Shown here: positions 1 to 64,000 of the stretch, one piece after another | Layout: each line of letters starts with the position of its first letter | Position numbering within the stretch: position 1 is the first letter of the stretch | DNA from: Macrostomum lignano | Lineage: Eukaryota | Length of the DNA: 64,000 nucleotides | Assembly (NCBI GenBank): GCA_002269645.1 | Contig: NIVC01003947.1 | Span: forward strand, 1-64,000 | Reading direction: 5' to 3' | Position numbers and translations under genes: made by a program | Notes under the pieces: generated by a model | Seen by the model: the letters and a program-made list of their open reading frames with translations, nothing else | Told to the model about the DNA's origin: nothing | The model's database searches: none

Positions 1-350
1 GTAAAATCTTAGGAATTTGAATCTTAGGAATTTGAAATCATAGGAATTTGAAATCTTAGGAATTTGAAATCTTAGGAATGTAAAATATGGAGGAATGCAA
101 AATCTGGAATGTGAAACATGGAGAAAAGCAAAATCTGCGAAATGGTGAAAGCTGGGGGTGCAAAATTCGTGGAATGTAAAAGTTGGAGAAAGTGAAATCT
201 AAGAAATGTAGAATTGGAGGAATGTAAAAATTTAAGGAATGTGAAATCTGGGAGAATGCAAATCTTAGGAATGTGAAGCTGCGGGAACGTAAAATCTGGG
301 GAATGTACGAGCTAAAATCTGGGGAATGCAGAATCGAGATAATGTGGAAC
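1..350. repeat. Degenerate ~13-14 bp GGAATGTGAAATCT-type repeat tract (unit 1)
   Basis: Imperfect repeats of GGAAT(G/T)T(G/A)AAATCT; homologous tracts at 9580-9690, 13200-13560 and 24860-25200. Confidence 0.8.
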
Positions 351-1930
351 ATATCCTAAAGTTCTAGCTAAAGTTTTCCACCAAAAAAGACTAAATGAGA
401 GCTATGAAACTAATACTCAAGCTGTTTCTGCCACCACAGTACTTTTAGCTCGCACTGCTCGTTGTTGAAATAAACTAAAAGAAGAAATCATAAATACATT
501 TTGAAAAACCTTGTGAATCCCCGATAGAACCCATAAAGAAAATTTTAGTCTCTTAACTTCGACAATAAGGACATCCGCCAGACCCAATGTCACTTGCTTG
601 TAATTTTATTTTATTCCCTGCAGTTGACTGCTTTGAGCTGAACGGCAGGCTATTATTGTTTACGAACTATTTGTGGGATCTGTATGCATGTAATTTTTTT
701 TATTTCACTACCTTTAGAAAGAACAAAAAATAAAGAACTCCAAGTTCTCGGTAAACTAAAGTCCCCTTTTTTGCACAGCACTGACATTATGCGGCATATA
801 ATGAACAGTGCACGCTTGGTCTGAAAGCGCATGCACGATACAGATCGAGCGTGCGTCCTCTGCTTCTCTTTCCTCGGCATGCTACGTACAATAGTATGGT
901 ACAGGGCGGCAACTGTGCGCACGCATACACCTGCACTCCTATAATTCAACCCTCTACTTTAACAATTCTACTGACTATCCATGGGAGAGAATGGAATTGC
1001 CTTTTAGTTGTACTTGAAAGGAGGGAAAACTCGCTGCTTTAGAGAAAATTCACCGCGGATAAGCCGTGGGTTTCACTTGGATCTTCCTGAGAGTTACCGC
1101 GGCTTGGCCTATAAAGTCATTGGTTTTCCACGGTGCTCCCCTCCTAAATTTTCTCTTATAAAGTCTGCAAGAAGTTGGAGTTGGCCAACATCTCTTGGTG
1201 AGTGTGAGTCCACATGGACAGTGAGTTTAGTTTCGTGCACACTTAGTTGCCATAATTTTTAAGAAATTTGAGCATAATTTGATGGCAATGTTAAGAGTCC
1301 TTTTTTGTCAAATGAGATTTGTTTAAGGAAAGATCAGATAGAAGGAAGCAAAAATGGTTAAGAATGTTAAACAAAATATTTTTTGTTACCGCAGAATTTT
1401 CTACCATCGTTCGATTAACAGGCATTCCCGTTCTCGAGTCCTTAGGGGCTGTGTGTATTGTACTTCTGTTGCAAAATTATTTTTGAATTCAACGTACCTG
1501 ATTACTTTCTTTGCATGTAGTATCATAGCTACAGGGGTTCATTAGAGTCACTAGAATGTAATTTTGCTCATGTAAGTCAGAGCAAAGACTGAGCCTGTCT
1601 CACCAGATGCAATATTATATTTAAAATCAAATAAAAAGTCAAATCAAGACGCTTATTGCATGTGAAATTCCTTGGTCTCAGGGTTGGGTTAACAAAAAGC
1701 CAAGTTAACTGTCACTACATCCGGGTACTAAAACAGAAATCGGATTGCTAAGCGATTAGAAGTGATTAGAAGTACGCTCGTACGTGTACAAGAAGTTTTG
1801 ATGGCATCTACGAATATCCAGCTTGTTCGGCAGTTTCACGTCTTTACCTATAAATGCTGAGCGGACACAGAATCTCCTGCATGCAGCGTCCACCTCACAT
1901 CGGGATTTTTAGGTGCCGGAAGCGTCCGAC

Positions 1931-4900
1931 ATGCGACTGAATCTGCAGATAGTGATGGGCAGAAGCCTGGCGACTCTTCTGCTGCTGTCTGCCACATTTC
2001 AAATGTGAGTGATGCGACGCTTCATTCATTAAACCAACTGGGATTTTTTTGCGGATTAACATTTGCTTAAAGGTAGGCAGAATGTTTTGGGATGCTACTC
2101 TGGGGGCGCCATACTAATTGGGGCTGTCCTTTGTGGGGCTGCCCGCTGTGGGATTGTTCTTTGGGGACCTGTCCTTGCGAGGCTTGCGCTGTCAATGTAC
2201 ATTAATGTACGAAAGTTAATTGGATTATATCATAGTGCTGTAGCTGGATAAACAGAACTTGTTCTACACGCGATATTTTCTTGTCTTTCTACTTATCAGT
2301 AGGATGGTAAGTAGATACTCACCCATTTTATCGTATTGAATTCCGCTAGAATGTTGCCCCAAAATCGATGGCATTTCTACACGTACATGCGTATAGAGCA
2401 TAGCTAATGATAATAATATATTACTATACATTCTATACATTATTAAAATATAAAACGTTTTCTTTTTACAGGTCGGTATGGGAGAAATAACTGAAGTACG
2501 ACCGAAAAGCCAATTAATCATATAATCAACAACACATTTTGCCAATAATAGCTCAGAAAATAACGTTTTTAGTAGACCAAATCTTAAGTGGGCCTTCCAG
2601 TAACTTTTGAGTGTCCATTTACAATAAATCTACTTTCCCGCCCTTTTTTCTTTAGAGCTCTGGCAGGCAACCAGTACTGCTATCCGCGTGGCAACACCAA
2701 TGAGTTCCAGCTCAGCAAAAAACTCGAGTTCATTGAAGATCGAATCATTCCCAAAGCTGACGCGGACCTGTCCTGAGGAAGGGCTCAACTGCAAATGGAA
2801 GATTCTGACTGACCACCTTGACAATTCCGTTGTGGTTCTGACTGGCTTTGACACGGAGGCTTGCGTAAACGAGTGGAGGCGGACAAAATCTGTGGATTCA
2901 GCTGCACAGCAACAACCGATGCGATACGAACTGCACTCGAAGGCTTCGGACGGTAAGCAGCGCTTTGATCACAATTAGAGAATATTCTATAAGCTGTGCA
3001 ATAATGTTAATTGTTGAAGAAGACAGCAGGCCTTTAGAGCATCAATTTTAGCCGTCTGGTCGCCAACGAAAAGAGAGTTGATAATAATAGTGATTATGAA
3101 ATCAAACTTCACGCCTTTGCATAAATGCCTAGTATAGCTGACTCAAGGCAGTTGTAATGGTCTAGGGGTTGTAGCCTAGTGGTTAGAGCGTCGGACGCAC
3201 AACGTGAAGGTCGCAGTTTCGATTCCCGATCCCACTGGAACAATTTGTGTCCTTGAGCAAGACACTTTACTCTGCATTGCTTCAGTTCACCCAGCTGTAA
3301 AATGGGTGCCAGCATTAGCTGGGATAAGTGAGGGTGTGTGTGTCGACCCCCCAGTCCTTGGACTGAACAGCCGTACGCAGACTTCAGACGCGCCGCGCAA
3401 TAGCTGCGGCTGAGCTGTCGGTTGCACATCTGCCCATTGGGCAGGTGTAATCAATTATTATATTATTATTATTAAAGTAAGCAGTTGTCGAATGGCATCT
3501 GTGAACAAGCAGTCAGTGGGTTTTACCCACGCTGCTGACTGCCAGCTGGAACTCGATAAAACCAGTCAAACACTTCGATTCTTACCCTGGCAATGCGAAC
3601 CCCAATGCATTTCCAGCGACTTGCTCGTCGCCTTCAACAAGCGAGCCAAAGCCCGTGGAGCTGGAGATGTTGCGCGTGCTGCAACTGACGAAAGGGTACG
3701 ATAGAGCTGGCCTGATGCTGGACCAATTCTTTGAAATCCATAATTCTGTAATTGAACTCAACCACTGCACTCTACATAAAAACTGTAGGAGCTACCTGAC
3801 TGTTTCATTCCGGTTGAATCGAAGAAGCTTTGCGAATATCCCCGGTCTACAAATTCGCCTGATGGAGCCGGGATTCTGCGGCAGAAGCATGACTAATTTT
3901 GAGAGCAACTGCTACACCACAGGATCGGTTCGTCGGAACCTGACTGCTGAGCTGGCTGCGATGAGCGCTGACAGCGGAGTCATGAGGCTCGCCAGCTTCA
4001 GCAGCTCCGCGGCTCTGCAGAACTTCGTCACAGAGAGTAAGCTGAGTGAACCTTGTTGATTCTTTAGTCTTAGCCGAACAAAATTTAATAAAGACTATGT
4101 CTTACAACAGGGCTGAGCACTGCTGTGTTTAGTAAAATTCCCTAAATCTATTATGCCAGAAATTGATAAATAAGCCATCCCAGTAATAGCATATTTAATG
4201 ACACTATAAAGGCTTATTTAAATTGCAATCAAATGAAGTAAAATACCTTATTGGATTGCAAATCAGCTATTGAATTTGATGGTCCCTGAGAATGTGTTCA
4301 AATGAGCATTTCCCAGAGAATTTTTGCCTGAGAAATTCCCTGAGGTATTTTTACTGTTACATTACAGCTTATGCATTGAAACAACTTAATGTCTATCACA
4401 AACTTTTACAGTACAGTGAAATTTTGCGTCAAGAATGCTGGTAAATTTAAGTCTTGCACGCGTAAAGTAAGAATGCATGCATAGCCTAAAGTTTGCCTTC
4501 ACAAGTGGTCAAAAGTACTGCGGTGTATGCATCAGATTTGAACAATAGCTAAAAAATTCTCAGTTTTGCCTCTGGAAAAAACGTTTTTTGCCAGTTTACC
4601 TAGTTCAAAGCCAAGACTCTAAAAAATGAAAGCCAAATTAATCGGGCCAGGTCCATTGGCAGCTTACGTGTATCGCAAAAATTTGCAAAACTTCACGGTG
4701 TTCCAAATGCAAAAAATCCTCATTTGCCAAATACCGACTTGCCGATTTCCCGACTCGCCGAATCTCTGGTAATGCCTGTGGCCTGTGCTAGCTAACAGAT
4801 AGCCTTTCTTTGTTCAAACTTTTTGTATATTTTTGCTTATCATCATTTACTCTACTATTTCTTAAATACGAGCGTAGCTATTAGTAGAGATAGTATTACT

Positions 4901-6190
4901 TAAGTTAGTCACTTAGTAAGTCGATCGGCGACTCGGGATTCGGCGAGCTGAGAATCGGCAAATCAGGCTTCGGCGAATCGGAGGTAAACCACGTTAAGGT
5001 CTTATGCCCTAACGAGCATATTTTTGCAATGTGCATGCTTGATCATCAATAATATGACACATGCTACCATTAAAATAGCACAATTTACACAGCACAACAA
5101 AAAATTGAAACATAAAATTATCGTACCCTTTTAATTCTACACCTATAGTTTTCATGTTTTATCGATCAATATGCACAATTTTAAGGCCAGCACAGCCGTT
5201 ATGTTTAACAATGGTTCAACAATTGTTCAACAATTTCAAAAACCACAATAGGAGCAGTACGCACTAGAGATGCTTTTCCCACGCATGAAATACCTTAGAA
5301 ATGGCTTTCGTTGTCAGCTTATCATGCGCAGTGTCCTTTACTGAACATCGCTGTTTACCTTGGGTTGTAGACCGCACACCTTAACTTTTGCACAATTTTC
5401 ACTCCACTTGAACACCGGCTTCAGGCCAGCGAACTCGCGTCGGCTCCGGCCTGAGCACCCGCAGCAAGGAGCCGCTGAATCTCGCTCAGAGGCTTCGCAT
5501 CGGACTGTTCTATGAGCACAGGACCAAGAAGGTCTTCTACCTGAAATGCGCGGCAGAAGCTGGCTGCAAAATGATGGAGTTTGAGGATGCTGATAAGCTG
5601 TGAGTTTCTTAACCTATTGACAAAAATTGATTTTCATTCACAGCAATTGGCTCTCTAATTAGTTTATACCTTCACACTCCTGAAATTTGAATTCCAGGTA
5701 CCATGCTGTCGAAACTACGAACTCCTTTGTCTCTTGCGGCTCGCTCAGAGCTGTCAATCTGGGAGCTGGTGGTGAGGTACTTTGGCGGGTGAGCTTTAGG
5801 GGCTGCAGTGAGCAGCTTCCGGCTCTGATCAGCTTCCCGGATGCGGCCGGAAACAGATGCGGAAACTCAAGCCAACCTGTGCTGAGCTGGATGCTTGCGG
5901 CTGCCCAGCCGGCTGCGGAAGAAGAACAGACCGAAGGAACTAACTCGAAGTCTAAGAACAGACTAAATCCCAGTCCTGAAGGGATGAGTGTGCTGAGCAT
6001 GGTTCTGCTTGGGGCTTTTGCTACCACTCTATTAGCACTTATCTTTACTTTGACGCTACTTTTTATGAGAAGACGGCCATGCCTTCAATATAGAGCAGTA
6101 ACTCCGCCAAAGACGGCCCCAAGCCCGGTTGAAAAAGGAGGAGGGTTTGATAAGGTCTGCCACTCTGACTCTGGAAAACCTCTGGTGTAA
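1931..6190 (+). pseudogene. Frameshifted copy of CUB-like/C-type-lectin-like type I membrane protein gene (exons 1931-2004, 2656-2952, 3617-3695, 3789-4036, 5425-5599, 5698-6190)
   Basis: All exons have GT-AG boundaries in the same phases as the intact copy. Exon 2 is 297 nt versus 299 nt; the 2-nt deletion near 2768 gives a premature TGA at 2774-2776. This could also be a sequencing error. Confidence 0.8.
3165..3476 (+). mobile_element. tRNA-derived SINE with CORE-like central domain
   Basis: Pol III A-box-like TAGCCTAGTGG and B-box-like GTTTCGATTCC; GTGTCCTTGAGCAAGACACTTTAC...CAGCTGTAAAATGGG resembles the CORE-SINE domain; (ATT)n tail; GCAGTTGT at 3148-3155 and 3481-3488 as a possible TSD; absent from the paralogous intron near 18800. 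Confidence 0.8.
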
Positions 6191-7696
6191 CGGAGGCAGC
6201 GTCTTAGGCGTCATGCAAACAGATTGACGCAATAATCAGCACCTTTCCCTGGCAACCTGACCAAGGGTAGAACACACACACATAAAAACAGCTTGAAAGC
6301 CTTTTAGCTCGCATTTTGCCCTGCTTATCTTGTTGGCTTGATCAGCCAATAACAGAGCTAGCAACAGATACAGAATTATCCATGACAGCTGAGTCTGATC
6401 AGCCGAAATCAAGTTTCACTTTCTCATCGGAAGATCCAACAAAACCGTATTTTGGGGATGTTGCTGCTGCTGTTAACTTGTGAACTAAAAAGTAAAATCT
6501 TTCAATTGCCTCCTGAGCAGCAAAAAGAAAGTCTTCGGAAGTTCAATGAAGAGCTTCAACACAGCCCACTGAGTGAGAAACATGCTGCTATATATAACAG
6601 TTAATTGCTTTGTAAATATGCCGCTTTGTTGCAGAATAATAACTTTGCTGTATAAATATGGAACGCACTGCAAATACGCTCGTACGCTCGCATCGGGCAT
6701 TGTAATGTTTATTTTGTGTAAAATTTCTGTACATTTCATTATTTGGTGTTCATTGCTTCCCAAAGTTGCTCCCTAAAGCACATTTACCAATGTTTTGTCT
6801 TGTACCCCTCTTTATCTATTCACTACCGTTAGCGAAGTGTGAAATGATGGTAGACTGTTTAGAATGCATTTTAGCTGAGTTAATTAAATAAGTAGTGGCT
6901 GATAAACGAGTGCATTGAGACTGAGTGTTTCGCACTAATCTACTCGTAGCAGTTGTATACTTAACATTTTGCAAAATTTATGATTTTAATGCAAGTGTAC
7001 CTGAATTAGTGTGAATTTACGAGCGTACCAGGGTATAATAAAAAACTGATTTACCTGTCATTTGAACAATCCAGCAGAAACGCAGTAATTCAAGAATTGT
7101 GCAATCTAATATCTCAATTATCAGTGATTACGGTAGTCAGAGAGCTGCTTTCAAGAATATTCTTGATGAGTAGGCATCGAAAAACTGCCTGTAAGTCATC
7201 CCTGAGTTGAATAAGAATAAAGGTAAGTAGAATAACAGGGAAGAATAATTGAATGTATTGAATGCATTTCATTATGAAAAGATCATAACCGAGTGCCCAT
7301 AGAATCCGACAAATGGGCGCATTGCACCGACGAATAACGACGTTGGCTGAACGTCCCTGCATTGTAAAAGTACCTGCGTTTACCTGCAGCGTCACGTGTG
7401 TCGGATTTCTGTACGGGATTATTAGAATGATGCGAATTTAACCTTTTTTATTCTTTAGACAACAGAGTATTAAATCTAGATGTAGTTAGTGTTCGGGCTT
7501 CATTTCTTTGTACAAAGTGTCTTGAAGCTGCATCTCTACCCAGTGGGTGGGAGTCAGAATTCGACGGAAATGTTTTATCGTCAAGTTCTAAAATTCCCGG
7601 ACCTGGTTTGGAGTTCATCATATCAGGGTTTTCAGCTTTTAGGCTTTTTATTGGGGCTGTGCCTTTCAGGGACGACTGCAATGAGAGGCGCGAGGA

Positions 7697-8613
7697 CCAA
7701 GGGGCTTTAGCACCAAGGGGCTTTAGCACCAAGGGGCTTTAGCACCAAGGGGCTTTAGCACCAAGGGGCTTTAGCACCAAGGGGCTTTAGCACCAAGGGG
7801 CTTTAGCACCAAGGGGCTTTAGCACCAAGGGGCTTTAGCACCAAGGGGCTTTAGCACCAAGGGGCTTTAGCACCAAGGGGCTTTAGCACCAAGGGGCTTT
7901 AGCACCAAGGGGCTTTAGCACCAAGGGGCTTTAGCACCAAGGGGCTTTAGCACCAAGGGGCTTTAGCACCAAGGGGCTTTAGCACCAAGGGGCTTTAGCA
8001 CCAAGGGCTTTAGCACCAAGGGGCTTTAGCACCAAGGGGCTTTAGCACCAAGGGGCTTTAGCACCAAGGGCTTTAGCACCAAGGGGCTTTAGCACCAAGG
8101 GGCTTTAGCACCAAGGGGCTTTAGCACCAAGGGGCTTTAGCACCAAGGGGCTTTAGCACCAAGGGGCTTTAGCACCAAGGGGCTTTAGCACCAAGGGGCT
8201 TTAGCACCAAGGGGCTTTAGCACCAAGGGGCTTTAGCACCAAGGGGCTTTAGCACCAAGGAGCTTTAGCACCAAGGGCTTTAGCACCAAGGGGCTTTAGC
8301 ACCAAGGGGCTTTAGCACCAAGGGGCTTTAGCACCAAGGGGCTTTAGCACCAAGGGGCTTTAGCACCAAGGGCTTTAGCACCAAGGGGCGCCAGCACCAA
8401 GGGGCGCCAGCACCAAGGGCTTTAGCACCAAGGGGCTTTAGCACCAAGGGGCTTTAGCACCAAGGGGCTTTAGCACCAAGGGCTTTAGCACCAAGGGGCT
8501 TTAGCACCAAGGGGCTTTAGCACCAAGGGGCTTTAGCACCAAGGGGCTTTAGCACCAAGGGGCGCCAGCACCAAGGGGCGCCAGCACCAAGGGGCGCCAG
8601 CACCAAGGGGCTT
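7697..8613. repeat. 16-bp minisatellite (GGGGCTTTAGCACCAA)n, about 57 copies
   Basis: Directly visible array with GGGGCGCCAGCACCAA variants near the 3' end. Confidence 0.98.
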
Positions 8614-9579
8614 TAGTTTTGCCAGCCTATTTGGAGGGCCCTTCCCTGGCCACGCTTCTGATCTTTTTTAATCAAAGAAGAGATTGATAAGAAAGTGGAA
8701 AGAAATTAGATAGAAGGAAAATAGAAGGTAAGATAAAATTAGTATATAAGTTACAAAATATGTTTATTTTGTCATCTGCAGTTTCTTTTATTCTTTTAAT
8801 AACTGTAAGCACCGAAAAAGAGCTTGGTGGTGAAAAGAGCTTGCATCGAAGTGGAAAAACAACGACCTCTACTCGTCTTGACCATGAAGCTATCCAAACA
8901 GACCAGCTTAAGAAAGCCGACCTCAATTCCCAAAGGACAATAACGAAGCTGAGATTTGAGGGCCAAGCTAGCAGCCTACGAACGCGTGACACAGACTCCC
9001 AGCAAAATGCGGGGGTTGATGGTTGCCTTAACAACAGCACAGAGAGAAACTGCAGGAGCGCTAACTCTACCCAACTCAAAATATTCATTTTCTGCATTGT
9101 GCCTATGCGTTCTTGTTGACTATAAGATACACTGCTTTGAATAATATTCGGTACTGCGAATTCTGAGCTGTGAGCCTCGCGCTCAATAGGGCTTTTGGAG
9201 GCCAGTGTGTTATTATTACATCGCTGAAGTCCTTCAGAAGGAAAAAAACTTGTTAATAACGTTTTAAAAATCAAGGAGCCTTCAGAAAAGACCAGAGAAT
9301 CCCCAAGTTGTACTCTACAGATGTGTTGCTAAAAATAGCTCTGGGGTTCGCCCCTGCGTACATGGGGTGAGGGCGGCGTCCAGCTGGCACAAGCAGGCAG
9401 GCCGCGTATCATGGCTTCGCGCCTTGTTTGCAGCCTGCTGGCTGACGTTAATGTACCGGATTCGGTCGGCGACGTGACAATCCTTCACGACCTGGTCCAG
9501 AGGCGCGCCCTGTGCCGCTTCCGTCTAAGTAATCTGACAGCGTAATCTTATTGATGCTTCTTTACGAAGCCAGGGAAAT

Positions 9580-9690
9580 CAAAGAAATGTAGAATTTGGG
9601 AACGTAATATTTGGGGAATGTAAAATGTAAGAAATGTAAAATTCAGGGATGTGAAATCTGGAAAATATGAAATATGGGGTAATTTGAAAC
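9580..9690. repeat. Degenerate GGAATGTGAAATCT-type repeat tract (unit 2)
   Basis: Short homolog of the tract at 1-350. Confidence 0.65.
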
Positions 9691-10495
9691 ATACCCAGTG
9701 CCCGAAAATTCTAGCTTAAGATGTCCGCCTAAGGTACAAAATGAGAGCAGCGAAATTAATGCTGTTTGTGCACCACACGTACAGTACCTTGAGCTCGCAG
9801 TTGTGAAACTAAACTAAAAGAAAGATTACAAAAATAAACTTTTAATCCCTTAGTTTAGACGAGAGGGACATCCGCCGGACTCAGACGTAATTTCACATGC
9901 TTATAATCTTATTCCTTGCAGTTGAGTGCTTTGAGCCGTGAGATGAGTCTATTAACTACGAACTTTTTGTGGGAACTGTACCATATATTGCGTATTCATT
10001 TATTTCGCAACCTTTCAAAATAACAACAAAAAAATCTAAAGTAACTTGGAACAAAACTGAAGTTCCTTTTTTGTACAGCACTTGACTTTGGGGGGGGGGG
10101 AGGCGTACAGCGAACAGTGCATGCTGCTTTGGAAACTGCTTTGGTACAAGAAGCGTGCGTCCTTCTGCTTCTCTTTCCTCGCATAGTACTCGGCGGCATA
10201 GATCCGCATTCCTGTATTGTATCGGCTAAATTTCCATGGAAAAGCCATGGAATGGCCTTTTAAAAGTACTTGGAGACTTATTCACAGAAGAAAAATCCGC
10301 GGAAAAGCCGTGGGTTTCACTTGGACTTGCCACAGAGTTACCGCAGCTTCACCTGTAATTAAAATCATGCGTTTGCCACGGTTGCTACCCCCCATCAAAA
10401 TTTGCAAATATTGCAAGAAGCAGAGAAACTTCTTTTGGTTAGTACACAGAGACAATGAGTTAAGTTTCGTGCACATTTAGTTGAGTCTGTGGCAG

Positions 10496-10869
10496 TTGAC
10501 TGCCACAATTTGACTGCCACAATTTGACTGCCACAATTTGACTGCCACAATTTGACTGCCACAATTTGACTGCCACAATTTGACTGCCACAATTTGACTG
10601 CCACAATTTGACTGCCACAATTTGACTGCCACAATTTGACTGCCACAATTTGACTGCCACAATTTGACTGCCACAATTTGACTGCCACAATTTGACTGCC
10701 ACAATTTGACTGCCACAATTTGACTGCCACAATTTGACTGCCACAATTTGACTGCCACAATTTGACTGCCACAATTTGACTGCCACAATTTGACTGCCAC
10801 AATTTGACTGCCACAATTTGACTGCCACAAGTTGACTGCCACAATTTGACTGCCACAATTTGACTGCCA
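10496..10869. repeat. 14-bp tandem repeat (GACTGCCACAATTT)n, about 26 copies
   Basis: Directly visible; produces the 14-aa periodic ORFs in the track. Confidence 0.98.
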
Positions 10870-10896
10870 AAAGTACCAAACGTACCATAGAAACCA

Positions 10897-11089
10897 TACT
10901 GCTTTGAGTACAAACTCCTCAGTCTTCTGTGACTCACTCAGAACTGTCAATCTTATCATTGATGATAAGAGCCAACAAGAGATGATAATTAAGAGAGAAA
11001 ACTCGAGCCAACCTGTGCTCAGCTGGATGCTTGCGGCTGCCCAGCCAACTGCAGAATACGAGCTAAGAACAAGCAAGTCGCAGTCCTAA
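10897..11089 (+). pseudogene. Diverged relic of the last exon of the membrane receptor gene
   Basis: STNSSVFCDSLRTVNL and NSSQPVLSWMLAAAQP match exon 6 (TTNSFVSCGSLRAVN, SQPVLSWMLAAAQP); stop comes before the TM helix; upstream exons are absent in this unit. Confidence 0.75.
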
Positions 11090-13199
11090 AAGAATGAGTC
11101 TGATTTTGGTTCGCCAGTCAACTCTAGCTCGTATTTGATCAGCCAATAACCGCGCTTGCAAAAGAGACCAAACTATCCATAATTATGGAGTCTGATTACT
11201 CGAAATCCAGCTTCACTTCCTCATCGGCTTCATCGAGTAGATGTCAGGTTTGAAGATTTTGTGTTTTAGTTGTTGGTGTTAACTAAGCTTTACTAATCGT
11301 AAGAATAATAGTTCACAGCCTCAAAGCTCTTCATTGAAACTATAAGAGGATTGAATGAGAAATATGCTGTTACATGCGAGTGATGACTGTATAATTATGC
11401 TGTTACTGTTCTGCTGTTTAAATGCTGTAAATCTCTGCAAATATCGGAAATATTTATCTAGAATCTAGAAAGAAGGCAATCGAAAATGTAATCACTGGAT
11501 TAAACATTTGTAAGAGGAAATAAAACAATAACGAGGAAGAAAATATAATTAAGTAACGATAAAAAATCCGAGAACTTAATTAACAGTAGAACTACCCAGA
11601 GGGGGGCATCCCCCTGACAATTTTTTGCTGCGCCGTACTGGAGCAACGCAGACATACGAAATTCAAGAACACAGGCAAAAATTTTGTTGCGCACCTTCTC
11701 AAACAAGAATCAAGTCGCCAGCCCTCCGGACCGTCGAGATATTTGACGATTCTGCCAGAAGGTCTGATTTTTCCCATAAGCGCCAGTGTATTCAGTACAC
11801 CCCTGTGCGCCAATCAACACTGCGCCTCAGTGCAGCCTTGCCAAGCCTCCAAATTTCATCAGCACGTCGACCACATGTGTCCGCATCAGCTCTTACTTCG
11901 TTGGTCACTAGCCTTCACCCAGGCGGAGCTTCTGGACCTTCCACAGGTGGCACCAGGTGACTATAGACACGCTGTTGCAAATTTATCTAGTTTCGATGAT
12001 CAAGCGAGATCCAGTAGGCAAGCTGCTGGACATCCTCAGCTGGTATCTCAAGCATTCCGTTATCACCCCGGTACTTTTGAGCCAATGAGAGTCAGCACCA
12101 AGGGGCGCCAGCACCAAGGGCTGTTGTTGGGGCCAAAGTAGCCAAAGTGGTGGTCGGGGGAACTGCTAGAATTGGGAAAAGAAGCGCCAAACCTGCTGAA
12201 GAGGCGCCAAGTCAGTAGGTACTCAGCCATTAGCTTTGCCAGCCTATTTGGAGGGCCGGATCGCCCTTTGGCCCTTCCGTGGCCACGCTCCTGATCTTTT
12301 TAATCAAAGAAGAGATTAGTAAGAAAGTGGAAAGAGATTAGAAAGAAAGAAAATAAAAAGTAAGATAACATTCAGTAAGTATCTAAGTTACAAAACTTGT
12401 TCGTGTTATCATTTGCAGTTTCTTTCATTCTTTTAATACTTGTCTGTAAGCACCGGAAAAGCGCTTGCATCGAAGTGGAAAAAACAACAACCTCTACTCA
12501 TCTTGACCAAACCTATCCAAACAGACCAGCTTAAGAAGCCGATCTCAATGCCCAAATGACAATAACGAATCTGAGATTTGAGGGCCAAGCCAGTAGCCTG
12601 CGAACGCGTGACACAGAAGACTCGCAGCAAAATGTGTTGAGAGGCGGGGGTTGATAATTGCCATAAAAACAGCACAGAGAGAAACTGCGTGAGCGCTAAG
12701 CCTACCCCGCTCAAAATATTCATTACTTCTGCATTGTGCGTATGCGTTTTAGTTGACTATAAGATACACTGCTTTGAATAATGTTCAGTACTGCGAATTC
12801 TGAGCTGTGAGCCTCACACTCATAATAGGGCCTTTAGAGGCCAGTGTGTTTGAAGTCTTTCTGCCATGCAAGCAGAAGATAATAGGGAAAAACCTGTTAA
12901 TAACGTTTAAAAATCCAGGAGCGTTCCGCACAGACCAGAGAATCTCCTTGTACTTGCACATGCAGATGGCTCTCTATAGATGTGTTGCTAAAAATAGCTT
13001 TGAGTTTGGCCTGCGTACATGGAGTGAGGGCGGCGTCCAGCTGGCACAAGCAGGCAGGCCATGTATCGCGGGTTCGCGCCTTGTCTCCTGCCTGCTGTCT
13101 GACGCCGGCGCCCCGGATTCAGTCGGCGACGTGGCTTTTCTTTGCGACCTGACCCAGAGGCGCGCCCTGTGCCGCTGTATTGTTGTTTATTGCGACGCC

Positions 13200-13560
13200 G
13201 GAGAAATATGGGGAATGTAAAATTTTTGGAACGTAAAATCTTGGGAATGTGAAATATGGTGAGCGTGAAATGCAAGGAATGTTAAATCTGGGAAATGTGA
13301 AATCTGTTGATGCAAAATCTGGGGAATGGGAATTCTGGTGAATGTGAATTTCGGGGAATGTGAACTCTGGGGGAATGTGAAATCTGGGGAATGTGAAATC
13401 TGCAGAATGTGAAATCTGCGGAATGTGAAATCTGCGGAATTTTAAATCTGGGGAATGTGACATCTGCGGAATTTTAAATCTGAGGGAATGTCAAATCTGA
13501 GAAATTTTTAAAATCTGGAATGTGAAATCTGGGAGATGTAAATCTGAGGAATGTGAAACA
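13200..13560. repeat. Degenerate GGAATGTGAAATCT-type repeat tract (unit 3)
   Basis: More regular version of the tract at 1-350. Confidence 0.85.
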
Positions 13561-14695
13561 TACCCTAAAGTTCTAGCTAAAGTTTTCCACCAGAAAAGAC
13601 AAAATGAGAGCGACGAAACTTATATTCAAGCTGTTTCTGCACCATAGCACTTTTAGCTCGCACTGCTCGCAGTTGTTGAACTGAACTAAAAGAAGAATTC
13701 ATAAACACATTCTGAAGACCCTTGTGAACCACTAAAGAAAATTTTAGTCTCAACTTTGACGACAATGACATCCGCCAGACCCTACGTATGTCAAATGCTT
13801 GTAATCATTCCCTGCCGTTGACTGCTTTGCCTTTGGGCTTTGAGCTTTGAACAATAAATAAAGAACTCTAAAGTTCACAGAAAAAACTGAAGTTCCCTTT
13901 TTTGTACGAACGTAGAGCGTTAGGCGGCGTCAGAGAACAGTTCATGCTTGGTCTGAAAGCGCATGAACGATACAGATCTCTTCTGTCTCTCTTTCCTGGC
14001 ATGCTACGTACTCGTACAATAGGGCGGCAACTGTGCATACACTCACACTCCAACCCTATTTAAATAATTCTACTGACTGAATTTCCATGGGAGAGCCATG
14101 GAATTGCCTTTTAGTTGTACTTGAAAGGAGGGGCAAATTCCAACTGCTTTAAGAGAAACATTCGCCGCGGAAAAGCCGTGGGTTTTACTTGGATTTTACT
14201 TGGATCTGCCACAGAGTTACCGCGGCTTCGCCTGTAAAATCATGGGTTTTCCGTGGTGCTCCCTTCCTAAATTTTATTGTATAAAGTCTGCAGGAAGCTG
14301 GAGTTGGCCAACATCTCTTGGTGAGTGAGTCCACATGGACAGTGAGTTGAGTTTCGTGCACACTTAGTTACCATAGTTTTTAAGTGTCCCCTTTTGTCAA
14401 ATGATATTTAATTGAGGAAAGATAGAAGGAAGCAAAATAGTAGTTAAGAATGTTAAACAAAATATTTTTTGTTCCCACGGAATTTTCCACTGTCGTTCGA
14501 TTAGGGGCTGTGTATTGTGTATTGTACTTCGATTGCTAAATGATTTTCGAATTCAACGTACGCGATGATTTCTTTGTAATACGAGTGTACATGCAGTACA
14601 CGTACATACGAGCGTACATAGCTACCGGGTTCATTAGAGTCACTAGAGTATAAGTATGTTCAGGTAAGTCAGAGCAAAGGCTGAGTCTGTCTCAC

Positions 14696-14896
14696 CACTG
14701 GCGTATTCAGGGGGGGGGGCGGCCTGGCCTGGGGGTGGTGGGGTTGGGCGCGGCCGGTACCAAAAACCATGAGACAATTGAGTGCCTGCGGCTCTAAAAT
14801 GAGTGCCTGCGGCGCCAAAAGTGGCACTGCAGGCATGAGACTTGGCCAGCCAGGTCAACCCGGCCCCCCAAATTGAAATTCCTGGCTACGCCACTG
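14696..14896. mobile_element. hAT-type MITE (201 bp)
   Basis: 8-bp TSD TGTCTCAC at 14688-14695 and 14897-14904; imperfect TIRs CACTGGCGTA / TACGCCACTG; the paralogous units (~1600, ~26475) have the empty site. Confidence 0.88.
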
Positions 14897-15220
14897 TGTC
14901 TCACCAGATGCAATGTTATATTTAAAATCAAAGAAAGAATTAAATCTACACGATTTTACAGCTATAATTCCTTGACAGCAGGGTTAGGTAAACTACGAGC
15001 TAAAAGCCAAGAAATGTGTCACTACATCCGGGTACTAAAACAGAAATCAGATTGCTAAAATTAGAAATTTCGTATAGTACGCGTACAAGAAGTTTGATGC
15101 AATTTACGAATATCTTTGTTCAGCAGTTTCACGTCTTACCTATAAATGCTGGCGCAGACACAGAATCTCCATGCTGCGCCCACCTCTCATCGCGAATTTT
15201 AGGTGCCGGAAGTGAGCGAC

Positions 15221-18200
15221 ATGCGACTGAATTTGCAGATTGTGATAGGCAGAAGCCTGTCGACTCTTCTGCTGCTGTCTGCCACATTTCAAATGTGAGT
15301 GATGCGATGCTCAAGTTCTTGCACCAACTGGGATTTTTGTAGCGGATTTCAGGTTTTGATTGGGGTGGTTTAGATGCTTTTGGATGCCACACTTTGGGTG
15401 CGTCATATTGATTTCGGCGTCACTGATTTGGTCATCATACTGATTGGGTCATCATACTGATTGGGTCATCATACTGATTGGGTCATCATACTGATTGGGT
15501 CATCATACTGATTGGGTCATCATACTGATTGGGTCATCATACTGATTGGGTCATCATACTGATTGGGTCATCATACTGATTGGGTCATCATACTGATTGG
15601 GTCATCATACTGATTGAGTCATCATACTGATTGGGTCATGATACTGATTGGGCCATGGGATTTTTGTAGCGGATTTCAGGTTTTGATTGGGGTGGTTTAG
15701 ATGCTTTTGGATGCCACACTTTGGGTGCGTCATATTGATTTCGGCGTCACTGATTTGGTCATCATACTGATTGGGTCATCATACTGATTGGGTCATCATA
15801 CTGATTGGGTCATCATACTGATTGGGTCATCATACTGATTGGGTCATCATACTGATTGGGTCATCATACTGATTGGGTCATCATACTGATTGGGTCATCA
15901 TACTGATTGGGTCATCATACTGATTGGGTCATCATACTGATTGAGTCATCATACTGATTGGGTCATGATACTGATTGGGCCATCATACTGATTGGGGTGT
16001 CATGCTGATTGGGGTGTCACACTGATTGATTGGGGTGTCATGCTGATTGGGGTGTCACACTGATTGATTGGGGTGTCATACTGATTGGGATGTCATACTG
16101 ATTGATTGGGGTGTCATACTGATTGATTGGGGTGTCACACTGATTGATTGGGGTGTCATACTGATTGATTGGGGTGTCATACTGATTTGGATGTCATACT
16201 GATTGATTGGGATGTCATACTGATTGATTGGGGTGTCATACTGATTGATTGGGGTGTCACACTGATTGATTGGGGTGTCATACTGATTGATTGGGGTGTC
16301 ATACTGATTTGGATGTCATACTGATTGATTGGCGTGTCATAATGATTGATTGGGGTGTCATACTGATTGATTGGGGTGTCATACTGATTGATTGGGGTGT
16401 CATACTGATTGATTGGGGTGTCATACTGATTGGGGTGTCATTTTGATTGGGTTGTCATACTGATTGGGGGTGTCATACTGATTGATTGGGGTGTCATACT
16501 GATTGATTGGGGTGTCATACTGATTGATTGGGGTGTCATACTGATTGATTGGGGTGTCATACTGATTGATTGGGGTGTCATACTGATTGGGGTGTCATTT
16601 TGATTGGGTTGTCATACTGATTGGGGGTGTCATACTGATTGGGGTGTCATACTGATTGGGGTGTCATACTGATTGGGGTGTCATACTGATTGGGGGGTTA
16701 TACTGATTGGGGTATCATACTGATTGGGGTGTCATACTGATTGGGGTGTCATACTGATTGGGGGGTCATACTGATTGGGGTGTCATACTGATTAATTTGG
16801 GTGTCATACTGATTAATTTGGGTGTCATACTGATTAATTGGGGTGTCATACTGATTAATTGGAGTGTCATACTGATTGGGGGTGTCATACTGATTGGAGT
16901 GTCATACTGATTGGGGGTGTCATACTGATTGGGGTGTCATACTGATTGGGGTGTCATACTGATTGGGGTGTCATACTGATTGGGGGGTCATACTGATTGG
17001 GGTATCATACTGATTGGGGTGTCATACTGATTGGGGTGTCATACTGATTGGGGTGTCATACTGATTGGGGTGTCATACTGATTGGGGTGTCATACTGATT
17101 GGGGGGTCATACTGATTGGGGTGTCATGCTGATTGGGGTGTCACACTGATTGATTGGGGTGTCATGCTGATTGGGGTGTCACACTGATTGATTGGGGTGT
17201 CATACTGATTGGGATGTCATACTGATTGATTGGGGTGTCATACTGATTGATTGGGGTGTCACACTGATTGATTGGGGTGTCATACTGATTGATTGGGGTG
17301 TCATACTGATTTGGATGTCATACTGATTGATTGGGATGTCATACTGATTGATTGGGGTGTCATACTGATTGATTGGGGTGTCACACTGATTGATTGGGGT
17401 GTCATACTGATTGATTGGGGTGTCATACTGATTTGGATGTCATACTGATTGATTGGCGTGTCATAATGATTGGGGTGTCATACTGATTAATTAGGGTGTC
17501 ATACTGATTAATTTGGGTGTCATACTGATTAATTAGGGTGTCATACTGATTAATTTGGGTGTCATACTGATTAATTTGGGTGTCATACTGATTAATTGGG
17601 GTGTCATACTGATTAATTGGGGTGTCATACTGATTAATTGGAGTGTCATACTGATTGGGGGTGTCATACTGATTGGAGTGTCATACTGATTGGGGTGTCA
17701 TACAGATTGGAATGTCATACTGATTGATTGGGGTGTCACTGATTGAGGTGTCATACAGATTGGAATGTCATACTGATTGATTGGGGCGTCATACTGATTG
17801 GGGTGGCGATGTACTTTGTGGGGCTGTCTTTTTGGGGGCTTCCCATTATGGGACTGTTATTTGGGGGCCTGTCCTTGCGAGGCTGACGCGGTCAGTGTAC
17901 ATTAATGTACGAAATTTAATTGGAATTTTGCCACAAAATCGATGGCATTTCTTCACGTTCATGCGTATTGCTATTGATAATAATATATTACTATGTATTC
18001 TGTATATTTTTAAAATATAACACAAATTAATTAACAGGTCGGTATGCGAGAAATAAACTGAAGTACCGACCGAAAAGTCAATTAATCGCATAATCAACAA
18101 CCCATTTTGCCAATAATAGCTCAGAAAATAACGTTTAAGAGATAAAATTTTAAGTGAGCTGAGCCTTCCAACAACTTTTCACTGTCCATTTACAAAAAAT

Positions 18201-20247
18201 CCTACTCCTCCTCATTCTTCTTATCCACAGAGCTCTGGCAGGCAACCAGTTCTGCTATCCGCGTGGCAACACCAATGAGTTCCAGCTCAGCAAAAAAATC
18301 GAGTTCATTGAAGATCGAATCATTCCCAAAACTGATGGAGACCCTGTACCTGAGGAAGGCCTCAGCTGCAAATGGAAGATTCTGACTGACCATCTTGACA
18401 ATGCCGTTGTGGTTCTGACTGGCTTTGACACGGAGACGCACTTAAGCGAGCGGAGGTGGAAAAGATCTGTGGATTCAGCTGCACAGCAACAACCGATGCG
18501 ATACGAACTGCATTCAAAGGCTTCGAACTGTAAGCAGCGCTTTGAGCACAGTTAGTGAATAAATAATAATATTCGATTTTGTCTAGTTACTCTTTTGCTA
18601 GAAACAGAACATCTAAAAGCTGTTCAATAACGTTCATTCAGTTAATTACCAACAAAAGGCTCAATACAGATAATAAAGCATCTAATTAGCCGTCTGGTAG
18701 CCAAACGAAGAGAATTAATAACTCTCTTAGAGTTATAAAGAGTTATATAGTTTGAGGAAGTTAAAATCAAATAGTAGAGATGATAAGATTGAACTTCACG
18801 CCTACTTATAAATGCTTTGTGCAGTAGTGAAGTCTGCACTTGTTGAATGGCAAGTGTGAGCGAGAATTTTGTTTTAATGCCCCACTACTGACTTCTAGTC
18901 GGTACTAGATAAACGCAGTCAACTCCCAATGGAACTTGAACTTTTCAGCGACTTGCTCGTCGCCTTCAACAAGCGAGCCAAAGCCCGTGGAGCTGGAGAT
19001 GTTGCGCGTGCTGCAACTGACGAAAGGGTACGATAGAGCTGGCCTGATGCTGGACCGATTCTTTGAAATCCATAATTCTGTAATTGAACTCAACCACTGT
19101 ACTCTACATCAAACTGTAGGAGCTACCTGACGGTCTCATTCCGGCTTAATCGGAGTAGCTCAGCGAATATCCCTGGTCTACAAATTCGGCTGATGGAGCC
19201 GGGATTCTGCTGCAGAAACATTACAAATTTTGAGAGCAACTGCTACACCACAGGATCGGTTCATCGGAACCTGACTGCTGAGCTGGCTGCGATGAGCGCT
19301 GACAGCGGAGTCATGAGGCTCGCCAGCTTCAGCAGCTCCGCGGCTCTGCAGAACTTCGTCACAGAGAGTAAGCTGGAGTTAAGAGGTGGCTTTTGCACAT
19401 ATTTGCACAAATGCACATGGGTTTGGGATAGGAAGCACATTTTAAATGTTACACAATTTCACTCCACTTAAACGCCGGCTTCAGGCCAGCGAACTCGCGT
19501 CGGTTCCGGCCTGAACACTCGCAGCAAGGAGCCGCTGAATCTTGCACATTGGCTTCGCATTGGACTGTTCTATGAGCACAGGACCAAGAAGGTCTTCTAC
19601 CTGAACTGCGGGGCAGAAGACTGCAAAATGGCTGAGTTCGAGGATGCTGATAAGCTGTGAGTTTCTTAACTTGACGACAAAAGTTTATTTTCATTCACAG
19701 CAATTGGCTCTCTAATTAGTTTATACCTTCACACTCCTGAAATTTGAATTCCAGGTACCATGCTGTCGAAACTACGAACTCCTTTGTCTCTTGCGGATCG
19801 CTCAGAGCTGTCAATGTGGGAGCTGGTGGTGAGGTACTTTGGCGGGTGAGCTTTAGGGACTGCAGTGAGCAGCTTCCGGCTCTGATCAGCTTCCCGGATG
19901 CGGCCGGAAACAGATGCGGAGACTGGAGCCAACCTGTGCTGAGCTGGATGCTTGCGGCTGCCCAGCCGGCTGCGAAAGAAGAACAGACCGAAGGAACTAA
20001 CTCTAAGTCTAAGAACAGACTAAGTCCCAGTCCTGAAGGGATGAGTGTGCTGGGTATGGTTCTGCTTGGGGCTTTTGCTACCACTCTATTAGCACTTATC
20101 TTTACTTTGATGCTACTTTTTATGGGTCGACGGCCATGCCTTCAATATAGAGCAGTAACTCCGCCAAAGACGGTCCCAAGCCCGGTTGAAAAAGGAGGAG
20201 GGTTTGATAAGGTCTGCCACTCTGACTCTGGAAAACCTCTGGTGTAA
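15221..20247 (+). CDS. Spliced 454-aa type I membrane protein: signal peptide, CUB-like, divergent C-type-lectin-like, TM (exons 15221-15294, 18231-18529, 18949-19027, 19120-19367, 19485-19656, 19755-20247)
   Basis: Six exons with canonical GT-AG sites join into 1365 nt with no internal stop. N-terminus MRLNLQIVIGRSLSTLLLLSATFQIALAG. CUB-like CKWKILTDHLDNAVVVLTGFDTE and KGSYLTVSFRLN..PGLQIRL. CTLD-like FESNCY..RLASFSS..WLRIGL..SCGSL..W....DCSEQLPALI. TM VLGMVLLGAFATTLLALIFTLMLLFM. The exon model is strong; the domain names are by eye. Confidence 0.82.
15425..17800. repeat. Compound intronic minisatellite of (TCATACTGATTGGG)-type 16-20 bp units with higher-order duplications
   Basis: 17-bp GGTCATCATACTGATTG sub-arrays inside a ~320-bp tandem duplication (about 15336-15650 and 15655-15970), followed by 16/20-bp GGGGTGTCATACTGATT(GATT) units. 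Confidence 0.97.
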
Positions 20248-21728
20248 CGGAGGCAGCGTCTTAGGTGTCATGCAAACAGAGTGACGCAATAATCAGCACC
20301 TTTCCCTGGCAACCTGACCAAGGGTAGAACACACACATAAAAAGATTGAAAGCCTTTTAGCTCGCATTTTGCCCTGCTTATCTTGTTGGCTTGATCAGCC
20401 AATAACAGAGCTAGCAACAGATACAGAATTATCCATGACAGCTGAGTCTGATCAGCCGAAATCAAGTTTCACTTTCTCATCGGAAGATCCAACAAAACCG
20501 TATTTTGGGGATGTTGCTGCTGCTGTTAACTTGTGAACTAAAAAATAAAATCTTTCAATTGCCTCCTGAGCAGCAAAAAGAAAGTCTTCAGAAGTTCAAT
20601 GAAGAGCTTCAACACAGCCCACTGAGTGAGAAACATGCCAGTTCTATGTAAATATACCAGTTAATTGCTTTGTAAATATGCCGCTTTTGTTGCAGAATAA
20701 TAACTTTGCTGTATAAATACGACAAATACGCTCGCATCGGGCATTGTAATGTTTATTTTGTGTAAAATTTCTGTACATTTCATTATTTGGTGTTCATTGC
20801 TTCCCAAAGTTGCTCCCTAAAGCACATTTACCAATGTTTTGTCTTGTACCCCTCTTTATCTATTCACTACCGTTAGCGAAGTGTGAAATGATGGTAGACT
20901 GTTTAGAATGCATTTTAGCTGAGTTAATTAAATAAGTAGTGGCTGATAAACGAGTGCATTGAGACTGAGTGTTTCGCACTAATCTACTCGTAGCAGTTGT
21001 ATACTTAACATTTTGCAAAATTTATGATTTTAATGCAAGTGTACCTGAATTAGTGTGAATTTACGAGCGTATAATAAAAAACTGATTTACCTGTCATTTA
21101 AACAATCCAGCAGAAACGCAGTAATTCAAGAATTGTGCAATCTAATATCTCAATTATCGGTGATTACGGTAGGCAGAGAGCTGCTTTCAAGAATATTCTT
21201 GATGAGTAGGCATCGAAAAACTGCCTGTAAGTCATCCCTGAGTTGAATAAGAATAAAGGTAAGTAGAATAACAGGGAAGAATAATTGAATGTATTGAATG
21301 CATTTCATTATGAAAAGATCATAACCGAGTGCCCATAGAATCCGACAAATGGGCGCATTGCACCGACGAATAACGACGTTGGCTGAACGTCCCTGCATTG
21401 TAAAAGTACCTGCGTTTACCTGCAGCGTCACGTGTGTCGGATTTCTGTACGGGATTATTAGAATGATGCGAATTTAACCTTTTTTATTCTTTAGACAACA
21501 GAGTATTAAATCTAGATGTAGTTAGTGTTCGGGCTTCATTTCTTTGTACAAAGTGTCTTGAAGCTGCATCTCTACCCAGTGGGTGGGAGTCAGAATTCGA
21601 CGGAAATGTTTTATCGTCAAGTTCTAAAATTCCCGGACCTGGTTTGGAGTTCATCATATCAGGGTTTTCAGCTTTTAGGCTTTTTATTGGGGCTGTGCCT
21701 TTCAGGGACGACTGCAATGAGAGGCGCC

Positions 21729-23222
21729 AGGACCAAGGGGCTTTAGCACCAAGGGGCTTTAGCACCAAGGGGCTTTAGCACCAAGGGGCTTTAGCACCAA
21801 GGGGCTTTAGCACCAAGGGGCTTTAGCACCAAGGGGCTTTAGCACCAAGGGGCTTTAGCACCAAGAGGCTTTAGCACCAAGGGGCTTTAGCACCAAGGGG
21901 CTTTAGCACCAAGGGGCTTTAGCACCAAGGGGCTTTAGCACCAAGGGGCTTTAGCACCAAGGGGCTTTAGCACCAAGGGGCTTTAGCACCAAGGGGCTTT
22001 AGCACCAAGGGGCTTTAGCACCAAGGGGCTTTAGCACCAAGGGGCTTTAGCACCAAGGGGCTTTAGCACCAAGGGGCTTTAGCACCAAGGAGCTTTAGCA
22101 CCAAGGGGCTTTAGCACCAAGGGGCTTTAGCACCAAGGGGCTTTAGCACCAAGGGGCTTTAGCACCAAGGGGCTTTAGCACCAAGGGGCTTTAGCACCAA
22201 GGGGCTTTAGCACCAAGGGGCTTTAGCACCAAGGGGCTTTAGCACCAAGGGGCTTTAGCACCAAGGGGCTTTAGCACCAAGGGGCTTTAGCACCAAGGGG
22301 CTTTAGCACCAAGGGGCTTTAGCACCAAGGGGCTTTAGCACCAAGGGGCTTTAGCACCAAGGGGCTTTAGCACCAAGGGGCTTTAGCACCAAGGGGCTTT
22401 AGCACCAAGGGGCTTTAGCACCAAGGGGCTTTAGCACCAAGGGGCTTTAGCACCAAGGGGCTTTAGCACCAAGGGGCTTTAGCACCAAGGGGCTTTAGCA
22501 CCAAGGGGCTTTAGCACCAAGGGGCTTTAGCACCAAGGGGCTTTAGCACCAAGGGGCTTTAGCACCAAGGGGCTTTAGCACCAAGGGGCGCCAGCACCAA
22601 GGGGCTTTAGCACCAAGGGGCTTTAGCACCAAGGGGCTTTAGCACCAAGGGGCGCCAGCACCAAGGGGCTTTAGCACCAAGGGGCTTTAGCACCAAGGGG
22701 CTTTAGCACCAAGGGGCTTTAGCACCAAGGGGCGCCAGCACCAAGGGGCTTTAGCACCAAGGGGCTTTAGCACCAAGGGGCGCCAGCACCAAGGGGCTTT
22801 AGCACCAAGGGGCTTTAGCACCAAGGGGCTTTAGCACCAAGGGGCTTTAGCACCAAGGGGCTTTAGCACCAAGGGGCTTTAGCACCAAGGGGCTTTAGCA
22901 CCAAGGGGCGCCAGCACCAAGGGGCGCCAGCACCAAGGGGCGCCAGCACCAAGGGGCTTTAGCACCAAGGGGCTTTAGCACCAAGGGGCTTTAGCACCAA
23001 GGGGCTTTAGCACCAAGGGGCTTTAGCACCAAGGGGCTTTAGCACCAAGGGGCTTTAGCACCAAGGGGCTTTAGCACCAAGGGGCTTTAGCACCAAGGGG
23101 CTTTAGCACCAAGGGGCTTTAGCACCAAGGGGCTTTAGCACCAAGGGGCTTTAGCACCAAGGGGCTTTAGCACCAAGGGGCGCCAGCACGAAGGGGCGCC
23201 AGCACCAAGGGGCGCCAGCACT
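21729..23222. repeat. 16-bp minisatellite (GGGGCTTTAGCACCAA)n, about 93 copies
   Basis: Same unit and same position within the duplication unit as 7697-8613. Confidence 0.98.
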
Positions 23223-23971
23223 ATAAGGCTGTTGTTAGGGCCAAAGTGGTCGTCGGGGGAACTGCTAGAATTGGGAAAAGAGCGCCAAACCTGCTGTGAA
23301 GAGGTGCCAAGTGAGTAGGTACTCAGCCATTAGTTTTTCCAGCCTATTTGGTCACGCTGCTCCTAATCATTTTTTATCAAAGAAGAGATTAGTAAGAAAG
23401 TGGAAAGAGATTAGAAAGAAGGAAAATAGAGAGTAAGATAACATTCAGTATCTAAGTTACAAAACTTGTTTGTTTTGTCATCTGTAGTTTCTTCTATTCT
23501 GTTAAATACTGTAAGCACCGGAAAAGCGCTTACATCGAAGTGGAAAAAACAACGACCTCTTAAGACAGCTTAAGAAAGCCGACCTCAATACCCAAAAGAC
23601 AATAACGATCGCTGAGATTTGAGGGACAAGTCAGCAGCCTGCAAATGCGTGACACAGAAGACTGGCAGCAAAATGTGTTGAGAGGCGGGGGTTAATGGTT
23701 GCCTTAACAACAGCACAGACAGAAACTGCAGGAGCGCTAACCCTACCCCGCTCAAACTATTCATTTTTTGCATTGTGCGCATGCGTTCTTGTTGACTATA
23801 AGATACACTGCCTTTAATAATATTCGGTACTGCGAATTCTGAGCTGCGAGCCTCGCGCTCATAACAGGGCTTTAAGCGGCCAGTGTGTTTTAAAGTCTCT
23901 GCCATTTAAGCACAAGGTAGCAGGGAAAACCTGTTAATAACATTTAAAAATCAAGGACAGGCCAATGCACA

Positions 23972-24601
23972 TGTGAAGAATAAAGGCGGGAAGACGTACG
24001 ATTTGTGTAGCGGTTAAATTTGATAATCTAGAGCCAGTAGCCGACTTCCCTTAGCGTAAATTGCAGATTTGGTAGATTGAATTGAAGGTTAGGTTTGGAT
24101 TGGTAGCTACTTAATTTTAGTGCGACTAAAGCAATTGAGTGCGACGGCTAAGAGGCCCGCGAGAAGCTGAGCGAAAACCCAGTAGTGAAGGCACACTACT
24201 TCATCGAACGGCGGCTGACTGCAAGCCTATATTTAATTGGTAAGGTAAACAGATAACAAACAACAGCACCCCAAATCCAAAACACAGACAAACCCCCCAC
24301 GCGGCGCGCAATGTACATGTACAAATTAATCGATAAATATATCATGCAAGAATAACACACGTCAGTACAAGTACATAGGTAGAACTACTTTACGAGAAAT
24401 AATAACGATATGAATGAAATACAAATAATAGAATAAATACATACGACCGAGGCTACAAAAACAAAGCAATTAACAGTAAAAATAGCGCGATAATAATACG
24501 TACGAATATTGTTAAAATAAATGAAAGAATACAGTAGTAGTACGGTATGCATATGAAAATAAAGAAATACGATACACGCTTCTACGAATCACACTGTCAC
24601 A
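23972..24601. mobile_element. Solo LTR (630 bp)
   Basis: Termini TGTGA...TCACA; 4-bp TSD CACA at 23968-23971 and 24602-24605; the paralogous unit (~12955) has the empty site GCACATGCAGAT. Confidence 0.8.
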
Positions 24602-24859
24602 CACATGCAGATCTGTTGCTAAAAATACGATACTATATTCTCGTAGCTCTGGGTTTGGCCTGCGTACATGGAGTGAGGGCGGCGTCCAGCTGGCACAAGC
24701 AGGCAGGCCACGTATCGCGGGTTCACGCCTTGTCTCCTGCCTGCTGTCTGACGCCGGCGCCCCGGATTCAATCGGCGACGTGGCTTTTCTATGCGACTTG
24801 TGCTGCTACCGTCAAAGGACTCTGACAGCGTATCTTGTTGTTTCCTTGCGACGCCGGGA

Positions 24860-25200
24860 AATCTGGGAATGTATAATTTGGGGAATGTAAGATCTTTGGA
24901 ATGTAAAATCTTAGGAATTTGAAATCTTAGGAATGTGAAATATGAAGGAATGCAAAATCTGGGAATGTGAAACATGGAGAAAAGCAAAATCTGGGAATGT
25001 GAAAGCTGGGGGTGCAAAATTCGTGGAATGTAAAATTTGGGGAAAGTGAAATCTGGGAAATGTAGAATTGGGGGAATGTAAAATTTGGGGAATGTGAAAT
25101 CTGGGAAATGCAAGTCTTAGGAATGTGAAAGCTGCGGGAGCGTAAAATCTGGGGGAATGTACGAGCTAAAATCTGGGGAATGCAGAATCGAGATAATTTG
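24860..25200. repeat. Degenerate GGAATGTGAAATCT-type repeat tract (unit 4)
   Basis: Close homolog of 1-350. Confidence 0.85.
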
Positions 25201-26795
25201 GAACATATCCATAAACAGTTCTAGCTAAAGTTTCCACCAAAAAAGACTAAATGAGAGCGATGAAACTGATACTCAAGCTGTTTCTGCACCTCAGTACTTT
25301 TAGCTCGCTCTGCTCGTTGTTGAAATAAACTAAAAGAAGAAATCATAAATACATTTTGAAAAACCTTGTGAACCCCGATAGAACCCATAAAGAAAATTTT
25401 AGTCTCTTAACTTCGACAATAAGGACATCCGCCAGACCCAATGTCACATGCTTGTAATTTTTATTTTATTCCCTGCAGTTGACTGCTTTGAGCTGAACGG
25501 CAGGCTATTATTGTTTACGAACTATTTGTGGGATCTGTATGCATGCAATTTTTTACTTCACTACCTTTAGAAAGAACAAAAAATAAAGAACTCCAAGTTC
25601 TCGGTAAACTGAAGTCCTTTTTTGTACAGCACTGACTATGCGGCGTACAATGAACAGTGCATGCTTGGTCGGGAAGCATTTGCACGATACAGATCGAGCG
25701 TGCGTCCTCTGCTTCTCTTTCCTGGCATGCTACGTACAATAGTGTGATAAAGGCGTAAACTGTGCGCACGCATAGCTCGTACACCTGCACTCCTATAATT
25801 CAACCCTATTTAAACAATTCTACTGACTGAATTTCCATGGGAGAGCCATGGAATTGCCTTTTAGTTGTACTTGAAAGGAGGGGCAAACTCCAACTGCTTT
25901 AGAGAAAATTCACCGCGGATAAGCCGTGGGTTTCACTTGGATCTTCCTGAGAGTTACCGCGGCTTGGCCTATAAAATCATGGGTTTTCCACGGTGCTCCC
26001 CTCCTAAATTTTCTCTTATAAAGTCTGCAAGAAGTTGGAGTTGGCCAACATCTCTTGGTGAGTATGAGTCCACGTGGACAGTGAGTTGAGCTTTGTGCAC
26101 ATTTAGTTACCATAGTTTTTAAGAAATTTGAGCATACTCGTAATTTGATAGCAATGTTAAAGAGTTCTTTTTTGTCAAATGATATTTTTTTAAGGAAAGA
26201 TAAAAGGAGGCAAAAATAGTAGTTATAGGAATGTTAAACAAAATATTTTTTGTTCCACAGAATTTTCTACTGTCGTTTGATTAGCAGACATTCTCGTTCT
26301 CGAGTCATTAGGGGCTGTGTGTGTTGTGTATTTTACTTCGATTGCTAAATGATTTTCGAATTCAACCTACGCGATGATTTATTTGTAATACATGTAGTAT
26401 CATAGCTACAGGGGTTCATTAGAGTCACTAGAATATAATTATACTCGTGTAAGTCAGAGCAAAGGCTGAGTCTGCATCATCAGATGCAATTTTATATTTA
26501 AAATCAAATAAAAAGTTAAATATACACGAGTTTGCACCTGAAATTCCTTGCTAGCAGGGTTGGGTAAACTAAGATCTAAAAGCCAAGAAATGTGTCACTA
26601 CATCAGGTACTAAAACAGAAATCAGATTGCAAAAATTAGAAATTTCGTATAGTAAGCGTACAAGAAGTTTGATGCAATTTACGAATATCCTTGTTCGGCA
26701 GTTTCACGTCTTGCTTATAAATGCTGGCGCAGACACAGAAACTCCATGCTGCGTCCACCTCTCATCGCGATTTTTAGGTGCCGGAAGTGAGCGAC

Positions 26796-26869
26796 ATGCG
26801 GCTGAATTTGCAGATAGCGATAGGCAGAAGCCTGGCGACTCTTCTGCTGCTGTCTTCTGCACTTCAAAT
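26796..26869 (+). pseudogene. Orphan exon 1 (signal peptide) of a further receptor gene copy, truncated at the Polinton
   Basis: MRLNLQIAIGRSLATLLLLSSALQ followed by a GTGAGT donor; no downstream exons found on either side of the Polinton. Confidence 0.8.
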
Positions 26870-27009
26870 GTGAGTGATGTGAAGCTTAATTTCTTGCATC
26901 AGCGGGGATTTCTGTAGCGGATTCCAATTTTTGCTTCAGGTGAATTACGAGTAAATGCTTTTAGTACGCCACGCTTTGGGTGCGTCATATTGATTGAATT
27001 CATACTGAA

Positions 27010-27153
27010 TTCGAATATGGGAGTAGCTTTTACTGATGGATTTCGAATATGGGAGTAGCTTTTACTGATGGATTTCGAATATGGGAGTAGCTTTTACTGA
27101 TGGATTTCGGATATGGGAGTAGCTTTTACTGATGGATTTCGGATATGGGAGTA
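27010..27153. repeat. 32-bp tandem repeat (GAATATGGGAGTAGCTTTTACTGATGGATTTC), about 4.5 copies, abutting the Polinton left end
   Basis: Directly visible; the last copy is cut at GGAGTA exactly where the TIR begins. Confidence 0.95.
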
Positions 27154-28029
27154 AGTAGTAGTATGTTATAAGGGGCTGCGCCACACTTATCGCTCGGGCG
27201 CATTGCGCGCCAGCTCGCTGGATGACTCAGCCCCTTATAACATACTACTACTACTACCGGGAGGTCATAGTTGCAAGTGTGTGTGTGATAAATATAAAAA
27301 TATATAAATATACATATATCTGTGAGTGAGGGTGTTGAGGGTGAGGGCATGTGGGGGCATTGGCCTGTGGTATATTTCACAGAACACAGATTTTCCGGAA
27401 TTTTTATACTTTTTAAAAAGGGGGGTGCCCTCGCCCTCATGCCCTCACTCATTTTGAAAATCACTAAAAACAGGTGAAAAATGACTAAAAACAGGTGAAA
27501 ATGGTCTGAAAACAGCGATTTTTTGTAATTTTAAAAAATTTTGAAAAAGTGCAATTTTCACGATTCCAGCTCTAAAACCATGAGAAAGGTTGGATTCACG
27601 GGTCAATTTAATGCAATTTCAGGTATATACAATATGAAAGTGTCATCCAATTCAACGATAGTAATATATATATATATATATAAAATGGCCTTCAGTAAAC
27701 CATTATTTCTAGGAAATGCTTTAGATATTCAGTCAGCTATAACAAAACTGCCACTTGTCAACTCTGCAACAATGAAAAGCAGCACTCAACATTTCTATTG
27801 GCTTGCTGAAACATGAATAAATTCTGATGCAGATTTTGCACAATAGAATTACTTCTGAATTGCAAAATAAAATTCTCCTTCACCCTGTGGGACTGAATGT
27901 ATTCGAATTGTAGACAGCATTGTTATCACGATGACTAAGAATCATGGCTTCTTCCATATCTTCATCACCTCTGTCTTCTATTCTCTCTGACTCACTTAAA
28001 AACCCTCCAGCATCATGCAAAGAATTAAA
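27154..28029 (+). repeat. Left terminal inverted repeat of the Polinton
   Basis: Imperfect reverse complement of 44553-45411; homology ends at ...CAGCATCATGCAAAGAATTAAA. Confidence 0.95.
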
Positions 28030-28206
28030 ATACTCGCAGTAAAATACAATCTACCACTCATGGCACAGGCAGGAAGAGGCACAGGCTCTAAAGGCGACAG
28101 GCGCAAATGTAGCGAAAATTAAGAAGACAAAGTGTAATGCTAAAGTTGGATTATCTATAGAAATTTGCCCAAAAGAAAGCAAAAATGTTAAATTTTCTTA
28201 GAAAAA

Positions 28207-28550
28207 ATGGAAGCTAATAACCCAAATGTTCGAAATCCTCTGCCACAAAAATACTATGATTCTATTATAAATTTCTCTCAAATAAAAACACCCACTCGAA
28301 AGGCTCGACTAATTGAAGAAATTGATAAAGCTTACGATGAATATAAAGCAGAAATATTAAAACACAGCGATTGTAAATGCCCCCATATTTGTATTCATTC
28401 AGAGTATATCTTGCACATGTTGATAAATGGGCATTGATTTCGAGACAGCACATAAGGAATGATGAATTTTTCGTCATGCTTAAGTTGAACATTTTCAAAC
28501 TCCCCATAACCCTTGAGAAGTACATTGAAACTGATGAATTATATTGTTAA
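28207..28550 (+). pseudogene. Polinton hypothetical protein, probably frameshifted near 28430
   Basis: 76-aa ORF with AAAAAATG start and viral-like composition; an open +1/-1 frame continues (HVDKWALISRQHIRNDEFF...) to about 28550. Confidence 0.45.
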
Positions 28551-28566
28551 ATTTATTTTAAATAAA

Positions 28567-31023
28567 ATGGAAAGAAAAAATCAAAACGATTCAAGTTTCT
28601 CTCCTGTGATCGTACAGGATCCGCTTCAAAACCATGATGCCCCACCACCAAGATTGACAAATTTAAAACAAACAAAATCGTACGATAAACTAATTAATCT
28701 CTATGGAGAACTTAATTTTATATTCGGAGTTGCAGTATAACATGGAATAGTAAAACAAAGAAAAAAATACCATCAGGAATGCCAACCAAAGCAGATAGGA
28801 ATTCAACCTCCCACCATTTCGACCAGAGGTAGACAACATGATTTGGATAGATACTAGAAACTCAAATATAACCGTAATCGATATTGATAATGCTGACCTA
28901 TGCCCTGGTTGAATGAACTGTGTATGACTCATTGTGATTGGATTGTTCAGACAAACAAGGGACACCACTTTTACTTTAACAAGGTAGATGGATTGAAAGT
29001 AACGATTCAACAAAGTGTGGGTTTTGATATTCCAGCTTAGTATTTGCTCCACCAGGTTTCTATTATGTCGATGGTGAAATTAGGGAATACAAACGTATAA
29101 AGCCCGAAAGGTTAATAGACATGCCAGATGTAATTTTGATGAGATAAATAGATTAATTAAGCCACAGGATAAAAATGAAATCCAAGAACAAGATAAACAG
29201 GCACTAAAAAGCACCGTTCCATCACCCAGTTGTGAAGGAGTTTCAAAGTTGTTAAGTATAATACAACACAAAAACCAAGACTATGATTCTTGGTACAAGG
29301 TAGCACTTATACTCCGCGACATAGACAGTGGTGATGAAATGTACAAAGTATTCACTGATTGGTCAAAAGTAAATTATGATAAGTTCGATTCCGAATCATG
29401 TAAAAATGTGTGGAATAGCACCAGTACCAGCTCTGCTGATGCACAGGACAGACTTACTATCGGTACACTAAAGAAATGGGCTAGTGAAGAAAATTATTGT
29501 AAATATAAGGAATGGAAAAGCAAATATGATTACTATGGTAGGATTGAGTATCTTGATGATAATTTCACTGACGTTAACATAACCAACTTTGTTTATGAAT
29601 ATAAGAAGAATAATATAATTTACAATAGCGATGGTGTTTACTATTTTGATGATGATAAGTGGAGAGAACTAAGTAGTATAAATGACATATTTCTTAAAAT
29701 ATCACACCTTGTCAGCAGTGAGTTAAACCACCGAAAGACTAGACTCGAAATTGCAATTAAGAAGGCGGCTGATGATAAAGAGAAGTTAAAAGCACTTGAA
29801 AAGAAACTACAGAGTACAATGAAGAATATAAATTCAATACAAGGAGCCAACAAACTCAAACAGGTAACTACTTTGTTCAAAGAGAGGTTTACTAACAATG
29901 AAATTGAATTCGACATGAAATGGAATTTGCTAGGGTTTAACGATGGAGTATATGATCTCGCTACAGGTGAGTTTCGCGAGTATAGATATGACGATTACGT
30001 TACTAAATCGGTGGGATATAATTACTCGGATGTACTTAGAGTGAGTGATGACGACTATGACTTCATTGTTAATCTGCATAACCAAATTCATCCCGATCCA
30101 GAAAATAGAAAAGTTGGGAATCCGTTATAGCCACAGCTCTAATGGGTAAGAATGTTGAAAACTTTATAATGTTTGATGGCGCTGGTGGAAATGGCAAGGG
30201 GTTGAGGACAACCTACTTCTTAGAACTCTAGGATCTGATTATGCAGCACCACTGAGTCCTGATGTTTTGAATTCACCAATAAGAATAGACAGGCCACAAC
30301 CAGCCCTAGCACAAATTAATAAAAAGAGGTTGGTTATCAGTCAAGAAGTAAGTGGTGTCTTGAACAATGCATCAATAAAATTACTAACTGGCGGTGGGGT
30401 TATCCAAGCTAGAAATTTATATTCAAGCCAGTGTAATGTCGTTTTACACGCAACCCTAATAGTCGAATGCAACAACAAGCCTGACTTTAGACAAAATATT
30501 GGAGATGCAGAAAAAAGACGAATTATAAATATTAATTACCCATGTAAATATACAACAGATACCGACATCATTGATCCTGAGAAACACACTTACAAGGCCG
30601 ATCATATTTAAAAGTGAGGAGTTTAAGACTAAATATAAGTTTGCTGAGATGAAAAACCTACTAGAAATTTTCAAGCAAACAAAGGGTGAAATATATCGAT
30701 CGAAAAGCGTAATTGAAAACACTAATGAATTCATACAAAATTGTAATTGGTTTTCTCACTTCTTTGAAGAGAATTATGAATTTTTAGAAACTGAGGAAAA
30801 AACATTTATGCTTATTAGAGAAATTTACACTGCCGCAACAGAGAGTGAATACTATAGGACTCTAGCCCAACGTGAGAAACGTGAATTCCAACAACAATAC
30901 ATAACAGATTTCTTCAAGAATCACAAAGACTATTGTAAGTATTATAAGGATAGATATAGGCGTAGGATAGATGGTAAACAGCAAGAAACTAGAAATATTC
31001 TGTTTTACTGTGTAAAAAAATAA
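28567..31023 (+). pseudogene. Prim-Pol (AEP) + PriCT-2 + D5_N + SF3 helicase primase-helicase, multiply frameshifted
   Basis: ITVIDID (28868-28888), TNKGHHFYF (28951-28977) and VFAPPG in shifted frames; DYDSWYKVALIL...FTDWSKV.YDK (PriCT-2-like); LLGFNDGVYDL...YVTK (D5_N); Walker A GAGGNGKG (30178-30201); KRLVISQE; LIVECNNKP. Confidence 0.88.
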
Positions 31024-31044
31024 ACGAAGATGTTATCAATGAGA

Positions 31045-34000
31045 TTACATTGGCTGATGAGGAATAGATCTGATAGGATCCAAATAATATCTTTTATCAT
31101 CTAACGGACTCATTGTTTGTTTCATAATCTCACGAATATATATTTTATTTTTTTCAGATACAGTCATACTTACTCTACCTCTTTGAATATCTTTGTAATC
31201 TGTCAATAGTATGTTTTTAAATGTTTCAAACTTTATATTTGTACTGCCTTTATCAACTCCCTTGATCTTAACACACTCCCTGAAACTGTAGTGAAAGCAT
31301 ACTCCTTTGACCGCAGGAATACAGCTTCGGAAATTATTGAGCCATTCATTTCATCTTTCAACTTTCCAATGACTTTCTTGTTCGTCTCGGAGTATAGTGG
31401 ATGCTCTGTTGGATAATCCGATGTGTCTAAGTGTTCTTTAATTTTTTCAAGATCCTCATAAACATCCTGAGTAATCACTGAGAATATTAGCGAATCACAA
31501 TCAGAATAGTGCAATTGACAGCTGTTCCAATTCTTCTCAATAACATTGTAATAGCAATCGTACATTAGCATTTTTGCATAATCCAGAATAGCCATTCCTA
31601 AATAAATTGGCTTGTCACACGCAATTGTCTTTTTGTACATTTGGACACCAACTGCATCCTCACTAAACATAATGAAATCTTTGAAATTTGGTTTAGAAAA
31701 ATAACGCCTTGCAGTTTTTTCTTCAGCTACAAGATGAAAGTTCGACCTATTCTTTACATTTTCGATTGTTTTACCGTAGAATGAGTTGTTTAGTAGTTTC
31801 CACAGGTCTTTCTCAAATTTAGTTTTTGCTTCCATTCTCCGCCTGGTATTAAATTCGATGTATTTACTCAACCAGTTTGATTCTTTGAATGAAATAATTC
31901 TATGAACTCTCATAACTCGCATGCCCATCTTCTCATAAAACTCAAGTAGTCTGTGATGTAAAACATATTTCTCCTTGTTGTAAAATGTCAACATCAACTT
32001 GGATTGAACAAACTTTTTCTTTTCGACTTCGATATTGCTTCTGTATGTCAGATAAATCCTCAAATCTAGTTGTTCGTTTCTCAGGAGCCAGTGGATATTT
32101 ACTTGTAGCTTTCTTACATTCCTCTGTATATTCAAGGTCAACTTCAAGAAAACAACCCCTGCCATTAGGAATATTCTTGTGATACTCTAGATCATTTTCA
32201 AACTTGAAATCTCCCACAGGTAGATTTTTCATCATTGCTTCACCATATAAATTATTCTTGTCCAAGTATAGCATGTACGACGATTCAGAATTGCTGTCAT
32301 AATTTCTAAATACTTGTTATTCATTTTTTTATATCGATCTCCAAGAACTCCAGAGAAACCGCCGCGAATACCACTTTCTACCATGGATATCATTTCTTTA
32401 TCACCAAGTAATTCCAATTCCACATTAGTATATTTCAACCCACATGCCCACGATAATCCAGAAAGGGAAAAGCAATACGCAGGATCTATCTTGAAATATT
32501 TCAAAAATGTTGATCGAAACTTCTCAAAAGCATTGACAAATGAGTAAATCTTTCTAATTACTGCTGTTGTATCACTGGGTGGCAAATATTTTATTTCTTC
32601 TTCAGAGAGTGTAAATGGTGGTTCCAAAAACCTAGATCCATCTAAAAACACAACACCACTGGTATAATTCCCCAACTTAATTGCAACATGGTCTTCCGAT
32701 GTTTTAGAAATAAAATCCAATATATATTTTTTATTATTCATTCGTGTTAATGGAGCTATCAAATAGTTTAGATCTTTTCCAGATTCATTCAGAGAAACAA
32801 CGGTACTGTTTGATTCGCCTTGCCCTCCTTGGTATTACATGATTGACATGCTGCGCCGCGATATTTACCATTGTAGTGATTATGCTCTCGAATTTTTTTA
32901 CTATTACAAATGGCCTTGAGCAGAGAAAACATTGTTCTGCCGCTTTGTAATCAGTCTCTTCGACATCACTTAAACTTGGATGTTTATATCTATCCATTTC
33001 ATTTTTTATATGCTCAAACTTTTTGATTACGGTTTCAACGAATGATTCCACTGTAGTATTTGAAATAATATCTGATTTTATAATGTCCTCATAGTCGGAA
33101 CTAGTAAAAAGTGTCCATTGTGATAGCTCTAGTGATTTATCATCCATCGTTACATAATCTAATATTGCATAAAACACAAATGGTTTTCTTACACTCATGT
33201 GGTAGTTTTTAAACTTTAATATCCTCTTATCAATCTTTGGAACTTCAATTGACACTTTGAAGTCAGTACAGATTGCTTTATGATTATCCAGTGCATCCTG
33301 GGAGTATTTAACTTGAAGACACTTTCGACAAAGAAAAACCCTGTTGTAATTTTGGGACGTGAGGAATAAACACAAGTCTGTTATTAAACAATAATGATTT
33401 TTGACAAGTAGTAAATCAATAACATTGGGGTTGTCGTAATCTTCTGTCAGACGAATAGAATATATTGACTCTTTAGTATTTATATCCCTTAATCCAAACA
33501 CATTTATATGAAGACTGTTCAACTTTTCAATCTCAGAGATATCTCGAATGTCCACTGGAAATTTAACGTCTCCTAAGTTTATTTCATTTATATACTGTGT
33601 ATACTTACCAACTCTATATCTATGTTCCTTCACAGGATGGAGCTTTGCTAAAATAGACCAGAGAAAGCACCTATTGTCTGTAGTGTTCTTAACATTTACT
33701 AATGCGTTTGATTTAATTGGAATTGGAATATAAGTTCCTCCTTTCAACTGATTAATGCCAACAACTTTCAACACAATCTTTACTAACTTAACAAAATAAT
33801 ATCCCGATCCCCTTTCATTAAAACTATCCTTCCATCCATCGAATTCATCCAGAACATCCTGAATTGTACTTTCTATACTAGTTTCCACTTGGAGAAGATT
33901 TAACAAAGTTCGATACTTTGAATGATATTGGAACTCAATCCAACTGTCGGTAGTTCCTTTATAAAATTCTGCGACAAAGGAAATTCTGTATTTTATTGAA

Positions 34001-34107
34001 TCTCTAGCCATCAAATATTCGGAAAGAATTGGGGAGATTAAACCGCGAATTTCTTCAACGGAGTCGAGATCAAATTCATAAGAGGCCGCTGGTATTTTCC
34101 TTTCCAT
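31045..34107 (-). pseudogene. Protein-primed family B DNA polymerase (pPolB) with endonuclease VII-like insert, about 5 frameshifts
   Basis: Motifs YLDKNNLYG, KLLNNSFYGK, YSDCDS, KIKGV and C-terminal SPLDDKRY..P in shifted frames; N-terminal GGTYIPIP...DNRCFLWSIL typical of animal Maverick pPolB; CFLC...REHNHYNGKYRGAACQSCN at about 32835-32940. Confidence 0.95.
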
Positions 34108-34131
34108 TTTTAAGAAAAAAATTAAACAGAC

Positions 34132-34871
34132 TCAAGCATAGGGGGGTGCACTTGGAGCATTTGATTGAAGATTGAGTGTTGCCGAGTACTCTTTTGGCTT
34201 ATCAGCTAGACCCAATTTTTCTCTCAGATCTTTCTCCAGCAGTTCCTTTTTAATTTTTTCCTTCGCTGAATTACCAAGTCTACTCTCTTTGAGGATTTTA
34301 TCAACGACTTCCGAATGGTTAACTTCTTCAGGCGCAACACAGGCGTCTAACAATTGGTCTCTTTTCTCTCTGTATTCTGAATAAATTGCAGCAGCTGCTT
34401 GAACCTCTTCAAGAGTTAATCTATAATCATCAACTGCTTTTTGGGAGTAAATATACAATCTCTCTCTGTATTGATTTGCCAGATCTCTGAGAAAAATGTA
34501 TTTTGCCTTCTGCTTTTGGCAATGAATTTTCACAGTTGCAAACAACGACGTGGATTTTACAGCTTCAAAACCACTCATTGCCCCGATTACTACTCCAATA
34601 ACTAAGGGATTCAATGTCAGTATCGATGTTGCTATGCCAATTCCTGTAGCAGCCAAGAGACTTACATTTCCTGTCACAATGTTGATCCAATTTATCCTGC
34701 TACTTTGTCGTTTGTACTTTTTACCTTTTTGCTATAAATTGTAAGATCTTTAGTAATGCATTCAATACTGCCTTTGATTTCACCCTTTCTCTGATTGAAA
34801 TAGTCCCGCTCCCTCAAATCTGCTTCATGCAGCTCAACCACAGGATAGATGTGTTCATTTTTTTCATTCAT
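34132..34871 (-). pseudogene. Polinton membrane-associated protein (hydrophobic hairpin, C-terminal PSAPPY), one frameshift near 34715
   Basis: Start ATAAAAATG at 34871 (MNEKNEHIYP...), shift into KKYKRQSSRINWINIVTGNVSLLAATGIGIATSILTLNPLVIGVVIG; resembles the conserved hydrophobic protein of animal Mavericks (possibly the one called GasderminX; unverified). Confidence 0.65.
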
Positions 34872-34873
34872 TT

Positions 34874-36283
34874 TTATGTGGCGATTATGTCTAAAATCGG
34901 ATAAAGTTGAAAGCCTGAAACTATAAGAACAGTTGATCCTTCAGTGGTTGAATTAATATGCACTCTATAAACAGAGAATTTTTCGGTGGAAGCTACTTCG
35001 AAATACTTCATCACTCCAGGAACTAAACCAGCGTTTTCGGTAGAAAAAATATTCTTAAAGTCTCTCTTGTTATTGCTTCCTTTCAGAATAAAAATTTTTG
35101 GTTGATTTTTTATAATTTCACTACCCACTGCTTTGGTTCCTTTCAACCCGAATTTCCAAATTCGAATGGACTCGGGAAGTTGTACTTCAATGTAAGAATT
35201 GGGTTCATTCCTCGATGCCCATTCTGAATTAGATACTACATAACCCCAATTATCTGACGTTTCAAATGCTCCTGATGACGCTACATTGAAACCCCTTTCT
35301 CTATAGTTTTGACGTGTTGCTAGTGGGGGAATATATCCTGTATAAGATTTGAAACCTAGTCCCCGCCTTAGTCGCAGCTCCACTGATTCAAGTGCATTGT
35401 CTACGTATAGCTTTGGTACAGCTTGAAGTCTATCTATAGGCCACACTAAATCATTAACCACTGTTTGTCTCTCAAGTAATTCAACTTTTGTAAGCTTTAC
35501 GGAACCAGAAAAATTAAGAGAATAATGGAAATAATATGAGGGATTGGGTATTTTTTTCCTAAGATGTGCATTGCCTCTTCGTAGTTCAATGGGTGCACTT
35601 TGTTCAACAGGTGTCCAGTTTGTTCCATTTAGGCTCACACTAACAGACCAACCAGGCCACACCTCTCCTTCCAACTTTATCTCTACAACTTTCCTAGCTC
35701 TTTTCAGAAATTGAACTCGTATCCACTTGTCTGAGTCATCTACACTGCTCCATTCTGAAGCTGGGTTTGAATCTGCAACATGATATGCTGCTGAAGAGTT
35801 ATGAGAAGCGGTCACTTTCATGTCAGGATGGGAAGCGTTTGAAGTCAGTAATGAAAGAATATTGACTAATTTCGAACTCTCTGTACCTCCCGCAGTACCT
35901 TGCCTTTCTGCTAACAAAGTGTCAATCTCAGTTTTAGAATACATCTTAGTGTCAATCTCAGTTTTAGAATACATCTTAGTGTCAATTTCGGTTTTAGAAT
36001 ACATCTTAGTGTCAGTTTCGGTTTTTGTGTAGACATTGTTTACGCGCCCATGAGCATCGTCAATTAATTGTAGCATGGTGATATTCATTGCGTCACTATC
36101 TTCCTTTGAATAAGAGTCTGAAACATTTCTCTTTGCTAACAATAAATTATCTATTTCCTCTCTCTTATATCCTTCATTTTCATTGATGTATCGATCATCA
36201 GCTAACGCTATTGTTATTCCAGGTGCTATATCATTTGAATTTGACGAGTAACCAAATTGATTGGCAGTATTCTTGTAACTCAT
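34874..36283 (-). CDS. Putative fiber/receptor-binding protein: YSKTEIDTK repeats plus two discoidin (F5/8 type C)-like domains
   Basis: Intact 469-aa ORF; 4 repeats of (K)TE(I/T)DTKMYS; SEWSS..WIRVQF..VVEIKL..VSLNGTNWT and SEWAS..YIEVQLP..IWKFGL..LKGSNN..YRV patterns. Confidence 0.65.
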   Translation of the reverse strand: MSYKNTANQFGYSSNSNDIAPGITIALADDRYINENEGYKREEIDNLLLAKRNVSDSYSKEDSDAMNITMLQLIDDAHGRVNNVYTKTETDTKMYSKTEIDTKMYSKTEIDTKMYSKTEIDTLLAERQGTAGGTESSKLVNILSLLTSNASHPDMKVTASHNSSAAYHVADSNPASEWSSVDDSDKWIRVQFLKRARKVVEIKLEGEVWPGWSVSVSLNGTNWTPVEQSAPIELRRGNAHLRKKIPNPSYYFHYSLNFSGSVKLTKVELLERQTVVNDLVWPIDRLQAVPKLYVDNALESVELRLRRGLGFKSYTGYIPPLATRQNYRERGFNVASSGAFETSDNWGYVVSNSEWASRNEPNSYIEVQLPESIRIWKFGLKGTKAVGSEIIKNQPKIFILKGSNNKRDFKNIFSTENAGLVPGVMKYFEVASTEKFSVYRVHINSTTEGSTVLIVSGFQLYPILDIIAT

Positions 36284-36711
36284 TTTAATTGCTGCAAAAT
36301 TTCATTATAGCTATCTCCTTTATCGATTCGGTGTAAAAAGTACAGCGACATTTGACCACAAAATTTCTTATCAAAAGTTTGAATTTGTTCTTCCATGTCT
36401 CCACATATTCTATTCTTTGTGTGATTAAACTTTTCCATAATTTCCAGTGTGGGCGGTAGTGCATAGGAATCAAAAAAATAAACCTTATCAGGAGCTGAAA
36501 ATATAGCTGAATGATGTATACCCCGTTCTTTCGAAGTGTGAATATTTGTCATAAAGTAACCATACTGTGGTAAATCAACAATTTCATCTCTCATGGCATA
36601 GCGAAATGGTTTTAACTTGAGATATTTTGCCCAATTTATCAGATCAATATTAGTCGTAGTGTCAGTCCCAAACTTTTGTTTAAATGCATTCCATGTCTCA
36701 GCTTCGCTCAT
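36280..36711 (-). CDS. Adenain-like (C5) cysteine maturation protease
   Basis: GIHH (catalytic His region), YFFDSY, QIQ....FCG; start at TTAAAAATG 36711. Confidence 0.92.
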   Translation of the reverse strand: MSEAETWNAFKQKFGTDTTTNIDLINWAKYLKLKPFRYAMRDEIVDLPQYGYFMTNIHTSKERGIHHSAIFSAPDKVYFFDSYALPPTLEIMEKFNHTKNRICGDMEEQIQTFDKKFCGQMSLYFLHRIDKGDSYNEILQQLK

Positions 36712-36720
36712 TTTTAACAC

Positions 36721-37512
36721 TCATATTTGTCGTACGTGTAGATTTATAAATATTTCCTCGCCATCAAAGTCGTATAGAACACCAGACTCATCTTCGATGA
36801 CAAAGTCGAATGTGCTCAACATGTTTGTAGTTAGTGGTAGGTACACAGGATTTGCAGGCTCTTGAATAATTTTACTTCCCATTGGGACAGAGAACGATGG
36901 AATTGAAAGAAGTATTTGCTTATCAATTAAATGATTTCCATTGGCTGGATCAGTGATAAAACCCCCTTTGATATTGAGACAACGAACCATGATCGCACTT
37001 CTAGCTCCGTCTATCCGAGCTGGATTTGGAGCTCTCTCAAATGGTTTCAAATACACTTCCGAATTGAATCCCAACAGTCTTCTAAAGTTATTGGAATGTG
37101 CATCCCTGAAATCAACTTGATACTCTGTGGCTAACCGTAACTCAACTCTACGCGTGTCTAGGCTTGCACTGAAGACAATAGCTCCCTCTTTCCAATCATT
37201 TGCAGCTGTTAGCAATCTTTGAATCTCACTTGACAGACTTTTAACTTCCCAAGATCCTGCTTGAATCTTTATTTTCTTCCATGTTCTACCACTATCCCTC
37301 GAGTATCGCAACTCATTATTGCCTCCTTCAATATTGTTAATAGCATCAAAGACTGCAAACTTTTTTATACCAGCTTCGTATTCTCGATCTTCATACAAAT
37401 TTATAGGAGTGCCTAGAGTTTGTCGAAATGGGTTTTTAATTGAAAAGAAGTCAAATGTGCGTTGAAACTTTTTACTCAAGAGGATGTTGACTTTTTCTAT
37501 TTCTTTTTCCAT
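36721..37512 (-). CDS. Minor capsid protein (penton, single jelly-roll)
   Basis: Intact 263-aa ORF next to the protease; LLGF, I.VRC..I, EP.NPVYLP and I.DE.G..YDF.GE.I...LH patterns typical of Polinton minor capsid proteins. Confidence 0.85.
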   Translation of the reverse strand: MEKEIEKVNILLSKKFQRTFDFFSIKNPFRQTLGTPINLYEDREYEAGIKKFAVFDAINNIEGGNNELRYSRDSGRTWKKIKIQAGSWEVKSLSSEIQRLLTAANDWKEGAIVFSASLDTRRVELRLATEYQVDFRDAHSNNFRRLLGFNSEVYLKPFERAPNPARIDGARSAIMVRCLNIKGGFITDPANGNHLIDKQILLSIPSFSVPMGSKIIQEPANPVYLPLTTNMLSTFDFVIEDESGVLYDFDGEEIFINLHVRQI

Positions 37513-37514
37513 TT

Positions 37515-38244
37515 TTAAGCAAGTAATTCTGCTAGCTCTTTATCAACATTGTTATGTCCCTCTGCTTTTGCGGCTAGTAATGTCAACACTCTTTCACTGA
37601 GTCCAGATCCCGGTTTTACTCGATATCCTGGTGGATTATCTTTCAATATCCTTACTGCTTGCTTATAATTCCCACTTGATTTGGCCGCTGGATTTTTACA
37701 GTGTTCAATGAGGTTAACATAATCCTGCAATGTTTGCATCTTGAATTGCTTCAGCTCTTCACCATTTTCAGTTACTTTAGGCATTTTGAACAACTCTTCA
37801 AGATCTTCAGAAAATGGCATTCGAATTCGTTGACAATGATGTCTCGACCTTGTTCATGGAATTCAACATCTATTACAGATGATCCAAATATATATCCAGC
37901 ATCAGTTTTTTGAATCCGTATACTAGGCGCTGGTCTTTGAGTTATTGGAATCTTTCCAATTTCTTCAATTATTTTGTCAAATACTTCCAGGGTTCAAATC
38001 GTCCTTTTGGTGTACTTGATTGCGGAACTGGAACTTTTTGATTCTGAAGTTTATCAACAAGGTTGGCATTGACATCAATAAATTCATCGAGCTTTTCTGT
38101 GACAGGTTTTTGAGCTAATGGAGCCACTCTTGCATATAAACTCTCTTCTCCAATTTTCAAATAGCGTTGAGCATCATTTCTGGATTTGTACGTTTCTCGC
38201 TGCTTTGCTAAATTAATGAGTTCTCTTATATATTCATTAGTCAT
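37515..38244 (-). pseudogene. Conserved Polinton hypothetical protein, two frameshifts
   Basis: ORFs 37969-38244 and 37515-37820 are bridged by an open third frame (LEVFDKIIEEIGKIP...); C-terminal GSGLSERVLTLLAAKAEGHNN..E motif. Confidence 0.6.
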
Positions 38245-38246
38245 TT

Positions 38247-39009
38247 TTACAATGGGATTTTAGTTAGAACATCCTTATACAAATCTTGCTCATCCTCATC
38301 AGCTCTTGTATTTATATAGATATAGCCATACTTCTTTTTCCAAGCCTCTCTACATTTAGCCTTGATATAGCGTTTCGTTTCTATATTTCTAGCAATGTGA
38401 TTCAAGTTTGTATCTTTTTGTTTAAAGATTATGTAACATGTCGTATTCTCCCTGACAGTATTGCGATCTAGTTTGGTAAAATTTTGAGCTAGATAAAAAC
38501 CACAACAGTTTCCATGCCTGCCTCTCTGAAACAGACTTTCCTGAAATGTTTGATTAGCCTCTCCCAAAACATCGTCCAAATCACACATGTCTTTAGTCCA
38601 TTATGAAAAATTTCTTCATTTGGAGTATGGGAAAGAGTGACAGGAATTTTCTCTATTACTTCTGAATTTTCTGATGTGCTTTGCACTCGACCAGGGTTGG
38701 CTGCCTCTCGACAAATATGTCTAATATCTTCAGGAGATGCATCCTCACTCACCTGGTAGACATGATAGAGTGAGTTGATAAGAGAAGGTGGGAGACCATT
38801 TTCAAAGCCATATTTAGAAACTGATACTCTGGATCCATTTGAGATGCTCTGGGAACATATAAAACTAACTCATTAAAGTCAACTAGTTTTTCAGGACTTG
38901 TAAGAATATGGAATAGTAAATATGTTTTACCCGTATTTGTAGCGCCGATAATACAACATAAAAGAGGATTAGGGAAAATAGGATCATGCTGAAATTTTAC
39001 TTTGGGCAT
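38247..39009 (-). pseudogene. A32/FtsK-like genome packaging ATPase, two frameshifts
   Basis: Walker A IIGATNTGKT; LFQRGRH..C..FYLAQ and VREN...IIFKQ motifs spread over three ORFs. Confidence 0.9.
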
Positions 39010-39030
39010 TTAAAAAAAGAAAAAATGACC

Positions 39031-40395
39031 TTATTCGACGCGGGTCATTTGATATTCACTGGTAACTTTTATTACATTCTTTGTTTGTTCAAGAATTAGT
39101 GCAAAAGCAGTCAGCTCAACATTTGTTGACTTCTTGATAAATAATTGAATATTCACTCCACTCTTGACCAGAAACTCATCTTGAGCTGTTAGATCAAAGC
39201 AAAAGATTGGATAGATGGTTAGAAAGTCTTGTTTATTGAATGGAGGAGTTACACCGAAACGGCTGCAGATGTCTTCGTACATTTCATACGCTCTGTGAAT
39301 GTCTTGAGCTACTGGATCAATTTCAACATAATCATTCGGATACATCACCTGATTTAATCTGACTTGAAGCTGGGTTATTTTCACTGCATTTGCTCCAGTT
39401 TTGTAAGACACATACTTGTGATCATTAACTATATATGATGGGTTGTTTACGTCATATTTGAAAGCTACAAAGATTGCAAGTGGCATATTGGAGATGTTGG
39501 CTATGTTCCATGTATATGGACTTCCTTGAATGAGTTGTGGTGGAACCGTTACCCTCTCTGGAAATGATACTGTAATGTCCTTGTTGAGTGATTTTAGAAA
39601 AGCTGCTTCAGCACTGGGTGACAAAGTAATAGCAGGGATCCAAATCTCAAAGCTATTAATAGTTAACTTAGCTTCCGTCCCGGCAGCTCCAAAGAAAATT
39701 TCAGCATCGTTAGTCTTTCTTGTCCATGTGAATTTATATTTAATTCCTTTGCTAATCTTCTGCCAATCAAGGAACCCAATGAGAGGTGTTAATGATAGTT
39801 TGATTGTTCCACCTCTGTTTGGAGCATTAGTGACATTGTTATAATTTTCAAGCCTCCTAATGTATCCAGTATTCGAATCCTTCTTATTGAGTCTATTTTT
39901 CATAGCGATTGCTGCAGTTCTCACAGCTTCAGCATCTGCGTTGTTTGCTAGAGGTATATCAGAAACAGTCCCAGCATCTCCAGTGTCTGGAATCCATCCG
40001 TATGCTTCTCCAACTTCATTCATTAATTTTGAGTACATTACGGACTTTAAGATTGTGTCATACTCTCCAGGATCATTATAGACTTTCTTTGTTCCTCCAA
40101 TGTCAACTATGAGTTGAGAGAAAAGTCTCATAGGCCAATTATGTTCTAGAGTAATGTTCGTATTCAAGTCGGTGTTATCTCGTTGTGTTATTGAGTATTT
40201 TATACAACCGAATGCCTCTGACATGAGAATGTATGACTCTGTTGAATTGACTTCATGAACTATTTGACCTCCTGCAACATTGAGATTATTAGTGCTACCT
40301 GGAGTTGGAGAAATCTTAATATAGTCTTCTTTCTTTTTGAAAAAGCTAAAAGTTTTGTCCTCATATATGCTCAGTATATCCTTTTTGTTCTCCAT
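39031..40395 (-). CDS. Major capsid protein (double jelly-roll)
   Basis: Intact 454-aa beta-rich ORF between ATPase and core genes; NWPMRLFSQLIVDIGG, ITQLQVRLNQVMYP, YPIFCFDLT patterns. Confidence 0.88.
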   Translation of the reverse strand: MENKKDILSIYEDKTFSFFKKKEDYIKISPTPGSTNNLNVAGGQIVHEVNSTESYILMSEAFGCIKYSITQRDNTDLNTNITLEHNWPMRLFSQLIVDIGGTKKVYNDPGEYDTILKSVMYSKLMNEVGEAYGWIPDTGDAGTVSDIPLANNADAEAVRTAAIAMKNRLNKKDSNTGYIRRLENYNNVTNAPNRGGTIKLSLTPLIGFLDWQKISKGIKYKFTWTRKTNDAEIFFGAAGTEAKLTINSFEIWIPAITLSPSAEAAFLKSLNKDITVSFPERVTVPPQLIQGSPYTWNIANISNMPLAIFVAFKYDVNNPSYIVNDHKYVSYKTGANAVKITQLQVRLNQVMYPNDYVEIDPVAQDIHRAYEMYEDICSRFGVTPPFNKQDFLTIYPIFCFDLTAQDEFLVKSGVNIQLFIKKSTNVELTAFALILEQTKNVIKVTSEYQMTRVE

Positions 40396-40415
40396 TTTTA
40401 TAAGAGAAATTTCAA

Positions 40416-40868
40416 CTAAGCTTCATGAGGTCTAAGAATTATCCCATTACCCTGTTTCTCCTTTTCAACTTTAAAAGTCTTTAGCAGCCACTTGACTGCT
40501 TCGCTGGGTACTTGTTCGACTCTTTTAGCCGCATCAACTAATACTCCACTCCCTTGAGCCTTTTTCAACTCTTCTAGTTTTTGCCGTTCAATGCTTTCTA
40601 TTGTCTTATTATGTTTAGCATTGTTGGCTGTATTAACACTTTTTGCAATCATTGTACCAACTCCTGAGGCTGCTCCGATACCACCCAAAATTGCTGGTAG
40701 TAAGCCTAATAGAGGAATTATTCCACCTTCATGTTCTTTCTGTTTCTCTTGCAATTCTCGAATCTTCTCTTTAGAAAGATATTGCTTTTGCTTATTTACA
40801 GTAACATATCTTGGTTTTCCCTCTCGAACATATCGATTGAGTCTTGCTTCAGTGTTTTTCTCGCTCAT
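40416..40868 (-). CDS. Putative virion core/membrane-lytic protein with GG-IIPLL amphipathic segment
   Basis: Basic N-terminus, EGGIIPLLGLLPAILGGIGAASGVG, and QGSG/QGNG glycine motifs resembling protease sites. Confidence 0.65.
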   Translation of the reverse strand: MSEKNTEARLNRYVREGKPRYVTVNKQKQYLSKEKIRELQEKQKEHEGGIIPLLGLLPAILGGIGAASGVGTMIAKSVNTANNAKHNKTIESIERQKLEELKKAQGSGVLVDAAKRVEQVPSEAVKWLLKTFKVEKEKQGNGIILRPHEA

Positions 40869-40876
40869 TTTTAAGG

Positions 40877-41299
40877 TCAGAATTTCTTCAAACCATTGCC
40901 TTGTCTCAAAGACACTTGAGACTGTTCTGCTGTTCCTAGAGCCTTTTTAACAATATCTTGAATAGCCTTATTTGATTGAGAAGCTATCTGTTGCTCTTCT
41001 TCCATTCTTTTCTTTGCTTCTTTATCTCTACGTTTCTTTTTAATATATTCCAGTTCCTCACCTGCTTTAGACATGTCACTGTATGATTTCTTCGCATCGA
41101 ATATGTTCTTCGCTGTGGTAGCTGTTTTACCTATTGCATCAGCTCCACTCACAATTTTACTTCCATGATTTGATAAAAAGTTTGTGACACCACTGATCAT
41201 ATCACCAATTCCTTCACCCTCTTTATCAGCTAGTAGTTGTGAATCAGACGTTTCAATCTGACCTTTCGCCCGTTTGCAGTTTGTTCGATAGGCGCTCAT
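40877..41299 (-). CDS. Putative virion core protein with amphipathic helix
   Basis: True start probably CTAAAAATG at 41299 (MSAYRTNCKRAK); EGEGIGDMISGVTNFLSNHG amphipathic segment; basic coiled coil; RQGNGLKKF tail. Confidence 0.6.
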   Translation of the reverse strand: MSAYRTNCKRAKGQIETSDSQLLADKEGEGIGDMISGVTNFLSNHGSKIVSGADAIGKTATTAKNIFDAKKSYSDMSKAGEELEYIKKKRRDKEAKKRMEEEQQIASQSNKAIQDIVKKALGTAEQSQVSLRQGNGLKKF

Positions 41300-42527
41300 T
41301 TTTAGTTGAAAAATTTGCTGGTAGAAGCTGGGATTTGTAAAATGATCCAATGATTTCTTCTCCATTCTCATCCTCAATAATGTAGGTTATGGGATTGGAG
41401 TAAACTATTTTCTTTATCCTAAACACTTCTGAAATTTTCCAATATCCTCTTCGACCCTTTTCAAAGTGCTCCTTATATCTATAGATATGAACTTTGTCAC
41501 CTACTTTGAAGTTTGGTTTCTCATTTGAATACTCGAAAGTTGGCTTTGGTACTCGCTCAGGATGTTTAGATGCTTCTGAAGGAGTTATCAGAATCTCAGA
41601 ATGGATTGTGTTGTTGTATTTTTCAACAATAGCTGGCAATGTGTGGAGCCACTTCTGATTACCCTGTAGATCAAATTCAAACCAGAGTTTATTTGTGAGA
41701 GTACGATTGAACCTCTCAATCATTGCATTCTTGGACTCGCCATAAATTGAAAACATCTTGTTAATATATTCACCCCTTTCATCCTTCTTTCTAATGTTGT
41801 CTTTTGAAAACGAGTATAGCTTGTACATATGCTGATTATAAAACTCCTTGCCTTCATCTACACAAAGTCTCTCTGATCGTCTTCCTGATTCCTTAAATAC
41901 TTTTTGGAAAGCTTCTGCAACTTCCGCTCCCGTCTTTGTTTTCAAAGGAACTGCCCAGGCGTAACGTGTAAAACCATCTATGATAGTTAGAGCATATTTG
42001 TAACCTCTTTCGGGCGGTAGGATAATGATATCTGCATGCCAAATTGTGTCTTTTGCATAGTGAATCATTTTTCTAAATACTCTTGGCTTTCGATATTCTT
42101 TATGCAATTTTACTGCATCTTCATAGCTAAGACCCTTACCATAAATTGTTAGACAGTCTATACAATTGTTGGGGTTGTGAGTATGAATGCCTAATCCAAA
42201 CCGAACTTTAGCCTTGATAATACGCTTTACTAGATTTCGAATGAGTCTCTCTTTCACAGACAAGTCACTGGTTGGAATAGCATCTAAATCAGCTATCATT
42301 TTTTCATCAGCTATATGCTTCTTTGCTAGAGCTTCCTCTGGATTTGAAGAAGTGTTTTCAGCATCTCTATAGTTTTTGTCATGATAGTAAGCAGTCCAAT
42401 CGATTGGGTTAATTGGTAGACTGTCATACCGAGGCCGGTCTGTAATTGGATTGAGTCTCTTGTCTAAATTTGTACCGGGCAGTTGATCCTCAGTCTTTCG
42501 AAAGAGGCTGGACTTTATCTTAAGGCA
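41253..42527 (-). CDS. PLA2-like (parvovirus-type, PLA2X) domain fused in frame to an RVE (retroviral-type) integrase; start codon not resolved
   Basis: Frame is open from 42527: LPGTNLDKRL...PINPIDWTAYYHDKNY (HD at 42383-42378)...KHIADEKMIADL, continuing into WHADII, TIIDGFTRYAWAVPLKTK, VDEGKEF, MIERFNRTL (DDE triad). Confidence 0.9.
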   Translation of the reverse strand, partial: CLKIKSSLFRKTEDQLPGTNLDKRLNPITDRPRYDSLPINPIDWTAYYHDKNYRDAENTSSNPEEALAKKHIADEKMIADLDAIPTSDLSVKERLIRNLVKRIIKAKVRFGLGIHTHNPNNCIDCLTIYGKGLSYEDAVKLHKEYRKPRVFRKMIHYAKDTIWHADIIILPPERGYKYALTIIDGFTRYAWAVPLKTKTGAEVAEAFQKVFKESGRRSERLCVDEGKEFYNQHMYKLYSFSKDNIRKKDERGEYINKMFSIYGESKNAMIERFNRTLTNKLWFEFDLQGNQKWLHTLPAIVEKYNNTIHSEILITPSEASKHPERVPKPTFEYSNEKPNFKVGDKVHIYRYKEHFEKGRRGYWKISEVFRIKKIVYSNPITYIIEDENGEEIIGSFYKSQLLPANFSTKNERLSNKLQTGERSD

Positions 42528-42626
42528 TCATCAGGATTGACCAGATCCTTCAGCCCCACCTCCATAAAGTCTCTGAACCTTCTCCATATCCTTGTCAACT
42601 TTAATGGACGTACCATAGGTACTCGA

Positions 42627-43262
42627 TCAAAGATCGGACTTAGGAGCTTGGCTGCGGATTTCCACCATGTCCTCAAGCTTGTTACCGTTGGGAACAGGAA
42701 TTACCTGTGTTCCTTCAGAAGATTTCTCAGCTGAAGTGGTACTTGAGGCTATTGAAGGAGTTCCCGCAATTTGAAGGTGTCGCCATTCACTAAGCACTTG
42801 TTTAACCTTGGTTATAATGTTTGTGTATTTATCCCGATAAAGAAATTTCAATGCAAAATCGCCTGTTACAAGGGTGATTCCATTGTCTAGTAAAATATTC
42901 TTAGGTTCGTTTGCAGTTTTATTGATGCATACATAAAACAACTGGTAGGTGGGATTAGACTTTTTATAGTCTAATAGTTTCCGATAGTTACTTTCACGAC
43001 TTGAGGAATTGTCTGTTTTATCAGAAGATTTAAGCTCTAATGCAATCTTTCGCTCAACGTGAACCAGGTCAATCTTTTTTACCTTTTCGAATCCAAAATA
43101 TTTTTCTGCTAAAACTTCATATAGTCTACCTAGTCTCATTTGAATAACTTTAATCTTGTGTGAAATTATTAGCTCTTCTTGAAATAAATCGCAAAGAATT
43201 TGGTCATACCCCACCTTGTCGTCAATTGGTTTCAAGAGAATTTCTCGAATTTTTTGCTCCAT
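42627..43262 (-). CDS. Putative PD-(D/E)XK nuclease, type II restriction endonuclease-like (Eco47II/SinI-like pattern)
   Basis: Intact 211-aa ORF with GTAAAAATG start; IQMRLGRLYE...IDLVHVERKIALELKSSDKTDNSSS gives D-x10-ELK plus the TxNSSS tail recalled for that family. Confidence 0.6.
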   Translation of the reverse strand: MEQKIREILLKPIDDKVGYDQILCDLFQEELIISHKIKVIQMRLGRLYEVLAEKYFGFEKVKKIDLVHVERKIALELKSSDKTDNSSSRESNYRKLLDYKKSNPTYQLFYVCINKTANEPKNILLDNGITLVTGDFALKFLYRDKYTNIITKVKQVLSEWRHLQIAGTPSIASSTTSAEKSSEGTQVIPVPNGNKLEDMVEIRSQAPKSDL

Positions 43263-43769
43263 TTTTACTTTAAAAAATTTAACAAGTGCTTATCGATCGC
43301 CCTGAAGGGACGCGAGCTCTGCTCGATGACTAGCAAGGACATTGACTTTCCTCACTCAGGCCACAAGGTAACCTGCAAAAGAATACCCTGGAATATGAAA
43401 TTCTCCAGGATATTTTCCAGTAGAGAAGATGGGTGGCAGTTTTGTCATAGCTGACTGAATGTCTAATGCAGAACCAAGAAATAGTGGTATATTGAAGGCC
43501 ATTTTATAGAGATTTTTTTATTTCTTTATTTTCACTTGTAAAGTGTTTGTATACATTCCATTGAGTACTTAATAGACTGAATTTTAAGACAAGTTGAGAC
43601 AATAATCCAAAGCGACATGTTACACAAAACAGATCGCTGATAAAAGATCTTGGTATATTTTAAAAGAAACTTATAAGACGATGCATAACAATCCTTAGTC
43701 ACAGTCACAATGACAATCCTTAGTCACAGTCCTTACAGTCCTCCTTAGTCACAGTCACAGTGATAGTCC

Positions 43770-44186
43770 TTAGTCACTCATGTCTTGGTCTTGAGCAGCT
43801 TGGTCTTGAGCAGCTTGGTTTTGAGCAGCTTGGTCTTGAGCAGCTTGGTCTTGAGCAGCTTGGTTTTGAGCAGCTTGTTGTTGAGCATCCTCGTATGTCG
43901 GAGGTGCCTCTGGAACGTCTACATCTAGCGAGCGCTCGATTTCTAGTTGGCGTTGATTTTCTAAGATAGAACGATCCTTCGCAATGGTTTTTTTAACTAG
44001 CCTAAGCATCGCAATGTCGTTCTCAATTTTGTCGAAGTATACGCGATAATGCTCAAGGAATTGATTCTCATTTGTAGACGTGACGAAGCTAGTATTGGGG
44101 TATTGTGTGTGAATCAAACCTCTCAAATTGTTTCTCTCTTGTGTGTTCACAAGTATTCTAGCACGCCTAGTTGGATTTCCGGGCAT
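43770..44186 (-). CDS. Polinton hypothetical protein with coiled coil, PPTY motif and QAAQ(D/N) repeats
   Basis: 138-aa ORF; the 15-bp repeat at about 43790-43880 encodes QAAQD/N six times. Confidence 0.55.
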   Translation of the reverse strand: MPGNPTRRARILVNTQERNNLRGLIHTQYPNTSFVTSTNENQFLEHYRVYFDKIENDIAMLRLVKKTIAKDRSILENQRQLEIERSLDVDVPEAPPTYEDAQQQAAQNQAAQDQAAQDQAAQNQAAQDQAAQDQDMSD

Positions 44187-44552
44187 TCTGTTCGTTCGGA
44201 ATGAAAACTGATAATTTAAGCAGAGGACACTTGTTGCGGATACTCTATTTTGGGTATGCCCTTAAATGCTGTCTAAAATGTCTTATGCCAGCCGCTAATT
44301 GGTTGCCACTGCCCTGCCACTGCCCTGCCACTGCCCTGCCACTGCCTTGCCACTGCCCTGTGGCAGTGACAGATTTTTTCTCTCTAGAGTGAGTGAGTAG
44401 CAGTGTGTTATACGGGGCTGAGTCATCCAGCGGCAGCGAGCTGGCGCGCAATGCGCCCGAGCAATAAGTGTGGCATTGAAGTGGGTTGCAAATGCATGCT
44501 GTAGCAGCTTGGAGGGGAGTTGATGAATGGCTGTTCGCAGCTAATCTAAACC

Positions 44553-45411
44553 TTTAATTCTTTGCATGATGCTGGAGGGTTTTTGAGTGAGTCAGAGAGA
44601 ATAGAAGACAGAGGTGATGAAGATATGGAAGAAGCCATGATTCTTAGTCATCGTGATAACAATGCTGTCTACAATTCGAATACATTCAGTCCCACAGGGT
44701 GAAGGAGAATTTTTTTGCAATTCAGAAGTAATTCTATTGTGCAAAATCTGCATCAGAATTTATTCATGTTTCAGCAAGCCAATAGAAATGTTGAGTGCTG
44801 CTTTTCATTGTTGCAGAGTTGACAAGTGGTAGTTTTGTTATAGCTGACTGAATATCTAAAGCATTTCCTAGAAATATTGGTTTACTGAAGGCCATTTTAT
44901 ATATATATAATTTACTATCGTTGAATTGGATGACACTTTCATATTGTATATACCTGAAATTGCATTAAATTGACCCGAGGATCCAACTTTTCTCATGGTT
45001 TTAGAGCTGGAATCGTGAAAATTGCACTTTTTCAAAATTTTTGAAAATCACAAAAAATCGCTGTTTTCAGACCATTTTCACCTGTTTTTAGTCATTTTTC
45101 ACTTATTTTTAGTGATTTTCAAAATGAGTGAGGGCATGAGGGCGAGGGCACCCCCCCTTTTTAAAAGTATAAAAATTCCGGAAATTCTGTGTTCTGTGAA
45201 ATATTCCACAGGCCAATGCCCCCACATGCCCTCACCCTCAACACCCTCAGTCACAGATATATGTATTTTTATATTTATCACACACCCCACTTGAATCCAT
45301 GACCTCCTGGTAGTAGTAGTATGTTATAAGGGGCTGAGTCATCCAGCGAGCTGGCGCGCAATGCGCCCGAGCAATTAAGTGTGGCGCAGCCCCTTATAAC
45401 ATACTACTACT
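44553..45411 (-). repeat. Right terminal inverted repeat of the Polinton
   Basis: Reverse complement of 27154-28029 with scattered mismatches and indels; ends CATACTACTACT at 45411. Confidence 0.95.
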
Positions 45412-48300
45412 GACGGCAGCCTGAGAATTGTACAAGATTTTAGGAATCTGAACCAGAAATGTGAGTACTTTCTGTACCCGATTCCAAACACCCAAGAAGC
45501 ATTTGCCAGCCTCAAAGGAAGCCAGCTATTCAGCACATTTGATTTGAACAGTGGCTATTATCAGATTCTGCTGCATCCAGAAGATCAAGAACTGACTGCC
45601 TTCGCCACGCTGCACCGCAGACAGTTTGCCTACAATTTTATGCCTATGGGATTAAGCTCAGCACTAGCCAGCTTCATGCGATTGATGAACGCTATGCTAA
45701 ACGGGATTGCCGTTGCCGCAGTTCAGTGAGGATCCTGAAGTAATTTTTGTCCTGGAAATAGATGCTTCTGCGACCCAAATTGGAGCCTGCCTGAGCCAAT
45801 GCCAAGCTGACAATATCGAACAGCCTATTGGCTATTTTTCCCGGCAACTCAAACCAGCTGAAGCCCGATATATGATAACTAAATAGGAACTCTTGGCAGT
45901 TGTAGACAGTATGCAACATTTCTGCTTCTACCTGCTGGCCAAGTTCATCTGCCATACTGATCATGCCGCGTTGACCTAGATTCTTTGACAAACTCAGCAA
46001 GTAGGCATCTTTGAACAATGGCTACAGAGACTCAGCGAATTCGAGTTTGAAATCCAGCATTGCAAATCAAGTCAGCACCAAAACGCCGACAGTCTCTCAA
46101 GGCGGCCTGAGGATGATGCTGAATGCATAGAGGAGGCTCAGCGAGAGGCAGCTGATGAGGACCAAAGTAAGCAGCTAGCCGCAATAACTGGCACAGCGGC
46201 GCCAAAGGTCCTTGATAGCAACCACCCTAGCCCTCCACCGAGCAAGAAGCCATGGACCCACCAGAAGCAACGGAGACCGCCAATGAATCTGAAGGAGTCC
46301 AACGGCGAGGCTACGCGGCCAGCAACACTGTCAGCCGACAGTAAGCCACTGACAGTGCTACATCCACCGGCAACAAATCCGAGGCTATCAGCCAGCCATT
46401 ACGATGACTTGCAAAGGTCGCCTACCAGCTTCAGTAGCACAACATGTTGCCTATCTAGGAGCTGCCAACTATTAGCTAGAGACAACATAGACAGCGACCA
46501 CAGTGCAGCTAGAGATGACTACTGCCAACCCACTTGCTGCCCGGAGTTCAGGAAGAAGGTAAGATTCAACAGTGACGCAAACAGCTCTGCTGACTCATTA
46601 TCAACTGCTGACCAATCAGAATCTGACAATAGAGATGCCAAAGCCACCAACAAGGATCGACCTTCGGGCACATCAATAGCATGGCAACTGGTTCAAGTAG
46701 CAATCATGCGTAAGAAGCTCCCAACCCCGAACCATGCTGCCATGGCCAAAGCCGCGTCAACAAATTCTACTAATTGGCACTGAACACAAAACCTGACAGA
46801 TCACATCCCGAGGCCAGTCACTCGTGAGGAGCTCCAGACCCATCAGCGTACTGACTCTGCCATCACCATGATGATCAACCTAATCAAGAGTCGACAACTG
46901 TAGCCACCGCTAAATCAGCAATTGAACATGACAAGAGATGAGCAAAATCTCTTAGCATTTTATGAACAATTGGAAGTCCGAGACGATGGACTATTAGTCA
47001 TCCATCTCAACGATGTCAGCAAGGAGGAAAGAGCGAGGATTGTCCTGCCTAAGAGTCTCGACACCACCATGTTTGCTGACCTACATGATTCACCCTACTG
47101 CGGACACATGGGCCGAGACCTCACCATCGCTAAAGTGTGAAAGGTTTTGGCGACCTGCCCTAGCCAAGGCCATGTCCGACTATGTTGTTTCCTGCTAGAC
47201 CTGCACTTAGAGCAAAGGGCAACGACGAATCCTGGCATATGTACAATTGTTTCCAGTCTGTAAGATCTATGGGCGATGCGCAATCGACATTCTAGGCCCC
47301 ACTGGAGACCCAACAGACCGAGGCAACAAGTACATCCTAACCTATATCGACACCACATTGAAATACCCCTTTGCCTTTGCCATGAAGAATCAGTAGGCCA
47401 AGAGGATCATAACTCTCCTGCAGGAACAAATGTTTCTAATCATTGGAATCCCAGCATGGATCCACTCTGATCAAGGGAAACAGTTCACAAGGCATGAGTT
47501 CCAACATTTCTGCGAAGTATATGGCATTCAACAGAGTACAATGCTGCCATATTCGCCCTGGGCTAATGGACAAGCCGAGTCATGCAACAAGAATATCAAG
47601 AAAGTGCTCACTTGTCTCCTAGAGGACCATCATCAATGGGACAAGATGCTGCCAGCTGCTTTGACCGCGCTGCGATCAGCAGTCAATTGTATCACCGGGT
47701 TCTTGTCGCATTATGTTGTCTACAGAGTGCCCTATTGATACCCCATTGACAACACCTTACACTGCCTGGACATAGCAGCCAATCCAATCTCCCCGAGTAC
47801 ATTGCCAAGCATCAGCACAGACTGGCCAAAACTGAGCGCATTATACGACAATGCCTGCAAGCTGAGATCCAATGCCAAGAGGAGTATTACGAGAATCAAC
47901 CGAAGCCCGTGGAATTGCAACCTGGCGACCTTGTCTGCCTGGCCAACCTGAAGCTCAAATTGGGAGAGCTGCCCAAATTCCACCGGCTATACAAGAGTAT
48001 GTATAAGGTTGTCAAGGAGGTTAGAGAAGTGGCGTATTGGATTAGGCCTGCAATAGCCTGGCAAGGATGCCCAGCCGAGATGTTGGTACATCGCAACAAT
48101 ATCATCAAGGAGCCGCAGATGGTGGCAGACTGACCGCAGGAGCCGCTGCACCAAACAGAGCGGCCCATGCTGCCCTATGAGTCAAGTGAAGATAGCGAAG
48201 TTGATCTAGCCAAACAGCCTGCTCCGGAACAGCAACCCACAGCCCAGCCTGACCTGTGAGGCAGCCAGCTATTCAAACCAAGCTTGCGCCATCCGGAGTG
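45412..48300 (+). mobile_element. Decayed Gypsy/Ty3 LTR retrotransposon pol (RT fragment, RNase H, integrase)
   Basis: DGSLRIVQDFRNLN..FDLNSGYYQI..TAF..MPMGL (RT, YxDD part deleted); IDASATQIGACL..PIGYFSRQL..ELLAV..TDH (RNase H); HDSPYCGHMG, IHSDQGKQF, PYSPWANGQAE (integrase); many stops and frameshifts. Confidence 0.93.
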
Positions 48301-48694
48301 TCTAGCTATTTTGTCCTGCTCAGGTCAAAAGACCCCTAGCTTGAGATCTTGTCCTTAGCTGAGGGCACCTAAGGTGAATCTCCCCTTTGCTGTTTATTCT
48401 TTGTTCCACTCATGCTGAGCCTGGGAAATTTTGTTAGGGCCTTTATTTTTGGCTTGGTTTCCCAGTGCTTTCTATTCTACCCCATTTGTTAAAACTCCTT
48501 ATGGAGATCTCTGTATGATAACTTGGTCACCACGTTAGCCTCTACTTTGCGATTTAACCAAGGAGGAGACACTTCTGCTATTCTTAATATCTAAATTCTA
48601 TGCGAGGCTCTGCCTTCTTACTGCAATACCTGTTTAATGTGAGCCTTACGGGCCTTCCTTTTTCAAATTCTGATTGCGCCCCCCTGCCTGGCAG

Positions 48695-50069
48695 GGGAGT
48701 ACGAGATTTGCTAGCAGGAAATCTGCTAGCCAAAGTTTGCTAGCGAGAAATTTGATTGCCGAAATCTGCTAGCCAAAGTTTGCTAGCCGAAATCTGCTAG
48801 CCAAAATCTGCTAGCCAAAATTTGCTAGCTGAAGCTTGCTAGCAGGAATTTTGCTAGCAAGGATTTTGCTAGCCGAGATTTGCTAGCAGGAATTTTGCTG
48901 GCCGAAAGTTGCTAGCAGGAATTTTGCTAGCGAGGATTTAGGTAGCCAAAATCTGCTAGCAGGAATTCAACCAAAACCGGCAAGTAGCAATTTGGCTAGC
49001 CGAACTTAGGAAGTTGTAATTAGCTAGAGACAATTTGCTTGTCCAGAATTTCACTAAATCCTCTATAGCGTTGCTCCACTTTTACCTTTACCAATCCTCT
49101 TCAAATTGGACACAATCCAATTTTCAACTATTTTGACAATCGTGTATAAATTTTCCAGTCTCGAAGTTAATCCTAATGGCACTGTGTACTTTTAAAGTTA
49201 GTCTGCTTTTCGTCAGCGAGACAGCCACCCCAACCTCCGCCTCTCTCTCCTTCCTGACCACTGGACAGATGTGTGAAGGGGGTTAAAAATTAACTAACTT
49301 TCAGCTGCCATAAATTTGCTCCACGTACAGCGATTGACTTGATAAACTTGATACAATTCTTCATTGACTCATTCTCTGTCTAAATATAAAGTCTCAACTT
49401 TGTACCTCAGTTGGAACAGAAACTGTAGGCATGTGAAGTTTGTCTGCTTTTTCTGTTGTTTGAGCCCTATCACCAACGATCAGGTGATAGGGCTCAATGT
49501 ACATAGCAAATGTACAGTGTTCTGGAATAACTTTTTATAGCCTTCTCTGCTAACATTTAGCTCTGACAGTTCAGTAAGGAATTCAACTACTGTCCTAACT
49601 ACGAGCTATCTGATTGCGACTTGAGAGTATTCTGTCCCCCACAATGACAAACTGACTTTCCAAGCACTTGAACTGATGCTGATGCTTTTAGTTATAAAAT
49701 ATTTGGGATTTTTACCCACTTTTCTGGATTTTTTTAGGTAAAACAAAACATTGCTATTGCCAAAAAACAAGCAATCTTTTGACGCCGGTTGCAAGAAGTT
49801 TGGTCAGCAAATTCCTGCAAGCAGATTTCGGCTACCTAAATCCTTGCTAGCAAAATTCCTGCTAGCAACTTTTGGCCAGCAAAATTCCTGCTAGCGAATC
49901 TCGGCTAGCAAAATCCTTGCTAGCAAAATTCCTGCTAGCAAGCTTCGGCTAGCAAATTTTGGCTAGCAGATTTCGGCTAGCAAACTTCGGCTAGCAGATT
50001 TTGGCAAGCAAATTTCTCGCTAGCAAACTTCGGCTAGCAGATTTCCTGCTAGAAAAATTTCATAGACCC
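48695..50069. mobile_element. Non-autonomous foldback/MULE-like element with modular GCTAGC-repeat TIRs
   Basis: 9-bp TSD GCCTGGCAG at 48686-48694 and 50070-50078; GGG...CCC termini; ~270-bp arms of AAATTTGCTAGC-type subrepeats in inverted orientation. Confidence 0.85.
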
Positions 50070-50330
50070 GCCTGGCAGTTATCTGTTTTATTGCTCCTTG
50101 TTTAACTCACCTACCCCACCTCCGAATGCCACCTTAGAGTGCAGGGGTGAGGGCCCCCCTTCTTTTCCAGCGGCTGGTCCCCCATGTCCATCGGCTGGCC
50201 CTCTGTAAGACTATTTAAGTCAACTTTTCTCTTTTCTTAGTTGTTCACTGCCCCAATTTGTAATTGTGAAATCATTGAATTTTCTTGTTTATACTAATTC
50301 TCCACGGCACACATAACTTTTGGCCTGCAA

Positions 50331-51115
50331 TGTCTAACAATCCAATGTTTGGAGGCGCCATGCCGCCTATCAACCACTATGCTTGGGGAGCTCCTGAGAT
50401 TGCCAAATCACTGCTAAGTAGCGAACTGCGGGAAGCCTTGGATTAAGCCAATGGCCAAGTCAACAACAATGTTGAGCCGTTTCTCCAGTGGCCTCACAAT
50501 GCTCTCAAATAGGGCAGAGAGAGGCAAGCCCCAGTCCAACTAATCTAGGCAAACTACAACGAGCCGTCTGCAGTGCCTACGCCAGCTAACAGTCTGGGCG
50601 CATGGTTTTATAGACTTTTGGACCATGTCAACGCGATGCCACTGGCCCCCAAGCCAGAACCTATCCAGGTCCTGGAGCCCAATAGGCAAGTTACGCTGCC
50701 CCTCCTGTTGTCCAACTGGATGCCGGACTTGAGCCAGCCATCTCCGGCGGGAGCAAAGGCAGCCGGACAAGAACAAGACTGCGCTCAACTTTTGTGTGAA
50801 TTGCTCCTGTGAGAGCTTGCGACCAACACTGGAGCCAGCTACCTGAGGGATTGCCAGCATTGGTCTGGTTTCGCCCAGCTCTATGGGCCACGTCCAGCCA
50901 CCCACGCCATTGGGATGACGGCCGAGATGCTAAGCAAGCGCTTGCAGACCCAGCCAACCAGCATGCGGTTTGGCCCCGTCGCTGCTATGATCGCACTAGG
51001 CGTCGACCACGCCTCCACACTCGGCCGAGGTTTGCCCAAATCATTTCTGCAACTATGCCATCAGGGATGTCTGGCAAGCTCCAACTGCACTCACAGTGCT
51101 TGCCAAGCTAACTGA
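50331..51115 (+). pseudogene. Possible degenerate retrotransposon gag remnant
   Basis: GC-rich broken ORFs after LTR-like sequence; KRLQTQPTSMRF..VAAMIAL loosely resembles the gag R-x-Q motif. Confidence 0.3.
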
Positions 51116-54100
51116 GGAGGCCACTCGCCCACCCACTATGGCCGACACTGCCGCGCATGTGGTAGTATAGTCTACTACTAAGTCTTTTTGACTGTTTATT
51201 TTTTGGCATTAATTTTCTACGAAACCATTTCCCTCTCTCTTTGATGACAAAATTTTGTTGTCATCGCCTGTCCCATCTTTAGTCTCCCCCTGTCCTGTCC
51301 TTGTTCCCGTGGCTATTCCCCTTGTTGCCTCATCCTGTGTTTTTCTGTTTTTCACCTGTTTTTCTGCAAGAATCCTTGGGTTGACCCCTCCTATGGGAAC
51401 CTTTTCCCCTGGTTGACCCACTGGTTGCCCCGCTCGCTGCCCCACTGGTGGCACCAGTGGCCAGCACTGCTTGTTGTTATTATTTATATGGCCATCCTGG
51501 CCACCTTTATGGCATACTTCTTCTTCTTCCTCCTTTTCCCTTTTCCTTGTTTCTTTTTTGCTCTTTGTTCATGTTTTGTGCTCTCTATCTAGCATTTTTG
51601 CTTAAACCTTAATAGCAACTGCCGTTAATTAAATTTACTAATTGTTCCGCACCTCGGCACAGCCAGATTACCCTCTTTTGTAGCTAAAATATCTGTTGGA
51701 AAAATAACAAATAATTTGGTGACCTGCTCTCTACTTAATTTCACTAATCTATTGAAGTCCTTAATAGTTTATCTTGAGTTATTTGCCATGGGGCATTAAA
51801 CTACCAAATCAATTTCATCTCCAAACAAGCTCTGAGATCTCAATGTTCTATAATATGTAAATTATGGTGGTAGCAGCACTACACTACTAAAAATAAACAG
51901 TTCAGAAAACTCAGAAAATGAAATTGTGGTGTCTAGATCATTGAATCTACTATCTAAATGACCGTGCTTGCTCAAGACCACTCAACTACAATTATGACTA
52001 TCCTTCTCTGGAATTGAGGACCTGGCAGATGGAGTATCTAGAGGAGAAAGCAATTTGAGTTTTGTAGTAACAATTTCTGGCTTTATGAGTGCCGAGATAA
52101 CACAGGTAGCAATTCAAACATTAGAAACTGCCACAACCATGCCCCCCACTTTTCTTCTCCACCCCACCTTAATACCTAAAGATAAATTTTATAACCATTT
52201 TTAGTGCTAGGCTTAGTATAATTTTTATTGATTTTGCTTTTTTAATTTAATAATTTTATATTTACTAAATTAATAAGCAAAATTTTCAAATGTTGATATG
52301 GGCCTAATTATAAATATTTTGTCAATTAGAAAATAAAATACCTTTATATATAATTATTATACAACAAATTTAGAGTTGTGTAGGCCTTATATAAGTTTAA
52401 CAAAAAATATATTTATGCAAGTTTTTGTCAATGTGAATAGTATGCATACAGGATTCTGTATAAAAACTTTATCTTGATATACAATATAGTAGGCCTAGGC
52501 CTAATCTTTTATTATATAATATATATACTAGATAAATTGGAAATTTGTACTTGATATAAAATATCAAAAGGCAATAAGCAGGCACAGCCATAGGGTATAT
52601 ACTATATATTATATATCTTATAGTCATATAGGCTTTTCATATTACTAATTCTAGACCTAGAATTATATTGATTCAAAGCTTTTATTAATGTCTGTTCTAT
52701 TTTTAGAATCAATTCCAGAACTATAATCTAATTTTGAAATTTAGCTCAAGAAATTTTCTTAATCTTGTTATATTTCCATGGAAACAATAGGAGTAAATAG
52801 TCTAGGCCTAGGCGGCATAGGCGCCACCTAATTTGAAATAACATTATAAATATTTCAAAAAGAATACTGGTTTTTCAATTTTTGATAAAAAGTTATTGAA
52901 TTTTGAGAAGTAATGTAATTAGACAGAAATAAAATAAAAGATTCAAAGCTTTTCATTTTTGTAACAATTCTGAATCCTGATTCTAGAATAAGAAATTAGA
53001 ATTATTCTGGTTCTGGAACCAATCTTTGTGAAAAAAGTGTAATATAGGCCCTATGGCTATACTACAATAAAAAACTTTTAAAGTTTTTTTGCCGAATTTA
53101 TTTTAAATAAAATCGGCAAACCCTGGCCTGAACGCTACATCTGTCTGGCAAAGCCTCTACATCTCGTATCTGACTTTTGTCAAGTTGGAATTGGAACTTG
53201 ACAAAAGCAATCTCGCCTGCTCAATCTTCTCTCTTCTTATGCTCACCCATATCCCTAATATTCCTATATGTGACTTTATGTCTTTATCAGTTGCTTAGCA
53301 CACTTTGCTTTACTGAAACTGAATATTTATCATGTCATCCAATGCTTTGAAAAATTACGCGGTATACAAAGCTTTTTTGCCGTCTTTCTTTGGTCGCGTT
53401 CACGCACTAATTAGTAATTACAAGTTGCACCTGACTTCATTTGCCTTAGTCAAAGTATGCAGCTTGTAAAGACCTGCTCTTCTATTTTAGTTAGCATATA
53501 CTGATAAGCTAGGAGGACAAAGTAACTAAGTAAGTACAGTACAGTCAGGTTCAATGGCCAAAGTTCATTTAAGAAGAGAGCCGCGAGGCATGCGGATTTC
53601 TTTCCTTGAAAAAAATAGAAATTTAAATCTTTAACCTGGCAGAATAACAATTGTCTTTAAATATAATAAAGTAACTTTCTAAAATGTTTATTGAACAGTT
53701 GTAAATGAGTAAAAAGTAGAATTTATAAATACATTTTAATAAGAAATGCCTAATATAAAAATAAATTTAAAATAAAAATTGGTAAACGGCGATAATTCAA
53801 TTATTGTATTCGTTGTGCTTCGCGCGCGCGGCTAAAACTGTCTAACATAGAAAGACAACCGTGATCCAAAAGTAGTGCTTTCGATATGATAACTTCTCAT
53901 TACTTTCAAGTCTAATTCATCATCTATTTTATTATACATTTACTTTTTTTATCTTACCTATATGGCTGTCTCTACAAAACTTTTACTCTTAGTAGTTGCT
54001 CTAGTTCATGTAAGGTAATGTTTATTGCATAAAAATAGTTCAGTCAGTAGGCCTAGTTATTAGGCCTATGTAAAGTTCTCAGCATATATTTTGAATTTAT

Positions 54101-55965
54101 AGCATTTTAGATAAGGATAACCACAGTTTTTATGCACTAAAGCTCTAAATATTTTAGTTAATAATCCCTATATACATTACAAAATAAGTTTTAAAAGGCC
54201 TATCTTGCTATTTCTAGTAGGCCTATGCTATATTATTATTGAATTAAAAAACATAGAAAAATTCTAATACAAAAGGGGGTTAGACAATTCAGTGTTGCCA
54301 CCACTGCAATTTTTAATTGCTCAGTGATTATTTTGTCCATTTTGCTCGTTTCCTGCAATTTTTTGTGGATACCAATCCTTTCAACTTTTTATCAAGTACT
54401 GTGTTTCATTTTGTGCTCAATTTAAGTGTCATGAATGTCATCAATATAGCATGAGGCGAGGCTGTGCAAGCCTCCAGTTTTGAAGCTTGACAAAAGTAGA
54501 TTGAGCATGCTGCAGTCAAGCGAGCTCTGAAGAAAGCTGCTGACAAAACAGCTTGGCAAAAGAGACAGGCTGAGTTCGGCGCTTGATCTGTCCTACCAAA
54601 GGTTCCAAAGAAAAAATGAACATCCATTGAAGAGCCTGTAGTTTTGCCTGACTAACGGTTGACTAGCAAAATAAGATTCATGTAAAAGTATTTCTTCCCA
54701 TATAGTTTCCAACATTGATTAACAATTAAAATATTAAAAGAATTCATTTTAGCTATATAGAATTAAGAACAGATTCAGACAACTGGAATATAGCACAAAA
54801 TTTAGTTGTAAAATTGTTATTACTCATCAATGGTCATATTATCTTATGTTTTAGTTGGTTGCTTAGGTCGGTTCATAATGAACATCAGTAATCTATATTA
54901 TATGTATGCCTGTCTTCCCTTAAGAAAATGCTTGTGTTGTATAACTACTTCACTGATTTGGCGTAAATGAGAGTTGCATGTAGTTGTTGCAAATTGTAGT
55001 AGTTCTTTTTTGTCAAATAAATGGAACTAAAAATGGAAAGCTAAAAAAGAAAGTTGTTTTCGCATACTAGCACCTTTTTCTCGATGACAAAAAAGAAATT
55101 TGTTCCTGTGATGTTTTTCTTATCTTGCAATAATTTCTTTGGTTGTTGTAGTGGCAACACTGTTAGACATGTTCTGCACTAGACATGCTCCATGCTGGCG
55201 CATTCTGGCATAATAGCCATAGTCTGGATCATGTTGGGTGCACACCCAAAAAACAAATAATTAAAAATGCATGCCAAAAATTGAGTGCATGCCCATTCTC
55301 AAAACTATACTAGTGTTGCAACGATAAAAGATTTGTTTTATGTTGTGACAATAAATGACCTTTTTGAATTAAGGACCCTTTTTGATAAATAATTACGTTT
55401 ATTTTTATGCTTTGTTTGACAATACTATTTATAGTAGAAAATTGATACATGCAAAGATTTGTTTAAATGCTTTGTTATAAGCTTAAAAAACATAGAAAGC
55501 TTAAAATTTATATTAAGAATTAACATTTTTTTTCTACTTTATAATAACTTCTCCACATGATTTTATGAAATATATGCCAGATATGCATGCACACTATTTT
55601 ATTAGGAGTGATGCACGTCAACTGTGTATGCCTACTTTTGGCATCTAAAGCCAATGCATGCCCAAATTTTTAGGCATATACTACATAATCTAAATTGTGA
55701 TAAAACAGTAGGCAAGGAAAAAAATCTAGCTTAGTATAGTGCAAGACAAAAAATTAGTAAAAAAACTATTTTTACAGATAGAAAATTTGCATATAATTTC
55801 TTTTTATTAATACTATTTTATTTGCAAATATGGCTTTCTTAAAAAAATATGTTAACATTGCATTTTCTATGAAATTGATTCAAATACAAGTTTTACAGGT
55901 ATTTTTCAAATGGATAACACAGATTCTTGTTTTTTTTTATTTCTTTTAAAAAAGTTCTAGCATAG

Positions 55966-58900
55966 CACACAGTGCAAATATACGTATTTATTCACGGTGC
56001 TACCATAGTCGGAAAATTGCTAAAACAATTCATCGGAAAAGTTATTTGTCACAATTGATACTCAAATTAGTAAGGATTCCTTTGAAGAAAAAATAAAAAT
56101 CGTAGTTGTTCGTTTTAGCTCAAAAAGTGCTATTTTCAGTTTTTACCATAGATGAATTAATAAAAAAGCAAAGTATCACCGTACTGTTTAGAAATCAATT
56201 TGATTGAGTCCAGGATCAAAGGCAAGCATTAAAAAACATGTTACTGATATTCATCAATGATTGGTTGATGCCTAAAAGCTACACATTTGACTTGGATGGG
56301 CCTACCACAAGAGAGTCTTAAGGCCCATTCACACCGCCGTCAAACGAGACCAAATTTCAAGTGATCACACGACATTTGCATAGTTTTTCATCCCTTTGTA
56401 CGTAAGTCATGTGAGTATGGTTGCTTGTTTGATGGCGTTGTGAATGAGCCTTTATACTCGTACTCACCCTGTTTGGATGAGTCACTAGTTCAGATCCACC
56501 CAGCCCACCCAGACCCAAAGCTTTACCCTCAGCCAATCCCTCCACCATTCTACATACGTAGGTAAGCACTCGTACGCTGTGGCTTGCTCTCTCTCTTCCT
56601 GAGCTGTACATACAAAGTATGATATTGTACATTGGTGTGTGCTCTTTGCACCAAGCACTCGCCAAACCACCCTCAGTCTTGTAATGCCATCGTGCTCATT
56701 TATGTTTTTCATCAATATAAACGTCAAACCTCAAACGTAAGGAGGTCCCATTTGAAGAGGTTTTGTTGTCCAACTCTGTCTAAAAGTGTTTCATCCAAAC
56801 ATTTAGTTGCAACGATTGTGCTTGTGTGTACACAGTTTTTGTCATGCCACTGTCACACGAAGATTGCCTCAATCGGATCTGCATTTTGTGCTTTTCGAAG
56901 GCAAAAGAGTTGCAATCCGTTACGCCCTGGATGCTGGCCATCATCAATCAGCACAGTGGCTGGCTCTACGATCTGCACGATAATCGCGTTCCTAAGGCAA
57001 TTTGTGGCACGTGCAGATTCGCTCTGCAGCAGCTGGAGAAGGGCCAATGGGCTGATGTGCCACCGATGTATGACTTCAGGGATGTGCAGCCACTGCCGGT
57101 GACCCGATCAGTGGGCCAAGATCGATGCGACTGTAAGATCTGCAGCACTGCCAGATGCAGAGTCCATCCTCCAGAAGCCAATGTCCCAAAGCGGTCTGTT
57201 GGGCGGCCAAGTTTGACGGTGGACGAGGCTACAACGCCCAAGCCCAAAATGGTCAAGGTCTGCTCCTTCTGCATCAGTCCTATTGGCAGGGGCAAGCCGC
57301 ACACATGCAACAGACCCACAAGACTGCAGAATGCGCATGCCCTGTTGCAGGAAGCGTCCCCGGAATTCCCAGAGCGGCTCGCCACAACAATTGTGCGGCA
57401 GAAACTTATTACTTCAGGCTCCGGAGACACAGCCTCGGGCATCACCGTGCTGGCATCCAACGCTGGACCCTCAATGAGGCTGGCCGTGAATCTGCCGCCT
57501 CCGAAGCCAACAGCAGTCTTCACGGCGGATAATATGCGTCATTGCAAGGTGAGCTGGGCCTCAGTTCGCGCAAAATGGAGGTTGTACTTAGAAATCTTTG
57601 GTCTTCGATTGGCGCCTCAGCTGTCCAGAGCAACATCCGGCAGACATTGAGGGAGATGGATCACGAACTGGATGACCTCTTCCAAGCAAAGCAGCTGGCG
57701 TTTATCGAGAAGAGAGGGGAAGGCAGACTCCAGCTGAGCAGTGGGCCGTTGTCTGCACTGATGTGGTCAAGCTCCTGGGCTGCATGATTGCAAACCGCCG
57801 GCTGATGGATGTTGCTTCCACAGTCGTCAGAATTGGAATCAATGGTGGAGGTGGGTTCTTGAAGCTCTCGATATCCGTTTTTGACCTGTGCGTGTGTGCT
57901 GGTGAGGAGCAGCAGAAGGGGGCTGATCGCCGATTCCTCGACACTGGCGTGCATCGGGCCGTCATCCTTGGCATCGCTCCCAACACACAGGAGAACCACA
58001 GGAACCTGGAGTGTTTCTGGGAGAGCTGCCGCCTGCAGCTTCTGTCGGCGAACATCAGCATCGCGTGCGACCTGAAGCTTGCCAACATCCTGCTCGGCTT
58101 GATGGCCCACAGCAGCTCGCATCCCTGCACCTGGTGCAACGTCAATAAAGGGAGCCTTGACAGCTGCGGCGAGCCAAGGACCTTTGGCAGCCTCAGTGAG
58201 AAATACCAGGCCTACCTGGCTGCTGGTGGTGAACGCCAACTAGCTAAGCACTTCGATAACGTCGTCCAGCCCAGCATCTTTTCCGCTGGAGTTGAAGTCC
58301 CGGTGTTGCACATTGTCCCTCCGCCGGAGCTGCACCTGCTGACCGGTGCGGTCCATGTACTGTACGAGGGTCTGCATGGTGTGTGGCCCGAGAGCGAAGC
58401 TTGGCTTACAGCTTGCAATGTCCAACATGACAAGCATCACGGTGGCAGCTTCACTGGCAATGCGAGCCGCAAGTTGCTGCGCAACGTGGACCTGCTAGAA
58501 GCAATGTGCCCGATGGCAGCGCTGCCATTTGTTGCCGCCCTTCGAGCGTTGAACTCGGTCGTGGTGTCATGCTTCGGGAGTGAGCTGCGTCCCAATTTCG
58601 AGCAGGCGATTCAGGAATTTCGCACCAGTTATGCCGATCTCGGCATTTCCATCAGTCCAAAAATCCACGCGATTTTACACCACGTTGGTGACTTCTGCCG
58701 CGCCAAAGACAAAACAGGCCTGGGGCCATGGAGCGAACAATGCACAGAGTCGATGCACAGAGACTTCCTCCTGCATTGGGAGAGATACAAGGTGGCGAGC
58801 ACGCATCCTCTCTTCGCTGAAAGGCTCCTGGCAGCTGTGCGGTGTTACAACAGTCACCATTTGTGAGCGTTTTGTGGAAAGTGCGAATCCAGAACTGCAA

Positions 58901-59277
58901 CAGTTGAACTGCAACGAAAGTATTGGACAGTTATGAAGTCAGAAAATTTAGTAGCACAATTTTTCGACCCACTCAGTTATTGTAGTCAAAACCTCCAGGA
59001 AAATCAACCCGCTAAATGTCCCCTTTGAAGTCTATATATTAAATTGCAATTGTAACGATTCTAATTTGAATTGTAAGGTAATACAAAACCTTGTACGATA
59101 GGGGTGCTTTCACAAACCCGAAATTTCATAGCATCAAAAACATATTCACATGGTTTGGGGTTATATATTAAGGTGAAAGAATATAAAAAATAATTTTTAT
59201 GTTGTAAAATTTGGGGTTTGTGAAATGCCGCAGCACCATGCTGCTTTGAGTTGTTTTACTTCATGTAAGACAGTGTG
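55966..59277 (+). mobile_element. Chapaev-like (CMC/Transib-related) DNA transposon, approximate boundaries
   Basis: CACACAGT at 55966 and ACAGTGTG ending 59277 (imperfect short TIR), with second inverted matches CACGGTGCTA / CAGCACCATG; flanks ATAG/CTAA are only an imperfect 4-bp TSD; encloses the transposase. Confidence 0.6.
56844..58866 (+). pseudogene. Chapaev/RAG1-like DDE transposase with N-terminal zinc-binding domain, two frameshifts
   Basis: HEDCLNRICILC...PKAICGTC; GINGGGGFLK (first catalytic D appears as N); ACDLK..NILLGL..HSSSHPCTWC; PPELHLLTG; FTGNASRKLL; SPKIHAILHH; LGPWSEQCTESMH; frameshifts near 57540 and 57730. Confidence 0.85.
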
Positions 59278-60022
59278 CTAAGCTTCGAGTAGATTTAAAA
59301 TATGCATACAATATAATATTCATGGACTTGCTGAAAAAAATTGTGAATTTGTTTCGATTTAAATTGTAATAACTCTTCTTTAATACGCATATTGACAACA
59401 ATTTGAAAGAATTCAATTACATTGCAGTAAATTTCCAATATAATCTATGGTAAAAACAGAAAATTGTTTTTTAAGCTAAAACGAACAAGTACAATTTTAA
59501 TTTTTTCTTCCATGGAATCCTTAATAACTCGATTGTCAATTGTGACAAATAACTTTTCCGGTGAATTTTTAAAGCAATTTTCCACCTATGGTAGCACCGT
59601 GAATAGGAATAGCTCTAGCTCACAGCACAAGCAAAATTTTTTGATAGGATTTTTTCTAGTACAAGGTGCAATCAGATTTTTTGATAGCATTTGATGGCAC
59701 AATCAAACTTTTTTTATAATTTTTTTCCAGTGCAGGTATGCTATTATCTTGACTATGGCATTGGAATTAGTCTTGCTTACCTAATATAAGAAATAGATTG
59801 TTTAAATATGTATAAAACATAATTTACTTTTAGAAACTAGGTTTTAGACCCAACTAATTTTAAAATAAAATCATTTATATTGAAAAACTGGAAAATCTTT
59901 TTTTCAATCAATATTTTAAATATATTTTTTTCTTTTTTTACAATTATTAAAGGATATAAAAAAGGTAAGTAATACTAGCAATAATATTTTTAATGCAACT
60001 TGCAATGAATGTGTAGATCAAT

Positions 60023-60023
<1 letters not shown>

Positions 60024-60068
<45 letters not shown>

Positions 60069-60069
60069 T
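60024..60069. repeat. (TAA)n microsatellite
   Basis: About 15 TAA units. Confidence 0.97.
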
Positions 60070-61044
60070 AGATATATATCAAATGTCCAGCAAAAATGGG
60101 CCATAGGGTCACTTTCTAAGGTATATAGGCTACATCTAGGAATCACCAAGTATGTGCTAGGGCCAAGAGGCATTTTAAGAATGAAGGACATTTTTGGCAT
60201 TTTGCATTACTCTAACAATGGTAGCATACTAACAAAACAATCTTGCTATAAGGAGCATACCAAATAACATTGCCAACCTTTGATATTTAGGCCATTCTGT
60301 GCATTCTATTAGTATCTCCAACAGTCTAGGCATTCTATTAGTATAATAGTCATAATCTGTTAGACTTTATAATAGCCTATACTCTATAATGGCTTATAAT
60401 AGTTAGTTATTATGTCAGTTTGACTATATACATTTGAATATTGTTATATAATCAATATTATATATTATTTACTCTTACTCTTACTTTTTTTACAATCCTT
60501 ATTTATCAAGCCTATAATTGCTGTAGCTTCTGCTGCATAGCATCCAATTGACAATAGTAAACTTTGGTTATGATAGTAATGCGATTTTATAAGTACTTCA
60601 TATGCATTCTTTTATAAAATATCTATTATATATGTAAGCATTACCTTGAAATATAGGTCATACTGGTGAATAGTCATTTAAAATCCAGTCTCATGTTTAA
60701 GATGAGATTTTCTAAGATAAGATGATTCAGTTACATATTTTGTTACATCATTATGCTAAGAATCATAAAATAGATTCATAAAACCAGTGAGCCAAGTTGT
60801 GCACCATTCCTTATGATTTTAGGCACTGAATATACATTTTTATGTATGAATATAAAGTTGACAATAAAATACCAATCTTCTAAACAAAAATATTTACAAA
60901 TATCAACCAATAGAACTAAAAGAAAGACAGTGCACATCAAAAGTTTAACAACTGGATCTGCTTCCTATCAAAAGCAATAACAGTTTAGCTCTGAAAAATG
61001 AATACCTCCTATCTCCATATTGCATTTTTGGTACTTAGAATCTC

Positions 61045-61470
61045 ATCTTAGAATCGCCCCATAGAATCCTCCATAGAATCGCCTTTTAGAATCGCCCCAT
61101 AGAATCGCCTCTTAGAATCGCCCCATAGAATCGCCCCTTAGAATCTCTCCGTAGAATCGCCCTTTAGAATCGCCCCATAGAATCGCCTCATAGAATCACC
61201 TCTTAGAATGGCCCCTTAAAATCGCCCCATAGAATCGCCCCTTAGAATCTCTCCGTAGAATCGCCCTTTAGAATCGCCCCATAGAATCGCCCCATAGAAT
61301 CCTCCATAGAATCGCCCCTTAGAATCTCCATATAATCACCCTTTAGAATCGCCCCATAGAATCGCCTCTTAGAATCGCCCCATAGAATCGCCGATTAGAA
61401 TCGCCCCGTAGAATCGCCCCATAGAATCGCCCTGTAGAATCGCCTTTTAAAATCGCCCCATAGAATCGCC
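61045..61470. repeat. 13-bp minisatellite (AGAATCGCCCCAT / AGAATCGCCCCTT alternating)
   Basis: Directly visible, about 32 imperfect units. Confidence 0.95.
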
Positions 61471-61572
61471 TATCTCCATAATGTATTTTTTTCGGTAAAA
61501 CATGCCTCCTAAAAGTTTCCAAGAAAAATTCAGCTCCAAGAAATTTCTCATCCAATCATATATATATCTGAG

Positions 61573-62067
61573 ATGATGGCACTGATTGCAGCCAGAATGA
61601 GAGTACTATTCGCTATTGACAGCAGCGAGCACGCCAAACGTGCATTGACTTGGTTTGCCAAACTATACGCCAATCGTTTATCGCCTGGCGACACGGCTCT
61701 GCTGTTTCTGTTTGTGGCCGAGCCGCCGTCCTTCGGTCCGAGCCTGTCCACGCCGGAGCTGTACGCCGGCGCAATCAACGATGCCGTCGCTGAAGGCCGC
61801 TCCCTGGCCGTGGAGATCAAGACCACCTGCGCTCGGCTGGGGCTCGCCAGTTTGGCCAATCGGCTGGAATTTCTCGAACGGCTGGGCCACGGAGCTGGCC
61901 CGTCTATAGTTCAGGTGGCTCACGAGGAAGCCGTCGAGCTTATTGTTATGGGTAGCCGCGGCTCCGGCCTACTTCGGCGCACCTTTCTAGGCAGCGTTAG
62001 CGACTACGTGCTGCATCATTCTCATGTGCCTGTGATTGTTGTGCCGCCCCCTGCGGTGCAGCACTAG
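61573..62067 (+). CDS. Universal stress protein (UspA family), intronless
   Basis: RVLFAIDSSEHAKRAL N-terminus; IVMGSRGSGLLRRTFLGSVSDYVLHHSHVPVIVVP with the G-2x-G-9x-GSV ATP-binding motif; 164 aa intact. Confidence 0.96.
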   Translation: MMALIAARMRVLFAIDSSEHAKRALTWFAKLYANRLSPGDTALLFLFVAEPPSFGPSLSTPELYAGAINDAVAEGRSLAVEIKTTCARLGLASLANRLEFLERLGHGAGPSIVQVAHEEAVELIVMGSRGSGLLRRTFLGSVSDYVLHHSHVPVIVVPPPAVQH

Positions 62068-62294
62068 TGATGTATATAATCATATTGTGTTTAGTTCTAT
62101 ATCGGCAAATATTTCCTTCTTTCTACTATTAGTAGCTTGATAGCTTGAATTTAGGGAATATATAGGATTTAACCGTGCTACTACCGATTGAGGAAAATTT
62201 CTCTCAGCAAGATCAGCAAAACAAATATTTATCAGATATTTAAAGATCCTAAATTATGCGCAAATGATCCTTAATCTAACCCATAGAAACAGCC

Positions 62295-62950
62295 CTTAAA
62301 CACCCAATGGAATGGGCCCTTTTTTAAACACCTCAAAAAATGGGAACTTACAACACCTCAAAGAATCGGCCCTTAAACACCCCATAGAATCGGCCCTTAA
62401 ACACCCCAAAGAATCGGCCCTTAAACACCCCAAAGAATCGGCCCTTAAACACCCCATAGAATCGGCCCTTAAACACCCCAAAGAATCGGCCCTTAAACAC
62501 CCCAAAGAATCGGCCCTTAAACACCCCACAGAATCGGCCCTTAAACACCCCATAGAATCGGCCCTTAAACACCCCACAGAATCGGCCCTTAAACACCCCA
62601 AAGAATCGGCCCTTAAACACCCTATAAAATTGGCCCTTAAACACCCCAAAAAATTGGCCCTTAAACACCCCATAGAATCGGCCCTTAAACACCCCAAAAA
62701 TTGGCCCTTAAACACCCCATAGAATCGGCCCTTAAACACCCATAGAATCGGCCCTTAAACACCCCATAGAATCGGCCCTTAAACACCCCAAAGAATCGGC
62801 TCTTAAACACCCCACAGAATCGGCCCTTAAACACCCCAAAGAATCGGCCCTTAAACACCCTATAAAATTGGCCCTTAAACACCCCAAAGAATCGGCCCTT
62901 AAACACCCCATAGAATCGGCCCTAAACACCCCACAGAATCGGTCCTTAAA
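62295..62950. repeat. 24-bp minisatellite (AGAATCGGCCCTTAAACACCCCAW)n, about 27 copies
   Basis: Directly visible; gives the 8-aa periodic ORFs. Confidence 0.97.
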
Positions 62951-63743
62951 CATCATATTCTATAATGCATGCACTTTTGCTTACCGAACACAAACGGTTT
63001 GGCATAATATGTTATTGTGGTTGTTCATGGCTGCCATTTTGTCGTTTGAACTTTGTGTTAGTTATGTGTCTAGTTTTATTTATTTATCTATTAGTTGATG
63101 TTTATCCTTGTCACATGTAAATATACAGGTGCAGAAAGTTTCTCATTAATTATTATTATTATGAAGTGATGTGCTTGATCATCATTTTTTCAAAAAATAT
63201 TTACATAGAGCAATAGTTTTCGCAAGAGAACACAAAAAGGTATAATTCTGAATTAATTTTGCTTAGAGGGGCGATGTAGCGTTCCTTCAAAGTCAGTAAT
63301 TTTTATTCGTTTCGTTAGTTGTGTCTTGTGTCTACTAGTCTATTCCTGTCTGCCTGTCTGTCCTGTCATATCTTGTTTTTTATTTTTCTGTATTTTCCAC
63401 CTGGAGGCCATAAGCAGTTTTAGTTGCATTCTTTCAAGGCTAAGAGTAAACTTCGTCAGATGCTCAACTTTTATGCGCACTGTTTTTCTTGTTTCGACCC
63501 GGTCAGCTCTTGTCATTGCAGTGTCTCTTGTTTATCTTGGCAGGCTTTTTTGGTGGCTGTGCCATTGTCAGGCTAGGGTATATGTACTCCAGTTTTCAGG
63601 AACGAAAGCTAGCTAGGCCAATGTTTTTCATTGTCTCTGGCAGGGCTAATTTCTTAGCTTTCATATTTTCGCATCGTCTTCAGTTTTATGTGAGTTTTTG
63701 GCAGCTAACTTTTTTGTTCTAAGGTAACTATGTTTTGAAGTAC

Positions 63744-64000
63744 CTGTCTAAAGACACTGTCTTCAGATACTGGCTTGTCTAAAGACACTGTCCTCGGTAC
63801 TGATCTGTCTAAAGACACTGTGTTCGGGTACTGATCTGTCTGAAGACACTGTCCTCAGGTACTGATCTGTCTAAAGACACTGTCCTCGGGTACTGATCTG
63901 TCTTAAGACACTGTCCTCGGGTACTGATCTGTCTAAAGACACTGTCCTCGGGTACTGATCTGTCTAAAGACACTGTCCTCGGGTACTGATCTGTCTTAAG
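63744..64000. repeat. 31-bp tandem repeat (TGTCTAAAGACACTGTCCTCGGGTACTGATC)n running off the window end
   Basis: About 8 copies visible. Confidence 0.95.

Follow-up and report, generated by a model that had tools for sequence, protein, structure and literature searches.

We propose, with a probability of about three in four, that the PLA2-integrase gene of a Maverick family in the flatworm Macrostomum lignano holds a group I intron that is likely self-splicing and likely spreads into intron-less copies through its own nuclease, a proposal built on comparisons of sequence. The element concerned occupies positions 27154-45411 of the window (the whole stretch of DNA analysed, 64,000 nucleotides); it is a true Maverick/Polinton with many near-identical copies in the genome, and its family is called family 1 here.

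A group I intron in the PLA2-integrase gene

The gene lies on the minus strand of the element. Its first exon (43371..43502, 44 codons) ends inside the calcium-loop motif of the PLA2 domain, which is split by the intron. The intron itself (42480..43370, minus strand, 891 nt) begins after the final U of exon 1, brings an in-frame stop at its fifth codon and has G as its last base. Exon 2 (41253..42479, minus strand) completes the parvovirus-type PLA2 domain, of which it has the His-Asp pair, and goes on to the rve integrase; it includes an in-frame internal Met at 42299, common to families 1 and 2 and the metagenome contig L116, from which the integrase could be made without splicing. The PLA2-integrase fusion reported in the preliminary description is borne out by Pfam matches above cut-off, to Phospholip_A2_4 in sister copies and to rve in the window. 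The ribozyme core, P3-P9 (42489..42849, minus strand), matches Rfam RF00028 with 82.6 bits (E 4.9e-20), the gathering cut-off of this model being 50 bits.

Family 1 has at least 28 intron-bearing copies, a lower bound that comes from 28 scored of 29,353 Rfam candidates, and all of them hold the intron at the same site of the same gene; the count from a second scan, with 40 of 212 candidates scored, is likewise a lower bound. In addition, we identified 22 (20 + 2) natural and clean intron-less junctions, one of which belongs to an allele with an unbroken PLA2-integrase frame of 452 aa. The insertion is precise, and these natural alleles have an unbroken host frame without it. Exon 1 is open in 23 of the 27 family-1 intron-bearing copies, with pN/pS of 0.21-0.25 in pooled comparisons that are not independent; since the value against an intron-less allele is the same (0.20), the constraint on exon 1 may predate the gain of the intron.

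The secondary structure was drawn by hand from these sequences together with the Rfam alignment. In P1, the last exon base U pairs with a G of the internal guide, an arrangement that is invariant in 11 distinct 5' sequences, where P1 with its U.G pair is 96.6% paired; because P1 never varies, it adds no covariation. P2 fits poorly (69-73% paired). In the core, 99.1% of 764 cells are paired and 22 of the 67 pairs, four of them in P7, have changed on both sides, a covariation that comes from about three lineages only; none of 500 shuffles was as high in compensation, and slid controls were 33-49% paired. This covariation supports the P3-P7 pseudoknot with the guanosine-binding pair, as well as P4-P6, P8 and P9, and argues for selection on the ribozyme fold. 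The terminal G is present in the window intron, in family 1 and in L116. A probable P5abc-type extension, as in IC introns, can also be read from the fold.

The intron-encoded nuclease

The intron carries a gene for a nuclease of PD-(D/E)XK fold (42627..43262, minus strand, 211 aa), which starts at intron nucleotide 109, within a loop that a long helix closes, and whose last ~50 codons run through the ribozyme core. Its best structural match is EcoO109I (Z 9.7, with an rmsd of 3.9 across 163 residues; the second match has 6.1). Across 13 sequences, the active-site residues E76 and K78 are invariant and D65 is nearly so. A Pfam match to Eco47II stays below cut-off. The protein resembles restriction enzymes of the Eco47II/EcoO109I type, and I-Ssp6803I is a point of comparison for PD-(D/E)XK homing nucleases. 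The gene lies within the intron in all 28 family-1 introns and in L116, and its frame is unbroken in 15 of the 28. What had been described as a restriction-like nuclease does have a restriction-enzyme fold, but it is the cargo of a nested group I intron and not an accessory gene of the virus; nested insertion of an accessory gene had been named in advance as evidence against the preliminary description, and the nuclease, being such cargo, is a case of it. Ten database nucleases with ribozyme-derived tails, along with L116, suggest a wider intron family in related elements.

A second Maverick family and the contig L116

A nuclease-free intron occupies the same codon of the PLA2-integrase gene in a second Maverick family of this genome (family 2). 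Of 70 matches, 30 loci were retrieved and all 30 contain it; a search for an intron-less junction in this family gave none. Exon 1 is open in 27 of 29, the PLA2 His-Asp pair is kept, and one copy has a 6-bp target duplication. The introns of family 2 have A instead of G as their last base, and Rfam RF00028 does not detect them; they reach 144-160 bits on a model built from these same introns (3 of the 30 loci were in the training set), and the free-energy z-score of one of them is only -2.0. Just upstream of the family-2 gene stands a free-standing nuclease, which is 56-57% identical to the intron nuclease in 6 of 29 cases and HNH/EndoVII-like in the other 23. The intronic and free-standing forms group in the nuclease tree with a support of 91/86, which is below the starred threshold, so the tree gives no direction of movement. 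In L116, a distant PLA2-integrase gene is interrupted at this codon by the same intron (80.6 bits with RF00028), whose nuclease is 50% identical.

Proposed mechanism and alternative explanations

If the self-splicing, mobile intron that we favour is real, the ribozyme would fold on the transcript, free guanosine would open the U.G site of P1, and the exons would join at the terminal G into the same reading frame as that of the natural intron-less alleles. The nuclease would be made from unspliced or excised intron RNA and would cut alleles that lack the intron, close to its insertion site; if the break were then repaired from a copy with the intron, the intron and a few flanking bases would be moved (homing). 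Family 2 would show an earlier stage, that of collaborative homing by a free-standing nuclease, a state from which the composite intron would arise. We also lean, by a modest degree, towards a broader reading, in which the Maverick entry lipase-integrase would depend on obligatory ribozyme self-splicing from a protein-coding transcript in animal cells; the intron would be fixed in one family and sweeping another by means of a restriction-like homing nuclease, with both free-standing-to-embedded steps in one genome, plus a terminal-A variant.

Splicing was looked for in the contigs of four runs that are only guessed to be RNA, as no run with the stretch is recorded as such. The search for joints covered sequences aligning to the window, where the spliced form of family 2 does not align. 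No spliced junction was found in these four probable RNA runs: the two intron-skipping joints both match intron-less genomic alleles. One of them, in run X3, skips the exact predicted intron and was first read as splicing, but its letters match the intron-less genomic copies L117 and L118; the other, in run X1, equals the common intron-less allele. The joined junction of the intron type is absent from the assembly, and unspliced family-2 junctions appear in the probable RNA runs as loose ends.

These RNA results favour an explanation that we nevertheless consider unlikely, namely that the intron is real and is, or once was, mobile as DNA, while its splicing in this host is poor or absent, with the integrase made from Met 42299 and the PLA2 lost or borrowed from intron-less copies. 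The shared internal Met, the lack of a terminal G in family 2 and the 22 intron-less alleles that family 1 still has are in its favour as well. Nevertheless, family 2 has retained exon 1 and the PLA2 His-Asp pair with no intron-less allele found, and the core helices have been kept by compensatory changes that a dead ribozyme would not sustain. Spliced-leader trans-splicing occurs in flatworms, and there is a GT two bases upstream of the 5' boundary of the intron; host RNA processing might accordingly handle the insert, through removal by the spliceosome or through trans-splicing into separate nuclease and integrase messages, the ribozyme being a bystander. We find this very improbable: the 3' partner of that GT that would keep the frame ends in AC, not AG, the boundaries obey group I rules in family 1 and L116, and the covariation shows selection on the ribozyme fold.

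Group I introns are known, according to the accessible text of PMC12220804, in Polinton-like viruses (PLVs) of cryptophytes, a rhizarian and a green alga, which is the point in favour of an origin of these elements in a co-assembled protist or food organism. Such an origin is hardly credible for copies that are spread over dozens of contigs, the longest of 1.1 Mb, and are flanked by host repeats and target duplications. Furthermore, an identical major capsid protein (MCP) has a database entry named from Macrostomum lignano, the assembly contains MyoD-type genes, and all 20 of the 20 runs with the stretch, from 8 studies, carry one organism label.

Ends and gene content of the element

The boundaries given in the preliminary description are exact: the element has AGTAGT...ACTACT ends and terminal inverted repeats (TIRs) at 27154..28029 (left) and 44553..45411 (right) with 95% identity. 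The first 99 bases of the left repeat (27154-27252) form an imperfect palindrome, of which a partial internal copy lies at 44396..44474; the miRNA matches of an Rfam scan of the window were rejected, as they are far below cut-offs and reflect this palindrome. All nine full copies have TIRs, which in Mavericks/Polintons are long and have AG...CT ends, and 5 of the 9 full-copy rows (4 distinct sites), as well as the satellite site, have a 6-bp target-site duplication. The window copy has none. On the left, its flank is that of a copy inserted into a 32-bp satellite, with the partner end on C2507, and on the right that of a copy inserted into a Gypsy element (C2232), so its two ends come from different insertions. 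It is important to note that, for these reasons and because five of its genes are broken (the helicase, the polymerase, the 246-aa two-membrane-helix gene, the 243-aa gene and the ATPase), the window copy is not the complete genome it had been taken for.

With a DNA polymerase B of the protein-primed type (pPolB), an rve integrase, an A32 ATPase and a double jelly-roll MCP, the element has the genes of a Maverick/Polinton (Polintoviricetes); no recombinase match was found among the 28 frames scanned. All the core genes named earlier are present and abutting, but the minor capsid protein and the protease have no Pfam or PHROG match, and the nuclease is also without a relative in PHROGs. Pfam matches above cut-off comprise D5_N, PriCT_2, F5/8 discoidin, double jelly-roll MCP and rve in the window, and Pox_A32 ATPase, Phospholip_A2_4 and Endonuclease_7 (in pPolB) in unbroken natural sister copies.

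The plus strand holds a small ORF of unassigned function (28207..28437, shortened in the window, 113-114 aa in sister copies) and a primase-helicase with Prim-Pol, PriCT-2, D5_N and SF3 regions (28534..31023), which is in pieces in the window, but three sister copies have it as a single frame of 832-833 aa. All other genes are on the minus strand. The pPolB (31048..34107, in five pieces) was identified by its motifs and its endonuclease VII-like domain, with no DNA_pol_B_2 match. A broken gene for a protein with two membrane helices, a weak SLATT match and a C-terminal PSAPPY (34132..34871; 246 aa in sister copies) is followed by the fibre candidate of 469 aa (34874..36283), with 10-aa repeats and the discoidin domain that had been reported for it, its F5/8 Pfam match being above cut-off. 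A putative adenain-like cysteine protease of 143 aa (36280..36711) is suggested by the His-Asp-Cys order of its sequence; no profile matches it. The likely minor capsid protein (36721..37512, 263 aa) owes its assignment to its position, with 33% identity to the family-2 gene at the same position; its structure model has a pLDDT of 35. Two genes broken in the window come next, one of unassigned function (37515..38244; 243 aa in sister copies) and the A32-like packaging ATPase (38247..39009; 257 aa in sister copies). A further feature (39031..40395) lies between the ATPase and a protein X-like ORF of 150 aa with a hydrophobic helix (40416..40868), whose family-2 relative matches Adeno_PX below cut-off. 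An ORF of 164 aa (40877..41371) has no assigned function, and an optional ORF of 138 aa with PPTY and Q-rich repeats (43770..44186) is present at this end only in the window and in copies of the C2232/C2507 type. Regarding the late-domain-like motifs noted earlier, PSAP (once, against 0.03 expected from shuffles) and PPxY (twice, against 0.33) stand out, but YPxL is at chance level.

The primase-helicase and the placement of the element

The Prim-Pol/D5 primase-helicase of the preliminary description was recovered, with D5_N and PriCT_2 above the Pfam cut-off; the Prim-Pol score is below it (17.2 bits against 22.8). A PHROG primase profile spans residues 101-669 of the 832-aa protein, and the Prim-Pol region has no relative in solved structures or among 21 helicase matches. 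In 19 of 19 stretches examined that hold the helicase, it lies within element sequence, and it is thus an integral gene. Its nearest relatives are environmental and giant-virus proteins, 25-38% identical. The same virion module (98% nucleotide identity) is also paired in this genome with a different pPolB and without a helicase, which indicates that the gene set is a combination of modules and not a fixed trait of a lineage; the primase-helicase would be a swappable part of the replication module.

The co-occurrence of pPolB and a primase-helicase has been termed uncommon (PMC3671162), and a 2015 paper described polintoviruses with D5-like primase-helicases (PMC4405056). According to the accessible part of a 2026 preprint (10.64898/2026.06.19.733378), group 2 animal Mavericks often carry PrimPol-SF3 helicases and phospholipases, and their replication modules have been swapped. 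The preliminary description had suggested a possibly undescribed, virion-forming lineage that links animal Mavericks with protist PLVs and is marked by its accessory set. Several observations are consistent with this: the helicase is integral and akin to giant-virus and environmental primases, its combination with pPolB is uncommon, and the MCP, identical in 9 matches with the window counted, has no relative closer than 63% outside the host and none in IMG/VR. Searches of IMG/VR with the nuclease and the PLA2-integrase gave no relative either. The case for a bridge is weak and we regard it as quite unlikely, given that primase-helicases, phospholipases and module switching are already in print for group 2 Mavericks (in the accessible preprint text), that the same virion module occurs here without the helicase and that the nuclease is intron cargo. 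In addition, none of the 19 viral loci with the nearest helicases has a detectable match to the element's pPolB, MCP, integrase or protease.

As far as the available sections of the relevant papers go (10.64898/2026.06.19.733378; PMC8502044; PMC10748475), group 2 Maverick-Polintons/adintoviruses share with our elements the TIRs, the 6-bp target duplication, pPolB, the rve integrase, the ATPase, the putative protease and the capsid genes (the minor one a likely assignment), and these sections mention no group I intron. A PLA2 domain, a variable replication module with a PrimPol-SF3 helicase and polymerase exchange between elements are also common to both; unlike what those sections describe for group 2, pPolB and primase-helicase coexist here, neither replacing the other. 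The PLA2X of Alpha adintovirus is, in the text available of PMC8502044, a PLA2 with a C-terminal protein X domain, whereas here PLA2 is fused to the rve integrase. In sequence terms, the PLA2 points to a virion module of group 2/Alpha type and the absence of pfam03175 to a polymerase of Beta type. In protist PLVs a helicase and a tyrosine recombinase replace pPolB and rve, both of which are present here.

Relation to known group I introns and implications

The closest parallels are the PLV introns of Rhodomonas lacustris (cluster C3), Paulinella micropora and Desmodesmus armatus, which likewise match RF00028, measure about 300-380 nt and lie in a gene of a small integrating dsDNA virus; in the accessible text of PMC12220804 they differ in having protist hosts, in interrupting a short ORF upstream of the MCP and in having no annotated intron nuclease. 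Ours are distinguished by a bilaterian host, a PLA2-integrase fusion gene, an intron nuclease and presence/absence among copies. Mobile phage introns, as presented in the available portion of PMC3984707, also have a nuclease ORF that lies in a peripheral loop and extends into the core, as well as flanking base differences like those of co-conversion, and the same portion recognises PD-(D/E)XK as a homing family. It also describes, for phages and bacteria, collaborative homing, in which a composite intron derives from an ORF-less intron with a free-standing nuclease beside it; in our case one animal genome has both arrangements, in nuclear-integrated elements.

The same ribozyme class occurs in nuclear rDNA of protists and fungi and in mitochondria of sponges, corals and placozoans (PMC3679873, PMC11835236, PMC9240083). 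In the parts of these papers that were accessible, the nuclear group I introns are described as restricted to microbial rRNA genes (PMC3679873), a survey of NCBI nt from 2025 found animal ones, mostly mitochondrial, only in placozoans, corals and sponges (PMC11835236), and animal group I introns are mostly mitochondrial IB4 and non-bilaterian. In our case, by contrast, a protein-coding gene in the chromosomal DNA of a bilaterian holds the intron. Scanning IMG/VR with a loose 5' motif yielded 120 loci; three had core-like words and two had real group I introns, in a giant-virus RNA polymerase gene (L166, L224). One of the two begins, behind the same exon end, with a P1-P2 stretch that closely resembles ours, and an HNH-like ORF near these introns shares 34% identity with the family-2 free-standing nuclease over 68 aa, but their nucleotide homology to the window intron does not exceed 21 bases; the P1 likeness may follow from a similar target and is a lead only. 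The literature searched (a scope that left aside Repbase, subscription journals and the supplements of the 2026 preprint) reports no intron of this kind in animal nuclear DNA and no group I intron in animal Mavericks or in elements of this host.

Annotation treats Mavericks as free of introns and so mis-calls genes of this kind; the 'accessory nuclease' is an example. A laboratory flatworm with about a hundred chromosomal copies makes splicing of a group I ribozyme from messenger RNA in an animal nucleus directly testable, and the dispersed transposon copies provide a test of whether homing works among them. The two families offer a natural test of the origin of mobile introns from an ORF-less intron and a neighbouring nuclease, which has so far been argued from phages.

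A nuclease-bearing group I intron in the PLA2-integrase gene

In several genome copies of the Maverick/Polinton element at 27154-45411 (family 1, whose copies are near-identical), about 0.9 kb around the nuclease gene is missing, and the PLA2-integrase there reads as one 452-aa frame. The corresponding 891 nt of the window copy (minus strand, 43370-42480) are a group I intron preceded by U and with G as its last base, which falls between two codons, splits the PLA2 calcium-loop motif and scores 82.6 bits with Rfam against a cut-off of 50. Searching the genome with the Rfam model, we scored at least 28 candidates, all of them above cut-off and at the same PLA2-integrase site, and we identified 22 intron-less junctions. 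A few bases adjoining the insertion site differ between intron-bearing and intron-less alleles, as co-conversion would leave them.

The preliminary description had counted the restriction-like nuclease among the element's accessory genes; the nuclease is present, but it is cargo of an intron that several copies lack. Its ORF begins at nt 109 of the intron, flanked by two arms that fold into a long helix, and extends about 50 codons into the ribozyme core; the same ribozyme-derived tail ends 10 of 161 related nuclease proteins. The predicted model (pLDDT 74, below 50 in the tail) best matches EcoO109I (Z 9.7), and the ESM Atlas places it near phage proteins and the Eco47II/EcoO109I families.

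One JGI metagenome contig (L116) repeats the whole intron-nuclease arrangement in a distant PLA2-integrase gene, with the same insertion codon. At two IMG/VR loci (L166:1215-4031 and L224), a gene for a giant-virus-type RNA polymerase subunit contains an apparent intein and three group I introns, and one of these introns starts much like the Maverick intron. When the introns were aligned, three ribozyme loops showed optional inserts of 15-33 nt, present in some introns and absent from others; some introns of family 1 and of a second family have one 30-nt insert in common, which hints at recombination between the two.

The intron of a second Maverick family

Loose ends of read contigs led to a second PLA2 exon with 70 genome matches, and in all 30 of the family-2 loci fetched from these (L119-L148) an intron interrupts the gene at the codon of the family-1 intron. 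This intron has no ORF; its length, measured in 27 loci, is about 303 or 333 nt. In 30/30 loci it terminates in A, not G, and its P7 helix is re-paired; Rfam does not detect these introns, and a search for an intron-less family-2 junction found none. A natural group I intron with a terminal A exists in Coxiella. The family-2 elements are full Mavericks with a 490-aa MCP, one of them with a target duplication.

A free-standing nuclease lies directly 5' of exon 1 in the 29 parsed loci. It is HNH/EndoVII-like in 23; that of the other 6 shares 56-57% identity with the intron nuclease. This layout, an ORF-less intron beside a free-standing nuclease, is that of collaborative homing, proposed in the accessible part of PMC3984707 as a route to mobile introns; family 2 would then represent another stage on the route to a nuclease-bearing intron. 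In a tree of 29 nucleases, a subset of the matches, intronic and free-standing forms group at 91/86, which does not fix a direction.

Ribozyme structure, and proposed splicing and homing

Twelve sequences picked from distinct cores (six of family 1, five of family 2, and L116) were compared over 67 hand-drawn core pairs, which were 99.1% paired, 22 of them changed on both sides; slid controls were 33-49% paired. None of 500 shuffles was as high, a count that is not a probability because the structure was drawn from the same sequences and these represent only about three lineages. P1 is nearly invariant, and the fit of P2 is poor.

Among intron-bearing copies, 23/27 in family 1 and 27/29 in family 2 keep exon 1 open, with a pN/pS of 0.21-0.25, and likewise 0.20 against an intron-less allele. 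No intron-type spliced junction was found in four probable-RNA runs, in which 29-30 of the region's 30 bins are covered, and the integrase could be made from an internal Met without splicing. Of two read-contig joints across the intron, one at first resembled splicing; both are explained by genomic alleles. We give self-splicing plus homing a probability of about three in four.

Gene content and copies of the element

The proposed bounds are confirmed by terminal inverted repeats about 876 bp long, which share 95% identity and have AGTAGT...ACTACT termini, and the genes do abut in the compact arrangement described. Pfam matched D5_N, PriCT_2, F5/8, rve and a double jelly-roll MCP in the window copy. 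In unbroken natural sister genes it also matched the A32 ATPase, PLA2 and, within pPolB, an endonuclease VII domain; Prim-Pol falls under the Pfam cut-off but is spanned by a primase profile from PHROGs. The protease and the minor capsid protein are putative, identified by position and motif.

The MCP search of the 764-Mb assembly, in which the window is contig C3947 and whose three MyoD-type Basic domains we take to be an animal marker, gave 99 matches (17 full length at 99-100% identity) and also reached the distant second family at 25-28%. Among 12 protein matches, one from Macrostomum lignano was identical and the other 11 were 33-63% identical. The PLA2-integrase fusion is common to family 2 and L116 as well, and no description of it was found in the accessible parts of the literature searched.

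The late-domain-like motifs, putative budding signals, are borne out: PSAP occurs once against 0.03 expected and is kept in most family-1 frames (12 of 14 listed are open to that end; flagged in 11 of 14 on a stricter count). It is absent from both family-2 frames (n=2). PPTY is preserved in a relative of 39% identity; adenovirus entry proteins use PPxY.

Towards its inner end, each terminal repeat (27685-27754, 44826-44897) reproduces the first ~23 codons of PLA2-integrase exon 1; in most copies the exon itself starts within the repeat. The element ends are imperfect palindromes, of about 100 bp in the window (27154-27252, 45310-45411) and about 270 bp in family 2 (contig C1776, 394283-394557). 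A partial palindrome copy inside the right end (44396-44474) suggests that the end of a related element was captured.

Origin of the window copy

The genome had been called complete; however, five genes of the window copy are fragmented and its 6-bp target duplication is missing. That duplication is present in 5/9 full-length copies (four distinct sites), and none of the nine mapped has all core frames unbroken. The right flank is that of contig C2232, a duplicated site within a Gypsy element. The partner of the left flank is at the end of the C2507 copy, where the duplicated site lies in a 32-bp satellite; of 101 substitutions against C2232, 76 lie left of 32 kb. We therefore infer that the window fuses two insertions, through assembly error or recombination. 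Because 36 of the 43 indels against C2232 are single-base, many gene breaks may be sequencing errors. A similar flank exchange was seen in C67 and C5112.

The 32-bp satellite, seen in the window (27010-27153) and in C164, C1836, C434 and C2507 and forming long arrays elsewhere, serves as an insertion site. On the right, from 45412 onward, the element is bordered by decayed Gypsy sequence with remnants of reverse transcriptase, RNase H and integrase. The window also holds long 16-21-bp tandem arrays and an inverted pair of 14-bp repeat blocks ~0.8 kb apart, resembling a foldback element (7696-8616, 21732-23213, 15435-17805, 48702-50059).

The replication module

The Prim-Pol/D5 primase-helicase is an integral gene of the element, as proposed, since it lies inside element sequence in all 19 helicase-holding stretches examined, from 84 matches. 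The window layout occurs in six copies including the window, with three further copies truncated. In ten copies (C67, C4094, C2696, C4788, C5112, C4019, C1090, C4665, C2902, C2995; two seen only on that arm) the helicase-pPolB arm (28099-34894) has the opposite orientation to the virion genes; where both arms are seen, other sequence of 1.4-1.7 kb separates them. Three copies (C2071, and C3459 twice) have a virion module 98% identical, no helicase, a different pPolB (1275 aa) and different terminal repeats (71-74% identical), a recent module swap.

The 21 helicase protein matches are 25-38% identical, one named Hyperionvirus primase. Eight of 19 IMG/VR helicase loci are labelled giant-virus genomes; none of the 19 matched the element's pPolB, MCP, integrase or protease, and one gave a weak ATPase match.

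A possibly undescribed lineage bridging animal Mavericks and PLVs had been suggested. This is mostly anticipated in print, as far as the accessible parts of these sources go: PrimPol-SF3 helicases and phospholipases are frequent in animal group 2 Mavericks, whose modules switch (10.64898/2026.06.19.733378), D5-like primase-helicases are present in some polintoviruses (PMC4405056), helicases are patchy among coral elements (PMC11131425), polymerase exchange is shown in nematodes (PMC10748475), and PLA2 and lectin genes are described (PMC8502044). The combination of pPolB with a primase-helicase is termed uncommon (PMC3671162).

Group I introns in animals and Mavericks

In the accessible parts of the sources, nuclear group I introns are said to be restricted to microbial rRNA genes (PMC3679873), and a survey covering 42,459 introns places the animal ones in placozoans, corals and sponges alone, most of them in mitochondria (PMC11835236). 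For the mitochondria of bilaterians, PMC9240083 lists group II introns together with others of unknown type, and group I introns are reported in protist PLVs (PMC12220804). The accessible parts of PMC11296320, PMC11071308 and PMC10120064 mention none in Mavericks, and the literature searched, outside closed journals, Repbase and preprint supplements, held no report of one in an animal Maverick. The element itself belongs to an already described kind; its intron-nuclease system is of a known type, in an unexpected host.

Follow-up and report, generated by a model that had tools for sequence, protein, structure and literature searches.

In Macrostomum lignano, a Polinton/Maverick element carries two replication genes that face each other. 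One encodes an AEP-type primase-helicase, and the other encodes a pPolB that has lost two of its three Exo motifs. The window analysed here is the whole stretch of 64,000 nt (contig NIVC01003947.1, assembly GCA_002269645.1, positions 1 to 64,000). The co-occurrence of a primase-helicase and a pPolB is itself known but uncommon. What is new is the apparent match between the specific lesion in pPolB and the activities predicted for the facing gene. The explanation that we favour, and to which we give an even chance, is one hybrid replisome in which starts would be protein-primed, a helicase would unwind the duplex, and a Prim-Pol would prime the displaced strand. The earlier note on this DNA had claimed two replication systems in one element. 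The coexistence of an AEP-type primase-helicase with a protein-priming pPolB was borne out, but the notion of two complete systems is probably wrong, as the exonuclease is lost. Of the two mechanisms that the note suggested, mixed priming belongs to the explanation favoured here, and an ongoing replacement of the replication module is the main rival.

The element and its gene content

The element spans 27154-45411 (18.3 kb), a size inside the 15-20 kb range of Polintons/Mavericks, and its ends read AG...CT. It is bounded by long terminal inverted repeats of approximately 870 nt, which start AGTAGTAGT and are 95% identical, with 25 substitutions between left and right. The repeats, pPolB, rve integrase, and double jelly-roll (DJR) capsid gene make this element a Polinton/Maverick. 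The integrase is intact, and no tyrosine recombinase was seen among the element's ORFs in a Pfam scan. The PLA2-integrase gene contains a group I intron, which itself carries an endonuclease ORF. The protease-, minor-capsid-, and ATPase-like ORFs have no Pfam match and were recognized by BLAST matches (E 3e-6 to 1e-15) to ORFs of L018, a different pPolB locus. Their names in Table 1 are those that we presume from gene order and motifs.

Polinton/Maverick insertion generates a 6-bp target-site duplication. A duplication of 5-7 bp was absent at every pair of element ends tested; the flanks of this copy may be rearranged. The DNA around the element contains a Usp gene and a Gypsy-like fragment, which, together with the sources of the named pPolB homologues, points to a probable invertebrate host. 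The primase-helicase gene and one small ORF had been described as the only plus-strand unit. The small ORF does lie on that strand, and a minor correction is that a 43-codon ORF inside the left terminal repeat does so too.

Table 1. Coordinates of the element's features in the window.
Feature	Position	Strand	Evidence and remarks
Left terminal inverted repeat	27154..28029	+	Starts AGTAGTAGT; 99-nt terminal palindrome; 95% identity to right repeat
Small ORF 5' of primase-helicase	28207..28550 (end approximate)	+	One break; neither piece matches Pfam
Prim-Pol/PriCT_2/D5_N/SF3 helicase gene	28567..31023	+	~810 codons; nine pieces in window copy
Prim-Pol domain (pRN1 ORF904 type)	28700..29140	+	DxD 28880-28888, His 28966, third Asp 29026
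PriCT_2 domain	29243..29482	+	PF08707, 45.9 bits (cut-off 22), E 7e-12
D5_N domain	29588..30031	+	PF08706, 51.9 bits (cut-off 22.4), E 1e-13
SF3 ATPase core (predicted)	30178..30525	+	Walker A GxxxxGK, Walker B Glu, motif C Asn, Arg-finger region
Gap between converging stops	31024..31044	.	21 nt; primase-helicase stop 31023, pPolB stop 31045
pPolB (HNH-bearing pPolB2 type)	31045..34107	-	~1010 codons; six pieces in window copy
Polymerase domain	31045..32310	-	Motifs A, B, C intact; TPR1, TPR2 spans normal
Decayed 3'-5' exonuclease with HNH insert	32528..33175	-	Exo I acidic pair changed; Exo II Asn/Asp kept; KGxYPY + Exo III segment missing
vOTU protease domain	33390..33700	-	Cys147, His238
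Terminal-protein (D1) domain	33760..34090	-	Ser101 in Gly-Ser-Gly loop between helix 2 and last strand
Fibre-like ORF with F5/8 type C domain	34874..36301	-	PF00754 E 3e-9
Maturation protease-like, minor capsid-like, and packaging-ATPase-like ORFs (ATPase broken)	36280..38869	-	BLAST to ORFs of pPolB locus L018
DJR major capsid gene	39031..40422	-	PF21738 E 2e-13, above cut-off
PLA2-like domain + rve integrase	41253..42527	-	PF00665 E 6e-10 (above cut-off); PF08398 E 1e-3 (below cut-off)
Right terminal inverted repeat	44553..45411	-	Repeat comparison

Architecture of the primase-helicase gene

The primase-helicase gene lies just inside the left terminal repeat, and a repeat search of the window found no repeats bracketing it. 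Alignment to intact relatives places eight frame breaks between its nine pieces, near 28.73, 28.81, 28.91, 29.04, 29.14, 30.11, 30.20, and 30.61 kb. There are zero stops inside the pieces, and the homopolymer context at the breaks is the same as background. When the gene is read across the breaks, AEP motifs appear in three separate frames (IDID at 28877, TNKGHHF at 28951, and FAPP at 29043) upstream of PriCT_2, D5_N, and the Walker A stretch GGNGK at 30184, which is the arrangement that the earlier note had described. Its observation that the gene converges on pPolB across 21 nt was likewise confirmed.

Profile searches recovered most of the expected domains. PriCT_2 and D5_N pass their Pfam cut-offs, whereas DUF5906, which had been named with them, reaches 19.4 bits on the SF3 core against a cut-off of 27.6 (E 0.0017) and falls below it. 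The SF3 core is 41-42% identical to the relatives P0003-P0005, and its motif labels in Table 1 are presumed ones. In close relatives, a Gly follows the Walker A Lys (32 of the 81 relatives counted). For the stretch 28567-29150, where an AEP domain had been claimed, the Pfam AEP models gave no match in any single frame. The domain was recovered when X was placed at the breaks: the N-terminus then scored 53 bits on a profile built from the five relatives that pass Pfam Prim-Pol (best of 1000 shuffles 7.5), and 38 bits against an eight-row profile without the four closest relatives (best of 1000 shuffles 8.9).

Type of the primase and its relatives

A search of 1.84 billion representatives yielded 1679 relatives, 150 of which were listed. 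The N-terminal pieces align with P0091, P0005, P0008, and P0027. Among 30 relatives scanned, five passed Prim-Pol (PF09250) and nine passed AEP_C962R. PF09250 was barely above its cut-off for the close relative P0091 and below it for L002 and P0277. The window keeps both motif I Asp residues, the His, and the third Asp. In the Prim-Pol alignment, the three Asp residues are invariant and the His is found in 12 of the 13 relatives; a Tyr replaces it in the close relative P0005, and the intact relatives P0276/L002 and P0277 retain it. That the primase might be an inactive remnant was rejected, as its catalytic motifs are intact.

Structural comparison was based on a model of L002 (pLDDT 87), an intact relative that stood in for the window's own domain. 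This model matched pRN1 (3m1m) with a Z of 10.8 and an rmsd of 3.1 over 163 aligned residues, and the top four Foldseek hits were also pRN1. Against the poxvirus E5 AEP, the Z was only 2.1. Among viral structures, the best match carries the annotation of a D5 family helicase-primase from Bodo saltans virus. A profile of nine PF23162-positive (C962R-type) relatives gave no match to the window, and the Prim-Pol profile scored 90 bits in the same test. Matches in the PDB to C962R and D5 were limited to the PriCT_2, D5_N, and SF3 parts. The primase is of the pRN1 Prim-Pol type and not of the poxvirus/ASFV D5 type. An orthologue of the giant-virus core D5 was also considered and rejected, because the AEP type is wrong although the order of PriCT_2, D5_N, and SF3 fits.

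A helicase tree was built from 82 of 158 rows, after removal of those above 1100 aa and those that did not pass a motif or length filter. It places the window in an eight-member clade (support 0.99), whose three full-length database members share the Prim-Pol domain. The closest helicase relatives listed lie on short contigs of 1.4-6.3 kb, as do L001 and L002, so their partner genes are not visible. Scans of viral contigs with the window's helicase piece, an alignment of close relatives, and the capsid protein found no relative. Ten distinct viral contigs carry a related pPolB; all of them match the exonuclease profile, and no related helicase was seen in their available stretches. Conversely, no PolB was seen at 79 loci of more distant helicase relatives (from the best 80 of 476), in a screen that is weak for other PolB classes, as its generic motif test recovers only two of 11 known pPolB loci.

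pPolB and its exonuclease lesion

A total of 345 pPolB homologues were found, the best with 57% identity. Those that are named come mostly from mussel, spider, and nematode. For the alignment, X was placed at the five breaks of the window copy, and 81 homologues of at least 1000 aa were taken from the 120 listed of the 345. In a model of the N-terminal piece (pLDDT 84), the first domain has four strands and two helices. The location of the linking residue, Ser101, in this terminal-protein domain matches that given by PMC11161782, and its equivalent is Ser in 75 of the 81 homologues. Of the 81 homologues, 79 have the vOTU Cys and 80 have the His, and the window keeps both; by comparison with PMC11161782, Cys147 and His238 are the probable catalytic residues. 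In the polymerase domain, the A-B and B-C spans, which hold TPR1 and TPR2, are 152 and 99 residues (medians 156 and 99). Protein priming thus looks intact, judging from the terminal-protein Ser, the vOTU Cys/His, the polymerase motifs, and the TPR spans. A loss of protein priming was rejected because the terminal-protein and vOTU domains are intact.

The exonuclease is different. Exo I is conserved in the homologues (Asp in 79 and Glu in 80 of 81) yet altered in the window, and the Exo III Tyr/Asp, present in all 81 homologues, are absent from it; the span there is 39 aa long, where the median is 113. Compared with four close homologues, the window has 25-28% identity from Exo II to Exo III and 52-54% in the polymerase domain, whereas two control pairs have 58-60% and 60-61%, respectively. 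Against an exonuclease profile, built from the other rows, its 124 bits were the lowest score among 82 rows, where the next was 239 and the median 410. The HNH insert within this region passes its profile (PF02945, 30.1 bits, cut-off 23.6). An Atlas search with the exonuclease piece gave no usable match.

In a midpoint-rooted pPolB tree, the window nests on a long branch among exonuclease-intact homologues. Mavirus is not in this tree, and its pPolB is 16% identical to that of the window. Because of this nested position, the exonuclease loss is, on the evidence of the tree, derived and separate from that of mavirus, which is not among its rows.

Recurrence of the pair in public runs

Twenty public runs from eight studies of one organism each contain at least half of the sampled words. 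The region 28000-34800 was compared with four runs from four studies, using contigs alone (32 of 400 pieces listed). In each of the four runs, there is coverage along the primase-helicase gene, and long contigs cover pPolB. The 21-nt junction is bridged by contigs of X2, X4, and X12, which come from three studies. At six of the eight primase-helicase breaks, the length in contigs from two to four runs is not that of the window (12 of 44 rows listed), so these six breaks belong to the window copy or to its assembly. Since the junction is bridged in three of the four runs and the six breaks are not shared, the pairing of primase-helicase and pPolB is a trait of the family. An assembly chimera was rejected because contigs bridge the junction.

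Single contigs of X1 and X12 span the exonuclease region at the short length of the window, and the unlisted differences of the X1 contig are too few for a canonical Exo I. The exonuclease loss is therefore common to the family. Selection was assessed from the 40 best supported of 279 differences, with the runs pooled and the window's own errors included. In the primase-helicase gene, 12 of 25 differences to the contigs are synonymous (19% expected, p 0.001). In pPolB, three of 12 are synonymous and nine are non-synonymous (p 0.44), in a tiny sample. Left of 34139, the X4 and X12 contigs carry other DNA, and some copies may carry another gene in place of pPolB. Loose ends were also found at 28189-28194, where some contigs have other DNA upstream.

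Comparison with known systems

Polintons with D5-like primase-helicases or S3H exist and are uncommon (PMC4405056; PMC3671162). Like them, the present element is bounded by repeats and has a pPolB, an rve integrase, a capsid module, and an SF3 primase-helicase gene. The available text of those two reports does not give the primase type, the catalytic status, or an exonuclease loss. In the present element, a pRN1-type primase has intact motifs, and pPolB lacks Exo I and III. The module of mavirus is similar in that it combines an exonuclease remnant with a separate S3H gene (PMC11161782, PMC13215967). It differs from the present element, in which the pPolB belongs to the HNH-bearing pPolB2 lineage, the capsid is of the Polinton type, and the helicase has Prim-Pol and PriCT_2 domains.

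The AEP-S3H replicases of PLVs and the additional AEP-SF3 genes that Bodo saltans virus carries are the closest structural and sequence matches to the primase-helicase, and they share the order Prim-Pol, PriCT_2, D5_N, SF3. These usually replace pPolB and occur with tyrosine recombinases, whereas here the gene coexists with pPolB and an rve integrase. Replacement of pPolB by AEP-SF3 fusions has been described for group 2 Polintons and PLVs (bioRxiv 10.64898/2026.06.19.733378, PMC4642659, PMC12220804).

The pPolB itself resembles that of the pPolB2-class Polintons of invertebrates and oomycetes: it has the HNH (endonuclease VII) insert, and its polymerase domain is 52-57% identical to such proteins (bioRxiv 10.1101/2023.08.22.554363). 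The same survey, of approximately 22,000 Polinton pPolBs, describes Exo I-III as conserved in all taxon groups, whereas the window enzyme has lost two of the three motifs. Polisuviricotina genomes with a second replicase have been interpreted as rare stages of turnover, in many cases with bracketing internal repeats (bioRxiv 10.64898/2026.10.13.758929). They also hold two replicase classes in one element; unlike them, the present case has no bracketing repeats, the pair recurs in several studies, and pPolB is altered. The literature searched, which covered article text, showed no canonical Polinton that combines an exonuclease-less pPolB with an adjacent Prim-Pol-SF3 gene; genome maps in figures, supplements, Repbase, or subscription journals, all outside this scope, could hold one.

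A proposed hybrid replisome and its alternatives

In the proposed hybrid replisome, replication would start at the element ends, with pPolB acting on its own terminal protein. An exonuclease-less pPolB would unwind poorly and would not proofread, and a hexameric SF3 helicase would open the duplex. The fused Prim-Pol/PriCT_2 unit would then lay primers on the displaced strand, or re-prime after stalls. The primase-helicase gene may have come from the PLV/giant-virus pool of AEP-SF3 replicases, and its arrival would have let the exonuclease decay, which would leave the two genes mutually dependent. The phi29 polymerase requires neither primase nor helicase, and its exonuclease domain contributes to the strand-displacement tunnel that strips the downstream duplex (PMC4974454). 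Because the domain lost here is part of this tunnel in phi29, the window's pPolB may need a helicase. In mavirus and PLVs, exonuclease loss accompanies helicase gain (PMC11161782). Further points in favour of the hybrid are the decay of the exonuclease beside a conserved polymerase domain, the retained terminal-protein, vOTU, and TPR parts, the intact Prim-Pol residues, the excess of synonymous differences in the primase-helicase gene, the recurrence of the junction and of the short exonuclease in independent runs, and the ten exonuclease-bearing pPolB contigs whose available DNA showed no related helicase.

Several points count against the hybrid replisome. The link between exonuclease loss and helicase gain rests on one family (n = 1), and the few synonymous differences in pPolB fit relaxed selection, in a tiny sample. 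Helicases of the mavirus type have no recognizable primase domain (PMC3671162), and by this analogy the primase may not be needed. A fusion of SF1 and pPolB with a complete exonuclease exists (PMC12721341), so helicase gain is not always paired with exonuclease loss. In addition, the ATPase is only predicted, with a Gly after the Walker A Lys in close relatives. An obligate hybrid in this animal Polinton family, in which protein-primed starts, SF3 unwinding, and Prim-Pol internal priming would all be required, is possible rather than probable.

The pair may instead represent a replacement in progress, which we regard as rather unlikely. A self-sufficient Prim-Pol-SF3 replicase would have entered beside the terminal repeat, and pPolB would be leaving, with the exonuclease the first part to go. 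The position just inside the left repeat matches the end-module turnover model of PMC11296320, AEP-SF3 proteins supplant pPolB in many PLVs and group 2 Polintons, and both the mostly non-synonymous differences in pPolB and the X4 and X12 contigs with other DNA left of 34139 point the same way. Against this, pPolB is represented by long contigs in every one of the four runs, and it has kept its polymerase domain, terminal-protein Ser, vOTU Cys/His, and TPR spans despite an exonuclease identity of only 25-28%. The intact rve integrase, the retention of both repeats, and the lack of a tyrosine recombinase among the element's ORFs also argue against this course.

Another alternative follows the logic of mavirus. 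The helicase alone would matter, all initiation would be protein-primed, and the Prim-Pol would be a by-product of fusion, with a role in repair or restart at most. A genome of 18 kb is well inside the range of pure protein priming (approximately 45 kb, PMC4405056), mavirus manages with an exonuclease-less pPolB and an SF3 helicase without other recognizable domains, and P0005 has lost the motif His. Against this, the window keeps all three Prim-Pol motifs and PriCT_2, and the His is retained in all but one of the 13 aligned relatives. A dispensable primase is distinctly unlikely.

It is very improbable that the gene is a selfish passenger, a mobile AEP-SF3 gene that would be useless to the element, with the exonuclease loss unrelated. 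Bodo saltans virus, the source of the top viral structural match, has 11 extra AEP-SF3 genes that have been proposed to be mobile (bioRxiv 10.64898/2026.10.13.758929), and the loose ends at 28189-28194 would suit such an insertion. The gene is nevertheless not bracketed by repeats, and only 21 nt separate its end from pPolB. Each of the four runs covers it along its length, and it coincides with an exonuclease loss found in none of the 81 homologues. An artefact, whether an assembly chimera or chance motifs, would account for the missing target-site duplication, the 25 substitutions between the repeats, and the many frame breaks, and can largely be dismissed in view of a profile score far over the shuffles and a junction bridged in three runs of three studies.

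Significance

In this virus group, replication is normally either protein-primed or primase-primed, and the switch between the two priming modes is thought to underlie both replicase turnover in PLVs and the rise of giant viruses. Here, both genes are kept stably across several studies, and the lesion in pPolB is specific, with the exonuclease lost and the priming and polymerase domains kept. This lesion leads to a testable claim on why the helicase is retained, and offers an independent test of the proposed trade-off between exonuclease and helicase. If the hybrid is indeed obligate, the family would be a living counterpart of a proposed step in the origin of giant viruses, in which a D5-like primase-helicase was gained before pPolB was replaced. 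It would also add a third case, independent of the others, in which exonuclease loss and helicase gain are coupled.

Variation in the replication module and its neighbours

Contigs from public sequencing runs depart from the element at two points, both of which coincide with borders of the replication module. At 34139, contigs of runs X4 and X12 continue leftwards into unrelated DNA, and at 28189-28194, those of X1 and X12 do the same; the unrelated stretches span at least 255 letters, with the exception of one case of 38. These contigs probably represent related elements with different neighbours.

Within the wider helicase clade, five relatives of the Prim-Pol/SF3 helicase (P0018, P0123, L056, L035, and L011) carry different N-terminal domains, a variation that resembles the domain swapping reported for PLV replicases. 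Judging by motifs, some of these domains appear PolA/TVpol-like; such domains in this group gave no Pfam match. Partial deletion of the exonuclease region was found in two of the 81 aligned pPolB homologues (from 120 listed of 345 found), P0208 and P0228. The deletions affect the Exo I segment and part of the Exo II-III span, and Exo III is retained in both.

Element ends and surrounding host DNA

Either end of the element is a 99-nt palindrome (stem of 25 bp, about -32 kcal/mol as DNA), which is a candidate origin or hairpin end, and a further partial copy lies internally (see table). When the flanks (27130-27153 and 45412-45430) were compared, no target-site duplication was seen. On the left the element borders on a short tandem repeat, and on the right on a fragment of a Gypsy-like reverse transcriptase (PF00078). 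The host DNA contains two duplicated segments with long 16-nt tandem arrays. Its universal-stress-protein gene, taken together with the weak zf-AD-like ORF, suggests that the host is probably an invertebrate.

Features of the element and the surrounding host DNA
Feature	Position	Strand	Remark
Group I intron	42480-43370	-	RF00028 match at 42489-42849 (82.6 bits, E 5e-20)
Restriction-endonuclease-like ORF in intron	42630-43262
5' exon	43500-43370
43-codon ORF	27682-27813		also at mirror position in right repeat
Terminal palindromes	27154-27252, 45312-45411
Partial palindrome copy	44396-44474
Host duplication	5374-8611 / 19435-22653		96% identity
Host duplication	27-2057 / 24882-26923		88% identity
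zf-AD-like ORF	56784-57650		weak
Universal-stress-protein gene (host)	61513-62064		PF00582, E 2e-24

A group I intron in the PLA2-integrase gene

In the PLA2-integrase gene, a group I intron that houses an endonuclease-like ORF interrupts the PLA2-like motif, and the sequence at the presumed 5' splice site folds into a P1-like helix. The 43-codon ORF found in both terminal repeats is a shortened copy of the 5' exon, to which it is 83% identical at the DNA level across 89 nt. Group I introns are known from protist PLVs, where no endonuclease is annotated (PMC12220804). A literature search found no report of one in an animal Polinton, and the surprise value of this intron possibly exceeds that of the Prim-Pol/SF3-pPolB pairing itself.
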